Below are positions 1 through 64,000 of a DNA stretch of 64,000 nt, piece by piece. Source of the DNA: an uncultured bacterium (GTDB taxonomy: Bacteria > Desulfobacterota > Desulfovibrionia > Desulfovibrionales > Desulfovibrionaceae); contig CAJMLK010000002.1 in NCBI GenBank assembly GCA_905214305.1, forward strand, positions 17,163-81,162, written 5' to 3'. The notes beneath the pieces are model-generated. The model made no database searches and had not been told where the DNA came from. It saw nothing but the letters and a program-made list of their open reading frames with translations. The position numbers were made by a program, and so were the translations under genes. Numbering within the stretch: position 1 is the stretch's first letter; each line of letters starts with the position of its first letter.

Positions 1-1
1 G

Positions 2-3000
2 CTCGGCTTCGCGCCCGCCGCTGCGGGCGGCGATGGCGGCCCCGGCGATGGCGGCTCGGTCCCGGAAGCAGATGCCTCATATCACACGCGGCTCATTGTC
101 ACAGGCGCTGAAAACAGCTTCTTCTCCTTCTACGCCGTGGATCAGGACGGCAATCTTGTTACGGACTCAAGCAGGATCGGCGATATCGAATTTCAAGGCG
201 ACAACACATATTTTTCCTTCGTGGAAGTTGCCACGGATGGCTCAATAGTTGTGGAGCTTACCCCCGCGGGGCTTGCCGCGCTGGAGGACGGCACGCTGGC
301 GTCGGACATGCTGCTTATTTCCGTTGACGGCACGACATATAAAATGCCGCTGCTCGTGGCCGGCGGCGCTGCTGGCCAGAACTACGATGCCGCCACCGAA
401 GAGGAACGCGCCCAGCTTGGCACTGACCTCAAGGCCGAATGGTACTCCACCGACTCCAAAACCGTAGCCGAAGACAAGATCACTCTTGGCGGCTCAAGCT
501 ACAATCAGGTGGACATTGACAAGCCCAACCCCAGCAACGGCCTCAACAGCATTGGCGTGCTCAATTCAGACATCGACATCGCCGCCTCCGACAGGGGCGA
601 AGTCAACATCACCGCCAACCATGACGCCGGTTCTGCTTACGGGCTTGCCACAGATGACAGCGGCTCGGCCTCCTCTTCCATTCAAGGCGGCTACGAAAGC
701 TCCATAAATATCACTGCCTATGCCAACGATCCCTCGGCTACGGCCTATGGTGTGTTTACCGGTGCCAACCGGAGCAGCACCGCGGCTACGAGCATTGAGG
801 GCGGAAATGTTTCCATTGCGGCGCAAAGTACAGGGGTCGGAAGCTACGGCGTCCATGCGGGCAACAACTCCACCAACACCATCGACGCCATAGGGCGGGT
901 AGACATCCAGGCCAGGGGTAACAACGCCACGGGCGTTTTTGCTGAAAACCACATACCCGATGGGCATTCCACAAACATCATTACCGGGAGCGAAGTTTCC
1001 ATTACGGCCCAAACCCTTCAGACCGGCGACACGTACGGGATGTACAGCAATGCCGGGCTCAACCAGGTTACCGCCGACACACAAGTCTCCGTGAGCGCTG
1101 ACAATAAGGGAACCGGAACCGCCTGGGGCATGTACGCCAACTCCGACAGTTCCACGACTGATGCGGTAAACAATGAGATCACCGGCCAGGACATCACGGT
1201 GACAGCAACTGCGGCCAAAGGCGATGCCTACGCCATGTACGCAAGCAGCGACGAAAAGAGCACTGCCGGCAACATTTTGCACCTGGAAGGCGGAACTGCC
1301 GACATCAGTGCTACCAGCAACTCCGCAACCGGCGGCTACAGCGCCCATGCCATGCAGGCAAGCGATGCACCCGACGGGCACAATAGCATTACCGGAAGCG
1401 GCACTGTGAATATTGCAGCCACCAGTACCGCAAAAACCGCCATTGGCATGTCCGCGGCTGCGGGCAGCAACAGCATCAGCCTGACTGAGGGCGATGTAAA
1501 CATCGACGCCCGCAACACCGGCACAAGCACCAGAGACAGCGCCACCGGCATGTCAGCCAACTCGGGAGAAAACAGCGTAGACGTCGGCAATGGCAATGTG
1601 ACCGTGAACGCCACTGGCGGGGGCACCGCCGAGGGCATCTATGCCTTTGGCGGCGTAAATACCATCAAGGCCGATGGCGATGTGGATGTTAATACCAGCG
1701 GCTCCTCATACGCCGAGGGCATGTTCGCAACCAGTTCCGGCAAGAATACCATTACCGTCGAGTACGGCAATGTGACGCTGAACACCAACGCGGACTATGT
1801 TGCTACCGGCGTGGGCGCGTACGCATCATCGGCCAATGTCATAGACACTGGCAGTGGCGATGTGAACGTCTCCACCAACTCTGCATACAGCGATGCCCAA
1901 GGCGTGAACGCCGCCGGTAGCGGCAGCAACACCATCACCTCCGAAGGCGGCAACATAACCGTTACCGCCAACGGATACATGACAGGCGACGCCGTGCGTG
2001 CAGCCTCTTCCGGCAACAACACCATCACCACAAAGGACGGCGATGTAAACATTACCGGCAACGCGAGCCGCGCCGCTTCCGGCTTGAACGCGAGCACATC
2101 CGGGACCAATGTCATCAATGCTGAAAATGGCGATGTGAACATCTCCGCCCACAGTGTATACACCGACGGCAAGGGCATGAGTGCCGAGAGTGGCGGCAGC
2201 AATACCATCAACGCTGATAACGGCAATGTGACCATCAGCGGCAGCGGAGCACAGCTCTCCTACGGCATGTATTCCGCGTTTTCAAGCAGCAATATCATCA
2301 ACGCCGGCGGCGATGTGACTGTTATGGGCGATAGCAGCAACGACAGCGGCGGCATGGCCGCGATCACGTCAGGCAGCAGGAATCTCATCAATGCAGACGG
2401 CAACGTAGATGTTACCGGCAGCAGCTCGGGCGTGTACGCCGGCAGTTATGCCCAAAGCACCATCCATGCAGGCGGCAACGTTAATGTTACTGTCGAGGGA
2501 AGGGGAGGCTCTGGCACGGCCCTTGGCGTAAGCAGCTCAGACCATGCCACCAATCTCATCGAAACCGGCAGTGGCCATGTAACCGTTACTGCCACAGGCA
2601 GCACCAGCAATACCGCCACAGCCATGTCTGCCATCAACGACGCTGACACTGTCATCAACACAAAAACAGGTAATGTAACCCTGACCAGCAGCGACTACGG
2701 CATGTCCAGCGAGACATCCGGAAAAAATATCATCACCACGAACAGCGGCACGGTAAACATTACTGCCGACAGCTCCCTCGATGGCTACGGCATGTATGCG
2801 GCGACATCCGGGTACAACAACATCACTGCAGGCAACGATGTGACTGTTACCGCCAGCGGCAGCAACAGCAGCCAGGGCATGGCCACCGAGTCCGGCTCCA
2901 ACATCATCGACATCTCCGCCACCGGCAATGTAATCGTTACCGCCGATGGCAGCGGCACGGCCTACGGCATGCGCAGCTCCGGCGCTGGCGGCAATACCAT

Positions 3001-4618
3001 CAACACTCAGGACGGCAATGTGCATGTTGCCGGTGGCGAGTTGGGCGTATCCGCCATTGGCTATGGCATGCTTGCCGATAACAGGAGCCAGAATGCCATC
3101 ACCACCAAGGGCGGCGATGTAAGCATTACCGGCAGCGGCGACAGCGCATACGGCATGGCGGCCGCCAACGGCGGCTTCAATACCATCAAGGCCATCGGCG
3201 GCGAGGTGGACGTTACCGCCAACGGCAGCAGCAACAGTTATGGCATGGCTGCCACAGACGGCGGAATCAATCTCATACAGCCCGGCAGCGGCCCGGTGAC
3301 CGTCACCATTACCGCCACAGCGGACAGTGCCGAAAAGGCTATTGCCATGTGGGCCGATGGCGGCAACTCCGTAAACTACATCGCTGGCAGCTCCAGTGCG
3401 GACGGCCCTGGCGACAGCATCACCCTGAATGCCAACAACGGCCAGGGCATCGCCATGCAGGCTCAAAATGGCGGCCAAAACATTATCACTACCGGTGCGG
3501 GCAACGACAGTGTGACCATCAACGGTGACATCAAGGGCAGCGGCAATGAGATCAATCTGGGCCGTGGCGACAACACCCTCACCCTCAACGGTGCGGTTGA
3601 AACGGGTAGCCTCAACGTCAAGACCGAAGGCATTGGCGCCAGCGCCGGAACCTACACGCTCATACTTCAGGCGCCCGATGCCGAAAGCTTTGTCAGCCAG
3701 TATGGGGACTGGCTCAACGACATCGGCTCTGACGATCTTATTGCCGGCGGCATGAGAACCATAACCTTTGACGGACTGGACGTCGCAACCCTGCCCCCGG
3801 ATTTTCTGACGGAATTCAACGACATCCTGTGGCAACTGAACGCTGACGGCGTTGGCATTGAGCCGCAGGAGCTTGTCGACCAGTTGCACGACCCCGCCAA
3901 TTCCTTCAGTGCTCCCCTGTCCGCAATGGCCGACGACACCGGCGTGGAGCACCATGACACGCAGGGCGCTCAGGACGCGCAGCATGCCGCCGGGCACGAC
4001 GACGTGCAGGATTCGCTGCTGGCCTCTCATGGCGGCCCGGCCGCGGTGGCCGATGACGGCGCCCATGCCGCCTTCAGCGCACATGGCGACGCGGCCGCAC
4101 ATGAAGACGTTGCTGGCGCGGACGCCCCCGCACCGGTGAACTTCAGCGGAGAAACAGACGAGCCGACGCAGCCGCTTTTCGCCTCCCTGAGCGACCACAG
4201 CGCGGACACGTCCGCAGACATGCTCACAGACATGTCCCATGAGGGCGGGGACGATACCCTGCACAGCGGCTATCTCAGCAACGATACCGGCGACAATGGC
4301 GCTCTTGCCGATCTTCATGCCTCCATCACTCTGGCCTATGGCGATGAGGGCTTTGACGCCCTGTTTGCGGCAACCACCGCGCAGGCTGCCGAAGATGGGA
4401 CCGACCTCTTCGAAGGGACCGACCTGAACACCGTGGCGCTGACCGACATGAATGCGGCCCTTGGTCAGCATCCCCTTGCCGATGCGGCCCCTGATGCTCC
4501 TGCCGCAACGATGGAAAGCATGGTCATTGCCACGAGCGAAGTCAGCATTGCGCCCACCGTGATGGACTCCTGCCAGGAAAGTTCCGACAATGCCGCAAGG
4601 GAAATCGCAGGCAGCTAG
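2..4618 (+). CDS. giant secreted repeat protein (beta-helix/adhesin-like), 5' truncated by window edge
   Basis: Frame +2 is open from base 2 with no stop before the first Met at 137. About 45 tandem ~30-aa degenerate repeats of the form N-x-I-T-x-x-x-G-x-V-x-V-T-A...(Y)GM, rich in G/S/T/N/V. The last ~350 aa are acidic, disordered and D/A/H-rich. Stop TAG at 4616-4618. Confidence 0.7.
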   Translation, partial: LGFAPAAAGGDGGPGDGGSVPEADASYHTRLIVTGAENSFFSFYAVDQDGNLVTDSSRIGDIEFQGDNTYFSFVEVATDGSIVVELTPAGLAALEDGTLASDMLLISVDGTTYKMPLLVAGGAAGQNYDAATEEERAQLGTDLKAEWYSTDSKTVAEDKITLGGSSYNQVDIDKPNPSNGLNSIGVLNSDIDIAASDRGEVNITANHDAGSAYGLATDDSGSASSSIQGGYESSINITAYANDPSATAYGVFTGANRSSTAATSIEGGNVSIAAQSTGVGSYGVHAGNNSTNTIDAIGRVDIQARGNNATGVFAENHIPDGHSTNIITGSEVSITAQTLQTGDTYGMYSNAGLNQVTADTQVSVSADNKGTGTAWGMYANSDSSTTDAVNNEITGQDITVTATAAKGDAYAMYASSDEKSTAGNILHLEGGTADISATSNSATGGYSAHAMQASDAPDGHNSITGSGTVNIAATSTAKTAIGMSAAAGSNSISLTEGDVNIDARNTGTSTRDSATGMSANSGENSVDVGNGNVTVNATGGGTAEGIYAFGGVNTIKADGDVDVNTSGSSYAEGMFATSSGKNTITVEYGNVTLNTNADYVATGVGAYASSANVIDTGSGDVNVSTNSAYSDAQGVNAAGSGSNTITSEGGNITVTANGYMTGDAVRAASSGNNTITTKDGDVNITGNASRAASGLNASTSGTNVINAENGDVNISAHSVYTDGKGMSAESGGSNTINADNGNVTISGSGAQLSYGMYSAFSSSNIINAGGDVTVMGDSSNDSGGMAAITSGSRNLINADGNVDVTGSSSGVYAGSYAQSTIHAGGNVNVTVEGRGGSGTALGVSSSDHATNLIETGSGHVTVTATGSTSNTATAMSAINDADTVINTKTGNVTLTSSDYGMSSETSGKNIITTNSGTVNITADSSLDGYGMYAATSGYNNITAGNDVTVTASGSNSSQGMATESGSNIIDISATGNVIVTADGSGTAYGMRSSGAGGNTINTQDGNVHVAGGELGVSAIGYGMLADNRSQNAITTKGGDVSITGSGDSAYGMAAANGGFNTIKAIGGEVDVTANGSSNSYGMAATDGGINLIQPGSGPVTVTITATADSAEKAIAMWADGGNSVNYIAGSSSADGPGDSITLNANNGQGIAMQAQNGGQNIITTGAGNDSVTINGDIKGSGNEINLGRGDNTLTLNGAVETGSLNVKTEGIGASAGTYTLILQAPDAESFVSQYGDWLNDIGSDDLIAGGMRTITFDGLDVATLPPDFLTEFNDILWQLNADGVGIEPQELVDQLHDPANSFSAPLSAMADDTGVEHHDTQGAQDAQHAAGHDDVQDSLLASHGGPAAVADDGAHAAFSAHGDAAAHEDVAGADAPAPVNFSGETDEPTQPLFASLSDHSADTSADMLTDMSHEGGDDTLHSGYLSNDTGDNGALADLHASITLAYGDEGFDALFAATTAQAAEDGTDLFEGTDLNTVALTDMNAALGQHPLADAAPDAPAATMESMVIATSEVSIAPTVMDSCQESSDNAAREIAGS

Positions 4619-4696
4619 AGCAATTAGCGAATAAAATGAGTTAACTGCTCAGCAGGGATTTTCTTGAAAATCCCTGCCGAGAAATGCTCTAGATGT
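4616..4696. repeat. MITE-like repeat, short inverted-orientation copy of the ~125-bp thiC/trkH-flanking element, with termini CTAGAGCA...TGCTCTAG
   Basis: Sequence ctagagcaattagcgaataaaatgagttaactgctcagcagggattttcttgaaaatccctgccgagaaatgctctag matches the reverse complement of 57720-57785 / 60835-60900. It begins on the stop codon of the giant gene. Confidence 0.6.
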
Positions 4697-4953
4697 AGAC
4701 GTAGATTGGAGCAGACTGGAGCAGATCAGCTTCGAGAACGTGCATTCTCAAAGCTTGAAGCACGCCCGCTTCGGCGCGCAACAATGCAAAAACAGCGCAG
4801 CTTCATCCACAAGCCCTCGGGCAACGGATGAAGCTGCGCCTGCCTTTTGGCGGTGGCGGCCTGTTCACACAGTCGCCAGAGCAGTTTCAAAATACCATGT
4901 GCTAAAGCGTGAAGGCGTTCCTTCAGGCATCAACCGGCACAAAAACCGTGCGT

Positions 4954-5658
4954 TCAGCGCCGGAAGCGCTCTGCCAGAGCTTTGCCGGAAACGCGCTTCC
5001 CGGTTTTCATGTCAAAGGCCCGGCAGCAGCCGGGGGAAACCTCGTCAATAAGCATGGGCGCACCCTTTTCATCAAGGGCCCATTCAATCTTGATGTCCCA
5101 GAGATCCAGATCCCGAGCCGCAAACATGCCGTGTATGGCCTGCATGGCCCTTGCGTTGCTGTCCAGAAGGGCGCTCATGGTCCTGGCCTCCACAATGCCC
5201 AGAGCCACAAGGGCGGAAGGAACAACAAGCGGATCGCCGGCAGCGTCATCCTTGAGGGTTATCTCAAACACGGGCTCGGCAAAACGCATGCCGTCATGTA
5301 CGCCCGGAACCATGCCGTAGCGGCGCAAAAAACTTCCTGTGCATACCCAGCGGGCAATCCACTCGATGCCGGGGTTGAACATGGTTCCCCTGCGCACGTC
5401 CATAGACAGTGAAGGCAGATCGTATGCGATCATGTGCGTGGAGACGCCATTTTTTTCAGCCAGTTCTTCAAAGATGGCCGAGGCCATGAGCAGGCAGGCC
5501 TCTCCTTGACCGGGTTCGGTGTTTTCCGCCACCGTGTTCCCGCCGGGATCGATCTCTCCGGCAGCATTTTTTGTCACCCGGTCTGAAAAAATCAAACGCA
5601 AGCCGTCTTCGCCGTTGTCATACACGTCTTTGGTTTTGCCGCGGTACACCAGGTTCAT
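4954..5658 (-). CDS. purC: phosphoribosylaminoimidazole-succinocarboxamide synthase (SAICAR synthetase)
   Basis: N-terminus MNLVYRGKTKDVYDNGED is typical of the PurC/SAICAR family; 234 aa. RBS GGAGAG upstream of ATG at 5658. Confidence 0.8.
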   Translation of the reverse strand: MNLVYRGKTKDVYDNGEDGLRLIFSDRVTKNAAGEIDPGGNTVAENTEPGQGEACLLMASAIFEELAEKNGVSTHMIAYDLPSLSMDVRRGTMFNPGIEWIARWVCTGSFLRRYGMVPGVHDGMRFAEPVFEITLKDDAAGDPLVVPSALVALGIVEARTMSALLDSNARAMQAIHGMFAARDLDLWDIKIEWALDEKGAPMLIDEVSPGCCRAFDMKTGKRVSGKALAERFRR

Positions 5659-6094
5659 GCTCTACTCTCCATTTTTATCGCACGGTTTTATACAAGTTCG
5701 CAGGCGTGCATACGTTGGCGCTATCCCCTGCCCCATGCGCGAAAGTGATGCTGCCCAATTACAAATTTTTCTGCAAGTTCTTCTTGAATGCGGCAGAACA
5801 TGACGCGGTGAAACGGAACAGACGCCCCCACCTGCCCGTTTGGCAGGCCGGGCACGGGCTGGACACTGGCCGGGCCTGCGGGCGGGACGGGCATAAGGGC
5901 CGCGGCACGTCTGGCAACAGCCAACAGGCAACAGGCCGCGCCCCTGCACACGCTCCTGCGGCCGCTCCTGTGGCCGCTCCTGTGGCCGCAGCAACGAAAG
6001 AACGCGCGCCGACATTGCCGACGCGCGTTCTTTCAGACCCTGCAAGGCTGAAAACATGTCTTTTCAGCGCAGGCATATGCCACGTACCTGCATA

Positions 6095-6418
6095 TTATTG
6101 CAAAGCCTGCCCTATGGACTGATGATAGCCGTTCATGCGCTGCCGCTCAAGCCGGGAGCGCTGAAGGTCCTGGCGCAGGGCATCTCGCGCCCTGATGGCA
6201 AGCCCCGTCAGGTGCTCCTGCACACGGGCCAATTCCACAAGATGTCCCCGATATTCATCAGCATGGCTGCTTTCAAGCACATACCAGGCCATGCTGGTGA
6301 CCTCGTTGCGTTTTTCCGCAAGAGCCATGGCCTTGTCATACGCGCCGTCTTCAAGAGCGATCATTTCCTGCCGGGCGAGATCAAGGGCCTGGTCCAGCAG
6401 GCTGAGTCCCTGAGCCAT
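6095..6418 (-). CDS. hypothetical small helical protein (possible FlgN-like export chaperone), last gene of a 4-gene operon
   Basis: 107 aa, Leu/Glu/Arg-rich. RBS AAGGAG 7 nt upstream of ATG. Stop of the upstream gene is 17 bp away. Confidence 0.45.
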   Translation of the reverse strand: MAQGLSLLDQALDLARQEMIALEDGAYDKAMALAEKRNEVTSMAWYVLESSHADEYRGHLVELARVQEHLTGLAIRARDALRQDLQRSRLERQRMNGYHQSIGQALQ

Positions 6419-6434
6419 AAAAACTCCTTGCGCC

Positions 6435-7040
6435 CTACTGGGCTACACGCTTGATAATCTGCTGGTGCAACTGCTCGCTGACTTCACGCCATTCGGCGCA
6501 GATGGGCAAAAATTCGTATTCCAGCAGGTCGGAAAGCAGGATCCAGTCTTCGTTTTCCAGACCTTCGCTCATTTCGGAAATCAGGTTCGAAAGCTTCTCG
6601 GTCTTTTCGGCAAAAGACACGGACTCGCCTTCATCATAGCGCCCACGCAGGTCACCGAGCATGTTCATGAAATCACGGGTAACGTCCAGCAGGTCCTGAA
6701 GCAGCTCAAGGGCATCGGTGTCCGAAGCTTCACGGAACAGGCGGGCAACCTGACGGGCTCCGTGTTCCATCATCAGGGTGACCTTGCCCATTTCGCCCGC
6801 GATGTCCACGGCCAGTTCACTGTTGGGTACAGAACGCACCTCAAGGCGCGAAATGGAGTCGCAGGTGATGTCTTCTGCCTGATGCGGGTAAATTTCTGAA
6901 AAGGCTTCGTCGTTTACCAGCACATCGGTAATCACGCGCCCTTCCATTTCTTCGTCACGCATGATGCTGGTCAGGGCCTGCTCAAGGTTCTCAAACGCGG
7001 ATATGCTTTTGACGCTCTGATTGCCATCAACGATTATCAT
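6435..7040 (-). CDS. hypothetical acidic protein
   Basis: Start MIIVDGNQ at 7040 preceded by a perfect AGGAGG RBS. 201 aa, strongly acidic (pI low, many E/D), no recognisable motif. The ORF track gives a longer 224-aa version from 7109. Confidence 0.55.
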   Translation of the reverse strand: MIIVDGNQSVKSISAFENLEQALTSIMRDEEMEGRVITDVLVNDEAFSEIYPHQAEDITCDSISRLEVRSVPNSELAVDIAGEMGKVTLMMEHGARQVARLFREASDTDALELLQDLLDVTRDFMNMLGDLRGRYDEGESVSFAEKTEKLSNLISEMSEGLENEDWILLSDLLEYEFLPICAEWREVSEQLHQQIIKRVAQ

Positions 7041-7119
7041 AGTGTTCCTCCTGTCCCTACGGGGAAGAATTTGCCGCCATAAGGCTGCACCTGTTATAGC
7101 AAACTGCATGCCATTTTAT

Positions 7120-8850
7120 TTATATACTGTCTTTCCACTGCTCTAGAGTCGAGCGTAAACACTGTATCAAGTGCGTCAGGTCTGTCATGCTCCCACCACG
7201 CTGCTGCCGCAGCTCACGCCAGAAGCCGCCCAGGGCGGCAAGCGCCGGAGCAGCGTCCAGCAGGCTTTGCAAACGCTCGCAATTACGCAGAAAAAGTTGT
7301 CCGGCCATGGCGCTTTTGCCCACCAGCCCCGCCTGTTCTTCCAGCAGTGCCAGCAACTGCAAAGCCTGCGCAAGGGTACTGTCGACCGCTGCCGCAAACG
7401 GCGGGCTGAGAGCCGCCCTGACCTGCATGCCGTTGTGCTGCGCGGCCAGAGGCATGCCTTCGCCCATATTGTCAAACATCTGACGCCACAAAAAGCGTTG
7501 CGCATCAAGCCACTGGCTGCGGTCTTCAGTCGCGTGCAGCGAAAGACAGCGCACAGCGGCAAAACCGCAATTGTCCGTCTCTGTCAGCCACACACGGGCC
7601 TCTTTGCCGATGTCGGAGGCTCCGTCTTCCAGCGCGGCGCTCCACCGCCCGGTTGCAAGCCAGCCGCAGACAAGGTCGCCCACCCCAACGGGGCCGATGC
7701 GCCCAAGGCAGGCATGATCGTGCGGGCAAGCGCGCCCATAGGGGCAGGGATGGCACGGCATGGCAGGCTCAAGGCAGCAGCAGCCCGGCAGATACGGGCC
7801 GGTGTCCCAGGGCTGTGCCGTGGCAAGAAAGATGGCAAGGCAGGGCACGCCCTCGCCCGCGGCCAGATGCATTGTGCCGGTGTCATTGGTGACAAGAAGG
7901 CGGCACTGTGTGAGCAGGCCCGCCAGTTGTGCAATATCGGTACGGCCCACGGCAGTAATGCTGGGGCCGTGGGCCGCCCGCGCGTAGTCTTCGGCAAGGG
8001 CCTGCTCCGCCCGGCTGCCAAGCAGCACAGGACAAAGCCCCTCCTCGCGCCACAACCTGTCGCCCAGAGCGGCAAAAGACGCTGCGGGCCACTGCCTTTT
8101 TGCTTCGCTGGCGCCCAGTTGCATGCCCACAAAGCCTTTGCAGGATGCAGCAATGCCTGCGGCCTCCGCGCCTTCTTGCAGCAATACGCGGGCAAATTCC
8201 TGCGCCGCCTCGGGCGGCGGCCGCAAGCCTGACCTGCTGGCGGAAGCCACCCCGCTTTTCGCAAGCAGGTTTTTTTCCCCGGCGCTCATGGCATTGGCCC
8301 CCACCATGCGGAACGTGTCCACAAGATTGAAGGGCGTGTTCAGACGCCGCAAGACCGTTCCCGCAAGAAAAGAGGCCCACACGCCACCGCTGAAGCCAAA
8401 CCCTTCGGCGTCCATGCCAAAACCGGTGATTTCGTCGGGATGCGGAGCCAGAAGGCGGGCCAAAAGGCGCGCGGGCAGCGTGGCTGTGAGATTGATAACG
8501 CGGGCTCCGGGCATGTGCCGCCGGATTTCATGCACAAAGGACAGCATCCGCAGAGCAGCCCTCGGCCAGTGGCCTTCCACCTCCGCCATGATGCGTGCGC
8601 CGGGCAGGGGCCATGCCCTGTCAACGTGCTGGAGCAGGGGCAAGGCCGAAGCGAAGTTGTCCAGACACACAAGGCCCACCCGCAGTCCGGCGCGGTGCAG
8701 GTCGCGGATGAGCGCCTGACTTTGCAGCAGATCACCAAAGCGGGTCAGGTTGATGATGACAACATTGCCGCTGCTTTCCGGGCGCGAAAGGCTGTCGCAG
8801 GGGGGCGCGTCCTGCTGCCGCTGGTGGGTGCGGGATGATTCTGTCTTCAT
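7120..8850 (-). CDS. glycosyltransferase family 9 (heptosyltransferase-like) with ~200-aa Cys-rich C-terminal extension
   Basis: N-terminus VVIINLTRFGDLLQSQAL and the motif TNDTGTMHLAAGEGVPCLAIF are hallmarks of GT9 (RfaF/RfaC-like). The 576-aa length includes an extra C-terminal domain with the cluster CCCLEPAMPCHPCPYGRACPHDHAC. Confidence 0.65.
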   Translation of the reverse strand: MKTESSRTHQRQQDAPPCDSLSRPESSGNVVIINLTRFGDLLQSQALIRDLHRAGLRVGLVCLDNFASALPLLQHVDRAWPLPGARIMAEVEGHWPRAALRMLSFVHEIRRHMPGARVINLTATLPARLLARLLAPHPDEITGFGMDAEGFGFSGGVWASFLAGTVLRRLNTPFNLVDTFRMVGANAMSAGEKNLLAKSGVASASRSGLRPPPEAAQEFARVLLQEGAEAAGIAASCKGFVGMQLGASEAKRQWPAASFAALGDRLWREEGLCPVLLGSRAEQALAEDYARAAHGPSITAVGRTDIAQLAGLLTQCRLLVTNDTGTMHLAAGEGVPCLAIFLATAQPWDTGPYLPGCCCLEPAMPCHPCPYGRACPHDHACLGRIGPVGVGDLVCGWLATGRWSAALEDGASDIGKEARVWLTETDNCGFAAVRCLSLHATEDRSQWLDAQRFLWRQMFDNMGEGMPLAAQHNGMQVRAALSPPFAAAVDSTLAQALQLLALLEEQAGLVGKSAMAGQLFLRNCERLQSLLDAAPALAALGGFWRELRQQRGGSMTDLTHLIQCLRSTLEQWKDSI

Positions 8851-8865
8851 GCGTTTTCAGACCCG

Positions 8866-10041
8866 TCAGGCCAGATTGGCCTTGTTGCCGCCGTCCAGAA
8901 GGTTGAGAGCCAGAGTGCGCTCCTGACGGAAACGGTTTTGCACAGCGGCCTGCACCTCGCTGGTGGAGGAGCCGAACTGGCCGGAACGCACCTTGTACAC
9001 GTTGGTGATAAGCTTGCGCTCATAGGCCGGGTCATCAGGGTCGCCGCTCATGGCCTCGGCACGGGCAAAAATGCGCGCGGCGCCTGTGGGACCATGCTGC
9101 ACGGATGTGCTCCAGATCACCTCGCGCATGGCCGGTGACAGGCTGTCTGCCTCCAGCGCGGTACGCTGGCTGATGCCTTCCACAGCGGGTTTATAATGAC
9201 TTTCGCGCACATAGGCCTCCTGCAAGGCTTCAAAGCGCTCGGGCTGCGCCTCGGCAATGGCACGCCACATGTCGGGCATGGCTCCCTTGCGGCTGCCCGT
9301 GTTTCCCGGCCCTGCGGCACGCAGCTTTTTGGAGATGTCCGGGGCTTCGCCATCCAGAAATTCAAGAAAGTCATTGAGACTGCCCGCGCGCGAAGACACC
9401 TGATACTTGCCGTATGAAGTACCGCCGTTACGGTCATAGCCTACGGCCGCTATGCCGTCGCGGCCTGATTCAAACTGGGCGGAAAGCTTGCCCAGCTCCA
9501 TTTCTGCCGCGTCCGGCTGCCGCCGCTTTTGCCGGGCCTTGCCCTGTGCCGGGGCTTGCGGGCGACTGTGTACAAAATCACCGCCATTCAGGCCACCCAG
9601 GCTCTCGCCCACAGTGCTGGAAAGCGAATGCAGCTGACGTGCTGCCCCCATGCTGCGGGCCAGATCAAGGGTTGATCCGTTGCCGGAAACACTTTGCATG
9701 AGTCCCTCAAGGGCCTGTGTCTGGCGCAGATCAGCCTGAGCCTTGCCAAAGACCTGAGCACGCATGAGATCGCTGGGACTGCGCCCCGCAAGCACGAGAT
9801 TGCGCGCGGGGGCCTGCATGCCGACAAGTTCCGCAGACCGGGCCTGCGTCGGCAGTTCCCGGCTGCTCGTGCCTTGCGCGGACTGCGGAAGCGACGCGGC
9901 CTCCTGGGCCTGACGCGACTGCCCCTGCATCACAGCGGCAAAACCTGCACCGCCGTCAGTCGGCGCGGCGCGGCGCGGGCTGGCAGCCTGACTCTGCTGA
10001 GTCTCGGTGGGGGGACGGATAAGAAAATTGGAAAGCGCCAT
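8866..10041 (-). CDS. hypothetical protein (AQFES rod-binding-like motif; possible cell-wall associated)
   Basis: Start MALSNFLI at 10041 with GGAGGA RBS; 392 aa. N-terminal half is low-complexity and Q/A/S-rich. The AQFES motif resembles the FlgJ rod-binding motif. The C-terminal ~200 aa carry GYDRNGGTSYGKYQ; this domain was not recognised. Confidence 0.45.
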   Translation of the reverse strand: MALSNFLIRPPTETQQSQAASPRRAAPTDGGAGFAAVMQGQSRQAQEAASLPQSAQGTSSRELPTQARSAELVGMQAPARNLVLAGRSPSDLMRAQVFGKAQADLRQTQALEGLMQSVSGNGSTLDLARSMGAARQLHSLSSTVGESLGGLNGGDFVHSRPQAPAQGKARQKRRQPDAAEMELGKLSAQFESGRDGIAAVGYDRNGGTSYGKYQVSSRAGSLNDFLEFLDGEAPDISKKLRAAGPGNTGSRKGAMPDMWRAIAEAQPERFEALQEAYVRESHYKPAVEGISQRTALEADSLSPAMREVIWSTSVQHGPTGAARIFARAEAMSGDPDDPAYERKLITNVYKVRSGQFGSSTSEVQAAVQNRFRQERTLALNLLDGGNKANLA

Positions 10042-10484
10042 GTGTTCCTCCTGAGCGGCTGATCTGATGCCGCACAGAAGAGACAGCAAGTACAGTGCCA
10101 AGATGCCAAAGGCAAGGCATTGCAGCGAGTTGAATATGCAGTGGTGGAAAACCTGCGGCGGGCAACCGTCGGCACGGCAGGGCACGACGGGCATGCCGCC
10201 AGAATGCCGACACGACGCAGTCAGATGGCCGTTACATGCGCGGCAAGAGATCGGCGCTGCCTGTACAAAATGTCAGACGGTGCGACTTGCCAGCATGCCG
10301 CCATGCGGCGGACACCAAAACAGAGGTGAGGAAAAAAGAAAAAAGGAGGGAGCACGCCAGAGGCTGTCTCCAGATGTAGTGTTCCAATAGGCTGTTCACC
10401 CTCCCCAAATCGGTAAAGCTGGAGTTAGCAGACAACAGCAAACCGAGTGAGGGAAAGGGTGAACAACGTATTGACACTCTACAT

Positions 10485-12644
10485 CTAGCGCAAACCGGAC
10501 AGCTTTTCCCACAACATGGCGGCCTTGGCCCGGCCAATGCCCGGCAGCTTGCACAGTTCTTCCTGAGTGGCGGCGCACATGGCGTCCACACTGCCGAAGT
10601 GGTCCCACAGCAGTCGCGCCGTGGCCGGGCCAATGCCGGGCAGACGCATGAGCTCGCCAGAAAGAGCCGCACCACGTCGGGCTTTGCGGTGACGGCCGAT
10701 GGCAAAGCGGTGGGTTGTGTCGCGCACATTTTGCAGAAAAAGCAGTTCCTGTCCCCCTTCGCGCAGGGGCAGGGCGTTGGCGCGGTTGGGCACAAAGATG
10801 CGGTCGGCCACATTGCCCGCGCGGCGGTCGGCATGGCCTTGCTCGTCACGGGCCTTGGCAATGGCCGCCAGAGCGAAAAGGTCGGGCTGGCCCGCCTCTT
10901 CAAGGGCGCGCTGTATGGTGCGCAACTGTCCCCTGCCACCGTCAATAAGCAGCAGGTCGGGCCAGGGGGCGCCGCTTTCCAGCCTGCGGGCCACCCATGC
11001 GTACAGGGTGGCGTAGTCGTCGCCGCTGTCGGGCATGCTGTAGGTGCGGTACTGCTCACGCGCGGGGCGGCCGTCTTCAAAAACCACCATGCCCACACGT
11101 GTCTGGCGGCCGCCGGTGTGCGACACGTCCACGCATTCTATGCGGTTGGGAGGCCCGGAAAGGTGCAGGGCGCGGGCCAGCTTTTCCAGAATGCTCACTT
11201 CAGATTTTTGTTCCTGACGGCGCGCTTCTTCGCGGGCGTTGGACTGGGCCATGTCGATCAGCTGGTTGTCCCCGGCGTTCTGGGGCGGCACTATGCGCAC
11301 CGCACCGCCACGCCGGTCAGCCAGAGTTTGTTCCAGAAGTTCGCGTCCCGTCAGGGCTGCGGAGGCAGCCTCAACATCTTGCGCACTGTTGGTGGCCGCT
11401 GGCAGACGGGGCTGAGAATCCGGTAGCGGGCCAGGTTGCAAATCAGGCTGCCAATCAGGTTGCCAATCAGGTTGCAGGTCAGGTTGCAAGTCAGGCGCCG
11501 GGGCTGGCTGCGGGGCTGGCGCAGGCGCGGGCTGCGCGTCCATCGGGGGAAGGGGGGCGTCCGTCGGCGCAGTGTCCGCAGTCTGCAAAAGGACAGAGGC
11601 TGCGGCAGGCGACGCGGCCGTCATCGGTTCGGAGTCTGCACTGGTTTCGTCTTCCGGGGCCTCGTCAGTATCCGGGGCATCCACACTTTCAATGTCCTCG
11701 GGCAGCCAGGGCAGCAGGATGCGCGGCGGTGGGGTGATCTGGCTGTAATATTGGCTCACAAAGCTCCAGAGCAGCTCCGGGGCGTCCTCAAAGGTCAGGC
11801 CGGGCCAGTAGAAAGCGCGTCCGTCCGTTACCGCCCCGCCCCGTACAAAGGCTATGCCCAGAGCCAGACCTTTGTCCGCCTGATACAGACCAACGGCATC
11901 CATGTCGCCGCCGCCGGGCAGGACAGCAGCCTGCCGCTCCACAGTGCGCTCCACGGCGCGTATCTGGTCGCGCAGCACTGCGGCTTTTTCAAACTCCAGT
12001 TCTTCCGAGGCCAGATCCATTGCCTCACGCAGGCTGTCCAGCAGTGGGGCGGCACGGCCTTGCAGAAGGTCGCACACCTTGCGCACGTTTTCATTGTATT
12101 CCTGCGGGGTCACCAAATCCATGCAGGGGGCGGGACATTGGCCCATAAAGTGATACAGGCACGCGCGCACGCGGTTTTTCATGGCCCTGTCGGAACAGCG
12201 GCGCAAGGCAAAGGCGCGGTGTATGAGTTTCCACGTCTCACGGGCGGACAGGGCGGAAGTGAACGGGCCGAAGTAGCGCGCGCCGTCACGTCTGGCCTGA
12301 CGCACCACTTCAAGACGTGGAAAGGGGTGCTTGGGATTGAGCCGAAACAGCACGTACTGCTTGTCATCCCGCAAAACAATATTATAGCGGGGCCTGTGCT
12401 TTTTGATCAGGCTTGATTCAAGAAGCAGAGCCTCTTTTTCCGTTGTTGTGGTGAGGTAGTCTATGCTTCGGGCATGGGAAAGCATGGCCTTTGTCTTGGC
12501 AGGCAAGCCTTCGGGCCTGAAGTAGGAAAGCACGCGGCGACGCAGAACACGGGCTTTGCCCACGTAAATGATGCGGCCGCGTTCATCCTTGTACAGATAG
12601 ACGCCGGGAGAAAGAGGGATGCTGGCTGGTTCTGGTTTTTGCAT
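10485..12644 (-). CDS. uvrC: excinuclease ABC subunit C
   Basis: GIY-YIG N-terminus GVYLYKDERGRIIYVGKA, a UvrBC-interaction region, an RNase H-like endonuclease domain and a C-terminal (HhH)2 (LPGIGPATA...LPGIGRAKA). 719 aa, including a ~100-aa acidic/proline-rich insert. Confidence 0.9.
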   Translation of the reverse strand: MQKPEPASIPLSPGVYLYKDERGRIIYVGKARVLRRRVLSYFRPEGLPAKTKAMLSHARSIDYLTTTTEKEALLLESSLIKKHRPRYNIVLRDDKQYVLFRLNPKHPFPRLEVVRQARRDGARYFGPFTSALSARETWKLIHRAFALRRCSDRAMKNRVRACLYHFMGQCPAPCMDLVTPQEYNENVRKVCDLLQGRAAPLLDSLREAMDLASEELEFEKAAVLRDQIRAVERTVERQAAVLPGGGDMDAVGLYQADKGLALGIAFVRGGAVTDGRAFYWPGLTFEDAPELLWSFVSQYYSQITPPPRILLPWLPEDIESVDAPDTDEAPEDETSADSEPMTAASPAAASVLLQTADTAPTDAPLPPMDAQPAPAPAPQPAPAPDLQPDLQPDWQPDWQPDLQPGPLPDSQPRLPAATNSAQDVEAASAALTGRELLEQTLADRRGGAVRIVPPQNAGDNQLIDMAQSNAREEARRQEQKSEVSILEKLARALHLSGPPNRIECVDVSHTGGRQTRVGMVVFEDGRPAREQYRTYSMPDSGDDYATLYAWVARRLESGAPWPDLLLIDGGRGQLRTIQRALEEAGQPDLFALAAIAKARDEQGHADRRAGNVADRIFVPNRANALPLREGGQELLFLQNVRDTTHRFAIGRHRKARRGAALSGELMRLPGIGPATARLLWDHFGSVDAMCAATQEELCKLPGIGRAKAAMLWEKLSGLR
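11430..11505. repeat. tandem 12-bp repeat (caggttgccaat-like, ~6 units) inside uvrC, encoding a PDLQPDWQ... low-complexity insert
   Basis: Sequence caggttgcaaatcaggctgccaatcaggttgccaatcaggttgcaggtcaggttgcaagtcagg is visible directly. It translates on the minus strand to PDLQPDLQPDWQPDWQPDLQP. Confidence 0.8.
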
Positions 12645-13011
12645 GGAGCAACAGTACGTTAAAAGTGTTTCTTTTGCCGGACAATGGGGCTGTTCGCACC
12701 AGAAGAGACCGCCCGGCTTTTCCGCGCGGAGATATGAAGCCGACCCCTGCCGCGTCTGAAAGCATGCGTCCTCAACGGCAAGATTCTTCGGCGGGAGCCG
12801 ACAGTTTCATGTGCAGCCCTTGCCTGTGCAGCCCTTGCCTGTGCAGCCTGTGGCTGCGTCCGTGGCTGGCTGCGGTGGGCCGCTGCATATACACAGTAAC
12901 CATCCCGGCTTCACTTGCCAACCTGAAGACACCGGGGCGTGGGAGGGGCTTGGCTGCGCACAGCGGCCCGGGCTGTTCGGGGCGGAGCGCGCAGGGTACG
13001 AAAAAAGGGGA

Positions 13012-13045
13012 AGCCTTTCGGCTTCCCCTTTGTAGAGCGGAATCA
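13012..13045 (-). terminator. rho-independent terminator of the porin gene
   Basis: Minus strand reads GGGGAAGCCGAAAGGCTTCCCC followed by TTTTTT, immediately after the porin stop at 13060. Confidence 0.6.
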
Positions 13046-13059
13046 GAGATCGTGTTTTC

Positions 13060-14613
13060 TTAGAAAGAGTACACGAAGCTCAGGTTGACGTTCCAGGGGT
13101 CACGCACTTCGTCGGACTTGCCGTTCATCTTGCTGTTGCCCCAGACGGACTTGGACTGGTCAAGCCAGGTCGCAAGGTAGGCGGCGTCAAGCATGACGGT
13201 GAAGTTTTCGTACATCTGGTAGCTGTTGGTCAGACCGATTTCCATGGCGTAGTCCATGGTGGTCATGTACAGGGGATCCATGCCGAGGTTGTTGGCACCG
13301 GCATTGACGGTGGTGTCAAGAGCGCCGTTGGCGGCAACGCCGTTGCGCACCAGCTTTTTAGCCATGGAGGGGCTGTTGGTGCCGCCGATCAGGTTCACGC
13401 GGAAGGTGTGCTTCAGGTCTTCCAGGAAGCTCATGTCCTTCAAGCGCGCGCCCACGCCCCAGGTACCGGCCATGCTGTAGCCAAGGGTGGCTTCGCGGGC
13501 GATGTAGGGGTTGCCGTTGAAGGCAAAGTTGGAGAAGCCGTTGTTATTGTTGTTCACGCTCAGGCTGGGCATGCGGCCGGAACCGTCGGCCGGATCGTTG
13601 CTGTCACCGGAGCCGTACCAGCCGTAGATGCCGGGGATGGCCCAGTCAAGCTTGTATTCGGCAAGCAGAGAAGCCAGCCAACCGGAACGGTTGAGGCGGC
13701 TCTGGTCGTAGCTGGCGGAACCGTAGTTGAAATCCCACGCGATGCGGATGGGGTCAAACATGGTCACTTCACCGGTCAGGCCCGCCCAGATGGCGTTGCC
13801 GTATTCGCCCAGCCTGTTGCTGGCGTAGGAGCCGTCCTTATGACGGGCACCACCGGCAGGAACCATGCCAGCCTTGGGGTACTTGCCGGAAGTGCCGGCG
13901 AAGTTATCCATATAACCATTGTCGGTACGGAAGGCGTTGGGGCCGATGGCAGCGTACATGACCCAGGGGGTCACTTTCACGCCGTCAAAGGTCAGGGGCA
14001 CGAGCAGGGCGGCAACGTCCACGTTATCCATATAGTTGCTCTGGTTGCCACTGTTGTTGGTGTTGTAGTTGTCGTTCCAGGGGCGGGCCCACAGGGCGGT
14101 CACGCCAACGTTTTCGTTGAACTGGTAGGAGGCGGTGATGCCGGCTACGTCGTCGTTGAACACGTTGCTGCCGGTGGTGAAGCTGGGCAGGGCCATGCCC
14201 TGAATGCCCATGCGCACCTTCAGGTCGGTCTGGGGAACGATCCAGTCGATGTAAGCGTTCTTCAGCTTGATGACATCGTTGGCATCAGCGCCAAGAGCGC
14301 CGCCGCCGCCGTTGCCGTTGCCGTCGTTCTTGCTTTTGCCCCAGGTGTCTTTGCCAATTTCAAAGAACACGGTACCGGACAGGGATTCGGAAGCAACGGC
14401 GTCCAACTGCAGGCGTACGCGCTGGTTGGCTTCGAACTCGTCTTCACTCTTGTTGTAACCGGTGCGGCCGTTGCCGCCGGTGAAGTTGCCGTTCATGCCG
14501 TAGTCAAAGCTCATGATCCACTGGCCCTTGGCCTTGAAGTCGATGGCGCTGGCGCCTGTGGCAGCGCCGAACACCAGACCGGCCGCCAACAGAAGAGTAG
14601 CGATCTTTTTCAT
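13060..14613 (-). CDS. outer membrane porin (Desulfovibrio-type beta-barrel)
   Basis: Start MKKIATLLLAAGLVFGAATGASA (signal peptide) at 14613 with RBS AAAGGAAGG. 517 aa, beta-strand-rich with a C-terminal aromatic (…VYSF). Own terminator downstream. Confidence 0.7.
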   Translation of the reverse strand: MKKIATLLLAAGLVFGAATGASAIDFKAKGQWIMSFDYGMNGNFTGGNGRTGYNKSEDEFEANQRVRLQLDAVASESLSGTVFFEIGKDTWGKSKNDGNGNGGGGALGADANDVIKLKNAYIDWIVPQTDLKVRMGIQGMALPSFTTGSNVFNDDVAGITASYQFNENVGVTALWARPWNDNYNTNNSGNQSNYMDNVDVAALLVPLTFDGVKVTPWVMYAAIGPNAFRTDNGYMDNFAGTSGKYPKAGMVPAGGARHKDGSYASNRLGEYGNAIWAGLTGEVTMFDPIRIAWDFNYGSASYDQSRLNRSGWLASLLAEYKLDWAIPGIYGWYGSGDSNDPADGSGRMPSLSVNNNNNGFSNFAFNGNPYIAREATLGYSMAGTWGVGARLKDMSFLEDLKHTFRVNLIGGTNSPSMAKKLVRNGVAANGALDTTVNAGANNLGMDPLYMTTMDYAMEIGLTNSYQMYENFTVMLDAAYLATWLDQSKSVWGNSKMNGKSDEVRDPWNVNLSFVYSF

Positions 14614-14939
14614 GGTTAACCTTCCTTTATTTTGCCCAAAAGGGCATGTTTTACTATACACGCCTGTGGAGCGGATGTCCGCTTCGGGCCAACTATAGGA
14701 AAGGCCCGCACACTTTGCAAGCATATTCGTGCAAAAATTTTAACCCGTCGGAGGATAGGAATGAAAAAAAAGATCAATCCCCCGGAAAATCTACAGGTTA
14801 AAGGAAATCTAGAGAGAAAATTTTTTTTCGCCGCACGACAAATTTTTACCCCAAATTAGCCAGTATGTGTAAGGATACAGTAAAAACAGCCTGTTATGGC
14901 GAGTCGGCTGGCGGTATAAAATTTTTCAGGGGCCATGAG

Positions 14940-14975
14940 AAAAGCCGGGGAACTGGCCCCGGCTTTTTCAGCGCA
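14940..14975. terminator. bidirectional hairpin terminator downstream of trpB
   Basis: AAAAGCCGGGGAACTGGCCCCGGCTTTTT hairpin flanked by A/T runs on both strands. Confidence 0.5.
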
Positions 14976-14994
14976 ACTTCAACGTGAAGTTGCT

Positions 14995-16206
14995 CTAGAT
15001 TTCGCCTTTTTCCATCATTTCCGCCACCTGCGCCACGTCCTTGTCGCCCCGGCCAGAAAGATTGACCAGCAGGACGGCGTCCACGGGCATGGCAGGGGCC
15101 ATTTTAACGGCATGCGCCAGCGCGTGGGAGGATTCCAGAGCCGGGATGATGCCTTCGTGGCGGGACAGGGTGAAGAAAGCTTCCAGAGCCTCCTTGTCCG
15201 TAATGCTCACGTATTCGGCTCGACCCGCGTCTTTGAGCATGGCGTGTTCCGGGCCGACAGAGGGATAGTCCAGCCCCGCGGAGATGGAGTACACCGCCCC
15301 GGCATCACCCGTTGCATCCTTGATCATGTACGAATTGAAGCCGTGCAGCACGCCCGGTTCGCCAAGGCAAAGCGATGCCGCATGCTGGCCGTAGTCCGCA
15401 CCGTGCCCGCCCGGCTCCACGCCGATGAGGCGCACATCCGCATCATTCACAAAGCCGGAAAAGATGCCGATGGCGTTTGAACCGCCGCCCACGCAGGCCA
15501 GCACCGCATCCGGCAGTTGCCCGCAGGCTTCAAGCATCTGCTTGCGTGCCTCGTTGCCCACCACCGACTGGAACTGGCGTACCATATAAGGATAGGGATG
15601 CGGCCCGACGGCGGAACCCAGCACATAAAATATGGCATCGTCCGACACCCACAGGGCAAGGGCCTCGTCCACGGCTTCCTTGAGGGTGCGCTGGCCGGAT
15701 GTGGCCGCCACAACGTCAGCCCCGAGCATGCGCATGCGGATGACGTTGAGGTGCTGGCGCTCCATGTCCACTTCGCCCATGCAGATGGTGCATTCAAGGC
15801 CCATGAGGGCTGCCGTGGCGGCTGTGGCTACGCCGTGCTGCCCAGCGCCGGTTTCAGCGATGATGCGGCTTTTGCCCATGCGCTTTGCCAGCAGGCACTG
15901 ACCAAGCGTATTGTTGATCTTGTGCGCCCCGAGGTGGTTGAGGTCTTCGCGCTTGAGCCATATCTGCGCTCCGCCCAGTTTTTGGCTCAGGTTGGCGCAG
16001 TGAAAGACCGGGCTGGGGCGTCCTGTATAATGGATGAAAAGGTCGTTGAGTTCCCGCATGAAGGCGGGGTCGGCCAGAGCCGAATTCATGGCTGCGGTCA
16101 GCTCATCCAGACGGGCCTTGACGGGTTCGGGAACAAACTGGCCGCCATAGGCGCCAAAAAAGCCCTTGCTGTCGGGCTTGTCATGGGGTGCGGAATGCTG
16201 GCTCAT
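14995..16206 (-). CDS. trpB: tryptophan synthase beta subunit
   Basis: PLP-lysine motif [21 protein letters not shown] and the N-terminus [12 protein letters not shown]. Start at 16206 with AAGGAGA RBS; 404 aa. The track ORF extends upstream without support. Confidence 0.85.
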
Positions 16207-16510
16207 GCGATCTCCTTGCTGCTGATGCTGTGTCGCCGTCATGCTACCTGACCTGCGGCAAAACGCCGTTCTGCCGTAACCCGGCGCAGCGCCGTCGTAT
16301 AGGGCGGCTTCGGGACCGGTAAGCCTGAAAAGCGCAAAGGCTGAAAAACGGTTCTCACTCTGGCGTTTTGAACACTCTGTGTCAAGGCACTTTCGTGCAT
16401 GTGCCATATGGGTTGTACGGTGGATGCCTTGTGATTTTGTGTTCTTCTTGCCGTAGCGTGCTGTTTCGCTTATGCTTGCTGTGCGCGCATTTATGCGCCA
16501 AGGAGTTGAA

Positions 16511-17314
16511 ATGCTGGATGAAAAATTTACCGGAAACGGCAAGGTAGTGCTGCTGGCCGGCGGCGGGAAAATCTATACGGACATCGCGGCGCGTTTTGTG
16601 CGCAGCGAGAGGGATCTGGAAGACATAGTGGCTTCTCCCTATTCCAAAAAGATTGTGGAGAACATTCTGTCATCAGGCCACAGGGCCGCGCTTGAATTTG
16701 ATTTTTTCATTTTCGGCCTTGAAGGCTACTCCCGCGTGACTGAGACCCAGCTTGTGCGCAAGCGTCTGGCTTCGTACCTTATCAAGTCGGGGCGGGCCGA
16801 GCTTGGCGGCAAGCGCCGCTATTCGGTGGTTTATCCGCGCGGCGTGGCGGAATTTGCGGCTCCGGTGACCTTGCCCGGCGGTGCAACGGTGAACCTGAGC
16901 GGACGCGATCTGGCCGATCTGGGCCGCCAGTGGTACGAGGCGGGGCTTGATGCGGGCCTGCCCGAAGAAGACTTGCGCTATCTCAAGCCGCAGGCCACCG
17001 AGTTCAAGGCCATTGTCGGCATGAATGCTCATGCGCTGCTGGACTGGTTTTCCATTCGCTGCTGCCGTAATGCCCAGCACGAAATCCAGCACCTTGCCTG
17101 GCAGATGCTGCGTCTGAGCCGCAAGGCAGCCCCCGACCTTTTCGCAGGGGCAGGACCCAACTGCGTACAGCTGGGGTATTGCCCGGAAAACGCCCTGCAG
17201 AACGCCCGCTGTAGAGGGCGCATCATCACCAAGGATGACGCCATGACCCTGCTGCGCTCTGCCAGAGGCACTGCGGCAGCGCCTCCGGCTCAGGATGAAT
17301 TTGCGGAAGACTAG
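16511..17314 (+). CDS. ThyX-like protein (FAD-dependent thymidylate synthase family), divergent
   Basis: [13 protein letters not shown] resembles the ThyX RHRxxSxxxxSxRY signature. AGGAG RBS before ATG at 16511; 267 aa. Confidence 0.45.
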
Positions 17315-17345
17315 GGCAATTTCACTTTGAAACTGCTCTGGCGGG
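17313..17345. repeat. palindromic intergenic repeat unit (CTAGRGCAATTTCACTTTGAAACTGCTCTGG), 'module A'
   Basis: Begins exactly on the thyX-like stop (gacTAGggcaatttc). A second degenerate copy lies at ~17500-17535. Related copies occur at 21925, 23860, 25400, 25545, 32700, 55065 and elsewhere. Confidence 0.7.
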
Positions 17346-17834
17346 TGCTGAGCAATCGCCCGCCTGCTGTCGTCACAGGCCGCCTGTCCGCCCCGCCATG
17401 CGATGGCTGCGCGTTGGGGCGTTGCTCCCGGATCGGGTGCAGAAAACCGCGCTTGCAGGGCTTACATGCGTCAGGGAAAGAGTGTACGCTTTTCCAGCGT
17501 GGCGCTGGAGCAATTTTTTTTTGAAACTGCTCTGGCGGCTGCGGTAGCGGAGGCCCGCCGCGCAGGCGCAGTTTACCCGCGCGGTTGAACGCCGGAGCGG
17601 GCGTCGTGGAAGCATTGGGAACAGATATTCTCGATGCGAAAATACTCTAAAGAATTCAGGCTTCCATCCGTTCTTCGTCGGCATGCTGCGATCTTGCATG
17701 CCGCAAGTCGTCTGCCGGCAAGCTGTCTGCCAATGTCGACATGCCCGGTGCGAAGCGCCGGGCAACAGGCAGTGTGGTCGGCCCGAAAGAGCAGGGCGCG
17801 CATTTTCTTGGGCCACTGACTGCCGGGACCAGCC

Positions 17835-19277
17835 TTACGCCCCATCCGTCTTTTTTGTCGCCGCTTCCACTGCTTCCATTGTCACTGGCGCATCCGTTTC
17901 TTCCGGTACTCCAGCCATTGCCGATATTTTCGGCGCAGCGGAAGGCTCGCCCGGCATGGTTTCGGACACCACGTCGCCAGTCGCTTTTTGGCATGACGGC
18001 CCGTTGATGATGGCGCCGATCATGACGCCCAGATGGCACATGGCCAGTGCCAGCCACCAGACCCGGTAAAAATCGTGGCCGAAAATGCCGTTAAAAAGCC
18101 ATGCCACAAAGCCGGTCCAGAAACAGGCCGTCAGATGCCAGTAGATGCCTTTTTCATGGCGGGCGCGTTCAGCCTGCAGGCGCGGCCTGATGCGCGCATA
18201 GCCCCACCAGGAAAAACCCAGCAGAAAGATCATGCCCAGGGCAAAGCCCACAAGCCCGTGCGCATACAGCATGTCCAGATAGATATTGTGCGGATGGCTG
18301 ATGGTAATGAGGTCTTTTTCCGGGGTAAGGCCCAGACTGCGGAAGGCGGAATTATATTGCCCGGCCCCGGCCCCGAACCAGGGGTGTTCCAGAAAAACGC
18401 GCCAGCCGAGCTTCCACAGGCTCCAGCGGCCGTCATCCACCACAGCGTCCAGACGGGCGCGCCCCTGGGCCGCCAGAATCAGAAGCAGACCGGCTGCGGC
18501 AAGAAGAACCCCTTTCCAGCGGACGGAAGAATTTCCCGTCAGGAGCAGCCACAGGCCCATGACGGCGGCAATGGCGAGCGCTCCGCTGCGGCTGCCCGCG
18601 CCAGCCAGCAGAAAAAAAGCCGGCCAGAGAACGGCGGTGCTCAGCAGCAGTGCCGGCAGCCGGGAAAAAAACTGGCGCAGGATAAACCAGATGCCAAATG
18701 CCGGTATGAGGGCGAGGGCAATGTAGTTGCCTACCTCGTAGTCGTCGAAGCTGCCTGTCAGACGCCCGCTGTTGAGCGGGTAGCCCATGAGAAAGTCCCT
18801 GCCGGTCTGCGCCTGCCACACGCCGTCCAGGCCCTGCCAGAAAACGGCAAGCACACTGGCCCAGACCAGACGACGCAGGTCTTTTTCGCCACGGACGCAC
18901 TCCATGGCGATAAAAGGCAGGATAAAGCCCTTGTTGAGGGCGGAACCGGCGTGCAGCAGGGACGATCCGGGGCTTTGCGAAAAAACCACGCCGATCATGA
19001 CCATAAGCCCGAGGCAGACAAAAAGCGGCCATGTTCCCAGCCTGCGCAAGACGCTGTTTTTCCAGTTGCAGCGATAGTACTGGATGAGAAAGATCAGGCA
19101 GACCACGGGCATGATGTCGCGAACGGCATAGCCCGAAGGAAACGTGACCAGCGAGGCCCAGAATGACCAGAAAAGGCAGGAGAACCAGCGTTCGGCGGGC
19201 GGCAGCTGTCGAAATGCCGCTGTGGCGGCATGCAGGGCGTTTATCTGGCTTTTGCCATATTCCAGCAGGTTTCGCAC
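17835..19277 (-). CDS. O-antigen ligase family protein (Wzy_C/WaaL-like)
   Basis: About 11 TM segments. Motif GAGAGQYNSAF...HPHNIYLDMLYAHGLVG is characteristic of the O-antigen ligase domain. GTG start with GGGAGG RBS. Confidence 0.7.
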   Translation of the reverse strand: MRNLLEYGKSQINALHAATAAFRQLPPAERWFSCLFWSFWASLVTFPSGYAVRDIMPVVCLIFLIQYYRCNWKNSVLRRLGTWPLFVCLGLMVMIGVVFSQSPGSSLLHAGSALNKGFILPFIAMECVRGEKDLRRLVWASVLAVFWQGLDGVWQAQTGRDFLMGYPLNSGRLTGSFDDYEVGNYIALALIPAFGIWFILRQFFSRLPALLLSTAVLWPAFFLLAGAGSRSGALAIAAVMGLWLLLTGNSSVRWKGVLLAAAGLLLILAAQGRARLDAVVDDGRWSLWKLGWRVFLEHPWFGAGAGQYNSAFRSLGLTPEKDLITISHPHNIYLDMLYAHGLVGFALGMIFLLGFSWWGYARIRPRLQAERARHEKGIYWHLTACFWTGFVAWLFNGIFGHDFYRVWWLALAMCHLGVMIGAIINGPSCQKATGDVVSETMPGEPSAAPKISAMAGVPEETDAPVTMEAVEAATKKTDGA

Positions 19278-19432
19278 TGTGCCTCCCGGGCATTGTTACA
19301 GAAAAATATTTACCTGATATAAGACGCTTTTATATCCCGCGCTTTCTGTTTGTTCAAGTGCGGCAAAAACCTTGCCATGCGTCGGCATGCAAAATATACT
19401 GAGATAGTTCGTTATCTTACCATGAGGATACT

Positions 19433-20155
19433 ATGGCACGATTTACAGGATTTGATGAGGTTTACAGCGCTCTTTATGTGGACTTTGACAATATTTTTAC
19501 CCGTTTTCTTGAAATTGACCCTGAAGCGGCCCGTGCCTTTGGCGCCGCTCCGTACCGCTGGGTACGCTGGATGGAGAATCACGCCCTGCGCATCCTTTAC
19601 GGCGAAGGCGTGCGCCGTCGCATTCTGAAACGCATGTGCTACCTTAATCCGCAGCGTTATCAGGAGTTTCGCAACTCATTCATCCGCAGCGCCTTTCAGG
19701 TTGTGGATTGCCCGCCCCTTACATCCCGCGGTAAAACAAGCACGGATATCCATCTTGTTATGGACTGCATGGATGACCTTTCGCACTCTACAAAGTTTGA
19801 CGAGTTCATCATTCTTTCGGGAGATGCGGACTTTACCCCTCTGCTCATTCGCCTTCAGGAGCACGCCCGGCGCACTCTTGTGCTTTCTGTGGGCTATTCT
19901 TCACCGGCCTATACGGCGGCGGCTTCATGGCGTATTCGTGAAGACTGGTTTTTGCAGCAGGCTTTGCGTGATGATCGCGATGACATGGACGGTGACGCCG
20001 GAGACGTTGCGGGCAAAACGGCCCCCCATGCAACGCTGGTGCAGGCCCCGGGCCGTGTGCCCGAAAGCGATAGCGGCTACGGCCGGGGCGGCGATGCCCT
20101 GTCTGTAGACGATGCTGATGATGGCGATGAATCCACGCCCGGCAACGCCTGGTAA
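19433..20155 (+). CDS. NYN (LabA-like, PIN-related) domain protein with acidic C-terminal tail
   Basis: GKTSTDIHLVMDCMD...FIILSGDADFTPLL is the NYN/LabA nuclease-fold signature; 240 aa. Confidence 0.65.
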   Translation: MARFTGFDEVYSALYVDFDNIFTRFLEIDPEAARAFGAAPYRWVRWMENHALRILYGEGVRRRILKRMCYLNPQRYQEFRNSFIRSAFQVVDCPPLTSRGKTSTDIHLVMDCMDDLSHSTKFDEFIILSGDADFTPLLIRLQEHARRTLVLSVGYSSPAYTAAASWRIREDWFLQQALRDDRDDMDGDAGDVAGKTAPHATLVQAPGRVPESDSGYGRGGDALSVDDADDGDESTPGNAW

Positions 20156-20386
20156 GGGATGTTCCGCCCGAGGGTGTCTTCCGGCGGCGTTGGCGCTTGA
20201 CGCGGGGCGCGCCCGAAGCTAAAGATGATCACGCTTTCTTTTGGTTCCCGCCCCGTTCCGGGGGTACTGCGCACTCCGGCGAAAAGTTCAGCCGTGGCTC
20301 TGCCGCCGCGGGACAGATCGCGGGGCAGGCTTTTCCACTGGCGTTGTGGGCGGCGGGCTTTGACGGAAACCATTTTAGGAGGTCCC

Positions 20387-21130
20387 ATGCTTCGCCGAAT
20401 GACATTCGCCTTCATTGGTTTTGTTCTGATGTGCAGCTCTGCTGCGGCCGCTGAAAAAATCGTGGTTGCCAGCGACTGTACCTGGCCGCCTATGGAAATG
20501 CTCGATGCCAACAAGAAACCCGAAGGCTACTCCAGCGACTATCTGCGTGCTGTGGGCAAGGCCGCAGGTCTTGACATGGACATCCGCAACGTTGCCTGGG
20601 ACGGGATTTTCGGCGGCGTAGCCACCGGGCAGTACGATGTTGTGGCTTCTTCCGTCACCATTACGCCCGAGCGCCAGAAACAGTTTGACTTCACTGACCC
20701 TTACTATGAAGTTGTGCAGGCCGTGGTGCTGCCCGAAGGGCAGAGCATCAGAAGCCTGGCCGACCTCAAGGGCAAAAAGGTTGGCGGGCAGATAGGCACG
20801 ACCGGCATTTTTGTAACCCGCAAGGCCGATGTGGGCGCGGACATCAAAGAATATGACGATGTGGGTCTGGCAATTCAGGACCTGGTCAACGGCCGTATTG
20901 ATGCAGTGGTCTGCGACGATCCCGTTGCCATGTACTATGTCAACAAAAAGGCCGATACCGCAGGCAAGCTGAATATTTCGTACAAGACCGATGAAAAGGA
21001 ATACTACGGCTTTACCGTTCGCAAGGGCCGCAAGGACCTTTTGGAAAAGCTCAATAAAGGCATCAAGGAAGTAAAGGCATCCGGTGAGGAAGCCAGAATT
21101 ATTGAAAAGTGGATGGGCAAATCCAACTAG
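20387..21130 (+). CDS. polar amino acid ABC transporter substrate-binding protein (paralog 1)
   Basis: Signal peptide, then SDCTWPPMEML...ITPERQKQFDFTDPYYE, the SBP_bac_3 family. GGAGG RBS before ATG at 20387. Confidence 0.8.
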   Translation: MLRRMTFAFIGFVLMCSSAAAAEKIVVASDCTWPPMEMLDANKKPEGYSSDYLRAVGKAAGLDMDIRNVAWDGIFGGVATGQYDVVASSVTITPERQKQFDFTDPYYEVVQAVVLPEGQSIRSLADLKGKKVGGQIGTTGIFVTRKADVGADIKEYDDVGLAIQDLVNGRIDAVVCDDPVAMYYVNKKADTAGKLNISYKTDEKEYYGFTVRKGRKDLLEKLNKGIKEVKASGEEARIIEKWMGKSN

Positions 21131-21184
21131 CCCACAGGGGACGCTGCCGGTATACGGCCGTGTCCGTCGCATGAAGGAGGTTTC

Positions 21185-21928
21185 ATGATACGTCGTTTTG
21201 CTTTCGCCCTGCTGGTTCTGACCATGTTTTGCGGTCAGGCTCTGGCCGCTGAAAAATATGTTGTGGCTACCGACTGCACCTGGCCGCCGATGGAGCTTCT
21301 TGATGAAAACAAGCAGCCCGTGGGTTTTGACGTGGACTTCATCACTGAAGTGGGCAAGGCCGCCGGTTTTGAGGTGGACGTGCGCAATATCGCGTGGGAC
21401 GGCATTTTTGGCGGCGTAGCCACCGGCCAGTATGATATTGTCGCTGCCGCCACCACCATCACGCCCGAGCGCCAGAAGCAGTTTGATTTTTCCGACCCCT
21501 ATTATGAAGTGGCTCAGGCCGTGGTGCTCCCCGCAGGGCAGAGCATAAAGAGCCTTGAAGACCTCAAGGGCAAGAAAGTGGGCGGCCAGATCGGAACCAC
21601 GGGCGTCTTTGTGCTCCGCAAGTCCGGCGTGGCTGTGGATCTCAAGGAATATGACGACGTGGGTCTGGCAATTCAGGACATGCTCGGCGGCCGCATTGAC
21701 GCCGTGATCTGCGACGAGCCCGTTGCCATGTACTATGCCAACAAGAAGTCCGATACCGCCGGCAAGCTGAATCTTTCGTTCAAGACCGCCGAAAAGGAAT
21801 ACTACGGCTTTACCGTTCGCAAGGGCCGCAAGGACCTGGTGGAAAAGCTCAACAAGGGTATCAAGGCAGTCAAGGCGTCGGGCGTTGAGGCCCAGCTGCT
21901 TGAAAAGTGGATGGGCAAGGCCGAGTAG
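21185..21928 (+). CDS. polar amino acid ABC transporter substrate-binding protein (paralog 2)
   Basis: About 70% identical to the preceding gene (TDCTWPPMELL...ITPERQKQFDFSDPYYE). GAAGGAGG RBS. Confidence 0.8.
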   Translation: MIRRFAFALLVLTMFCGQALAAEKYVVATDCTWPPMELLDENKQPVGFDVDFITEVGKAAGFEVDVRNIAWDGIFGGVATGQYDIVAAATTITPERQKQFDFSDPYYEVAQAVVLPAGQSIKSLEDLKGKKVGGQIGTTGVFVLRKSGVAVDLKEYDDVGLAIQDMLGGRIDAVICDEPVAMYYANKKSDTAGKLNLSFKTAEKEYYGFTVRKGRKDLVEKLNKGIKAVKASGVEAQLLEKWMGKAE

Positions 21929-22152
21929 AGCAATTTCACCTGGAATTGTCTGGCGACTGCGCGAGCAGACGCCCGCCACGATGGACAGGGCGCGCAAAAG
22001 CTGCGCCGTTCAGCGCCTTCGTGAGCGTCAGATACCTTGAGGCTGCATGTCGTCAAGGGAAAAAGCTCTAGACCGGACCAGCCATTATGGTTTCATGGGA
22101 GTCCGGGCCGCGTGGCCCGGACTCCGCAGCCGTATTGATCTGAAGGATTGTG

Positions 22153-22953
22153 ATGCACGATAAAAAAGACGGAAGCAAGGGCAACATCATTATGGTCACG
22201 GAGGGGGCCTCCATCCCTGACCCGCGCGAATGGCGGCTTATCAATGCCTGGTCCATCGCCCTTGTCGGGGCCGTTTCCACCTTGTTCGCCCTGTGCCTGC
22301 TCTGGCCTGAACCCTATTTGCGCATTTTGCTCTATCTGCCGGACGGCGTTCTTATCACCTTCAAGATCACCGTTCTTTCCATCTGCTGTGCCGTTCCTCT
22401 TGGCCTGCTCACCGGCCTCGGGCGTATTTCAAATAATCGCCTGATCAATCTCGTTGCTTCCACGTATGTGGAAGTGATTCGCGGCATTCCCTTGCTGGTG
22501 CAGATTTTTTACATCTACTACGCGCTTTCACGTTTTGTGCAGGTCAGCGGTGTTACGTCCGCCGTGGTGGCTATCAGTTTTTGCTATGGCGCCTACATGG
22601 GCGAGGTATTCCGCGCTGGCATCACCGCCATCAACAAGGGGCAGAGCGAGGCTGCGCGTTCACTGGGCTTCAACGGCTTTCAGACCATGCGCTATGTGGT
22701 TTTGCCGCAGGCCATGCGCACCATTCTGCCGCCCGTGGGCAATGAATGCATCGCCATGCTCAAAGATACCTCGCTGGTATCCATCATGGCTGTGCCGGAC
22801 ATCATGCAGCGCGCCAGAAGCTTTGTGGGCACAACCTATCTCTATTTTGAGACGTATACTGTGGTGGCACTCATATATCTTGTCATCACTCTTATTCTTT
22901 CCAAAACCGTGAGCATCATGGAAGCCAGGCTGAACTATTATGACGGAAAGTAG
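22153..22953 (+). CDS. amino acid ABC transporter permease (His/Gln family)
   Basis: Multi-TM protein with the EAA-like region of polar amino-acid permeases, in an operon between the SBPs and the ATPase. GTG at 22150 or ATG at 22153. Confidence 0.75.
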
Positions 22954-23707
22954 CACCGCCGCCACGCAGGACGCGCCTGCGCCCATCATTGCCATCAGTA
23001 ATGTGTGGAAATATTTTGGTTCTTTGCCCGCCTTGCAGGACGTGAGCCTGGATGTGGCCACCGGCGAACGGGTGGTCATTATCGGTCCCTCCGGTTCGGG
23101 TAAATCAACCCTGCTGCGTTCCATAAACCGTCTGGAAGAAATCGATCAGGGCAGTATTGTGGTCAAAGGGCAGAATATCATGAGCCCGGACAACGATATC
23201 AACCTGGTGCGCCAGAATCTGGGCATGGTTTTTCAGCAGTTCAATCTTTTTCCGCACAAGACGGTGCTGGAAAATCTGACCCTTGCGCCCATCAAGCTGC
23301 GCAAGCTCTCGCGTGAAGAGGCTGAATCCCGCGCACTGGGCTTGCTGAAAAAAGTGGGCATCAGTGACAAGGCCAATGTCTATCCGGCCATGCTTTCCGG
23401 TGGTCAGCAGCAGCGCGTGGCTATTGCCCGCGCGCTGGCGATGCAGCCCGACATCATGCTTTTTGACGAACCGACTTCCGCCCTTGACCCTGAAATGGTG
23501 GGCGAAGTGCTGGACGTTATGGTCAAGCTGGCTGAGGAAGGCATGACGATGGTCTGTGTTACCCACGAAATGGGCTTTGCCCGTACCGTGGCCGACCGTC
23601 TTATCTTTATGGATCAGGGGCAGATCGTCGAGCAGGGCAGGCCGGAAACCCTGTTTACCACGCCGCGCCATCCCCGCCTGCGCCAGTTCCTGAACCAGAT
23701 TCTTTAA
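22940..23707 (+). CDS. amino acid ABC transporter ATP-binding protein
   Basis: Walker [10 protein letters not shown], signature [15 protein letters not shown], Walker [12 protein letters not shown]. Overlaps the permease stop. Confidence 0.85.
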
Positions 23708-23973
23708 CAGGTTTGCGCTGCACGTGCGCTGACGGCTGTGTGAGCACATGTGCCATGCCCGCGCGGGCACGCACTTGCAGCCGTCATGCCGTGTTTCGTC
23801 TGCCCAGGTTCCGCCATGCCCGCGCGGGTATGCGCTTGCATCTTTGCGGCTGGCGACTGCTCACGCAGCCGCCAGAGCAATTTCAAGGTGAAACTGCTCT
23901 AAACGCATAAAAAGCCCGCCCTGTCCTTCAGCACTGTTGAATCCTCGTGGACTGCGGCGGCAGAGACCGTGGT

Positions 23974-25314
23974 ATGCCTGCCGGTAACAGCATTTCCCCC
24001 AGCACCGTGGCCGTGGCCGTGAGCGGCGGCGTGGACAGTCTTTGTGCTCTTGTCATGCTGCGGCAGGCAGGGCACAGGGTGCTGGCGCTGCACGGTCTTT
24101 TTTTACCCGATGTCACCCCGGAGCCACCGCCCGGCCTTGCAGCGGCCTGCGCGACCCTTGGCGTGCCCCTGCATGTGGCTGATCTCAGGCCAGTTTTCGA
24201 ACGTGAGGTTCTGGTTCCCTTTGCCGCAGCGTATGCGGCGGGGCGCACGCCCAATCCCTGTGCCCTCTGCAATCGAGCCGTAAAATTCGGTGCGTTGTTT
24301 GATGCTGCCGTGGACCTGGGTGCGCAGGCACTGGCTACCGGGCACTACGCGCGGCTGGCGCCTGCCCCGGAAGATGACCTGGCCTGTGCGGCTGTTGGTG
24401 GGCTTGCCGACGAAGCTGTCGTCGGGCTTGCGGGCATGGACAACGGCAAGGTTTCGGCCATGCAGCCGCATGTTCCGGAATCCGTGGCTTCGGGCTCCGC
24501 ACACGGCACTGCCGTTGAGAGCGCCCACGCCCATGCTGGTGCTCCTTGCCCCTGTGCGGCAGGGGGGCATGAGGGGCGCAAGGCGCATCTGCCCCTGCTG
24601 GCTGCGGCGCATGATGCGGCCAAGGATCAGAGCTATTTTTTAAGCCTTGTGCCGCGCGAACGTCTGGCGCGCGCCTGCTTTCCGCTGGCCGGGCAGGACA
24701 AGGCCCGGAGCCGTGAAATTGTGGCCCGGGCCGGGCTGTCCGTGCCGGTTCCCAATGAAAGTCAGGATATATGCTTTGCCCCGCCTGTGGGCGGCGCTGC
24801 CTCGGCGGGTCTGTCCGCAGCCGAAGCCTACCGGCCTTTTCTTGAGCGTCGCTGGCAGCAGGCTGCCACCGTGCCTCCCGGCTCCGGCCCTGTCTTTTTG
24901 CGCGAGGCAACGGGCGAACAGCGGGAGATTGCCCGCCACAAAGGGCTTTGGCGCTACACTGAAGGGCAGCGCAAGGGGCTTGGCATCGCTCACAGCGAAC
25001 CCCTGTATGTGCTTGCCAAGGATGGCGAAACCAATGCCCTTGTGGTCGGTCCGCGTGCTCTGCTGGGCGTCACACGCTGCCGCACGGGGCTGGCCAACGT
25101 GCTTTTGCCGCAACGCTACTGGCCCGGCCGGTTGCTGGTGCGCCTGCGCCACAGGCAAAGGCCTTCGCCCGCCGTGGTAACACTGGACGCTGCCGGCTGT
25201 CTGGACATCCATTTTGCGGAGCCGCAGTTTCCTTCGGCGCCCGGTCAGGTGGCGGCCGTGTATGACGGGCGAGGGTACGTGCTCGCGGCAGGTATTGTTG
25301 AGATTATGACGTAG
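23974..25314 (+). CDS. mnmA: tRNA 2-thiouridine(34) synthase
   Basis: PP-loop VAVAVSGGVDS near the N-terminus and a conserved C-terminal MnmA region. Contains a ~80-aa Ala/His-rich insertion relative to typical ~360-aa MnmA. Confidence 0.65.
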   Translation: MPAGNSISPSTVAVAVSGGVDSLCALVMLRQAGHRVLALHGLFLPDVTPEPPPGLAAACATLGVPLHVADLRPVFEREVLVPFAAAYAAGRTPNPCALCNRAVKFGALFDAAVDLGAQALATGHYARLAPAPEDDLACAAVGGLADEAVVGLAGMDNGKVSAMQPHVPESVASGSAHGTAVESAHAHAGAPCPCAAGGHEGRKAHLPLLAAAHDAAKDQSYFLSLVPRERLARACFPLAGQDKARSREIVARAGLSVPVPNESQDICFAPPVGGAASAGLSAAEAYRPFLERRWQQAATVPPGSGPVFLREATGEQREIARHKGLWRYTEGQRKGLGIAHSEPLYVLAKDGETNALVVGPRALLGVTRCRTGLANVLLPQRYWPGRLLVRLRHRQRPSPAVVTLDAAGCLDIHFAEPQFPSAPGQVAAVYDGRGYVLAAGIVEIMT

Positions 25315-25578
25315 ATTGCGGGCTTGATGCAGAGACGCAGGCCCTGTGCAAACAGCAGAAGCCCCGACTGGTCATGCCTGTCGGGGCTTCTGCTCATGCA
25401 TCTGCCAGAATAATTTCAAAAAGAAATTGTCCCGGAGCATTTTCGTATTGCGAATATCCATTCTTAATGCTTCCAAGACGCCCGTTCCGGTGTTTAACCG
25501 CGCAGGTAAACTGCGCTGACGCCTCCTCGGCGGGCGTCTGCTCACGCATCCGCCAGAGCAATTTCAAAAAGAAATTGC

Positions 25579-26526
25579 CTAATGCGCCTGACGCCCCCAG
25601 ATGCTCAGCAGCGGTCTGGCAGCCAGCAGCTGATCCAGAGGCATATTCACTTTTTGCGCCCCGGCCGCCCAGGGAGCTACCTGATATGGCTGAAAATTGA
25701 TGCGCACGCCCTGTGGAGTAAGGGTGAGGCTGGCGAAGTTTTCCGGTACGGGGTTCAGCCCCGTGCGCAGCATCTGCTCTTGCCGCATGCCGCCCAGACG
25801 TCGCGAAAGCTCGTTGTAAGACCATTCGGACATGAGGTTCAGGGCCAGATCCGGATCTTCAAAAAGGTCAACAAGACCAAGGCGCTGCCCGGTGAGCAGG
25901 CTGTAGTTGAGGGTCATGACATCAAGGTTGCCGTGCGCGCCGCCGGTGTATGTCCAGACTTCAAAGGTAATGCTCAGTCCGGCGGGGGAGGGGGCGGTAA
26001 CGCTGTAGGAGGCCCACAGTTCATAAGGCGGGCGTTCGCCGTCAAGGCTGGAGCCTGCGGAAAGACCCGCTCCGCTACAGCTCTGCTCAAAGGCGGAGGC
26101 AATGCCTGTGACCCACTGGCGGATGTCGCCGTCAATCTGCTTGCTGCCCACCGAGGGATAGCTGATGTTGATTGCAGGGCTGCCCGGCTCGTTACGAACA
26201 AGCTGGTGTTCGATGATGCCGGGCCTGCGCGCGCCGGAAATGATGGCGGCGGCGCTGTCGCGGGCGGACTGCTCCGCGGCGTTCACTCCATCGTGCCCGG
26301 CGGTTTCCGCATCGGCGGCGTGGGCCTGCGCGCCGTTTTCAGGTGCGGCATGCCCGGCGGGGTGTGCAGTTTCGCTTTCGGAGGCGAGTTCCGACACATC
26401 GGCAAGGGCTGTAAATTCTTGTGAAAGGGCGGGGGATGACGCCTGCTGGTCCGGCATGCGGGCCGCTTCGGCCGCTCTTTCTCCAAGCAGCAACACCAAG
26501 AGCAGAAGAGACAAAAGGCGCGGCAT
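25579..26526 (-). CDS. DUF3298/DUF4163 domain protein (RsiV-like), secreted
   Basis: Signal peptide MPRLLSLLLLVLLL. C-terminal ...TFEVWTYTGGAHGNLDVMTLNYSL... matches the DUF3298 signature. Confidence 0.55.
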   Translation of the reverse strand: MPRLLSLLLLVLLLGERAAEAARMPDQQASSPALSQEFTALADVSELASESETAHPAGHAAPENGAQAHAADAETAGHDGVNAAEQSARDSAAAIISGARRPGIIEHQLVRNEPGSPAINISYPSVGSKQIDGDIRQWVTGIASAFEQSCSGAGLSAGSSLDGERPPYELWASYSVTAPSPAGLSITFEVWTYTGGAHGNLDVMTLNYSLLTGQRLGLVDLFEDPDLALNLMSEWSYNELSRRLGGMRQEQMLRTGLNPVPENFASLTLTPQGVRINFQPYQVAPWAAGAQKVNMPLDQLLAARPLLSIWGRQAH

Positions 26527-26673
26527 GGATATAATACCTTGATAACCAGTAAAATGTGAAGGCGAAACTGCTTGCCCGAGGTACTGTTCCATACGTGCTC
26601 CGGCCATGCGGGCCGTCGGTTCAAAAGTGCGGGCGGCGATTTTGCCCCGCCCGCAACAGTATACATGCTTTGG

Positions 26674-27894
26674 TTAAACTTTGAAGCCCTTGCGAAGCTC
26701 CCAGGTCTGCCGCCAGTTCTTGATGAGCAGAATCACGGCAAGAACAAGGTACACCTTGGCGTAAAACAGATGCAGACGCAACGGGTCGTGGGGCAGGCCA
26801 AGGATATTTTCCAGCTGCAATTCATACAGCGGCGAAAGCAGCTGAAGGCTGAAGAGCAGCAGCAGCCACACCGCCTCGCGCACATGCAGGCGCAGGTCCA
26901 GCAGCAGGGCTACGGCAAAGAGTGACTGCCCGGCTGTGAGTAATATTTCCTGAAACTGGTGTGTGTCAAGATTTATGGCAGGACTGAGGCTGCCGGAAGA
27001 AACCGCATACACTCCGGGTATCATGCCCACAAGCAGTGTCCACTGGTTGAGCTTGGACGAAAGCAGGCAGCCCAGAGCCAGACCGGCGTTGCCGCGCGAG
27101 GCAAACATGACGGCCACGATAAATTCCGGCGCTTCTGAAGCCAGGGGGGCAATCCACTGCACCAGAAGAAATTCGTTGATATCAAGCTGCTTGCCGCTGG
27201 CAACAAGTCCTTCGCTGAAAGATTCGGCGTTGCCCAGAATCACCAGAGCCGAAAATACAAAAATGCCCCCCACAGTGCGCATGCGCACTTTTTTTGCCAA
27301 TTTGGCAAGCAGGGCTGCCGGGCCTTCCAGTTCCTCCTCCTCCACGGGGCGGCGCATGATGATAAGTATGTACCACACGTAGATGCCCAGAAGCACCAGA
27401 CCGTCCACCCATGTCAGGGAACCCTTGATGGGGATGAACAGGGCATAAAGCGTTGCCATTGCGAGAAAAAGCACGTCTGTGCGCTTGTCGTCGCTCAGGG
27501 CCACCGCCGAATGAAAACGCCCGGCAAAGATAAGTACGATGGCCGACCAGCCCACGCCGATAAGCAGCCTGTTGGCGCCGGTCATGTTGGCGATGGCATA
27601 GTGCGAATAGGGGCTTTCGGGGTGCTGGCCGGCCATCCAGGTAAAGTACATGTCCACCGCATATTCGGGCAGCACGGCAATAAAGGCCACCACAGCCACG
27701 GCCACGGCCTGCGGCATGTCCATCTGCGCCACTTCACAGGCCCAGGTGAGCAGAAAGGATGCGCCAAGAATTGCCATGCCTGAAAGCAGGGTTACGATAA
27801 ACGGAGAAATATCCGGCGGAGCCAGATGCAGGGCAAGACCGGGAATGGTCATGAGCACTGCAAGGATGTAGGGCCGCAGGGCACGTATGTTCAT
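26674..27894 (-). CDS. sodium/calcium exchanger (CaCA) family membrane protein
   Basis: About 10 TM helices with two alpha-repeat-like motifs (VLPEYAVD; ASEAPEFIVA). 406 aa. Confidence 0.5.
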   Translation of the reverse strand: MNIRALRPYILAVLMTIPGLALHLAPPDISPFIVTLLSGMAILGASFLLTWACEVAQMDMPQAVAVAVVAFIAVLPEYAVDMYFTWMAGQHPESPYSHYAIANMTGANRLLIGVGWSAIVLIFAGRFHSAVALSDDKRTDVLFLAMATLYALFIPIKGSLTWVDGLVLLGIYVWYILIIMRRPVEEEELEGPAALLAKLAKKVRMRTVGGIFVFSALVILGNAESFSEGLVASGKQLDINEFLLVQWIAPLASEAPEFIVAVMFASRGNAGLALGCLLSSKLNQWTLLVGMIPGVYAVSSGSLSPAINLDTHQFQEILLTAGQSLFAVALLLDLRLHVREAVWLLLLFSLQLLSPLYELQLENILGLPHDPLRLHLFYAKVYLVLAVILLIKNWRQTWELRKGFKV

Positions 27895-28199
27895 GATGTC
27901 TCCTTAAAAATAAAAAAAGACCTTGGCGCTTGCGCCAAGGTCTCACTAATCGGCTTACCGACGGCGGCACCAGGCCCGAAGGCCATGCTGTTGATACCGC
28001 CCGGGCTTCAAGAGCCCAGTTACTCCCCTTGTCAAAAACAGGGTATAGCCACTCTCTCAGGCTGTCAACAGCAAGCGTCACGGCAGGCATATGTTTTCGT
28101 CTGCGCGCATGGCCCGCGGCGGCCCCTTGCCAGCACCGGGGCCTGCGGATAGTATAAAAAGGATCCGTGCCATCTTTTGCGTTTATTGAGGAGAGTCCA

Positions 28200-29513
28200 G
28201 TGAATATTACCTGCCCGCGTTGCGGCTTCAGCCGCCAAGTGCCCGCCGACCGTCTGCCGGCGCGCGCGGTCATCGCCACCTGCCCCCATTGCGCCTGCCG
28301 TTTTCGTTTCGGGCCTTCCACGGGGGAGCACGAAGTGCTGCCGGACGCGCCACTGACGGAACCGCAGAAAACCGCGCGTGGGCCGCATGCCGATGCGCCT
28401 TCTGCTTCTGGGCAGGATGCGGCGCCGGACGTGGACGAAACCTCTCCGGTGCGTGGGCCTGAAGAGGACGATCCGCTGCCCCCTGGAGCCATTGTGCCCG
28501 GCACGTCCCGCGGGGCTTCCGGGCAGCCTGAGCGCCCGGAGCGTGTGGGCCAGCCGGGCCAGTCGGGCCAGTCAGGACGGGAAGGTCATGACGCTACCGA
28601 TGGCAGGGAAGAATATCCCGCAGATCGGGCGCGTCCCTTTGAGCCGCGCGGCTCCGGAGAGGACGGGCGTTCGGAGGAAGACCCCCGCGCAGCGGCCCGT
28701 CGTGCCTATGAGCGCGAACACGGGCGCTTCGCGCCAGTGGACCACGCGGAAGGAAAGAACGGCCGCAGCCACGACAGGCGCGATGAGCATGACAGGCGTG
28801 AAGCTTTCGGACGCCACGGCGATGACGACCACGGCCCGCATGACGACCACGGCCCGCATGACGACCACGGCTATGATGACGAGTATGATCACGCGGAAGG
28901 CGGCATCCCCTGGGAGACTGCCCCTGAACCGGACGGGTGGATAGCGGCATTTTACCAGACCTGCATGCGGGTCATGTTTGGGGCACAGCGTTTTTTCAGT
29001 CAGGTGCAGCCCGGCTCGCCGCAGATGCGCGCCCTGATTTTCTATCTTCTGGTAAGTGTGGTACAGGTTATTGTGGAGCGTGTGTGGTCCGGGGTGTTCA
29101 TGTCGCTCATGGCCCCCAGCGCCGCTTCGGATCCGCAGCTTGAAAAGATGCTGCTCATGCTCTCGCCGCAGATGAGCCTGCCGATGGTCGTGCTGATAAA
29201 AACAGGCATGTCCGTCATCCAGCTGTATGTGCTCAGTGCGCTCATCAATTTTACCTACGGCTTTGTACGCGGCAGTCGCACGGACTTCAGTCAGGTTTTT
29301 CAGGTGCTGGCCTATTCCGCAGCGCCCACCCTGCTGTGCGTGGTTCCTCTGCTTGGTTCTCTTGTGGGTTTTGTCTGGATGTTCGCCTGCGTGCTCATAG
29401 GCTGCCGCGCAGCCCTCAAGCTTACCTGGCCGCAAACCCTCATGGGGCTTGCGCCTGTGGTGCTGCTGCTGGCTCCGCTGATCCTGCAGATTTTTCAGGC
29501 AGCGCGGATGTAA
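28200..29513 (+). CDS. zinc-ribbon / His-Asp-rich repeat / Yip1-domain membrane protein
   Basis: N-terminus has CPRCG...CPHC (MJ0042-type zinc ribbon). A disordered acidic linker carries the GPHDDHGPHDDHG repeats. The C-terminus has 5 TM helices of Yip1 type. Preferred start is GTG at 28200 with GAGGAG RBS; the track start is 28167. Confidence 0.6.
   Translation: MNITCPRCGFSRQVPADRLPARAVIATCPHCACRFRFGPSTGEHEVLPDAPLTEPQKTARGPHADAPSASGQDAAPDVDETSPVRGPEEDDPLPPGAIVPGTSRGASGQPERPERVGQPGQSGQSGREGHDATDGREEYPADRARPFEPRGSGEDGRSEEDPRAAARRAYEREHGRFAPVDHAEGKNGRSHDRRDEHDRREAFGRHGDDDHGPHDDHGPHDDHGYDDEYDHAEGGIPWETAPEPDGWIAAFYQTCMRVMFGAQRFFSQVQPGSPQMRALIFYLLVSVVQVIVERVWSGVFMSLMAPSAASDPQLEKMLLMLSPQMSLPMVVLIKTGMSVIQLYVLSALINFTYGFVRGSRTDFSQVFQVLAYSAAPTLLCVVPLLGSLVGFVWMFACVLIGCRAALKLTWPQTLMGLAPVVLLLAPLILQIFQAARM
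28805..28880. repeat. tandem ~21-bp repeat (catgacgaccacggcccg x3) encoding the DHGPHDD units
   Basis: Directly visible: gatgacgaccacggcccgcatgacgaccacggcccgcatgacgaccacggctatgatgac. Confidence 0.8.
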
Positions 29514-29952
29514 GCCTGACTTGCGACGTTCGCCCCCAATAGGCATCGCCGCCCGGCCGTTTCTTTGTGGACGGCCGGGCGGCGATACTTTTACGCGGGA
29601 CCGCCCTTTGCGGCCCCTGCATATGCTGGAACTGCCGGATCAGATTGCCTTTGAGAATGTATATTCTCAACGTTTACGGCACGCTCGCTTCGATGCTTGA
29701 CCGCGCAGGCAAATAGCTCTGGCATGGCGGTGTTCACGGTGTGCGGCATGTGTGGAGGCTCCGCACTTTTCGGCAAGGTCGAAAACGCCCCTTTGGCACG
29801 GTTCTGGCAACTGACAGAAAAATGGCACCCAAGTGCCGCCCCGGATGCAGACGCATGCGGGGGCTGTTTACCGGGCGTGGCATTTTGCCGGATACAGTAT
29901 CCGCCGGGCAAGAGCAGCCGCAGTGTGCGGCAGGCCCCGGCCAGGAGAAAAT

Positions 29953-30738
29953 ATGCATACCTGCCAGAAAATTTCCGGAACGTGGCAAGGGCAGAGCCTT
30001 GCTGAGAGCGCATGGCCGCTGGCACGCATGGTCATGACCGTGGCGCTGGGCCTGCTGCTTTTTTTGCTTTGGGGCTGCTCGCGCGCTCCTGACGACAGTC
30101 GCCGAACCTATGATTTTGCCGGTGACCTGAGCATGCCCATACAGGTGCGGGTCAACAATTTTGTGCGGCGGCAGCCCCCGGCCATTTACGTGCGGCCCAC
30201 ACAACCTCTGGGCTACCGTCCGACGGCCCTTTTTGTGCCGTTGCGGGCTGTGCAGCAGATAAAGGACCCCGTAACCTTCAGCACCATGTTTTCGCGCCAG
30301 ATATGGCAGGTTTGGCTGTCGCTCAATGCCTTTTCGGCCCTTGAGTATGATGCCAAGGCCGGGCCTTTCGAGCCGCAGCGCGCCCTTGCTCTCGCGCGGG
30401 CACGGGGGGCCGACATGCTGGTGGGCGGCTATATCAACCATTATATGGACGGCGGCTCAGGCGGAACCAGTACGCTTTCGCTGGCCATTGAGGTGTACGA
30501 CGCCAAAAGCGGTACGCTGCTGTGGTCAATGGCTCAGGGCGGGCTTATGGACGCCCGGCAGGTACACGATTTTTATCTGTTCTCCATTACGGAGGTCAAT
30601 CCCGAAGACCCGGCGGGCCTCATCGCCCGTGCCCTTGCCTGGGACATGGGCCGTCAGGTGCTGGGCTGGGTGGACCCGAGCCGCCCCGCGCCCAAGGAAT
30701 CCTCGTGGTCGGACATGCTCAAGTCCAAGGCGTTCTGA
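29953..30738 (+). CDS. hypothetical lipoprotein
   Basis: AGGAG RBS before ATG at 29953. Hydrophobic segment ends in the LWGC lipobox. No recognised domain. An alternative start is MVMTV near 30028. Confidence 0.5.
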   Translation: MHTCQKISGTWQGQSLAESAWPLARMVMTVALGLLLFLLWGCSRAPDDSRRTYDFAGDLSMPIQVRVNNFVRRQPPAIYVRPTQPLGYRPTALFVPLRAVQQIKDPVTFSTMFSRQIWQVWLSLNAFSALEYDAKAGPFEPQRALALARARGADMLVGGYINHYMDGGSGGTSTLSLAIEVYDAKSGTLLWSMAQGGLMDARQVHDFYLFSITEVNPEDPAGLIARALAWDMGRQVLGWVDPSRPAPKESSWSDMLKSKAF

Positions 30739-31098
30739 GGCCACGCATCCGCGCCTGAGCCGCACAAGACCGGGGCCTCCTGACGTTCAAACTGTTCTGG
30801 CGGCTGCGGGAGCAGTGCCCCGCCGCAACAGGGCAAGCGCCGCTTCAGCCGCCCGGGGGCTTACGGATGCTTCAGGCCCTGTAACACAGGAAACTGCGCC
30901 TGCAGGCTGCATGTGTAATGATCGGCAGTGTCCACACGGTTATCGCCATTCGTGCGTACAGGCCCGGTCAGGCAGATCAAAAGCCCCTTCGGGGGCTTTT
31001 TTATGGCCTGAATGGCCGCAGGCGGAATGATGCGGCTTGCCTGAGCGGGCTTTTTTTGAGAAGTATCAGGGCCTGAACGAACAGCAAAGGAAACTCTC

Positions 31099-31689
31099 AT
31101 GACCAAGGAACCCACGGAACGGCGCAAGGCCCGCCTGCTTGAAGTGCTGGCACACCGTCAGCCCGATCTCACCCTGGTGCTGGCAAATATCCACGATCCG
31201 CATAATGTTTCAGCCATTTATCGCTCGTGCGATGCCTTTGGCGTCAGCCGCGTCAACCTGTACTATACCAACACGCCTTTTCCCGCGCTGGGGCGCAAGA
31301 CATCGGCTTCAGCCAGAAAATGGGTGGAGAGCGTGCGCCACAAGGACAGCGCTTCGCTTATGGAAAGCCTGCGCGGGCAAAACATGCAGGTGCTGGCCAC
31401 ATCCTGTTCACCCACGGCGCGGCCCCTGCGCGACTGGGACTTTACCCGGCCCACAGCCGTCATTATGGGCAACGAGCACAGCGGTGTGGAGCAGGAACTG
31501 CTGCAGATGGCTGACGGGGAGCTTTATATCCCCATGTACGGGATGATCCAGAGCTTTAACGTTTCTGTGGCGGCGGCCATCATTTTGTCCGAGGCCGCGC
31601 GCCAGCGTGAGGCTGCAGGCATATATGCCGAACCGCGCATGACTGCGGCGGCACTGGAAGAAAAACTGCAGGAATGGCTGGAAAAATAG
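31099..31689 (+). CDS. SpoU/TrmH family RNA 2'-O-methyltransferase
   Basis: LVLANIHDPHNVSAIYRSCDAFGV...IMGNEHSGV are SPOUT class motifs; 196 aa. AAAGGA RBS. Confidence 0.75.
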   Translation: MTKEPTERRKARLLEVLAHRQPDLTLVLANIHDPHNVSAIYRSCDAFGVSRVNLYYTNTPFPALGRKTSASARKWVESVRHKDSASLMESLRGQNMQVLATSCSPTARPLRDWDFTRPTAVIMGNEHSGVEQELLQMADGELYIPMYGMIQSFNVSVAAAIILSEAARQREAAGIYAEPRMTAAALEEKLQEWLEK

Positions 31690-31913
31690 CTGGAAACAGC
31701 CGCGTTTTTTGCCGTACACCGCTTCTCCTGCGGTGCAGGAAAAGAACGGGGGATGCAACGAGAGCGCCTGTGCCTTTGCCGCAGCGGCCAGCGTGCGCAG
31801 CCCCCGCCCAGAGGCGCAAGCGCTGTTTATCCGCGCGGTTAAAAGCCGGAGCGGGCGTTCTGAAAGCATTGAGAATGGCTGTTTTCAATGCGCAAATGTG
31901 CTGAGCAGTCGGC

Positions 31914-32552
31914 TTATTGCTGCATTTCGCTGTGCGGCTGCACATGCTTTTCAAAGTTCTTGCCGTTCCACTGGTAGCCAATGTCATTGGCTACCGGCAC
32001 ATGGGCCATGCCGGTGCTCGTCCAGAACAGGGGCTGCGCCCGCAGGCCGCCAAGGCCGAGGCAGATCATGACCGTGGCCTTTACGTCCGGCGGCAGCTTC
32101 TGGTCTTTGCCCAGAAATTCTTCCACAGGCGGCTCGGGCGGCGTATCCACAGGAACAAGACGGCCGGAGGCGTCCATGCGCCACAGTTCCACCGTGCAGA
32201 CAGGGCCGCCAAGCGTGCCAACGGCCGCATCGACGGTTCCGTTGTCGCTATGCCGGAAAAGGCGCAGGGCTACGGCCACATCGTGAAAGGGCAGGGTGGC
32301 GAAAACCATGACGTCTTCTGTCTCCCCGGCCACTTCCCAGAAATCGGCCTGCCCGTTGGCAAGCAGTTTCTGTTTTTCAGCAGGCCCCAGACCTTCGGGG
32401 GTGTTTTCAAAAATGCTTTCGGGCAGTGCCGCGAAAACTTCTCTGGCGCTGTGCTCATGCCCTGCGGCAGCCGGGGCGCGGTGAAATGCAAGCACGGTTG
32501 TCAGGGCGAGGGCCAGAACAAGAAAAGCAGTGCGTGAGCGCTGAAGAAACAT
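31914..32552 (-). CDS. hypothetical secreted protein
   Basis: Start MFLQRSRTAFLVLALALTTVLA (signal peptide) with GGAGGGAG RBS. 212 aa, no recognised motif. Confidence 0.5.
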   Translation of the reverse strand: MFLQRSRTAFLVLALALTTVLAFHRAPAAAGHEHSAREVFAALPESIFENTPEGLGPAEKQKLLANGQADFWEVAGETEDVMVFATLPFHDVAVALRLFRHSDNGTVDAAVGTLGGPVCTVELWRMDASGRLVPVDTPPEPPVEEFLGKDQKLPPDVKATVMICLGLGGLRAQPLFWTSTGMAHVPVANDIGYQWNGKNFEKHVQPHSEMQQ

Positions 32553-32699
32553 GGTATACTCCCTCCGCAAGGCAGTTTGATGAACTTGCGGTTCGTAAAA
32601 ATTTTTATACCGCGTTTGACAGTGTTTGTCCACGCAGGCGCAACCATGTTGTTTCATATTGATTTAGTAATAGAAAATGCCTATTATTTGCAATTATTC

Positions 32700-32860
32700 C
32701 TTTTAGAGCAATTTCACTTTGAAATTGCTCTGGCGGCTGCGCGAGCAGACGCCCGCCGCGAAGGCGTAAGCGCAATTTATTTGCGCGGTTAAACGCCGAA
32801 GCGAGCGTGTTTTAAACTTTGAGAATGTACATTTTCAAAGTTAATCTGCCCTAGTCGCGC
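32700..32860. repeat. composite intergenic repeat (modules A-B-C-D) between a hypothetical gene and uvrA
   Basis: Sequence tagagcaatttcactttgaaattgctctggcggctgcgcgagcagacgcccgccgcg ... gcgcggttaaacgccgaagcgagcgt ... ttgagaatgtacattttcaaag. The same modules recur at 17313-17640, 21925-22060, 25395-25575, 30785-30840 and 31795-31900. Confidence 0.7.
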
Positions 32861-32917
32861 ATCCTGCGCAGCATAGCCATCTTGCCAAGCGGCCCTGCCG
32901 CGCTTACTTATGCCAGC

Positions 32918-35878
32918 ATGAATACCAGCACCAACAAGCCCTGCATACATATTGAAAAGGCCCGGCAACACAACCTTAAAGACATCAGCCTGGACATCCC
33001 CCGGGATGAACTGGTGGTTATTTGCGGGCCTTCTGGCTCCGGAAAGTCCACCCTGGCCTTTGACATCGTGTATGCCGAGGGGCAGCGCCGCTATGTGGAA
33101 TCCCTTTCGGCCTACGCGCGGCAGTTTCTGCCCCAGATGGACAAGCCCGATGTGGAAAAGATAGAAGGGCTTTCGCCTGCCATTTCTCTTGAGCAGCAGA
33201 GCGTTTCGCGCAATCCGCGTTCAACTGTGGGAACGGTGACGGAGATTTACGACTTTTTGCGCGTATTTTTCGCCCGTTTGGGGCGCATGTACTGCCCCCA
33301 GTGCGGCCGCCCCATCGAGGCCCGCGCCGCTGATGAAATCATTGCTGATATTCTTGCCCTGCCGCAGGGCACAAAGTTTATGGTGCTGGCCCCTCTTGTG
33401 GAACTGCAAAAGGGGACGCATCAGGACAAGTTTAAAAAACTCAAGGCCGAGGGTTTTGCCCGTGTGCGCGTCAACGGGGCCTTCTATACCCTTGATGATG
33501 TGCCTGCTCTGGATAAAAACAAAAAGCACAGCATTGACCTTGTGGTTGACCGGCTCGTCAACAAGGAGGGCCTGCGCGGCCGTCTGGCCGACTCGGTTGA
33601 GCTGGCCCTGCGCTACGGCGAGGGACGGCTGGTGATTCATCTGCCCGACAGTGCCGCGGCGGGCGAAGAGGCTGATACCGTGCACTCCACCTCATCGGTG
33701 TGTACGCACTGCCGCATTTCTTTGCCCGCGCCCAGCCCGCAGCTTTTTTCCTTCAACGGCCCGCAGGGGGCGTGCCCGCGCTGCGTGGGCCTTGGCGGCG
33801 TGGACTATTTCGAGCCGCGTCTTGTTGCGCCCAATATGGGGCTTTCGCTGAATACGGGCGTGCTTTTGCCCTGGGCTACCGGCAAGCTGTTCAGCCGCTA
33901 TGAAGATGCGCTCAAGGCGCTGGGCAAGCGCTTCAGGTTCAGCCTGTCCACACCGCTGGAAGAATTTTCCGAAGACGCTCTGGCAGCGCTTTTTTATGGT
34001 GAAGATGAACAGGGCAGGCCGGCCCGCGCATCGCAGGGGCTGCGCCGTAACTGGATGGGCGGCAACGTGGCTTTGGGAGCAGGCGGCGATTACCAGAGCG
34101 AGCACTTTGCCGAGGCCCGAGGCTCCGGGGACGTTAGCGTAAGCGAAAAGCGCTGGCCCGGCGTGATTCCCCTGCTGGAAAGCGGCATGCAGTACGGCGA
34201 TGCCTGGCGCGAGGCGCTCTCACGCTATCGCCAGACGATGGACTGTCCGGATTGCAAGGGGGCGCGGCTCAACGTCAACGCGCTTTCCGTGCGTGTGGAT
34301 GATCTGAATATCGCGGATTTTTGCAACCTTTCAGTGGAGCGCGCTCTGGAATGGCTGGAAAAACGCACATTCACGGGGCGCCATGTGGTCATTGCCGAGC
34401 CGCTCATGAAGGAGCTGACCCACCGCCTGTCCTTCATGCGCAGTGTGGGTTTGGAATATCTTTCTCTGGGGCGCTCCATGTCCACCCTTTCCGGTGGCGA
34501 GGCGCAGCGCATCCGGCTGGCAAGCCAGCTCGGCTCCGGCCTTGTAGGGGTAACCTACGTGCTCGACGAGCCGTCCATCGGCCTGCACCCGCGCGATAAC
34601 GAACGGCTGCTGGGCACGCTGCGTTCGCTGCAGGCCCGTGGCAACACGGTGCTGGTGGTGGAACACGACGAAGCCACCATCTGCGAGGCAGACACGGTTA
34701 TCGAGCTTGGCCCCGGTTCCGGCGCGCACGGCGGGGATATCATGTTTCAGGGTTCAGTGGACGACCTGCTTTCGCAGGCGGATACGCTGACGGCCCGCTA
34801 TCTGCGTGGCGACGACACCATAGCCCTGCCCGATGCCCGGCGTGAGCCGCAGGGTGAACTGGTGCTGCACAATGTGACTACCAACAATCTGCGCAATGTG
34901 GAGTGCCGTATTCCCCTCGGCGTGCTGACCTGCGTGACCGGGGTTTCCGGGTCGGGCAAAAGCTCGCTGGTGGTGGATACGCTTTACAAGCATCTGGCCC
35001 TGAACCTCGGCCTGCGTGTGGATCAGCCCGGCACCATCGGCGGGCTGGAATATGAGGGCGGGGCCGCCCCCGTAGAGCGCATCGTGGCTATCGACCAGAC
35101 GCCCATCGGACGTACTCCGCGTTCGAACCCGGCCACCTACACAAAGATATTTGACGAGATTCGCAATATTTTTGCCATGACTCAGGACGCCCGCAAGCGG
35201 GGCTACAAGCCCGGGCGTTTCAGTTTCAACGTGCGGGGCGGCCGGTGCGAGGCGTGCGGCGGCGACGGGCAGATCCGGGTGGAAATGCATTTTTTGCCCG
35301 ATGTTTACGTCACATGCGACGTGTGCAAGGGCAAGCGCTATAATCACGAAACCCTTGAGGTGCGCTACAAGGGGCTGAACATCGCCGAGGTGCTCAACCT
35401 GACGGTGCGTCAGGCCAGAGAGCTGTTTGAAAACTATCCCACGCTGGAGCGCCGTCTGGCAGTGCTGGAAGAAGTGGGTCTGGAATATCTGCGGCTCGGG
35501 CAGCCCGCCACCACCCTTTCCGGCGGAGAGGCTCAGCGCATCAAGATTTCGCGCGAGCTGGGCAAGCGTTCTCTGCCGGGAACCATGTACATTCTGGACG
35601 AACCGACCACGGGCCTGCACATGCACGAGGTGGGCAAGCTCATCAAGGTTCTGCACGCTCTGGTGGACAAGGGAGCCAGCGTGGTGGTCATTGAGCACAA
35701 TACGGACATGATTCTGGCCTCTGACCATGTTCTTGACATGGGGCCGGGCGGTGGTGAAAACGGCGGGCAGATTGTTTCCGCGGGCACGCCCGAGGCCATT
35801 GTGGCTGACCCTCAATCCGTCACCGGGCGCTTTCTCATGCAGGAGCGGCTGGACAGGATAAAGCGCCGCAAGGACTGA
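32918..35878 (+). CDS. uvrA: excinuclease ABC subunit A
   Basis: Two ABC modules ([13 protein letters not shown]; [11 protein letters not shown]), zinc-finger cysteines, LSGGEAQRI signatures. About 987 aa from the ATG at 32918. Confidence 0.9.
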
Positions 35879-36223
35879 GCGCACGGCTTGCCGTGCCGTC
35901 AGGCCGGAAACCTGCGACTGGGGGCCGCGCGCTGCATCGGCAGTGCACGCGCCCTGCGGGCAGGATGCGGTTCAGCTTCAGGAACTGTTGAACGGGCTGT
36001 CTGGTTCTCAACAGCTCAGGAGAAAAGGCTTTTTGCGTCAGCTGTGTGCCGCGCAGGCACGCCGCTTTTGCATGAAGGCCTTTTTTCTTGGCTCTGCCGC
36101 AAGCACAGGCAGGAAATCTGTTCCGATGTCCAGATACAGAACAACCACCCGCTTGCGCGGGTGGTTGCCATTCGGGGACAGTGTCTGAGGAGGGTCAGGC
36201 GATGGGATCGAAAAATGCGGTGT

Positions 36224-36790
36224 CTACAGCTTGCCCACCAGATCAAGGCCGGGCTTGAGGGTGGACTTGCCGGGCTTCCAGCGGGCCGGGCAGACCTGAT
36301 CGCCGTGCTGGGCCACAAACTGGGCGGCTTCAAGCTTGCGCAGCAGTTCCTCGGCATTGCGGCCGATGCCAAGGTCATGCACTTCGTAAGCCTTGATGAT
36401 GCCTTCGGGATTGACAATAAAGCTGCCGCGCAGGGCCTGACCGGCTTCTTCAATGAGCACATGAAAAGCGCGTGAAAGGGTTCCGGCGCTGTCAGACAGC
36501 ATGGGATACTTGATTTTGGCTATGCTTGGGGAGGCGTCTGCCCAGGCTTTATGTACATAGGCGCTGTCTGTGGAAACAGAGTAGATTTCGCAGTTGAGCT
36601 TTTTGAATTCTTCATAGGTTTCAGACAGGTCTTCAAGCTCGGTGGGGCACACAAAGGTAAAGTCGGCAGGATAGAAAAAGAAAATGGACCAGTGGCCCAG
36701 CAGGTCTGTATCGCAGACACTTTTCAGCTCACCCTGATGAAATGCCTGTACATTGAAGGGTTCAACCTTGGAATTGATCAGATTTGCCAT
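36224..36790 (-). CDS. ahpC: 2-Cys peroxiredoxin (alkyl hydroperoxide reductase C)
   Basis: FFFYPADFTFVCPTE peroxidatic Cys motif and resolving Cys near the C-terminus. Start MANLINSK at 36790; 188 aa. Confidence 0.85.
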   Translation of the reverse strand: MANLINSKVEPFNVQAFHQGELKSVCDTDLLGHWSIFFFYPADFTFVCPTELEDLSETYEEFKKLNCEIYSVSTDSAYVHKAWADASPSIAKIKYPMLSDSAGTLSRAFHVLIEEAGQALRGSFIVNPEGIIKAYEVHDLGIGRNAEELLRKLEAAQFVAQHGDQVCPARWKPGKSTLKPGLDLVGKL

Positions 36791-36861
36791 ATTATTTTCC
36801 TTGCAGGCGGAACACGTGGGCGGCTCCGGAAAAGGTTGAGAATCTTCGTGTTTGAAAACAG

Positions 36862-36877
36862 TATTCAATCCTGATAA
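36862..36877. promoter_or_regulatory. putative Fur/PerR box in ahpC-perR divergent region
   Basis: TGATAAAATTGTCA is a near-palindrome resembling the TGATAAT-N-ATTATCA Fur-family operator, ~75 bp upstream of ahpC. Confidence 0.3.
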
Positions 36878-37183
36878 AATTGTCAAGAGGGCTGTCAGCC
36901 ATGCGGTACGTTGAAAACACGGTTGCCGCACTTTTTGATTTTATCCCTTATATACAGGCTATAGAGCGGCAGGCAAAGGGACAAGACCTTCACGCTGCCG
37001 GGGATAACGTGATTTCTGCCCTTGGCAGGTTCTTGTAATTCATTGCTTTTTGTTTGAAAGTGCGTCACAAGTAAGGATGCGTTATCTGGATACTTCAGCA
37101 TAACGCGCTCAAAAACCTCGTGCTTTGTTTTTCTTGGCATGAATGTGAAAAATAATTTACACTGCACCCGGGGGTAGGCAATT

Positions 37184-37648
37184 ATGACAGCAACACAGCG
37201 TAACGCCTGCCTGGCGGACTTTTTGGAGTTCATGAACCGCAAGGGCCTGAACACCACGTCGCAACGGCGCATCATCGCCGAAGCCTTTTTTGAGCTGCCG
37301 GGCCACCACTCTCTTGAAGAGTTCTATCAGCATATCCTGCAGCGTGATCCGGGCATCGGGCAAACTACGGTATACCGTACCCTCAAGCTGCTTTGTGATG
37401 CCGGTATGGCTATGGAAATCCACTTTAGCGACGGCATCACCCGCTATGAAGTCGCCAGACCCGACAGTCATCATGACCATCTGGTCTGCCTTCAGTGCGG
37501 CAAGATTGTCGAGATATGCGATCCGCGCATTGAGACGCTGCAGCGTGAAATGGCCGAAAAATACGGTTTCAGACTGCGGGGCCATGTGCACAATCTGTAC
37601 GGCCTGTGCGAAATGTGCCGCACTCAGGCTGCCGAAGAAGACAGATAG
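37184..37648 (+). CDS. perR: Fur family transcriptional regulator, likely peroxide regulator
   Basis: HHDHLVCLQCGK...CEMC metal sites and a winged-helix N-terminus. Divergent from ahpC. Confidence 0.75.
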   Translation: MTATQRNACLADFLEFMNRKGLNTTSQRRIIAEAFFELPGHHSLEEFYQHILQRDPGIGQTTVYRTLKLLCDAGMAMEIHFSDGITRYEVARPDSHHDHLVCLQCGKIVEICDPRIETLQREMAEKYGFRLRGHVHNLYGLCEMCRTQAAEEDR

Positions 37649-38259
37649 AGCTTTTCGCCCTGAACGTGTTCTGGCGGCTGCAAGGCTGTTGCGCCGTGCA
37701 GGCGTGAGCAGCGCCTGCACAGGCCCTGTGCCGCGGGCGCGTGTTTTGCGTGCATGCTTTCACGGGCAGCCCGCTTCAGGGATGCGGGGGCGGGCGGCGA
37801 GTCATGCTTTTGCCTTGCAGTCTGCCTTTCTGCCGTAATGTACCTTGTCGACCTTGCCTGCCCAATGGATGCCTGCTGACCAATGCGTGGCCTGTGAGTG
37901 CCTGCCAACGAACGCGGGGGCGGTGACCGGCTGACAGATTGTCCCGACCGGCCATAGCCTTGCGGCGATGTTCTGGCCCCGCCATGCCTGATAGCCTCGC
38001 CATGCTTGATAGCCTTGTCTTGCCCGTGGCGCTGGCATGGGCAGGAAAGCGCCTCCCCCTTATGAGCCTGTTTTGCCGGGTCCTCAGACTTGCCTGTAGC
38101 GCGCCTGCTGCACGCCCGGCGTGCGCTGGCCTGACCTCACTTTTTCTGATTTCTCAGCATCATTCAGATTTTTATGAGCATCCCGAGGGTTTCTGGTCGC
38201 CTAGCTGTTGTCGCGCAGTGACGCTGATCCGTCAGGCAATGAAAAAGAATTTTACGAAC

Positions 38260-38288
38260 TTGACTTTCATTTTCGATTAAAGCACTAT
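38260..38288 (+). promoter_or_regulatory. sigma70-like promoter for the Cys-rich mini-gene
   Basis: TTGACT, a 17-bp spacer, then CACTAT, about 20 bp before ATG at 38310. RBS GTGAGGTGA. Confidence 0.35.
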
Positions 38289-38309
38289 GCAAGCGTGAGG
38301 TGATTTGAA

Positions 38310-38555
38310 ATGGACATACAACTGATTATCGTGGCGCTTTGTATTGCGGCTGCGGCTTTTTTCGTCATCAGGCGTATGGTGCGCGCCATGCGCAAGGGGC
38401 AGTGCGGTTGCGGTTGCGACAGTGGTTGCGGCAGCGCTGGCCGTCCGAAGGAAATGTCTTGCTGCTGTTCAGGCAAAAGCCCGGAAAGTGTTGAAGCGCA
38501 GCGGCTGGAGTCTGCACGCATTGATGCAGGGCATAAGCCCGAAGATCGCCAGTAG
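38310..38555 (+). CDS. FeoB-associated Cys-rich membrane protein family (orphan)
   Basis: Single N-terminal TM (IIVALCIAAAAFFVI), then CGCGCDSGCGS...CCCSG. Matches the small FeoB-associated Cys-rich family, but no feoAB is in the window. Confidence 0.6.
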   Translation: MDIQLIIVALCIAAAAFFVIRRMVRAMRKGQCGCGCDSGCGSAGRPKEMSCCCSGKSPESVEAQRLESARIDAGHKPEDRQ

Positions 38556-39103
38556 CTCCTGAAATATCCCTGATTGCAGAATCTTCGCATGTACCGTCTG
38601 GTGCTTGCCCTGCCAGTCCGCCGAGCGCGGCTGGCCGTTCAGCCCGGCATCCAGTGGAGCATTTCAACGTTTGCACGTTGTGCTGCTCTGGCCGGAGACC
38701 ACTGCTGCCGAACTCTTTCCTTCGGCAAAAGTGGTAGAGCCTTGCCAAACAACGCCCCCTCCGCCCGTGTCTGCGCCGCCGTGCGGCGCAAGACAGCGGG
38801 ACAGTAAAGGCCCCGGAAAACTCCGGGGCCTTTCAATGCATTGCGCCTGCCCTGAGTGAAAAGGCCCGAGGCGCATGCGGATATGTGGCGTCGCAGAAAG
38901 CGTGGCAGGCGCTGCACCGGGCAGCCGGTCGCGCTTTTTGCCTTTTGTTCCGTTGCCACAGCCAGATGCTGCCTCAGGCGGGCACAAGGGGCGCAACGCG
39001 GATCATGCGGGGCCAAAACGGGCCGTGAAGCGGGCACTTGTGCGGGCCTACGGGGCTGCACCGGGCGCTGTGTGCGCCATGAAGAATCTGCGGCCGAAGG
39101 TTT

Positions 39104-39526
39104 TTATGCGGCATCAAACGTGAGTCTGCGAAACCAGTCAGGCACAGGCACAGGGCGGCCCTGCTCGTTAACCAGAGCGTGCTGGGTCATGCCGGTAGCC
39201 AGAAGGCGCTTCTTGTCCTCGCTCCATATCTCATATACAAAGCGCATTGAGGCTCGCCCCCATTCGCTGATGCCCGCGCGCACCAGCACGAGGTCGTCGT
39301 AGCGGGCGGATGAGCGGTAACGGCATTGGGCCTCGCGAACCGGCAGGATGATGCCTTTTTTCTCCACCTCGGCGTAGCTCATACCGCAGCGGCGGATGTA
39401 TTCGCTGCGGGCGCGCTCGAAAAGGTGCAGATATTCAGCATAATAAAGAACGCCCATTGTGTCCGTTTCACCATAGGAAACGCGGTGTGGCATCCAGATA
39501 TCAGGAGTGGGGAACTCTTCATGCAC
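39104..39526 (-). CDS. acyl-CoA thioesterase, 4HBT/YbgC family
   Basis: RVSYGETDTMGVLYYAEYLHLFERAR is the hot-dog fold thioesterase signature. AAGGAG RBS. Confidence 0.75.
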   Translation of the reverse strand: MHEEFPTPDIWMPHRVSYGETDTMGVLYYAEYLHLFERARSEYIRRCGMSYAEVEKKGIILPVREAQCRYRSSARYDDLVLVRAGISEWGRASMRFVYEIWSEDKKRLLATGMTQHALVNEQGRPVPVPDWFRRLTFDAA

Positions 39527-40693
39527 GCGAATGCTCCTTGTTTATATGCGCCTTGTACGTATGGTTCCATTGACCGGCCCTGTGGGTTCAGACCGGCCCT
39601 GGTGGCGCTGCTGCTTATGTGTTTTCTGCTGGGGGCCTGCGGTAAAAAAGTGGCCCCGCCCTCGCCGGAGCCGGTGGGGCCGCCTGTGGGCTTTGAAAGC
39701 CCGGAGTTTTTTGTGAGCTGCCTGAAGCCGGTCAATCAGGATCTGGGCAGCTGGAAAGAGATAGCTCCTACCGTGCGCAAGTCTTTACGCTATGTCAACA
39801 GCAAGCCGCCCACGGACATTGCCGTGCAGCGTCCGGGCCTGAATGTGACCTGGGGTGACCTTTCGCGCACCCTGACCCGCCTGCAGGAGCTTTTGCCCCG
39901 TCTGGACAAGGAACCGGAACTTTTTCTGGCAAACTTCCGCTGGGTGGAAGTGCCGGACGGCATAAAGTATTCGGGCTATTACGAGCCGGTGGTGCGTGCC
40001 AGCCGCACGCGCAAGCCGGGCTATACCCAGGCCATCTACGCGCTGCCGCCGGACATCAAGGCAGTGAAGGCCAAACGCGGGCGCTACTATGACCGCCGCA
40101 CCATTGAAGAAAAACAGGTGCTCGCCGGAAAGGGGCTGGAACTGGCCTGGGCAGCAGACCCCGTGGACGTGTTTTTTCTTGAAATTCAGGGTTCCGGCAG
40201 GCTTGTCTTTGATGACGGAACTCAGGCGTACATCAACTACGCGGGGCAGAATGGCCACAAGTATAAAAGCTCGGGACGCATCATGCGTGAAAAGGGCCTG
40301 CTCAGAGAAGGCCATATCTTCGAGCAGCGCCAGTGGTTCAAGGACAACCCGCAACGTGTGCGCGAGATACTGAACGAAAACCCCAGCTATGTCTTTTTCC
40401 GTTACGGAACCCGCGGTCCCACCGGGGCCATGGGGCAGGTGGTGGACGACTGGCTGTCACTTGCCACAGACCGCACCTTTATTCCTCTGGGTTCTGTTGT
40501 GGCCTATGGGGTCAATATTCCTGACCAGCAGCGCGGCAAAGTGCCGCTGCGCGGCATAGGCTTTGCGCAGGATGTGGGCGGAGCCATCAAGAAAAACCGT
40601 ATCGACGTGTTTTGCGGTGGCGAAGACCGGGGCAACTATGTGGCCAGCCATCTGGATGCCAGAGGCCCGGCCTGGGTATTGCTGGCAAGGTAG
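39521..40693 (+). CDS. mltA: membrane-bound lytic murein transglycosylase A
   Basis: Lipoprotein-like LLMCFLLGACG. C-terminal 3D domain FAQDVGGAIKKNRIDVFCGGEDRGNY. The start is uncertain: ATG at 39521, or a GTG giving MALLLMCF near 39600. Confidence 0.7.
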   Translation: MHANAPCLYAPCTYGSIDRPCGFRPALVALLLMCFLLGACGKKVAPPSPEPVGPPVGFESPEFFVSCLKPVNQDLGSWKEIAPTVRKSLRYVNSKPPTDIAVQRPGLNVTWGDLSRTLTRLQELLPRLDKEPELFLANFRWVEVPDGIKYSGYYEPVVRASRTRKPGYTQAIYALPPDIKAVKAKRGRYYDRRTIEEKQVLAGKGLELAWAADPVDVFFLEIQGSGRLVFDDGTQAYINYAGQNGHKYKSSGRIMREKGLLREGHIFEQRQWFKDNPQRVREILNENPSYVFFRYGTRGPTGAMGQVVDDWLSLATDRTFIPLGSVVAYGVNIPDQQRGKVPLRGIGFAQDVGGAIKKNRIDVFCGGEDRGNYVASHLDARGPAWVLLAR

Positions 40694-40810
40694 TGCAACA
40701 GCCGTTTCGCGGTTGACGTAAAGCCCGTTTGCGGCCGGGGAGGTGTGATGCTCCCGGCCACAAACGGGCTTTTTATGCTGGACGCACAGACAGTGCCTGT
40801 TGCGGAATGC

Positions 40811-41275
40811 TCAGTCTTTGGGCCTGTCACCGATAGCGGCAGTGATCTGCGCTTCTGCGGCGAGCTTGCCATCCACAAAGGCGCGAGCTTCCATCTTGCA
40901 AAGTTTGAGCTTCATGCGGATGTTGGAGCACTCAAGGTCCAGACGGTCGCCGGGAACTACCTGACGGCGAAATTTGACGCCGTCAAGGCCGGTAAAGAGA
41001 AAAAGCTTGTCGTCAAGGTCGCCCATGCCTGAGGCAGCAAGCAGACCGCCGGTCTGTGCCAGCGCTTCAAGGATGAGTACGCCGGGCATTATGGGCGCGC
41101 CCGGAAAATGCCCCTGAAAAAACGGTTCGTTAAAGGTAATGTTTTTATACGCCTTGATGTGCGAACCGGCTACGCATTCCACAACCCTGTCCACCAGCAG
41201 GAAGGGGTAGCGGTGGGGCAGCAGGCGCAAAATGCGCTGTATGTCCATGCTCTGGCTTTGCGTAACTGAATCCAT
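40811..41275 (-). CDS. fabZ: 3-hydroxyacyl-ACP dehydratase
   Basis: LPHRYPFLLVDRV...FFQGHFPGAPIMPGVLILEALAQ is canonical FabZ. The real start is probably the internal Met at ~41248. Confidence 0.9.
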   Translation of the reverse strand: MDSVTQSQSMDIQRILRLLPHRYPFLLVDRVVECVAGSHIKAYKNITFNEPFFQGHFPGAPIMPGVLILEALAQTGGLLAASGMGDLDDKLFLFTGLDGVKFRRQVVPGDRLDLECSNIRMKLKLCKMEARAFVDGKLAAEAQITAAIGDRPKD

Positions 41276-41520
41276 GCTGTTTGGCCTCCTGGCAAGTTTG
41301 GCGTGTCTGTGGCCGGGGCGGCGAAATGACGGCGGCCTGATTTCTGCGGCGCCCTGTCATGCGCCTCATGAGAGTATTTTACCTTTGAGAACATGTAGTT
41401 GCAAGGGGTAGCCATTGGACGGCATTGGGCCGCCACAACGCTGTTGAAGCAAATTGCAGTAAAGAAAAAGCCTCCCGCCCCGTCAGGGTCGAGAGGCCGT
41501 GTCGCTTTATGGCCGGGCGC

Positions 41521-42066
41521 CTATTTCTTGCCGCCCTTGTCATTTTTCTTTTCTTTGTAAAGTCTGTTCACTTCGGTGAGCACGTCCTGGGTCAGGTCCA
41601 TTGACTGGTCGGCGTACAGAACGCCGCCCGCGGTCACGTCAACCACAAAGTTGAAGCCCTTGGTGCGGGCCACTTCGTAGGTGGCGCTGAAGACCAGGGT
41701 CACCATGTCCTGGCGCAGCTTCACTTCTTCCTGTTCAACCTTGCGCAGGAAGTTGCGGGTCTTCTGGTCCAGGTCCTGCTTGGCGCGGATGAATTCCAGC
41801 TTTTTTTCTTCGCTGACCTTGGGATTCTTGAGCGATTCGGCCTTTTTCTTCAGGGCTTCGCCCTGCTTTTCCAGTTCGGAGCGTTCTTTGCCGAACTTTT
41901 GCTCCATCTGCTTTTTGGCGGCCTCGGCGGGTTCGCTCTGCGTGGCCACAGTTTGCATGTCCACCACACCAATTTTGGCGGCGGGCACGGCGTTGCTGTC
42001 AGCCGCAAGGGCCGCTCCGGCCATGAGCATGCAAACCGCTACGGTCATCATCAAAACCTTGCGCAT
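41521..42066 (-). CDS. skp: periplasmic chaperone Skp/OmpH
   Basis: Signal peptide, then a long K/E-rich coiled coil (AKIGVVDMQ...). Lies between bamA and fabZ, as is typical. AAGGAG RBS at start 42066. Confidence 0.75.
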   Translation of the reverse strand: MRKVLMMTVAVCMLMAGAALAADSNAVPAAKIGVVDMQTVATQSEPAEAAKKQMEQKFGKERSELEKQGEALKKKAESLKNPKVSEEKKLEFIRAKQDLDQKTRNFLRKVEQEEVKLRQDMVTLVFSATYEVARTKGFNFVVDVTAGGVLYADQSMDLTQDVLTEVNRLYKEKKNDKGGKK

Positions 42067-42273
42067 GTAAAGTACTCCTTCCCCGATTGCTGTTTTTATA
42101 TCTCGTCCTTGCGGAATTGGGATGACCCTTGCGCCGTAAGAAACTTGTATAACACTGTTTTTTCGTGCGTAGCCCGTGCGCTGCACAAGCCGGGACAGAA
42201 CCTGACCGCGCCTGTGTAACTGGGCTTTATTTTTGCTGATACTACAGAGCGGCATACATTTGAAATCCCTGCA

Positions 42274-44694
42274 TCACATAGCATCGGCGCTTTCGGGCGT
42301 CAAGGAATTCTGGGCCGTTCTCCTTTTGAGCAGTCTGTCCTTGTATGCAAGTATGCCTTCAGCCAGTCCCTCGGCCAGTGCAAGACGGTATTTGGCATTG
42401 GCGAGATTGCGGGCTTCGGTGGCGTGGGTGCAATAGCCAAGCTCTACCAGCACGGCTGGCATCTGTGCGCCAAGCAGCACGTGAAACGGAGCAGACTTGA
42501 CCCCGTTGTTGCGGACATCATACTGACGCTTTTTCAGTCGAAAGATGCTAAGACGCTGAATATCTTGTGCAAGTCTGCGAGATTCATCTACTCTGGCATT
42601 GAGCATGACATCGGCCAGCATTTTTTGCATATCGCCCAGACGATGGTCACTGCCCGAGTTTTCAAGCGCAGCCACCCGCGCAGCCTCGCTGTTGCTCGCA
42701 AGATCGAGATAGTAGGTTTCAAAGCCGTTGACCGATGTATCGTCATTGGCATTTACATGAATGGACACAAAAATGTCCGCTCCGGCGGCATTGGCGCTGC
42801 TTGTCCTTTCGCGCAATGAAAGCCCCGTGTCCCTGGTGCGGCTGTAGACCACATCAACGCCGTTGGCCTGCAGAAGGCGGCCAAGGGTCAGGGCCACGTC
42901 AAGGGTGATGACGCGCTCAAGAATGCCGTTATGGCTGGTTCCGGGATCGCGCCCGCCGTGCCCGGCATCAATGAAGACCGTGCGCAGGGTAAGCCCCAGC
43001 TGACGGGCCATGTCATTGACCTGACGGGAGTCGGGCAGGGGCGCTTCGCGGGTCGGGGGGGCCTTGTCCTGCTCGGCAAAGCCTGCACCGGACGCCTTGC
43101 GCGGAGGCAGGGGGGTGCTTCCCGCAGCCACGCGCAGCACTATGCGGCACGGATTGCTCTCGGTCTGCGCGTCAAAGCGCCGCACGTCCCTGAAGCTGAA
43201 CTGCATGACCGCGCCGCCGCCCTTGCGGTCACGTACGCGGATCGACTGCAGCAGGCTGCCCTTGACCGTGACGCCCTGACGGACATCCTTCACGACCGAG
43301 GCGTTTTCAAGCTCGATATACAGGCTGGACGAAGCGCCTTTTTTTCCTTCTACAAGCTTTGCGTTGTAGCGGGCCGGAGACGACAGCTCCAGCACGATTT
43401 CAACGGCGTCTTTGCTCAGGGAGTTCCACGAAAGCATGTGCACTTCGGGCGGCACGGTCGCAAGGGGCGCATTGTCGGCTCTTGCGGCCGGGGCGGCGTC
43501 GGGGCGGCCTGTAAGGCGCGCGCGCATTTCTTTGGCCTGCGGCAGCATGTCGCCGTGGGAATAGAGGGTTGCGATGGCATCCAGCAGTTCCAGGGCCTCA
43601 GCGGGCTGGTTCAACCGGTCGGCCTCGATGGCGGCGGCGCGCAGAAGGGCGTCGTCGGCCAGTGCGCTCTTGGGAAATTCCTGGGCAAGGCTGAGGTACA
43701 GGTCGCGCGCCTGCCGGTATTCGGCCGTGAGGTGTGAGCAGTCTGCCAGCGATTCCTGGCTGGCTGCCGCCCTGAAGAGCGCACCGGGCGAAATGGCCCA
43801 GTTTTTACGGCTCTGATAGATGCGCAGAAATTCCGTTGCCAGCTCTTCCCACGGCTGACGCCAGCAGGAGCGCACCTTGTCGGCACGCAGGGCGTCCATA
43901 TCGGCCTTGGCCTTGCGGTAGCGTGGCAGAAGCTGGTTTTGCGGCAGCGGGGTCGCCAGAGCCGCCGCAAGGGCTGGCTTGGACGCTGCAATCTGGGCTG
44001 TGGTGGGGGCAGGGTTGCCGTTGGAGGCGTTTCCACCTTGCGCGGCCGGGCCGGGCTGGTCTTCAACGGCTGTTCTGTTTTCGGCCACCGCCACCTGACG
44101 GGCTTCGGGCGCGGTGCGCCCCTGTGCAGAGGCCAGCAGGGTCTTTTCCAGCGCCAGTGCCTCGGGCAGCATGTCGCCCCTGGGATACTGACTTTTGATA
44201 CGTGCGATCAGTTCCAGCGCGCCCTTGTCGTCCTTGAGCCATGCGGCGCGGAGCTTGGCGGCATGAAACAGCGCGTCATCTGCAAGGCGACTGTCCGCAT
44301 GGCGCATGGCCACGGATTCGTAGCATTCAATGGCCTTGCGGGCATCCGCCTTGGCAAAGGAGCGGCGGGCAAGTTCTTCAAGACTTTCCGCAGCACGGAA
44401 AAGAGCAGCGGGCCGGTTGGGCCAGCCGGGATCAGCGTCGTAGATCGAACGGAATTCGGCAGCCAGCTTTTCCCACGGTTCGCGCTGCCCCGAACGCTTG
44501 GCGTCCATACGCAGGCTTTCAATGCCAGCCTTGGCGGTGTCGTAGCGCTTGCCGGTGGGCGGCAGGGAGGTGTAGCCCGTGTCGTAAAAGCAGACCACCA
44601 GCAGACAGAGGGCCAGCAAAAAGGCCAGGGGAGGCGCAAGCCGCCTGAGACCGCTTCTGGTTGAGGGCTGGGGGCTTTTTGCTTTGCGGGCCAC
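42274..44694 (-). CDS. N-acetylmuramoyl-L-alanine amidase (AmiC-like) with duplicated N-terminal helical repeat domain
   Basis: C-terminal Amidase_3 motifs VFIDAGHGGRDPG...IFVSIHVNA. The N-terminal ~450 aa contain two homologous ~180-aa units (REPWEKLAAEFRSIYDADPGWP... and RQPWEELATEFLRIYQSRKNWA...). Confidence 0.7.
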   Translation of the reverse strand: MARKAKSPQPSTRSGLRRLAPPLAFLLALCLLVVCFYDTGYTSLPPTGKRYDTAKAGIESLRMDAKRSGQREPWEKLAAEFRSIYDADPGWPNRPAALFRAAESLEELARRSFAKADARKAIECYESVAMRHADSRLADDALFHAAKLRAAWLKDDKGALELIARIKSQYPRGDMLPEALALEKTLLASAQGRTAPEARQVAVAENRTAVEDQPGPAAQGGNASNGNPAPTTAQIAASKPALAAALATPLPQNQLLPRYRKAKADMDALRADKVRSCWRQPWEELATEFLRIYQSRKNWAISPGALFRAAASQESLADCSHLTAEYRQARDLYLSLAQEFPKSALADDALLRAAAIEADRLNQPAEALELLDAIATLYSHGDMLPQAKEMRARLTGRPDAAPAARADNAPLATVPPEVHMLSWNSLSKDAVEIVLELSSPARYNAKLVEGKKGASSSLYIELENASVVKDVRQGVTVKGSLLQSIRVRDRKGGGAVMQFSFRDVRRFDAQTESNPCRIVLRVAAGSTPLPPRKASGAGFAEQDKAPPTREAPLPDSRQVNDMARQLGLTLRTVFIDAGHGGRDPGTSHNGILERVITLDVALTLGRLLQANGVDVVYSRTRDTGLSLRERTSSANAAGADIFVSIHVNANDDTSVNGFETYYLDLASNSEAARVAALENSGSDHRLGDMQKMLADVMLNARVDESRRLAQDIQRLSIFRLKKRQYDVRNNGVKSAPFHVLLGAQMPAVLVELGYCTHATEARNLANAKYRLALAEGLAEGILAYKDRLLKRRTAQNSLTPESADAM

Positions 44695-45061
44695 GGAGAC
44701 TCCTTGCTTGTCCTGCGGCGCGTCGTCAAGCTTATGACATGCGCGACGCGTGAAATTTTCCTTATGGCCCTTGCGGGGCGGCTAATTCAGGCTGAGGCAA
44801 CCTCACGCACCGGGCGAAAGGCCGCATATGATTTTATCTTTGCATAAAACATGCCGATCCAGCGACAAGCGGGCAGGCGGCGGGCGCCGGTCTGTGATGT
44901 CAGCGGGCGGCCGCATGGTGCGTTGCCCTGAAAACTGCAGGGGAGAAGCCTTGCCGAGCAAGGTTTCTCCCCCGTAATTTCACGTCCGGTCGGCTGCGAA
45001 CCGCGCGGGCGTACTCTTCACATGTTTCAGTTTCCGGTTCGTGTCCGGCTCAAAAACCGGC

Positions 45062-47827
45062 CTAGAAGAACTGGCCCATGCTGAATTCGATTCTGCCCGG
45101 AGGCATTTCCTTGTCGTAGTCCTGCACCAGGGGGACGCCGTAGGCTATGCGCAGGTCGCCCATGGGAGAGCGCCAACGCAGCTCCAGGCCGGTGGAGGCC
45201 ACAATGTATCTGTCCCATTCATCGCCCATTGTCTTGGAGTCGATGTTGAAGCCGGTGTCCACAAAGGGAACCAGAGCAAGCCCGAGGTCTTTCTGGAAGG
45301 TCCAGATGTATTCAAGGTTGCCGACAGCCATGCGGTCGCCGCCGATCTGCTCGTTGCCGTGCTTGTAGTCGCGGGGCGAAAGGTCAGAGTAGCTGTAGCC
45401 GCGGATGGTGTCCATGCCGCCGACCCAGAAGCGTTCAAACACAGGGACCCTGTCGCTGGTGTTCTGGAACACGCCGCCCACGCGACCGCGCAAGTGCACG
45501 GTGTTTTGCGGGTTGAAAGACCAGAAGCCCTGCCAGTCGGCCACGCTCTTGACGAAGTTGTCTGTACCGCCAAGGCCGCCGCCGCCGTATTCCGCCCACA
45601 GGCGCGCAATGGTTCCCTTGGTGGGGCGTTCCTTGCTGTCGGTGGTGTCGCGCAGGATGCGGCCCGAGACGGCGCTGGTCCAGTTGATGCCCTTGTAGTC
45701 CTTGATGTAGGGCGAGCTGTTGTCGGCCACGTCATACAGGTGATAGCGCTCAAGGCGGTAGCCCACACCCACGGACGTGTATTCGCCGATGGGATAGCCG
45801 AAGCGCACGGTGTCGCCTATGGTATCCTTGGTGAAGTTGTCCCAGTAGTCGTGGGTGTAATAGATGTCGTTGCCGAACGAAAGGTCGGTATCGTACACGC
45901 GCGGGTTGGTGAAGGACAGGGTTCCCGACGTGCGCCGCCAGGAGAAGAAGCCCTGAAGCTGCAGCCAGTAGCCGCGACCGAAGAGGTTGCGCTCCATGAT
46001 GGAGGCCGTGACGCCCACGTCATAGTAGCTGGAGTAGCCGATACCGCCCATGATGGCTCCGGTATTGGTTTCCTTGACCTTTACCTTGAGGTCTACCTCG
46101 TCTTCCTGTCCGGTGGGGATAAGCTCCATATCCACGGCAGAGAAGTACCGCAGACGGTTCAGGCGCTCGTTGGAGCGGCGCAGCTTGGCCCCTTCGTACA
46201 TGTCGCCGTCGCCCAGACGCATTTCGCGCAGGATGACGTTGTCGCGTGTTTTGGTGTTGCCTTCAACCACCAGACGGCGGATGAACACTTTTTGCTTTTT
46301 GTTGATCAGGTAGCCTACGTCCACCTGATCCGTGCCGTCTTCAGCCTTGATGAGCTTGGTATCCACCTCGGCAAAGGCGTAGCCGTAATCGGCGTAGTGG
46401 TCGGTGAGGCGTTTGGAGTCTTCCTGCATGACCGTCAGCGAGAAATAGTCATTGGACTTCTGCCAGTCATCCATCTGGACGACTTCAAGCATTTTTTCTT
46501 CGCTGTCGATGACGTCTCCGGCAAAGACCACGTTGCGCACGGTATAGCGGGGGCCTTCGTTGACCACAAAGGTGACGTAAATGCCATCGTCCTTGTAGTC
46601 TACCTGGGGTGCGCCCACCTGAATGTCGATGTAGCCTTCATTGAGGCCATAGGCGGCAATGGCGTTGGTGTCGCGCTCAAGGTATTCTTCTTTGAGCACG
46701 CCCGAGCCTGTCAGCCACGAAAAGATGCCGCGCGGCTTGAGGGCGAGGTATTTGTCAAGGTCGCCACGGTTGAGCTTGTTGAGGCCATCAATGTTCACTT
46801 CTTTGACGTAGAGCTTGTTGCCCTCGTCCACGTTGATGACCAGAACAGCGCCGCGCGCGCCCTGGCGGTCTTCAAGACGGTAGTTGACCTTGGCAAGGTA
46901 GTAGCCTTCCTTGCGGTACAGCTCGGTAATTTTTTGCAGGTCGTCGGAAAGCACCTGCTCGTTGAGCACGTTGCCCGTTCTCGTGCCCATGGCGGCAACA
47001 ACGTCTTCCTTGTCGACGCCTTTTGAGCCTTCGACAATGATATTGTCGATGCGGGGCTTTTCCACCACGGTGAAGACCAGCACATTACCTTCAAGGCTGG
47101 CCTGCACATCGCTGAAATATCCCATTTCCCAGATGCGCTTCACTTCTTCATTGATGGCGTGCGCATCGGGCGTGTCGCCCTTGCGAAGGGTCAGGCGCAT
47201 GAGCACGGTGTCGGGGTCCATAACGCTCATGCCGCGAACCTGCACGTCGGCAAGGCCGCCCTTGGCTGCGGTAGGCGTGCCCATCGGCACAAGGCCGGTT
47301 CCGCTGTTGCCGGCCTGAGGCGCGGGGGCGGGCGCGGCGTTTGCGCCCGTCATTTCAGCGGCGCGTCCGGCCAGCGTGCTGGCACAGTCGCTGAGGGCAA
47401 CAAGCGAATTGCGCTCGAAACCGGCAGGCACGGCTTCGCCCTGCTGCACGGGCACAAGGCGCGTATCCATACTGAAGCCGTCGCCAAGCTGGTTGAAGCT
47501 GCCATAAATGACAAGCTGCGCTCCGGCCTGACGGCCCAGTGCGCGCGCCGTGGCAAGGTCGATGGTTTCGCCGCTGCTGCGTTGCAGCTGGCGCGCCGTG
47601 TTCATGGGCACAACGCGCATGCCGCCCTGCTTGAGCTGGTCAGCGATGATCTGCGGCACGTCCTGGGCGGCATTGGGCATTTCCGGCCCGGCATTTACCT
47701 GAAAGGGCAGCACCAGAACCAGAGGGCCCTGCGATGCGCCAGCCTCGCGGGGCATAAGCTGGACGGCGCATACCAGAGCGGTGACGCAAAGAATGTTGGA
47801 CAGGATATTACGCAAGATTTTTTTCAT
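45062..47827 (-). CDS. bamA: outer membrane protein assembly factor BamA
   Basis: Signal peptide, five POTRA-like repeats, a C-terminal Omp85 barrel ending ...FSMGQFF. 921 aa. Confidence 0.9.
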   Translation of the reverse strand: MKKILRNILSNILCVTALVCAVQLMPREAGASQGPLVLVLPFQVNAGPEMPNAAQDVPQIIADQLKQGGMRVVPMNTARQLQRSSGETIDLATARALGRQAGAQLVIYGSFNQLGDGFSMDTRLVPVQQGEAVPAGFERNSLVALSDCASTLAGRAAEMTGANAAPAPAPQAGNSGTGLVPMGTPTAAKGGLADVQVRGMSVMDPDTVLMRLTLRKGDTPDAHAINEEVKRIWEMGYFSDVQASLEGNVLVFTVVEKPRIDNIIVEGSKGVDKEDVVAAMGTRTGNVLNEQVLSDDLQKITELYRKEGYYLAKVNYRLEDRQGARGAVLVINVDEGNKLYVKEVNIDGLNKLNRGDLDKYLALKPRGIFSWLTGSGVLKEEYLERDTNAIAAYGLNEGYIDIQVGAPQVDYKDDGIYVTFVVNEGPRYTVRNVVFAGDVIDSEEKMLEVVQMDDWQKSNDYFSLTVMQEDSKRLTDHYADYGYAFAEVDTKLIKAEDGTDQVDVGYLINKKQKVFIRRLVVEGNTKTRDNVILREMRLGDGDMYEGAKLRRSNERLNRLRYFSAVDMELIPTGQEDEVDLKVKVKETNTGAIMGGIGYSSYYDVGVTASIMERNLFGRGYWLQLQGFFSWRRTSGTLSFTNPRVYDTDLSFGNDIYYTHDYWDNFTKDTIGDTVRFGYPIGEYTSVGVGYRLERYHLYDVADNSSPYIKDYKGINWTSAVSGRILRDTTDSKERPTKGTIARLWAEYGGGGLGGTDNFVKSVADWQGFWSFNPQNTVHLRGRVGGVFQNTSDRVPVFERFWVGGMDTIRGYSYSDLSPRDYKHGNEQIGGDRMAVGNLEYIWTFQKDLGLALVPFVDTGFNIDSKTMGDEWDRYIVASTGLELRWRSPMGDLRIAYGVPLVQDYDKEMPPGRIEFSMGQFF

Positions 47828-48494
47828 ACAGAGTCCCCGCTTTCAGTTCCAGGATGCGGCCCATGCCTGCGGCCAGTTCCCGATTATGCGTCACGACCAC
47901 GAGAGTCATGCCCAGCTCGCGGTTAAGTTCATTCATAAGCGCGCCCACCTGCTCTCCGGTATGTTCGTCCAGATTGCCGGTGGGCTCGTCAGCCAACAGC
48001 ACTCGCGGGCGCATCAGCACCGAGCGGGCGATGGCTACCCTTTGTCTTTCACCGCCCGAAAGCGTGGCAACTTTGCCGTCCATCCGGGCTGCAAGGCCCA
48101 CGCGTTCAAGCATTTCCCTGGCTTTGGGCATGACGGCGGACTGGCGTTCACCGCCGATTATGGCCGGCATTGCCACGTTTTCCACTGCCGAAAACTCCGG
48201 CAAAAGGTGGTGAAACTGAAAAACGAAGCCAAGGGTTTTATTGCGGAAGGCCGCTTTTTGATCGGGCGTCATGTGAGTCATGTCCTGCCCGTCAAAATAG
48301 ACAGCGCCCGTACTTGGAGTATCAAGAGCACCCATAAGATGCAAGAGGGTGCTTTTGCCGGAACCGGAAGCCCCCACAATGGCAAGAGCTTGGCCTTCTT
48401 CCACAACAAGATTGATATCTTTGAGAATTTCAAGGTTTTCTCCCGGTGCGGAGAAAACTTTATTCACATTTGAAAATTTGTAGAGTGCGGACAT
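47808..48494 (-). CDS. lolD: lipoprotein-releasing system ATP-binding protein
   Basis: [36 protein letters not shown]. Start MSALYKF at 48494; overlaps bamA by 20 bp. Confidence 0.8.
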   Translation of the reverse strand: MSALYKFSNVNKVFSAPGENLEILKDINLVVEEGQALAIVGASGSGKSTLLHLMGALDTPSTGAVYFDGQDMTHMTPDQKAAFRNKTLGFVFQFHHLLPEFSAVENVAMPAIIGGERQSAVMPKAREMLERVGLAARMDGKVATLSGGERQRVAIARSVLMRPRVLLADEPTGNLDEHTGEQVGALMNELNRELGMTLVVVTHNRELAAGMGRILELKAGTLYEKNLA

Positions 48495-48496
48495 GG

Positions 48497-49732
48497 CTAC
48501 TCGTAGCGCAGGGCTTCCGCCGGTTCCAGGCGGGCCGCCTGGCGGGCCGGATAAAGGGTTGCCAGAAAGCACAGCAGCATGGCGCTGGCCCCCACGATGA
48601 GCACATCGGTGAGGGTGATGCTGATGGGCAGGTGGTCGAGAGTGTAGACGTTTTCAGGCAGCTTGATGAACTGGTAGCGCTTGAGCAGCCAGCCCACCGT
48701 AAGGCCGAGCACGTAGCCCAGCAATGTGCCGATAACGCCGATGATGCTGCCCTGATACATGAAAATGCGGCGTATCATGCCGCGCGTGGCCCCCATGGAC
48801 ATCATGATGGCAATGTCGCGTGTTTTTTCCATGACCAGCATGACAAGCGATGTCACAATGGAGAAAGAGCCGATAAGCACCACCATGGTCAGCAGGATGA
48901 ACATGCCGATCTTTTCCAGCTTGAGGGCCGCAAAAAGGTTGGCGTTCATTTCCATCCACGAGCGCACATAAAAGGGAGACCCCAGTTCGGTCGCTACGCG
49001 GGTGGATATCTGGTCGGCCTTGAAGAGGTCGTTGACGGTCAGTTCAACACCGGAAAGATATTTTTCGGGCAGGCCGAGCACGTCGCGAGCCGCCGCAAGG
49101 TGCACGAACGCCAGTGACGAGTCATACTCGAACATGCCGGTCTTGAATATGCCCACGATCTCGAATGGACGGATGCGCGGCGCGTAGCCCGATGCGGTCT
49201 TCTGCCCGGAGGGCGACAGCAGATTCACCCGGCTGCCCAGCGCAAGGCCAAGGCGTTTGGCCAGCTCTTCACCGATGATAAGGCCGGGGGCGCCTTCTTT
49301 TTGCAGGTCAGCGGCGGAGCCGGAGCGCATCTGGCGCAGCATCGAGAGCACCTGTGGCCCGGATTCCGGGTCAATGCCCCGCAGAACAACGCCCTTGACG
49401 CCGTTGCCGGACGAAAGCATCACCTCGGTATACACAAAGGGGGTGGCTCCGGTAACGCCCTTGATGGAGCGTATGCGGTCCAGCAGGCCATCATCGTTTT
49501 CAAAGGCCGAAGGCAGGTAGGACATGACAATGGCGTGTGAATTGGCGCCAAGGATCTTGTCACGCATGTCGGTGGTCATGCCGTTGTATACGCCAAGCAC
49601 CACCACCAGCGCGCCAACGCCGAGGGCCACGCCCAGAATGGACATGAGAGAGATAATGTAGATGAAGGTCTGCTTGCGTCTTGAAAACAGATAGCGCAAG
49701 GCCACGAAGAGTTCGAACGACATTTGCGGCAT
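48497..49732 (-). CDS. lipoprotein-releasing system permease LolC/E family
   Basis: FtsX-like permease. N-terminus ...ALRYLFSRRKQTFI and 4 TM segments with a large periplasmic loop. Start MPQMSF at ~49732; the track extension to 50035 is non-coding-like. Confidence 0.75.
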   Translation of the reverse strand: MPQMSFELFVALRYLFSRRKQTFIYIISLMSILGVALGVGALVVVLGVYNGMTTDMRDKILGANSHAIVMSYLPSAFENDDGLLDRIRSIKGVTGATPFVYTEVMLSSGNGVKGVVLRGIDPESGPQVLSMLRQMRSGSAADLQKEGAPGLIIGEELAKRLGLALGSRVNLLSPSGQKTASGYAPRIRPFEIVGIFKTGMFEYDSSLAFVHLAAARDVLGLPEKYLSGVELTVNDLFKADQISTRVATELGSPFYVRSWMEMNANLFAALKLEKIGMFILLTMVVLIGSFSIVTSLVMLVMEKTRDIAIMMSMGATRGMIRRIFMYQGSIIGVIGTLLGYVLGLTVGWLLKRYQFIKLPENVYTLDHLPISITLTDVLIVGASAMLLCFLATLYPARQAARLEPAEALRYE

Positions 49733-50099
49733 ATTGGCCCAGCTTGGCAGGATATTCAAGATATTTTTTAGAAAATGCTCCTGACGCCGGTTTTTTCGAC
49801 GACGGAACGCCCCCACTTGGGCGCATCTGCAACGGCATGGCCCCTGCGCGTAACGCCCGGAACCTGTCGGCACGCCCCGCGGGCGATGCGGGGCTTGCAG
49901 GTTTTTCTGTGCCGCGCCTGCCTGCAGGGCATGGCTATACGCTTGAGGAACAAGGAAATCCAGAGCTTTTTTCAGCCGCCGGGCCGCCGCCGGACTGCCG
50001 CCGGGCCGCTGCCGGACTGCCGCCGGGTGAGGCATGCTTCACGGTGCAGTGTGGCGTGGCGGGATCAAACGGCACGGCAAGGGGTACTGAAAACAGGAG

Positions 50100-50170
50100 C
50101 GAAAGACCCGCTCCCGCAGATTTGCACACGTGGGTACACTTTCTGCGGGAACGGGTCTTTTTATTCTTGA
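50100..50170 (+). terminator. strong orphan rho-independent terminator hairpin (candidate sRNA 3' end)
   Basis: GACCCGCTCCCGCAGA, a 25-nt loop, TCTGCGGGAACGGGTC, then TTTTTATTCTT on the plus strand. No plus-strand CDS lies upstream within 1.7 kb. Confidence 0.45.
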
Positions 50171-50504
50171 GCCTTGGGCAACCGGAAGGTCGCTTGCAGA
50201 ACAGTATCAACGGGCGCGCTCTGGCGCTGTTGCACGCTGCAATTGCTCTGCCGACTGCTCACGCGGCGTTCTCGCAAAGATGCCGACGCACTCTGCCTGC
50301 ACAGCTGCGCGCCGAAGCAGCCTTTGAGAGTGGATACTGCCAGTACAAAAATGCTTTGGACAGTGTCGTCACGAGCGCCTTTCCCGGCATCTCTGCGTCG
50401 AACTTCGCCTTTTATTCCGGTCGAGTACCATAAGAGTACACTCCCTGCATAAAAGGCTCGTTCTCCTTGATATACCAGGAAAATCCATCTCGTGGCGATA
50501 CTGT

Positions 50505-52091
50505 CTAGGATTCCGGGCGCAACAGGGGGAAGAGGATAACCTCGCGTATGGAGGCGGAGTCTGTCAGCAGCATGACCAGCCGGTCAATGCCCACTCCCTG
50601 ACCGGCAGCCGGGGGCATGCCGTATTCAAGGGCGCGCAGGTAGTCCTCGTCCATGCTGTGTGCCTCATCGTCCCCGGCTTCCTTTTCGCGTACCTGATCT
50701 TCAAAGCGCAGGCGCTGGTCAACGGGATCGTTAAGCTCTGAAAACGCATTGGATATCTCGCGACCGGTAATGAAAAGCTCAAAACGGTCGGTCAGGCCGG
50801 GATCATTGTCGTTACGGCGCGACAGGGGCGAGATTTCCGTGGGGTAGTGGTAGATGAAATGCGGCTGCACGAGCTTGCCTTCCACATCCAGATCAAAGAG
50901 CTTGGCATGCAGTTTTTGCAGGCTTTCGCTGTCGGCGGCCTTTTCGCCGCGCTGGCGGATGTAGTTTTGCACTCTGGTGTAGTCATTGTAGAATTCCGGC
51001 TGGTGGCCGCCAATGACCGTGAGTGAATCGTAAAAGCTCATGCGCGTCCACTTGCCGGGCGTGAGGTCGATCATTTCGCCCTGATAGGGAACAACGGTGG
51101 TTCCGCACACGGTTTGCGCCAGGTGCGCAAAAAGCTTTTCCGTCAGGTCCATGAGGTCTTCAAACGTGGCGTAGGCCCAGTAGAATTCACACATGGTGAA
51201 TTCCGGATTGTGCCTCGTGTCGATGCCTTCATTGCGGAAGTTGCGGTTAAGCTCAAATACCTTTTCAAACCCGCCCACAAGCAGGCGCTTGAGGTACAGC
51301 TCCGGCGCAATGCGCATGTACAGGCCCATGTCCAGAGCATTGTGATGGGTTTTGAAGGGCTTGGCCGCCGCTCCCCCCGCGAGGGGCTGCATCATGGGTG
51401 TTTCCACTTCCATAAAGCCGTGGTCTTCCATGAAGTGGCGGAACTCGCGCACAATCTGGCTGCGCTTGAAAAATATTTCGCGGGCGCGCGGCGTGACGAT
51501 AAGGTCTACGTAGCGCTGCCGGTAGCGCGTTTCCATATCCTTGAGCCCGTGGTACTTTTCGGGCAGGGGACGCATGGAGCGCGTGATAAGTTTTATGGTG
51601 CGGCAGGCAATGGTCAGTTCGCCCGTTTTGGTACGAAAAAGATGCCCGGAAACGCCGACAATATCGCCGATATCGAGCTTTTTTACCAGGTTGTGCGTGG
51701 CCTCGTCCAGGTGTTCGCGCGCGGCGTAGCACTGCACGCGGCCCGTCTGGTCCATGATGTGAAAAAAGGCCACCTTGCCGAAAGAGCGAAGCGAAACTAT
51801 GCGCCCGGCAATGGCGACAACGTCTTCCTGGGTTTCAAGGGCATCACCCTCAAGATTGCCGAATTTTTCCAGCACCCAGGAAATGGAGTGTTCCTTGCGG
51901 AAATCGTTGGGAAAGAGCGGTACGCCCGCGTCCATGAGATCGCAGGATTTGACCACGCGGTTTTTTACAACCTCGTTCAACCCTTCACGTGCGGCAAAGC
52001 TTTCCAACATGGGCATAAAATAGCCCGCGTATTTAGACTTGGTGCCCAGCTTGACGGCAGGCTTTTTATTCTTCTTTTCCCGATTTTCCAC
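50505..52091 (-). CDS. lysS: lysine--tRNA ligase (class II)
   Basis: Class II motifs FRNEGID...HNPEFTMCEFYWAY...GGAAAKPF, an N-terminal OB fold, and the C-terminal GIDRLVMLLTD. GTG start with AGGAG RBS. Confidence 0.9.
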   Translation of the reverse strand: MENREKKNKKPAVKLGTKSKYAGYFMPMLESFAAREGLNEVVKNRVVKSCDLMDAGVPLFPNDFRKEHSISWVLEKFGNLEGDALETQEDVVAIAGRIVSLRSFGKVAFFHIMDQTGRVQCYAAREHLDEATHNLVKKLDIGDIVGVSGHLFRTKTGELTIACRTIKLITRSMRPLPEKYHGLKDMETRYRQRYVDLIVTPRAREIFFKRSQIVREFRHFMEDHGFMEVETPMMQPLAGGAAAKPFKTHHNALDMGLYMRIAPELYLKRLLVGGFEKVFELNRNFRNEGIDTRHNPEFTMCEFYWAYATFEDLMDLTEKLFAHLAQTVCGTTVVPYQGEMIDLTPGKWTRMSFYDSLTVIGGHQPEFYNDYTRVQNYIRQRGEKAADSESLQKLHAKLFDLDVEGKLVQPHFIYHYPTEISPLSRRNDNDPGLTDRFELFITGREISNAFSELNDPVDQRLRFEDQVREKEAGDDEAHSMDEDYLRALEYGMPPAAGQGVGIDRLVMLLTDSASIREVILFPLLRPES

Positions 52092-52298
52092 TGAAAAACT
52101 CCTGAGATGCCCGGTCTTAAAGGATTGTAACGGTATGCCATTCGCGAAGAAGCGTCAAGGATGGCGTGCGCATGTCCTTGGCGCCGCGCAATGCCCTGTT
52201 TGGCCTTGAAGTTCGTGAGGCTTGCGTATATAGCTTTTTTTTCCCTGTGACACCTTCCCGTGGCCCTGCCACGGATCATTTCCGTAAGGACAAGCGTC

Positions 52299-52862
52299 AT
52301 GCACAAGTACACCGCCTCTTTTCTGGGGCGCGACTGCCCCGGAGTGGTGGCCGCAGTCAGCCGTATTCTTGAAGAAAACGGCTGCAACATCGAAGAAGTG
52401 ACCCAGACCATTCTTTCCGGCGAATTTGCCGCCATTTTTGTGGTGGCCGCCCCCGATGCCCTTGATGCCCAGAACCTGCACCAGCGGCTCAGCGCCAGTC
52501 TGGCCGAGGCCAAGGTGGATCTTTCGGTGCTGGTGCGGCCCGCCATTCAGGGGCAGTGGGGCCAGACCCTGCACTGCGAACCCTTTGTGGTCACTGCCGA
52601 CGGCCCCGACAAGCCCGGTCTTATCGCTGCCATGAGCCGCGTGTTCGCCCGCCATGACGTGAATATTGAAAGCCTCAAGGCTATTCTGGGTGAGGGGGGA
52701 ACCAATCATGCCCTTTTTGTGTTTGAGGTCATGGTTCCTGATGCCGTTGACCTTGGCCGCCTGCGGCGCGAGCTTTCCTGCGAGGGGCAGAGCCGCGATC
52801 TGCGCGTGAGCGTGCAGCACAGGGATATTTTTGAGGCTGTTCACCGGGTCAGCTCTTTCTAG
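52299..52862 (+). CDS. ACT domain protein (UPF0237/GcvR-like), partner of UPF0210
   Basis: Two ACT-like halves (FLGRDCPGVVAAVSRILEENGCNIEEV; ADGPDKPGLIAAMSRVFARHDVNIESL). Start MHKYTASFLG at 52299. Confidence 0.65.
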   Translation: MHKYTASFLGRDCPGVVAAVSRILEENGCNIEEVTQTILSGEFAAIFVVAAPDALDAQNLHQRLSASLAEAKVDLSVLVRPAIQGQWGQTLHCEPFVVTADGPDKPGLIAAMSRVFARHDVNIESLKAILGEGGTNHALFVFEVMVPDAVDLGRLRRELSCEGQSRDLRVSVQHRDIFEAVHRVSSF

Positions 52863-53045
52863 AGCATCCTGACTTTGAAAAAGTGTACATGCTCCTGCGC
52901 TGCACTAAATGCAGCGCGCCGCAACGTGACGTGGATTCAGGCGAAAATCGCATTTTTCGGCTGAATGAAAGCTTTGAGATGTGAAGCATTTCAAAGCTGA
53001 TCTGCTCCAGAGCTTTTTTGCCTTGCAACCATACAGGATACCGAC

Positions 53046-54431
53046 ATGCTTTCCGAACGCGAAGTCATAAGCACACTTAACATGCTCCGCAACGAGCATC
53101 TGGACGTGCGCACCGTCACCCTGGGCGTGAGCCTGTTTGATTGCGTGAGCCACGATCTGGAGCTTTTTACCGCCAACGTGCAGGCCAAAATCCGCCGCTA
53201 CGCCTCGCAGCTTGTGTCTGTCTGTAATGAGGTGGGCGACAAATACGGCATTCCCGTGGTGAACAAGCGCATCAGCGTCAGCCCCATTGCGGTGGTGGGT
53301 GCGCCTTTTGGCCCCGACGGCATGGTGCGCGTGTGCAAGGCCCTTGACGAGGCCGCCAAGGAGGCGGGCGTGGACTTTCTGGGCGGATTTTCCGCTCTGG
53401 TTGAAAAGGGCTTTGCCAATGGCGACCGCGCCCTTATTGAGGCGCTGCCCGAAGCTCTGGCGCAGACCGACCGCATCTGCTCGTCCATCAACGTGGCTTC
53501 GTCGCGCAGCGGCATCAATATGGACGCCGTGGCCCTGATGGGCCGCCAGATACTCAAGGTGGCCGAAGCCACGGCCGACCGTGGCGGCATCGGCTGCGCC
53601 AAGCTGGTGGTTTTTGCCAACATTCCGCAGGACGTGCCCTTCATGGCTGGCGCCTACCTTGGCGTGGGCGAGCCTGATGTGGTGATCAACGTGGGTGTTT
53701 CCGGCCCCGGTGTGGTGAAAAAAGCTCTGGACCGCGCCCGCGAGGCGGGCCGCAATGAAAAGGGCGCTCCCCTGACCCTGCTGGACATGGCCGAGGTCAT
53801 CAAGCGCACGGCATACAAGGTGACCCGCGTGGGCGAAATGATCGGCACAGAGGTGGCGACCCGTCTGGGCATCCCCTTTGGCGTGGCCGACCTTTCTCTG
53901 GCCCCCACCCCGGCGGTGGGCGACTCGGTGGGCGAAATTTTTCAGAGCCTGGGGCTTTCGAGCATCGGCGCGCCCGGCACTACTGCCGTGCTGGCCATGC
54001 TCAATGACGCCGTGAAAAAAGGCGGCGCTTTTGCCTCTTCTTCTGTGGGCGGCCTTTCGGGGGCTTTTATCCCCGTGTCGGAAGACTCAAGCATCGAGGC
54101 GGCCGCTACCGCTGGTCTGCTCAGCATTGAAAAGCTGGAAGCCATGACCAGCGTGTGCTCGGTGGGGCTGGACATGATCGCCATCCCCGGCGACACACCG
54201 GCAACCACCATTTCAGGCATCATTGCTGACGAAATGGCTATCGGCATGATCAACCACAAGACCACGGCGGTGCGCCTCATACCCGTGCCCGGCAAGGGCG
54301 TGGGCGAGGAAGTGTCGTTTGGCGGTCTGCTTGGCAAGGCGGCCATCATGCCTGTGCCCGGCGGCAATGCCGAAGATTTTATTACCCTTGGGGGGCGCAT
54401 TCCCGCGCCCATTCACAGCCTCAAGAACTAG
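53046..54431 (+). CDS. UPF0210/DUF711 (PFL-like) family protein
   Basis: N-terminus [30 protein letters not shown] is characteristic of UPF0210. 461 aa. Conserved adjacency to the ACT protein. Confidence 0.65.
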
Positions 54432-54653
54432 CGCCGTTTCCGGACGCATCTTTGCATGAAAACATCCCGCCCCGGCGGGATGTTTTCTTTTCTGGCGGCA
54501 TGCAGCACAAGCGGGCGCGCGCTGCCTTGGGCTGCCCGGCCGGCGCAGACCGGTTTGACCGGCTGGTGAATATTTGTCATAGGTTTACTGTCCGGAACCG
54601 CACGCTTCGCAGGTGAAGCGCGTGTCCGGCAAAACATGATCAAGGAGACAGCC

Positions 54654-54980
54654 ATGCTGAAAACAAAAATTGTGGCAGCGGCCTTTCTTGCTATGTTTGT
54701 AGCGGGTTGTAGCTCATCACCGGAATGCGATTCCAGCGATGGTAAAAAGTATGCCAAAAAAATCATGCAGTCCTATGCGCAGGAGCTGGGCATAAAGGAC
54801 CCGCATATCAGCTTTGAGAGCTTCAAGACCCTGAGCGGCGATAAAAAATCCTGCAAATGCGTGGTCACGGCCGTTATGGGCGACAAGGCCGCCGAAGATG
54901 CCTCGGGCCTGAAGTATGCCCTGGAATTTGAGCTGCCGGAAACGGAGAATGGTCGCTACTATATTGAAATGATAAATTAG
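54654..54980 (+). CDS. hypothetical small lipoprotein
   Basis: AAGGAGA RBS. Signal peptide ending AGCSS lipobox. 108 aa. Confidence 0.55.
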   Translation: MLKTKIVAAAFLAMFVAGCSSSPECDSSDGKKYAKKIMQSYAQELGIKDPHISFESFKTLSGDKKSCKCVVTAVMGDKAAEDASGLKYALEFELPETENGRYYIEMIN

Positions 54981-55576
54981 TTTTGTTTGCAGCAAGTTTT
55001 TGGCACGCGATTTTTGCCTCCTGTGCGTGGGGTGGACAAGAATGGTGTTCCTGAGGTATCAGGCCAGAGCAGTTGCAAGTGGAATTGCTCTGGCGCTTGA
55101 TGGCGTGACCCGCCTGCGCGTCAGGAGGGCACGTCAGGCATGCTCCTGACCTTGCTCAGGGCTTGCTGCTGAAGACAGTGCTGCTGCCTGTCCGCACGGG
55201 CCAATGCCCGGTCGGGCGGCGTAAAATCTCGAACGTATCTTCGCACCGCTGCCGGTTCTGCCTCCCCGACATTTCTTGATGCGCCTGCCAGTGCGTCCGC
55301 ATTCAGGGCGCCTGCGCTGTCAATGATGCTTTTCGGCCTCCGATCCTCGTCTTTTCCGGCCAGCGGATTTTTTCGCTGTTGATCCCTTCCCGCTGGCTAT
55401 CGGCTTCATGCCCTTTTGTTCTTGCCGCAGCAATTCTGTCCGGCTTGACCGTCGTCTTTCATGACCCCGGCAAAAGGGTGTGTCCGCTGCTTTCACGCAT
55501 GGAAGCACGGCATGACCGCATCCCGGATAAAGCGCCGGAATGTTCCGGTGCATAACACTAAAAAGGAAAATATAAT

Positions 55577-55988
55577 GAAATATCGTAAAGTAATAGGCGC
55601 TTCACTGTGCGCCGGTATCGTGGGCCTTTGTGTGTGGGCCGGAGAAGCTTCGGCTGAAGGCATCTGCCAGCAGAAAATGGCCCATATCCAGCGCCAGATA
55701 GATTATGCCAAGAAGCACAACAATCCCATGCAGGTGGCCGGACTTGAGCGCGCCCTGGATAATGTGCGCACATGGTGCACCGACGACGGCGAACTTGCCG
55801 AAGCGGAAATAGCCGTCATGGAAAAGCAGGAAAAGGTGCAGGAGCGTCAGGCTGAACTGGACAAGGACGTTGCCCAGGGCAAGCAGGCCAGCAAGATCGC
55901 CAAGCGCAAGCAGAAGCTGCAGGAAGCGCAGACCGAACTGCAGGAAGCTGAAAAGGTTCGCGACACCATGAAGGCCAGCAAGAAGTAG
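55577..55988 (+). CDS. DUF1090 family periplasmic protein (YqjC-like)
   Basis: AAAAGGAAAA RBS and a signal peptide. EGICQQKMAHIQRQIDYAKKHNN resembles the DUF1090/YqjC N-terminus. K/E/Q-rich coiled-coil tail. Confidence 0.5.
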
Positions 55989-56125
55989 CGGAGCCTTTAT
56001 GACATTTACGCATTGAGAATATCTATTCTCAATGCTTCCAAACGTTCAAAGAAGGATGGCGGTTCGGCACAAGGCCGGAACCGCCATCTTTTTTGTTCGT
56101 GTGGCTTCAGGGATGTTGCGGCAGG

Positions 56126-56911
56126 CTACTGCACCAGCGGGGCAAGAAAAAATTGCCAGATCAGGGTGAGCAGCAGCAGCGACAGCGAGACCATGAGAAA
56201 GCGTCGCACAGCAGCGGGCCCAACGCGGATGGCAAGGCGACTGCCAAGCCAGTTGCCCACGCAGCAGGCGGCAGCCATGGGCAGGGCCAGACTCCACAGC
56301 ACCACGCCGTTGATCATGAACACCACCACCCCCGCAAAGTTGGATGCGAGGTTCAGCACCTTGGATGTGGCGGATGCCTCCATAAGGCCCATGCGCAAGA
56401 TCCAGTGAAAGGCAAGAATCAGAAAACTGCCTGTTCCGGGACCGAAAAATCCGTCATACGCGCCAATGACAAGGCAGACCAGCGGCGTCATCAGCCACAG
56501 GCGGGGGCCGTGCATGTCGGCTTCGCTACAGGCGCGCGCGCGTTCCTTGCGGGGCATGAGGGTGGCGCACATGCCCAGGGGCAGCAGCCCCACAAGAATT
56601 TTGCCCAGCAGGGCGGGTTCGGTGTGCAGGGCCAGACGCGCTCCGGCCCAGGAGCCCATGAGGGCAAAGGCCAGACCCGTCAGGGCCACGCGCCAGAGCA
56701 CAAGACGGCTGCGGGCAAAGTTGCCCAGCGCCACGCACGTACCCAGGCAGGCGCTGAACTTGTTGGCGCCAAGGGCGGCGTGTGGCGGCACACCCGTGAG
56801 CAGGAGGGCGGGCATGGTCACGAGGCCGCCTCCACCGGCGATAGCGTCTATGAAACCACCGGCGAAAGCGGCGGCAATGCCCACCAGCAAAGGGACAAGA
56901 CCTATTTCCAC
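56126..56911 (-). CDS. sulfite exporter TauE/SafE family membrane protein
   Basis: GTG start with AAGGAG RBS. Glycine-rich TM helices (GGFIDAIAGGGGLVTMPALL) typical of TauE/SafE; about 8 TM. Confidence 0.65.
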   Translation of the reverse strand: MEIGLVPLLVGIAAAFAGGFIDAIAGGGGLVTMPALLLTGVPPHAALGANKFSACLGTCVALGNFARSRLVLWRVALTGLAFALMGSWAGARLALHTEPALLGKILVGLLPLGMCATLMPRKERARACSEADMHGPRLWLMTPLVCLVIGAYDGFFGPGTGSFLILAFHWILRMGLMEASATSKVLNLASNFAGVVVFMINGVVLWSLALPMAAACCVGNWLGSRLAIRVGPAAVRRFLMVSLSLLLLTLIWQFFLAPLVQ

Positions 56912-56912
56912 G

Positions 56913-57260
56913 TTACCACTCCTTAAAGATGATCCAGGCGGCCAGCACGATGAGGGCAAAGCCCGCAACGTGGTTCCAGCGCAGGGGTTCGTGCAGCCAG
57001 AGGCTGGAAAAAACCATGAAAACCGTCAGGGAAATGACTTCCTGTATGGTTTTCAGTTCAGCAGCGGAAAAATGCCCGTAACCGATGCGGTTGGCAGGGA
57101 CCTGAAGCAGATATTCAAAAAAGGCCAGTCCCCAGCTTGCCAGAATGACCACGGGCAGGGCCGTGCCCTTGTAGCGCAAATGGCCGTACCAGGCGAAGGT
57201 CATGAATATGTTTGATGCAATCAGAAGGCCGATGGTGGCCGCGGGTACGGGTATGTTCAT
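56913..57260 (-). CDS. DUF486/DMT-like small membrane protein
   Basis: 115 aa with 4 TM. FMTFAWYGHL...LKTIQEVISLTVF matches the DUF486 family often paired with TauE-like genes. Confidence 0.55.
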   Translation of the reverse strand: MNIPVPAATIGLLIASNIFMTFAWYGHLRYKGTALPVVILASWGLAFFEYLLQVPANRIGYGHFSAAELKTIQEVISLTVFMVFSSLWLHEPLRWNHVAGFALIVLAAWIIFKEW

Positions 57261-57656
57261 GGCGTATCAGCAAGCCTTGTCTGTAGGGCGGCAGAAGCGC
57301 GCCCGGTGGTGTCGGGACAGTCCAGAGGCATACCCGCGGCCGTGCGGCGAGTCAATGACCGCCTGTAAAGCAAAAGAAAACGCCCGGTATTGTCCGGGCG
57401 CTTTCTTTTGCTTTTTGTGCGGGCTGATGTCTGCCCGGCAGGAGGACTTCCCGGCGCGGTCTTGCATGGCGACCACGCCGGAAAGGCAGATTCCAGAGCC
57501 GTCCGGGCGTGCGGCAGGCCACCGGCGGTGGCGGGAGCGGACGTCGGCCCTGAAGGCACACATCAGCTTTTGCCGCTGGCGGGCCAGTGCTGCCGGACGC
57601 CGTGCGGGCGTTGGCTGGCACTGCCGCGAAAGCAGTTTTGCCGTGAACCTGCCCTA

Positions 57657-57790
57657 GAGCATTTAACACTTGAAATGCTCGCTTACGGCAGGCAAAAGCC
57701 TGCCTTCGCGCATTTCGTGGCAAGGATTTTCAAGAAAATCCCTGCAGGGCAGTCAACTCATTTCATTCGCTAATTGCCCTAGTGATTCTG
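57657..57790. repeat. ~125-bp MITE-like element, copy 1 (direct repeat of 60776-60902)
   Basis: Sequence ctagagcatttaacacttgaaatgctcgcttacggcaggcaaaagcctgccttcgcgcatttcgtggcaaggattttcaagaaaatccctgcagggcagtcaactcatttcattcgctaattgccctag. Its end overlaps the thiC stop codon. Confidence 0.75.
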
Positions 57791-59059
57791 AAGCATCTTG
57801 ACCGCGCAGAACTTGCCGCACATGGCGCAGACTTCTTCTGTCTTGTGCTCCTCGCGGCGCTGTTCAAGCATTTTCGGATCAAGGGCGGCCCTGGTCATGC
57901 CTTCCCAGTCCAGAGCCTTGCGGGCTGCGTTCATGGCTGCCTCGCGTGCCGTGGCGCGGGGGTGGCCCAGTGCCACTTCGCCCACATGAGCGGCCACGCG
58001 CGAAGCCATGACCCCGGCGCGCACGTCGGCCTCGTCAGGCAGGGTGAGGTGCTCGGCGGGGGTGAGGTAGCAGAGAAAGTCCACGCCTGCTTCCACGCCC
58101 AGCGCACCACCGATGGCTCCGGCGATGTGGTCGTAGCCCGGTGCGCTGTCGCAGCACAGGGGGCCGAGAACGTAGAGCGGTGCATTGTGGGTGAGGCGCT
58201 TTATGCCCTGAATCTGGGTACGCACCTGATTAAGCGGCACATGCCCGGGGCCTTCGATCATGCACTGCACGCCGCGTTCGAGCGCGTACTTGGCAAGGCG
58301 GCCCAGATTGATGACTTCTTCCCACTGGGCGGCATCACCCGCGTCAACGCCGGCGCCGGGGCGCAGGCCGTCACCGAGGGAGAGGGTGACGTTGTAGGGG
58401 CGGCAGATGTCGAGCAGGCGGTCAAAGTATTCCAGCAGGGGGTTTTCGCGGTCGTTTTCCAGCATCCAGCGGGCCAGCATGGAGCCGCCGCGCGAGACAA
58501 TGCCAAGAACACGGTTGTTTTTGACGGCCATTTCGGCCCCGCGCCGCGAAAGGCCGCAGTGAACGGTAACAAAGTCCACGCCCTGCCGGGCCTGCTTGGC
58601 GATTTCCTCAAACAGCTCATCGGGATTCATGCTGGCAATGTCGCGATCCGCGTCCAGAATGCGCTGGCCTACGGCGTACAGGGGAACAGTGCCGAGGGGC
58701 CGGGGGCAGGCGTCCAGCATGCCGAGGCGCAGGGCGTCCAGATCACCGGCGATGGAAAGATCCATGACCGTGTCGGCTCCGGCCTCGAGAGCGGCCTGAA
58801 TCTTGCGTTCTTCAGTACGGGGGCAGTTGCTCAGGGGAGACGTGCCGATATTGGCATTTACCTTGATTCTGGCGGGCTGGCCCACAAGGATGGGCTTCAG
58901 CCCCTTGTGGGCGGGGTTGCCCAGCAGAACCATAGTACCGGCCTCAAGGGCAGCGGTGACGCTTTGGGCGTCCAGCTGCTCTTCGGCGGACAAGCTGTCC
59001 AGGTGGGAGTCCAGAAGGTCGCGCAACGCGGCGTTCTGAGAAAAAAGTGTGGTAGACAT
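57779..59059 (-). CDS. thiC: phosphomethylpyrimidine synthase
   Basis: Radical-SAM ThiC C-terminal CxxCxxxxC (CAMCGKFCAV) and conserved core. 426 aa. Confidence 0.9.
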   Translation of the reverse strand: MSTTLFSQNAALRDLLDSHLDSLSAEEQLDAQSVTAALEAGTMVLLGNPAHKGLKPILVGQPARIKVNANIGTSPLSNCPRTEERKIQAALEAGADTVMDLSIAGDLDALRLGMLDACPRPLGTVPLYAVGQRILDADRDIASMNPDELFEEIAKQARQGVDFVTVHCGLSRRGAEMAVKNNRVLGIVSRGGSMLARWMLENDRENPLLEYFDRLLDICRPYNVTLSLGDGLRPGAGVDAGDAAQWEEVINLGRLAKYALERGVQCMIEGPGHVPLNQVRTQIQGIKRLTHNAPLYVLGPLCCDSAPGYDHIAGAIGGALGVEAGVDFLCYLTPAEHLTLPDEADVRAGVMASRVAAHVGEVALGHPRATAREAAMNAARKALDWEGMTRAALDPKMLEQRREEHKTEEVCAMCGKFCAVKMLQNH

Positions 59060-59084
59060 GTGTGCCTCGCGGGTTGCGACGCAG

Positions 59085-59225
59085 GGCGCAAAAAAACCAC
59101 AAGCAGCGGAACAGCCTGTGGCCGCGGCTTCCCTCCGGCAGTGCGAACTGCGTCAGGTTCAAGGGTCTGGGAGATCCCACTCTCAGCAGCGCATCGTGCA
59201 TGCACGGCTCCCCTAGCTCGGGATG
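59085..59225 (-). ncRNA. TPP (THI-box) riboswitch with terminator-type expression platform
   Basis: Minus strand reads CUAGGGGAGCC...GCUGAGAGUGGGAUCUCCCAGACCCUUGAACCUGACGCAGUUCGCACUGCCGGAGGGAAGC, matching conserved GGGG.GCC / CUGAGA / ACCC.UGAACCUGA / GGGAA THI-box elements. It is followed by GCCACAGG...CUUGUGGUUUUUUU, then GAGG and ATG of thiC. Confidence 0.75.
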
Positions 59226-59403
59226 GACTATATCCCCGCAGCAGACGTATGTAAAGTGGGGACTGCGGTTTCGCAAAAACCGGCGGAACAGCGGGCGCGC
59301 GCGGTCGGGCAGGGATTGCTGTTTTTCATATCTATTCAATATGAATTAACAAAGTGAACGCAACATGATTCACCATCTTGCTTTCCTTTCGCGGACGGCA
59401 TAA

Positions 59404-60777
59404 ATGGGGGGCATGCAGAGGAACAGATTTTTCAGCCCTCTTACGTGGCCCGTATTTTCCTTTCTGGCGGTTATTGTCGTGGGCGCAGTTCTGCTGCACA
59501 TGCCTGTGAGTCTGCAGGAAGGCCAGAGGCTCAGCCCCATTGATGCGGCCTTTCTCGCCACGTCGGCTGTTTGCGTTACCGGCCTGACCCCTGTGGACAT
59601 CAGCGTGGTGCTCAGCCCCGCCGGTGTGATGGTGCTGCTTTTTCTCGTGCAGCTGGGCGGCCTTGGCGTCATGACCTATACGAGCATCATTTTTTTGCTC
59701 TGGCGAAACTCCGTACCCTTCACCAGCCGTGAGGCCGTGAGTCAGGCGCTGCTTGGCGACGATTTCAACCTCAAGGGTTTTCTTTTGCAGGTGCTGGCGC
59801 TGGTATTCAGCATCGAGCTTGTCACGGCCTTGCTGCTTCATTGGCATGACCCCGTGTTTTTTCACCCCATCAGCGCGGCATTTCATGCTGTTTCGGCCTT
59901 CTGCAATGCGGGTTTTTCGCTCAGCCCCAACAGCCTCATGAATTTCAGGGATGATGTGGCGGTCAACGTCATCATCGCGGCCAGCGTCTTTTTGGGCAGC
60001 ATCGGCTTTGGCGTACTGCGCGAAGCTCTGGGCATCATTTCCGGCGGGCGCATGGGCGTTCCCGTGCGCAAGTTCAGCCGTTTCAGCCGCCTTGTGCTCA
60101 AGACAACGGTTTTTCTTATTGTGGTCGGCGCGACGGTGGGATTTGTCATCGAGTTCTGGCGGGTGGGCAACGAGCATGCGCTGGGCGACGGCTTTGATCT
60201 GGCCCTTACGGCGTTTTTTCAGGCAGCGGTGGCACGTACGGCCGGTTTTAATACCGTCAATATGAGCAGCCTGAGCGAGGCCACTCTGCTGGTGCTCATG
60301 GCGCTCATGTTCGTGGGCGGCGGCCCGGGTTCGTGCGCCGGGGGCATCAAGGTGGTGACCTTCAGGGTGCTGGTGGGCTATATTGCCGCCCAGTTCCGCG
60401 GCGACAGGCAGATCGTGCTTGAGGGCAGGGGCGTACCGGCAGAAAACGTAAGTCGCGCTCTGACCCTGTTTTTTTTCTATTCCATGCTGGTGGGGATTTC
60501 CACATTTCTGCTCAGCATTACGGAATACGGCATACTGCACGGGACCGGCGGCGAAGGGCCGTCCTTTTTGCGCATTCTGTTTGAAGAGGTTTCGGCCCTT
60601 GGCACTGTGGGGCTTTCGATGAACCTGACCCCGGAGCTGAGTGCCGAGGGCAAGGGCGTTATTATTGTAAACATGTTTGCCGGGCGCGTGGGCCTGCTGA
60701 GCCTGCTCATGGCCGTGCAGAGCCTTCAGCCGCGCAAGGCGTATACCGTGGCGGAAACGCAACTGCCCATCGGCTAG
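59404..60777 (+). CDS. trkH: Trk/Ktr-type potassium uptake membrane protein
   Basis: Repeated M-P-M units with selectivity-filter-like glycine motifs (VTGLT, NAGFS, TAGFN, GTVGLS). 457 aa. Confidence 0.8.
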   Translation: MGGMQRNRFFSPLTWPVFSFLAVIVVGAVLLHMPVSLQEGQRLSPIDAAFLATSAVCVTGLTPVDISVVLSPAGVMVLLFLVQLGGLGVMTYTSIIFLLWRNSVPFTSREAVSQALLGDDFNLKGFLLQVLALVFSIELVTALLLHWHDPVFFHPISAAFHAVSAFCNAGFSLSPNSLMNFRDDVAVNVIIAASVFLGSIGFGVLREALGIISGGRMGVPVRKFSRFSRLVLKTTVFLIVVGATVGFVIEFWRVGNEHALGDGFDLALTAFFQAAVARTAGFNTVNMSSLSEATLLVLMALMFVGGGPGSCAGGIKVVTFRVLVGYIAAQFRGDRQIVLEGRGVPAENVSRALTLFFFYSMLVGISTFLLSITEYGILHGTGGEGPSFLRILFEEVSALGTVGLSMNLTPELSAEGKGVIIVNMFAGRVGLLSLLMAVQSLQPRKAYTVAETQLPIG

Positions 60778-60902
60778 AGCATTTAACACTTGAAATGCTC
60801 GCTTACGGCAGGCAAAAGCCTGCCTTCTCGCATTTCGTGGCAAGGATTTTCAAGGAAATTCTTGCAGAGCAGTTAACTCATTTCATTCGTTAACTGCTCT
60901 GG
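60776..60902. repeat. ~125-bp MITE-like element, copy 2
   Basis: About 90% identical to 57657-57790. Begins on the trkH stop codon (ggCTAGagcattt) and ends ...taactgctctgg (inverted terminus). Confidence 0.75.
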
Positions 60903-61158
60903 TTGCCGGTTGCGAAAAGTGGCCCAGGCGCTTTTTGCAGATATGGTTGCGCTGAAAAGGGCGCTGCCTTCGGCCCGAAGGCCCGGCGGCTTTTTCGGTG
61001 TTCCCGAAACCGTTTTTTGTCCCTGACTGCAATGCTGTGCAGAGAAAGCAGCATTCGGGTTTTGCCCGGCATGCCGACGAGGTTCTGGCCTTGCCCGGTC
61101 TTTGCGGCGGAGGGGTTCCGGCGCGTGTCGCCCGGATACAGCACGGAGAAAGAAAGAG

Positions 61159-61818
61159 ATGGCTGAAAAAAAGCTGGAAATAGGCGTTATAGGTCTTGGC
61201 AAGTTTGGCCTGCGCATGGCGACCACCCTTGTTTCGCTGGGGCACACGGTGGTGGGCATTGATATGTCCGATGCGCGGGTGCAGCGGGCCGAGGATGCGC
61301 TGGAGTCTGTTTACAAGGCCGATGCCACCAATATCGCCGTGCTGCGTTCACTGCATGTGCAGGATCTGGACTGGGTGGTCATCAGCGTTGGAGAAAGCGT
61401 GGAGCAATCGCTCAGCATCACTCTCAACGTGCAGGAGCTGGGTGGCCCCAAGATATGGGTCAAGGCGTCCAATGAGGAACACCGCAAGATTTTGCAGCGC
61501 CTGCGCGTCAACCGCGCTCTGGTTCCCGAGATGGAAGCCGCCGTCATGGCCGCCCATCAGCTGACCTATCCGGGCATGCTGGACCTTATCCCCAAATACG
61601 GCGGCATCGCCATTCAGGAACTGAAGGTGGACGAATGGCACGGCAAAACGCTGGTCGAGCTTAATCTCATGCAGCGTTTCAATATTATGGTGCTGGGCAT
61701 TCGCCCCGTGGGGGAGCACTCTTTCAACTTTGTTCCCCCGGCCATGACCGTGCTGAATAAGGGCGATACCATCGTGGTGGCCGGCAGGGCCAATTCCATG
61801 AAAGACCTGAACCCCTAG
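61159..61818 (+). CDS. trkA: potassium uptake protein TrkA/KtrA (RCK N- and C-domains)
   Basis: Rossmann motif IGVIGLGKFG and a C-terminal TrkA_C domain. Start MAEKKLEIG. Stop TAG embedded in a diverged MITE copy. Confidence 0.8.
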   Translation: MAEKKLEIGVIGLGKFGLRMATTLVSLGHTVVGIDMSDARVQRAEDALESVYKADATNIAVLRSLHVQDLDWVVISVGESVEQSLSITLNVQELGGPKIWVKASNEEHRKILQRLRVNRALVPEMEAAVMAAHQLTYPGMLDLIPKYGGIAIQELKVDEWHGKTLVELNLMQRFNIMVLGIRPVGEHSFNFVPPAMTVLNKGDTIVVAGRANSMKDLNP

Positions 61819-61935
61819 AGCTTTTGACACTTGCAATGCGAGCAGGCGGGCTTTTGCCTGCCTGCCTGTAGCTCATGGCGGGGATTTTTCTGAAAATTCC
61901 TGCAAACAGGCAAGCCGTTTCACGCGTAAACACCC
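61805..61935. repeat. diverged copy of the ~125-bp element
   Basis: ctagagcttttgacacttgcaatgcgagcaggcgggcttttgcctgcctgcc...gggatttttctgaaaattcctgcaaacagg parallels ctagagcatttaacacttgaaatgctcgc..aggcaaaagcctgcc...aaggattttcaagaaaatccctgca. Confidence 0.6.
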
Positions 61936-62009
61936 GTGGAGCACGGTGAACCTGGAGAACATGCATTCTCGACGCGAATCTGGTCTAAATCTGCATTGGC
62001 AATGAGGCG

Positions 62010-63128
62010 TTAGCCGTCGTCCTGTGCGGAATCATCGCCGGGCAAGGCCCACCAGGGCAAACTGCGCCATGCCCGATCCAGAGCCTTTTCGCACTGGGGC
62101 CAGTCCGGGGAATAGCGGGCAAGCTCCGCCCTGTAGGCCTGGGAGTGATTCATGTGGCGCAGATGGCACAGCTCATGCCAGCACAGGTGCTCCAGAAGGG
62201 GAATCGGCAGCAGCAGGGCGCGCCAGTTGAGGCTTATGCGCCCCGCAGGGCCAGCCGCGCAGGACGCGGGCGGCTCTGCGGCGTCATGCGACGCGGATTT
62301 TGTCCCTGTCGGGGGCGTCCCGGAAAACAGCCGGAAAAATGTGTCCATCCAGCGGCCCGTTCTGCCGGTAACCGGCATGACCGCAGTTCTTTGCCTGCCG
62401 CGTTCCGCCTGTGGCAAGAAGACTCCGTTTTGTCCGGCGTTTTTCCCTTCTCCGGGGACATCGCCTGCATCCCCTTTGGCGCGGCGCGCCCGCGCGCAAC
62501 TGCCCCAACGCGAACGCTGATCCCGCACGCTGACTTTCTCAAGAACAAAACCGCCCTGGCGCGCCAGATCCTCAAGATAGGGGGGCAGCAGGGCCTTCGC
62601 CATGTTGCGGCACCATTGGCGCAGCGCTCGCGCGCACAGCACCGTATCATCGGCTGGGCCGAAAAAACGTAACAGGCCGGGGTTTTGTACCAGCAAAAGC
62701 CGGTTCGGCCCCGAACGCACCAGAAGCGGGACACTTTGCTCCTGATGCTGCGCCGCAGCCAGTCTGCCTGCGGCAAGGTCGCCGCCGTGACACACCTGAA
62801 ACGACATGCCGGTCAGGGGCAGATCGATGTCTTGGGGCAACTGCTCCTGCGGGGCGGCGGACTGATGCCTTTTCCAGGCGCGCTCCAGCCACGGCAAAAA
62901 TTGCGGCAGGCTCTGTTCCAGAAGAACAAGGGGCGTGCCTTCGGGGACAGTGAGGGTCAGTTGTCCGCGCTGGTCAAGGGTCAGGCGTGTGCGGCGCGCC
63001 CGCGCCGACGGCCGCACCCTGGCGCACAGCCGTGCTCCCCCGGACAGGGTCAGCTGGATGTGCTCCGGCAGGGGAGGGAAGGCGCCCTGACGTTTGCGGC
63101 GCTGTGATGCGGTCTTTTTTTCAGGCAT
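62010..63128 (-). CDS. YgjP/DUF45-like M48-family metal-dependent hydrolase
   Basis: C-terminal HEXXH in LLEHLCWHELCHLRHMNHSQ typical of DUF45/YgjP. Start placed at MPEKKT at ~63128. The 150 codons upstream in the same frame are Arg/Cys-rich and judged non-coding. Confidence 0.5.
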   Translation of the reverse strand: MPEKKTASQRRKRQGAFPPLPEHIQLTLSGGARLCARVRPSARARRTRLTLDQRGQLTLTVPEGTPLVLLEQSLPQFLPWLERAWKRHQSAAPQEQLPQDIDLPLTGMSFQVCHGGDLAAGRLAAAQHQEQSVPLLVRSGPNRLLLVQNPGLLRFFGPADDTVLCARALRQWCRNMAKALLPPYLEDLARQGGFVLEKVSVRDQRSRWGSCARARRAKGDAGDVPGEGKNAGQNGVFLPQAERGRQRTAVMPVTGRTGRWMDTFFRLFSGTPPTGTKSASHDAAEPPASCAAGPAGRISLNWRALLLPIPLLEHLCWHELCHLRHMNHSQAYRAELARYSPDWPQCEKALDRAWRSLPWWALPGDDSAQDDG

Positions 63129-63298
63129 GGGCCGAGGCTGCCACAGGGGACAAGCCCTTGTAAAGGGCCGATAACGCATCTTTGGCCGACCGCAGGGCAG
63201 ATTTTTCCTGATACGGGCTGGCATGGCTTTTGCTGCTTTTTCGGGCACGAGCGGTAGGAATTGTTTTCCAACCGGTGCAAGGCATCGAAGGAGCAGAC

Positions 63299-63781
63299 AT
63301 GAGCGTGTCCGGCACATATGGCGTTGGCGGAATTTCCGGCGTGGAAGGGATATGGGATATGGGCGGCAGGGCAAGAAATGCCGCCACTTCCGGCAAGGGC
63401 GATTCCGGCGACACCGTGAGCATTTCCGATGAGGCCAAAGAACTCTTGCGCAAAAAGCTGGGCCGCTATTCGGCTTCTGGCAAGACATCAGAGGCAGGGA
63501 CCGGGCAGAGCGCTTCCGGCAGTTCCGTGGCCGGGCTTTCCGGCAACAGTGGCGAAGACAGGACTTCGGGGGCAGGGGGGACATCAGGTGGTCTGAGTGG
63601 TCCCAGCTCTGTTGACGACATAAAGAAACAGATTGAATCCCTCAAAAGCCAGCTGACCAGCCTTGCCAGTCAGGCCAGTGGACGGGGAGCCGATACGGCG
63701 TTGCAAAGCAAGATAAACGCGCTTCAGGCGCAGATTGCGGCTCTTGAGGCGCAGCTTGCCGAGGCCGAGCAGGCCTCATAG
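63299..63781 (+). CDS. Gly/Ser-rich coiled-coil protein (FlxA-like)
   Basis: AAGGAG RBS before ATG. Gly/Ser-rich N-terminal part, then IKKQIESLKSQLTSLASQ...INALQAQIAALEAQLAEAEQ, reminiscent of the FlxA-like family. Confidence 0.4.
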   Translation: MSVSGTYGVGGISGVEGIWDMGGRARNAATSGKGDSGDTVSISDEAKELLRKKLGRYSASGKTSEAGTGQSASGSSVAGLSGNSGEDRTSGAGGTSGGLSGPSSVDDIKKQIESLKSQLTSLASQASGRGADTALQSKINALQAQIAALEAQLAEAEQAS

Positions 63782-63912
63782 GCTATTGACAGTAACAAAT
63801 ATCAATTATATGAAAGTGCCTTGGGGGATGGCGGACGCTGTCCCTTTTTATTTCGTTTTGCCCAGACACCTTAATATACAGCATGCCCTGCATGCGAAAG
63901 AGAGGTTTTGCC

Positions 63913-64000
63913 ATGAAATCGTTAAAGGGAACCCAGACCGAAAAGAATATTCTGACTGCCTTTGCCGGTGAGTCGCAGGCCCGTAACCGCTATGACTTTT
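63913..64000 (+). CDS. rbr: rubrerythrin (3' truncated by window edge)
   Basis: MKSLKGTQTEKNILTAFAGESQARNRY is the canonical rubrerythrin N-terminus. Confidence 0.8.
   Translation, partial: MKSLKGTQTEKNILTAFAGESQARNRYDF

Follow-up and report, generated by a model that had tools for sequence, protein, structure and literature searches.

A Desulfovibrio family of TA-flanked miniature inverted-repeat elements that often supply the stop codon of the adjacent gene

Introduction

Several families of small, non-coding repeats with TA at their ends have been described in bacterial genomes, among them the Correia elements of Neisseria (also NEMIS or CREE), the enterobacterial ERIC/IRU elements and RUP of Streptococcus pneumoniae, a miniature inverted-repeat element (MITE) of ~107 nt for which an IS630-family transposase is held to provide mobility in trans (PMC2229807, PMC2170065). 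IS630-family elements duplicate TA, and IS630 favours CTAG (PMC2170065, with its reference to Tenzen and Ohtsubo 1991). No MITE family in Desulfovibrio was described in the literature searched. The repeats analysed here were found in a stretch of 64,000 nucleotides (the window) from an uncultured member of the Desulfovibrionaceae, and they are a clean new example of this well-known type of selfish DNA.

Results

The window holds 23 copies or fragments (Table 1), making up ~3.7% of its sequence. A preliminary description of the window had proposed an intergenic repeat family with inverted termini, and that family is real. When up to two mismatches are allowed, its palindrome AGAGCAATTTCA-ctt-TGAAATTGCTCT (32705-32731) has 16 matches, compared with 4.9 ± 2.3 in shuffled sequence, where none of 100 shuffles reached 16. 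They lie at or near every coordinate originally given, and the modules that had been said to follow the palindrome, GCTGCGCGAGCAGACGCCCGCC, GCGCGGTTAAACGCC..GAGCGGGCGT and TTGAGAATGTACATTCTCAA, keep a constant order from copy to copy. The 12-bp palindrome exists as described; rather than a separate form, it is the head hairpin of a ~150-nt element, family A, whose end reads AATCTGCTC-TA. The longer elements at 4616, 57657, 60776 and 61805, correctly recognised as sharing the same termini, belong to a second, related subfamily, B. The inverted termini common to A and B are ~22 nt long (TA-GAGCAnnTTnAC..., in full GAGCAnnTTnACnnTGAAATG), and the TA flanks and termini of family B match those of family A (A-left, GAGCAATTTCACTTTGAAATTG; A-right, GAGCAGATTAACTTTGAGAATG; B-left, GAGCATTTAACACTTGAAATG; B-right, GAGCAGTTAACGAATGAAATG). 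Besides its ~150-nt form, family A has variants of 195, 320 and 470 nt with unchanged ends, while family B measures ~127 nt, with a short form of 78 nt. The window together with 73 listed loci, out of more than 73 in GTDB species genomes, gave 194 family A matches, and 59 of these are full length. Read by eye, the A consensus meets stops within 0, 5 and 28 codons in its forward frames; the elements are non-coding and, at up to ~470 nt, too short for a transposase gene. Small non-coding repeats (under ~200-300 bp) with terminal inverted repeats, TA duplication, many dispersed copies and stable folds are MITEs by the published criteria (PMC2229807), and this is what the elements are.

Table 1. 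Copies and fragments of families A and B in the window, with the genes whose stop codons they overlap or adjoin.
Feature	Position	Strand	Remarks
Giant repeat protein gene	137-4618	+	Stop TAG supplied by family B copy
Family B, short 78-nt form, CTAG...CTAG	4616..4693	-	TAG 4616-4618 is stop of giant repeat protein gene
Family A, intermediate size, ~40-nt extra internal segment, decayed ends	4717..4903	-	Spacer between giant protein gene and purC; off stop codons
Solo head hairpin, AGCGCAACTTCA-acg-TGAAGTTGCTC-TA	14970..14997	.	TA(G) 14995-14997 is stop of minus-strand PALP enzyme gene
Family A fragment: head with hairpins M1 and M2	17312..17364	+	TAG 17312-17314 is thyX stop
Family A, full length, decayed	17506..17650	+	Left TA changed to TG; right end CTC-TA-A; off stop codons
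Family A, full length, decayed	21926..22071	+	TAG 21926-21928 is stop of second SBP_bac_3 paralog; ortholog in Desulfovibrio sp. 1188_IL3213 (L001 3285-3430)
Very weak A head remnant	23710..23754	+	Directly 3' of TAA stop (23705-23707) of ABC ATPase gene
Family A head part, model positions 2-87	23820..23902	-	Upstream of mnmA; off stop codons
Family A head fragment	25384..25432	-	Adjoins copy 25435..25581
Family A, full length	25435..25581	-	Reverse-strand TAG 25579-25581 is stop of DUF3298/PdaC-like gene
Family A tail fragment, M3 and M4	29638..29725	-	
Long (~320 nt) family A variant, decayed: head and long-variant interior	30783..30960	+	
Family A tail part	31789..31901	+	76-nt head kept in strains L074 and L076, deleted in window between GGCCAGCG microhomologies
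Best-preserved family A copy, 172 bits, T-TA-GAGCAATTTCAC...AATCTGCCC-TA-G	32704..32853	+	Divergent promoter region upstream of uvrA; off stop codons
Family A head fragment	37646..37710	+	TAG 37646-37648 is stop of fur-family gene
Family A, decayed	50223..50355	+	Spacer between macB-like gene and lysS
Family A, old, decayed	52860..53009	+	TAG 52860-52862 is stop of ACT-domain gene; right TA changed to CA; common to window, D. desulfuricans and two other lineages
Solo head hairpin, CCAG...CTGG ends, and M2 remnant	55066..55103	+	
Family A, decayed, with inserted G+C-rich hairpin	56011..56164	-	Spacer between DUF1090 and tauE genes
Family B, full length, C-TA-GAGCATTTAACAC...TAATTGCCC-TA-G	57655..57781	+	Right TA in thiC stop (57779-57781, minus)
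Family B, full length	60775..60902	+	TAG 60775-60777 is trkH stop
Family B, decayed	61816..61939	+	TAG 61816-61818 is trkA stop
Family A tail fragment, GGAGAACATGCATTCTCGA...AATCTGGTC-TA-A	61940..61988	+	Adjoins B copy 61816..61939

Among the matches listed, 155 TA-G ends show the flank pattern Y-TA-[element]-TA-R, with random sequence further out. A pyrimidine, C or T, occupies -1 at 73 of 80 left ends and 67 of 74 right ends. A quarter of left ends (33) depart from the pattern, with CCAG in place of YTAG. The base on the left flank varies independently of the one on the right, so the duplication is confined to the TA. The pyrimidine is as strong away from stop codons (64/70) as at stop ends (41/46); the target is a TA within Y-TA-R rather than the stop codon itself.

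Looking for empty sites in related genomes had been suggested at the outset, and such sites are found where Desulfovibrio sp. 1188_IL3213 carries an A element and the window's species does not. At the lepA stop, GAC-TA-[A element]-TA-AGGCTGAG in sp. 1188 corresponds to an empty GAC-TA-GGCCTGAG; at the cydB stop, GGCCT-TA-[A element]-TA-ATAGGCG corresponds to an empty GGCCC-TA-ATAGGCG. Across this lepA/cydB spacer the flanking sequences of the two species match closely, with a single TA in the empty sites and a TA at each end in the filled ones, so that insertion is exactly into the TA of TAG stops with TA duplication. Conversely, three stops of the window's species, those of trkH, trkA and rubrerythrin, carry B elements, whereas the corresponding sites of D. 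desulfuricans and two other lineages are empty (for trkH and trkA, the empty sites are in D. desulfuricans, L117 and L119). The trkH stop of sp. 1188 carries a reversed A element where the window has B.

The association with stop codons is in frame. Among open reading frames of at least 200 codons, 29 of 127 element ends supply the exact terminal TAG, compared with 2 and 3 in the other frames (p = 6e-10). Every stop overlap named in the preliminary description (the giant protein, thyX, SBP paralog, ACT, thiC, trkH and trkA genes) was verified on Pfam-supported genes or on gene calls from near-identical contigs, and three more were added, at the PALP enzyme, DUF3298 and fur genes. Overlap is thus frequent; the statement that it occurs nearly always went too far, since ~10 of ~21 element clusters in the window lie on a stop.

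This bias is largely explained by the target. CTAG, TTAG, CTAA and TTAA occur 20, 14, 12 and 42 times, compared with 86-151 for each other NTAN, and of the YTAR sites 26 fall within genes, 23 in free intergenic DNA, 18 at stop codons and 21 in or at elements. Coding DNA has almost no YTAR, as TAR reads as an in-frame stop on both strands, and the motif is very rare in this GC-rich DNA (the genome is ~59% G+C). About one third of the non-genic sites are in stop codons. The occupancy of ~10 in ~21 clusters in the window is not significantly above the ~35% expected from YTAR supply; a cruder test for stop enrichment, made with poor gene calls, gave p = 0.5. The earlier proposal of insertion targeted at stop codons therefore holds for the landing of a MITE on stops, as the filled and empty sites demonstrate, and not for a stop-specific target.

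The family was at first taken to be genome-specific; it is present in at least seven Desulfovibrio lineages. In sp. 1188 the copies are near-identical, with more than 40 at 160 bits or above, and contigs of its assembly terminate in elements, whereas the window's copies are decayed. Every copy in the window's species is fixed across at least ten strains (~99% identity); there, the copies are fixed and decaying and are not currently moving.

The elements have the stable secondary structure expected of a bacterial MITE, folding far better than shuffled sequences (z = -6.6 and -7.6 for the two strands; -5.3 for family B), and their hairpins are conserved, with compensatory changes on both sides in 18 of 42 pairs. 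No module combines a G+C-rich hairpin with a T run after it, none of the 33 terminator-like sites in 14000-33500 being formed by module hairpins of an element, and element orientation toward genes is unbiased (22 left ends vs 26 right ends). An intrinsic terminator, the other role that had been suggested for the repeats, was rejected on these two grounds. One terminator-like site, 17492-17510, extends into the head of the copy at 17506, which is decayed and rich in T. Rfam covariance models gave no match at gathering score, and E-value mode gave only chance-level miRNA and CrfA matches; identity with a curated RNA family was rejected.

Discussion

We put at about 85% the probability that the repeats are a two-subfamily, TA-inserting MITE for which a Y-TA-R target, a transposase acting in trans and selection account for the observed pattern. 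A DDE transposase, most likely of the IS630/Tc1-mariner type, would bind the element termini, excise the element and insert it at the TA within Y-TA-R, duplicating the TA. The 2-bp TA duplication at a TA target is that of IS630/Tc1-mariner, and it is the TA/YTAR target, by itself, that points by analogy to this type. The ~0.7 Mb of fetched loci contained no autonomous element or transposase with matching termini, no long repeats and no head copy followed by a transposase open reading frame; the plasmids searched likewise held no element or transposase with matching termini. Each terminus starts with G, which means that an element landing in the TA of a TAA or TAG stop rebuilds an in-frame TAG in either orientation, its first G completing the codon, and leaves the protein unchanged. 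Selection would remove insertions inside genes, making stop codons a large share of the harmless targets. That the elements sit on stop codons would then follow from TA/YTAR targeting, the scarcity of YTAR in genes, G-initial termini and selection together. A tentative and rather doubtful extension is that the family is adapted to stops as safe harbours, G-initial termini and YTAR scarcity providing a large neutral niche in GC-rich genomes, where little YTAR exists outside stop codons and spacers. Repeated insertion and decay would, as a by-product, turn TAA into TAG, a case in point being the ABC ATPase gene, whose stop is TAA in the window but TAG in sp. 1188, where an intact A element follows it; such conversion could contribute to the TAG majority among stops here (30 of 46 genes).

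The same MITE might instead be driven by an IS5-family (IS427/ISL2-like) or PIF/Harbinger-like DDE transposase. IS5-family ends often start GAG or GGA and some subgroups target YTAR or TNA, so termini starting GAGCA and a Y-TA-R context would suit such an enzyme. Those subgroups, however, typically duplicate a 3-bp TNA or 4-bp YTAR, whereas the duplication here is the 2-bp TA, because left Y and right R vary independently and just one TA is present at the empty sites; with no IS5-like element seen either, this origin is unlikely. A mosaic of REP/BIME-like palindromes, spread by a single-copy HUH transposase (RAYT or IS200-IS605 type) acting on single-stranded hairpins, would fit an element that is a string of hairpins with each terminus part of one, the compensatory changes that preserve those hairpins, and the failure to find a partner insertion sequence in the fetched loci and plasmids. 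It would also fit the recombination of modules, seen as a B head with an A tail at 61816-61988 and as solo hairpins at 14970 and 55066, and the 24 of 155 ends that abut another element. HUH elements, however, duplicate nothing on insertion, which takes place 3' of an asymmetric tetranucleotide or pentanucleotide. Here a single ~22-nt sequence forms both ends in inverted orientation, the target Y-TA-R is symmetric, clean filled/empty sites show duplication of TA, and both insertion orientations occur; the GTAG-type REP head is absent as well, and the chance of such an origin is very small.

We give hardly any chance to the view that the repeats are primarily an RNA element of 3' UTRs kept by host selection, such as a terminator, mRNA stabiliser or small RNA family, in place of selfish mobile DNA. 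The folding, the conserved hairpins and the many copies directly 3' of stops, where they would be co-transcribed, are as such an element would have them, but orientation relative to the upstream gene is unbiased, copies also lie in promoter regions (32704-32853), the hairpin-T run signature and Rfam matches are missing, closely related species differ in which sites are occupied, with TA duplicated at the filled ones, and the copies of the window's species are decaying freely. For the MITE itself, a secondary effect on mRNA 3' ends is possible, and internal hairpins kept though a DDE mechanism does not need them may have a further role.

The family adds a high-copy, well-documented MITE to Desulfovibrio, human-gut sulfate reducers, and TA/YTAR targeting, code-imposed YTAR rarity and G-initial termini give a simple, testable account of stop-supplying repeats. 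Practical consequences are that the elements break up short-read assemblies, as at the contig ends of sp. 1188_IL3213, create spurious open reading frames and can mislead 3'-end annotation. They put stable hairpins into the 3' UTRs of about one fifth of the window's genes. They can serve as insertion markers between closely related species, though not between the examined strains of the window's species, and the family is a place to seek the transposase of Correia-like TA-MITEs.

Among known systems, Correia elements resemble family A in size (~155 vs ~150 nt), in being non-coding and mostly intergenic, in terminal TA with TA duplication and long inverted termini, and in numbering hundreds of copies, of more than one size, for which no transposase is known (PMC2229807). 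Compared with real, fetched Correia copies, the Correia terminus TAnAGnnGATTAAC equals the family A right end at 11 of 16 positions, at one end only, and an internal GAGAA..TTCTC palindrome occurs in both; when whole elements are aligned, however, the score lacks significance, as 76 of 500 shuffles equal or exceed it. Correia termini start TA-T, so that insertion at a stop would give TAT and read-through, whereas the Desulfovibrio TA-G restores TAG. The host phylum also differs, and Correia/CREE membership was rejected for want of the 26-bp repeat TATAGTGGATTAAC... at both ends and of the conserved core. That the shared TAnAGnnGATTAAC reflects a related transposase is a sequence-based suggestion weaker even than that of adaptation to stops.

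IS630 and ISY100, of the Tc1/mariner/IS630 family, and RUP have the TA target and 2-bp TA duplication of the Desulfovibrio elements (PMC2229807, PMC2170065), and the CTAG within which IS630 prefers its TA belongs to the YTAR class seen here. RUP has a known partner with matching termini, IS630-Spn1, whereas none was found for the Desulfovibrio family, and the two are likened by features, not by sequence. ERIC/IRU and other enterobacterial MITEs are similar in length (~127 nt), end in TA, fold stably as RNA and are often co-transcribed as part of 3' regions (PMC2229807); ERIC, however, has 7-bp terminal inverted repeats and is ancient and largely immobile, in contrast to ~22-nt repeats and demonstrable lineage-specific insertions here. 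Like REP/BIME sequences, the elements are mosaics built of palindromic units that cluster, abut head to tail and reach a very high density in intergenic DNA. Identity was rejected, as the termini are TA-GAGCA with TA duplicated and there is no GTAG-headed palindrome of 20-40 nt: REPs have a GTAG head and lack terminal inverted repeats and target-site duplications, whereas the Desulfovibrio elements insert as units of ~127-150 nt with duplication of TA.

Anatomy and copy number of the repeat family

The observation of a palindromic repeat family in the window was confirmed. Half-sites of the palindrome, allowing up to 2 mismatches, occur 16 times, compared with 4.9 ± 2.3 in 100 dinucleotide-preserving shuffles of the window, none of which (0/100) reaches 16. 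Repeat finding and iterated nhmmer showed that the palindrome and the modules listed in the preliminary description keep a constant order throughout; they are pieces of a single element of ~150 nt, here called family A, with hairpin modules M1 and M2 in its left part (the head) and M3 and M4 in its tail. The preliminary description had distinguished a palindromic form from longer elements with the same termini, and while the longer elements hold up, the palindrome is not a separate form but the head of A. The longer elements belong to family B, which measures ~127 nt, or 78 nt in its short form. Altogether, the window carries 23 copies or fragments, amounting to ~2.4 kb, or 3.7% of a sequence with a G+C content of ~59%.

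Alignment of full-length copies with their flanks placed the boundaries of family A at Y-TA-GAGCAATTTCAC ... AAAGTTAATCTGCTC-TA-R, and family B follows the same plan, Y-TA-GAGCATTTAACAC ... GTTAACTGCTC-TA-R. The termini are inverted and of the form TA-GAGCAnnTTnAC, and because ~22 nt (GAGCAnnTTnACnnTGAAATG) are common to all four termini of A and B, a single enzyme could serve both families. The 12-bp palindrome consists of the A left terminus paired with its own inverted subterminal copy, and both ends of family B are constructed in this way. Family A also occurs in longer variants (~195, ~320 and ~470 nt), whose ends are the same and whose internal segments differ. At 24 of 155 ends in the listed loci and the window, one element abuts another via a common TA.

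A query spanning the boundary between the first and second modules, run against one genome per GTDB species, matched at least 73 stretches, with Desulfovibrio the sole source among the matches listed. Most of the listed stretches come from Desulfovibrio sp. 1188_IL3213 (sp. 1188), whose assembly is highly fragmented with contig ends frequently lying within the repeat, and the remainder from MES5, Dsv1 and three MAGs. The listed loci and the window together hold at least 194 family A matches, at least 59 of them full length.

Some termini depart from the common form. A quarter of the left termini in the listed loci (33) have CCAG instead of YTAG, as does one in the window, and in every A head the inverted terminus copy inside the element reads CTGG, never CTAG. 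Change of a CTAG-type site to CCAG/CTGG is what very-short-patch (Vsr) repair does in E. coli; alternatively, these forms could originate from hairpin-templated repair extending the stem.

Positions of elements and other features in the window and in related contigs (L-numbers)
Feature	Source	Position	Remark
12-bp palindrome (A head)	window	32705-32731	AGAGCAATTTCA-ctt-TGAAATTGCTCT
Internal inverted copy of A terminus	window	32729-32732	CTGG
Left terminus with CCAG	window	55066-55091	
Longer-class A copies	window	4717-4903; 30783-30960	
Family B elements	window	4616; 57657; 60776; 61805	
B element at trkH stop	window	60775-60902	forward
A element at trkH stop	L033 (sp. 1188)	1338-1488	reversed
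Copy lacking its head	window	31789	head removed in the window's strain by the microhomology deletion at 31790
Microhomology deletion	window	31790	
Microhomology deletion	window	57440-57555	115-nt indel polymorphism among strains, between GTC(T/G)GCCC microhomologies
ORF	window	57202-57657	called by one gene caller only; its "stop" is the left end of a B element; probably not a gene
Terminator-like site	window	17492-17510	extends into the decayed head of the 17506 copy
A variant with altered M4	L107 (IMG/VR prophage-like contig)	4351-4492	TTGAAATTGAATAATTTCAA for TTGAGAATGTACATTCTCAA
IS256-family transposase (Transposase_mut)	L121 (window's species)	6392-7582	upstream of lepA, in place of D. 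desulfuricans TetR/SMR genes
Second, unrelated repeat	L045; L117; L121; L007; L118	842-869, 6387-6410; 5742, 11514, 12576; 15411; 1780; 4200	G+C-rich hairpin GGGGGAGGGACCCTTTTnnAAAAGGGTCCCTCCCCCAC, often followed by AAAGCATTTCAAA, in related genomes; hairpin not found in the window at up to 3 mismatches
Giant protein gene	window	137-4618	degenerate ~90-nt (30-aa) tandem units, GGCxxCAAyACCATCAyC...GGCAATGTGAC; 1680 aa in a related contig; no Pfam match on record
SBP_bac_3 amino-acid-binding tandem paralogs	window	20387-21130; 21185-21928	~80% identical DNA; element at the stop codon of the second only

Target site and association with stop codons

Of the 155 TA-G ends in the listed loci and the window, 73/80 left ends and 67/74 right ends have C or T immediately before the TA, and the flanks beyond Y-TA-R are random. 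The flank base on the left does not depend on that on the right (C/C 14, T/C 10, T/T 7, C/T 6), so that the two sides have just the TA in common, rather than a 4-bp YTAR; an IS5-like duplication of 4-bp YTAR was rejected on this ground.

The elements are genuinely associated with stop codons, and the association is in frame. Of the 127 family A ends that face unique DNA, 29 are the exact end, in the element TAG, of an ORF of at least 200 codons, compared with 2 and 3 in the other frames (p = 6e-10); with ORFs of at least 80 codons the counts are 46 versus 14 and 22. Stops are supplied by left (22) and right (26) ends with no side preference, and 10 of the 46 curated window genes draw their stop codon from an element end. 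For stop-codon enrichment, the frame test and the curated table were relied on, greedy ORF calls having been disregarded since they picked wrong-strand ORFs. The -1 pyrimidine is equally strong off and on stops (64/70 non-stop versus 41/46 stop ends), and the specificity is therefore for Y-TA-R and not for stop codons as such.

The distribution of the target itself is uneven. Over the whole window, CTAG occurs 20 times, TTAG 14, CTAA 12 and TTAA 42, compared with 86-151 for each of the twelve remaining TA-centred tetranucleotides, a 3- to 10-fold scarcity. YTAR is rare because TAR is an in-frame stop on both strands of such a site, while sites of all remaining NTAN classes leave room for a Tyr codon on one of the strands; Tyr codons account for most TA dinucleotides in GC3-rich genes, and the scarcity of YTAR is explicable by the genetic code plus GC3 bias. 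Of the YTAR sites in the window, 26 are genic, 23 are intergenic and free, 18 fall in stop codons and 21 lie within or at elements. Stop codons make up about one third of non-genic YTAR targets, and the share of element clusters found on them (10 of ~21) does not significantly exceed this.

The proposed mechanism was accordingly refined to TA/YTAR targeting with regeneration of the stop by G-first termini. The stop bias would arise from the target motif, the selective removal of genic insertions and these termini, which would make insertions at stop codons silent by regenerating TAG. Such silencing is inferred and has the support of one case, in which the stop of the ABC ATPase gene is TAA in the window and TAG followed by an element in sp. 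1188.

Stop usage among the 46 curated genes is TAG 30 (the majority), TAA 10 and TGA 6, with 10 of the TAGs supplied by elements. Y-TAG stops are also favoured in the D. desulfuricans and L119 orthologues, and the TAG majority may be either a property of the clade or a legacy of past insertions.

Mobility between and within species

The window and sp. 1188 are ~94% identical over their overlap, and orthologous filled and empty sites that show TA duplication were found. The clearest filled and empty sites lie in the lepA-cydB convergent spacer. At the lepA stop, sp. 1188 has GAC-TA-[A element]-TA-AGGCTGAGAAGG, corresponding to GAC-TA-GGCCTGAGAAGG in the window's species; at the cydB stop, GGCCT-TA-[A element]-TA-ATAGGCG corresponds to GGCCC-TA-ATAGGCG. 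The flanks of both sites match closely between filled and empty forms, and both insertions fall within the TA of a TAG stop, with the TA duplicated and the first G of the element preserving TAG. The same spacer contains a B element in the window's species that is absent from sp. 1188.

Other stops also differ among lineages. The same TA in the trkH stop carries a B element in the window and an A element in sp. 1188, between the same flanks, so that either a single hotspot was hit twice independently or one element replaced the other via the common termini. This site is empty in D. desulfuricans and two further lineages. The trkA and rubrerythrin stops have an element in the window's lineage only. 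At the thiC stop, D. desulfuricans may retain a remnant, and the ACT-gene stop carries an old copy common to four lineages. More than 40 near-identical copies in the listed loci of sp. 1188, at 160 bits or above, indicate a recent burst there.

Within the window's species, more than 10 human-gut metagenome or MAG contigs of ~99% identity, chosen by an exact match to the window ABC ATPase, TrkH or glycosyltransferase, showed no insertion polymorphism, with every element at the same place; the sole strain differences are the two microhomology deletions. The family is thus fixed and decaying in this species.

RNA structure and tests for function

The suggestion that the elements double as terminators was not borne out: none of the modules combines a G+C-rich hairpin with a T run after it, and the 33 terminator-like sites in 14000-33500 include none built from the hairpins of element modules. 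No tRNA gene was found in the window, nor any Rfam family at gathering score, and sensitive searches gave chance-level matches only. Both strands of family A form much more stable folds than shuffles do (z = -6.6 and -7.6; family B, -5.3), and the five hairpins are retained across 22 diverged copies, with 85.6% of cells paired versus 35-47% when the partners are slid, and 18 of 42 pairs altered on both sides, which 0/500 shuffles match; these figures take the structure from the consensus, and the 22 sequences are related. A primary RNA function is argued against by the lack of orientation bias and by a copy in the uvrA promoter region. Something nevertheless depends on the palindromes, whether the spread of the element, repair templated by the hairpins or, secondarily, the 3' ends of mRNAs. 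The inverted termini, the symmetric target and the TA duplication make a REP/RAYT-type mechanism improbable. In one A variant from a prophage-like contig, both arms of the M4 palindrome are changed, a clear compensatory swap.

Known systems and the mobilizing enzyme

Bacterial MITEs are smaller than ~200 bp, with terminal inverted repeats, TA termini, a target site duplication and a stable fold (PMC2229807). The present family has all of these features and by those criteria is a bacterial MITE, which supports the interpretation first offered. A full-text literature search returned no paper describing Desulfovibrio MITEs.

No transposase for the elements was found in the fetched loci or plasmids. 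Among the fetched loci there were no repeats of at least 350 nt and no head copy followed by a long transposase-like ORF; plasmid blastn gave no match, and two viral-contig matches considered as partners proved to be ordinary MITE copies. The transposase adjoining lepA in the window's species is unrelated to the MITE: the IS256 family makes 8-9-bp duplications, a different size. The main value of the analysis lies in the clean filled and empty sites, a simple explanation of the stop bias, and the transposase question.

Of known elements, the Correia element of Neisseria comes closest in appearance: it resembles family A in size, TA duplication and an internal GAGAA..TTCTC palindrome, and its terminal TAnAGnnGATTAAC is identical to the A right end at 11 of 16 positions. 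When real Neisseria copies were compared, the case for homology came down to a terminal 14-mer and the whole-element score was reached or beaten by 76/500 shuffles, and homology is not claimed. The proposed driver of the present family is a transposase of IS630 type. The RUP element offers a precedent for mobilization in trans by an IS630-type IS, and IS630 and the Tc1/mariner/IS630 family are characterized by duplication of TA, preferably the TA in CTAG (PMC2170065 and references).
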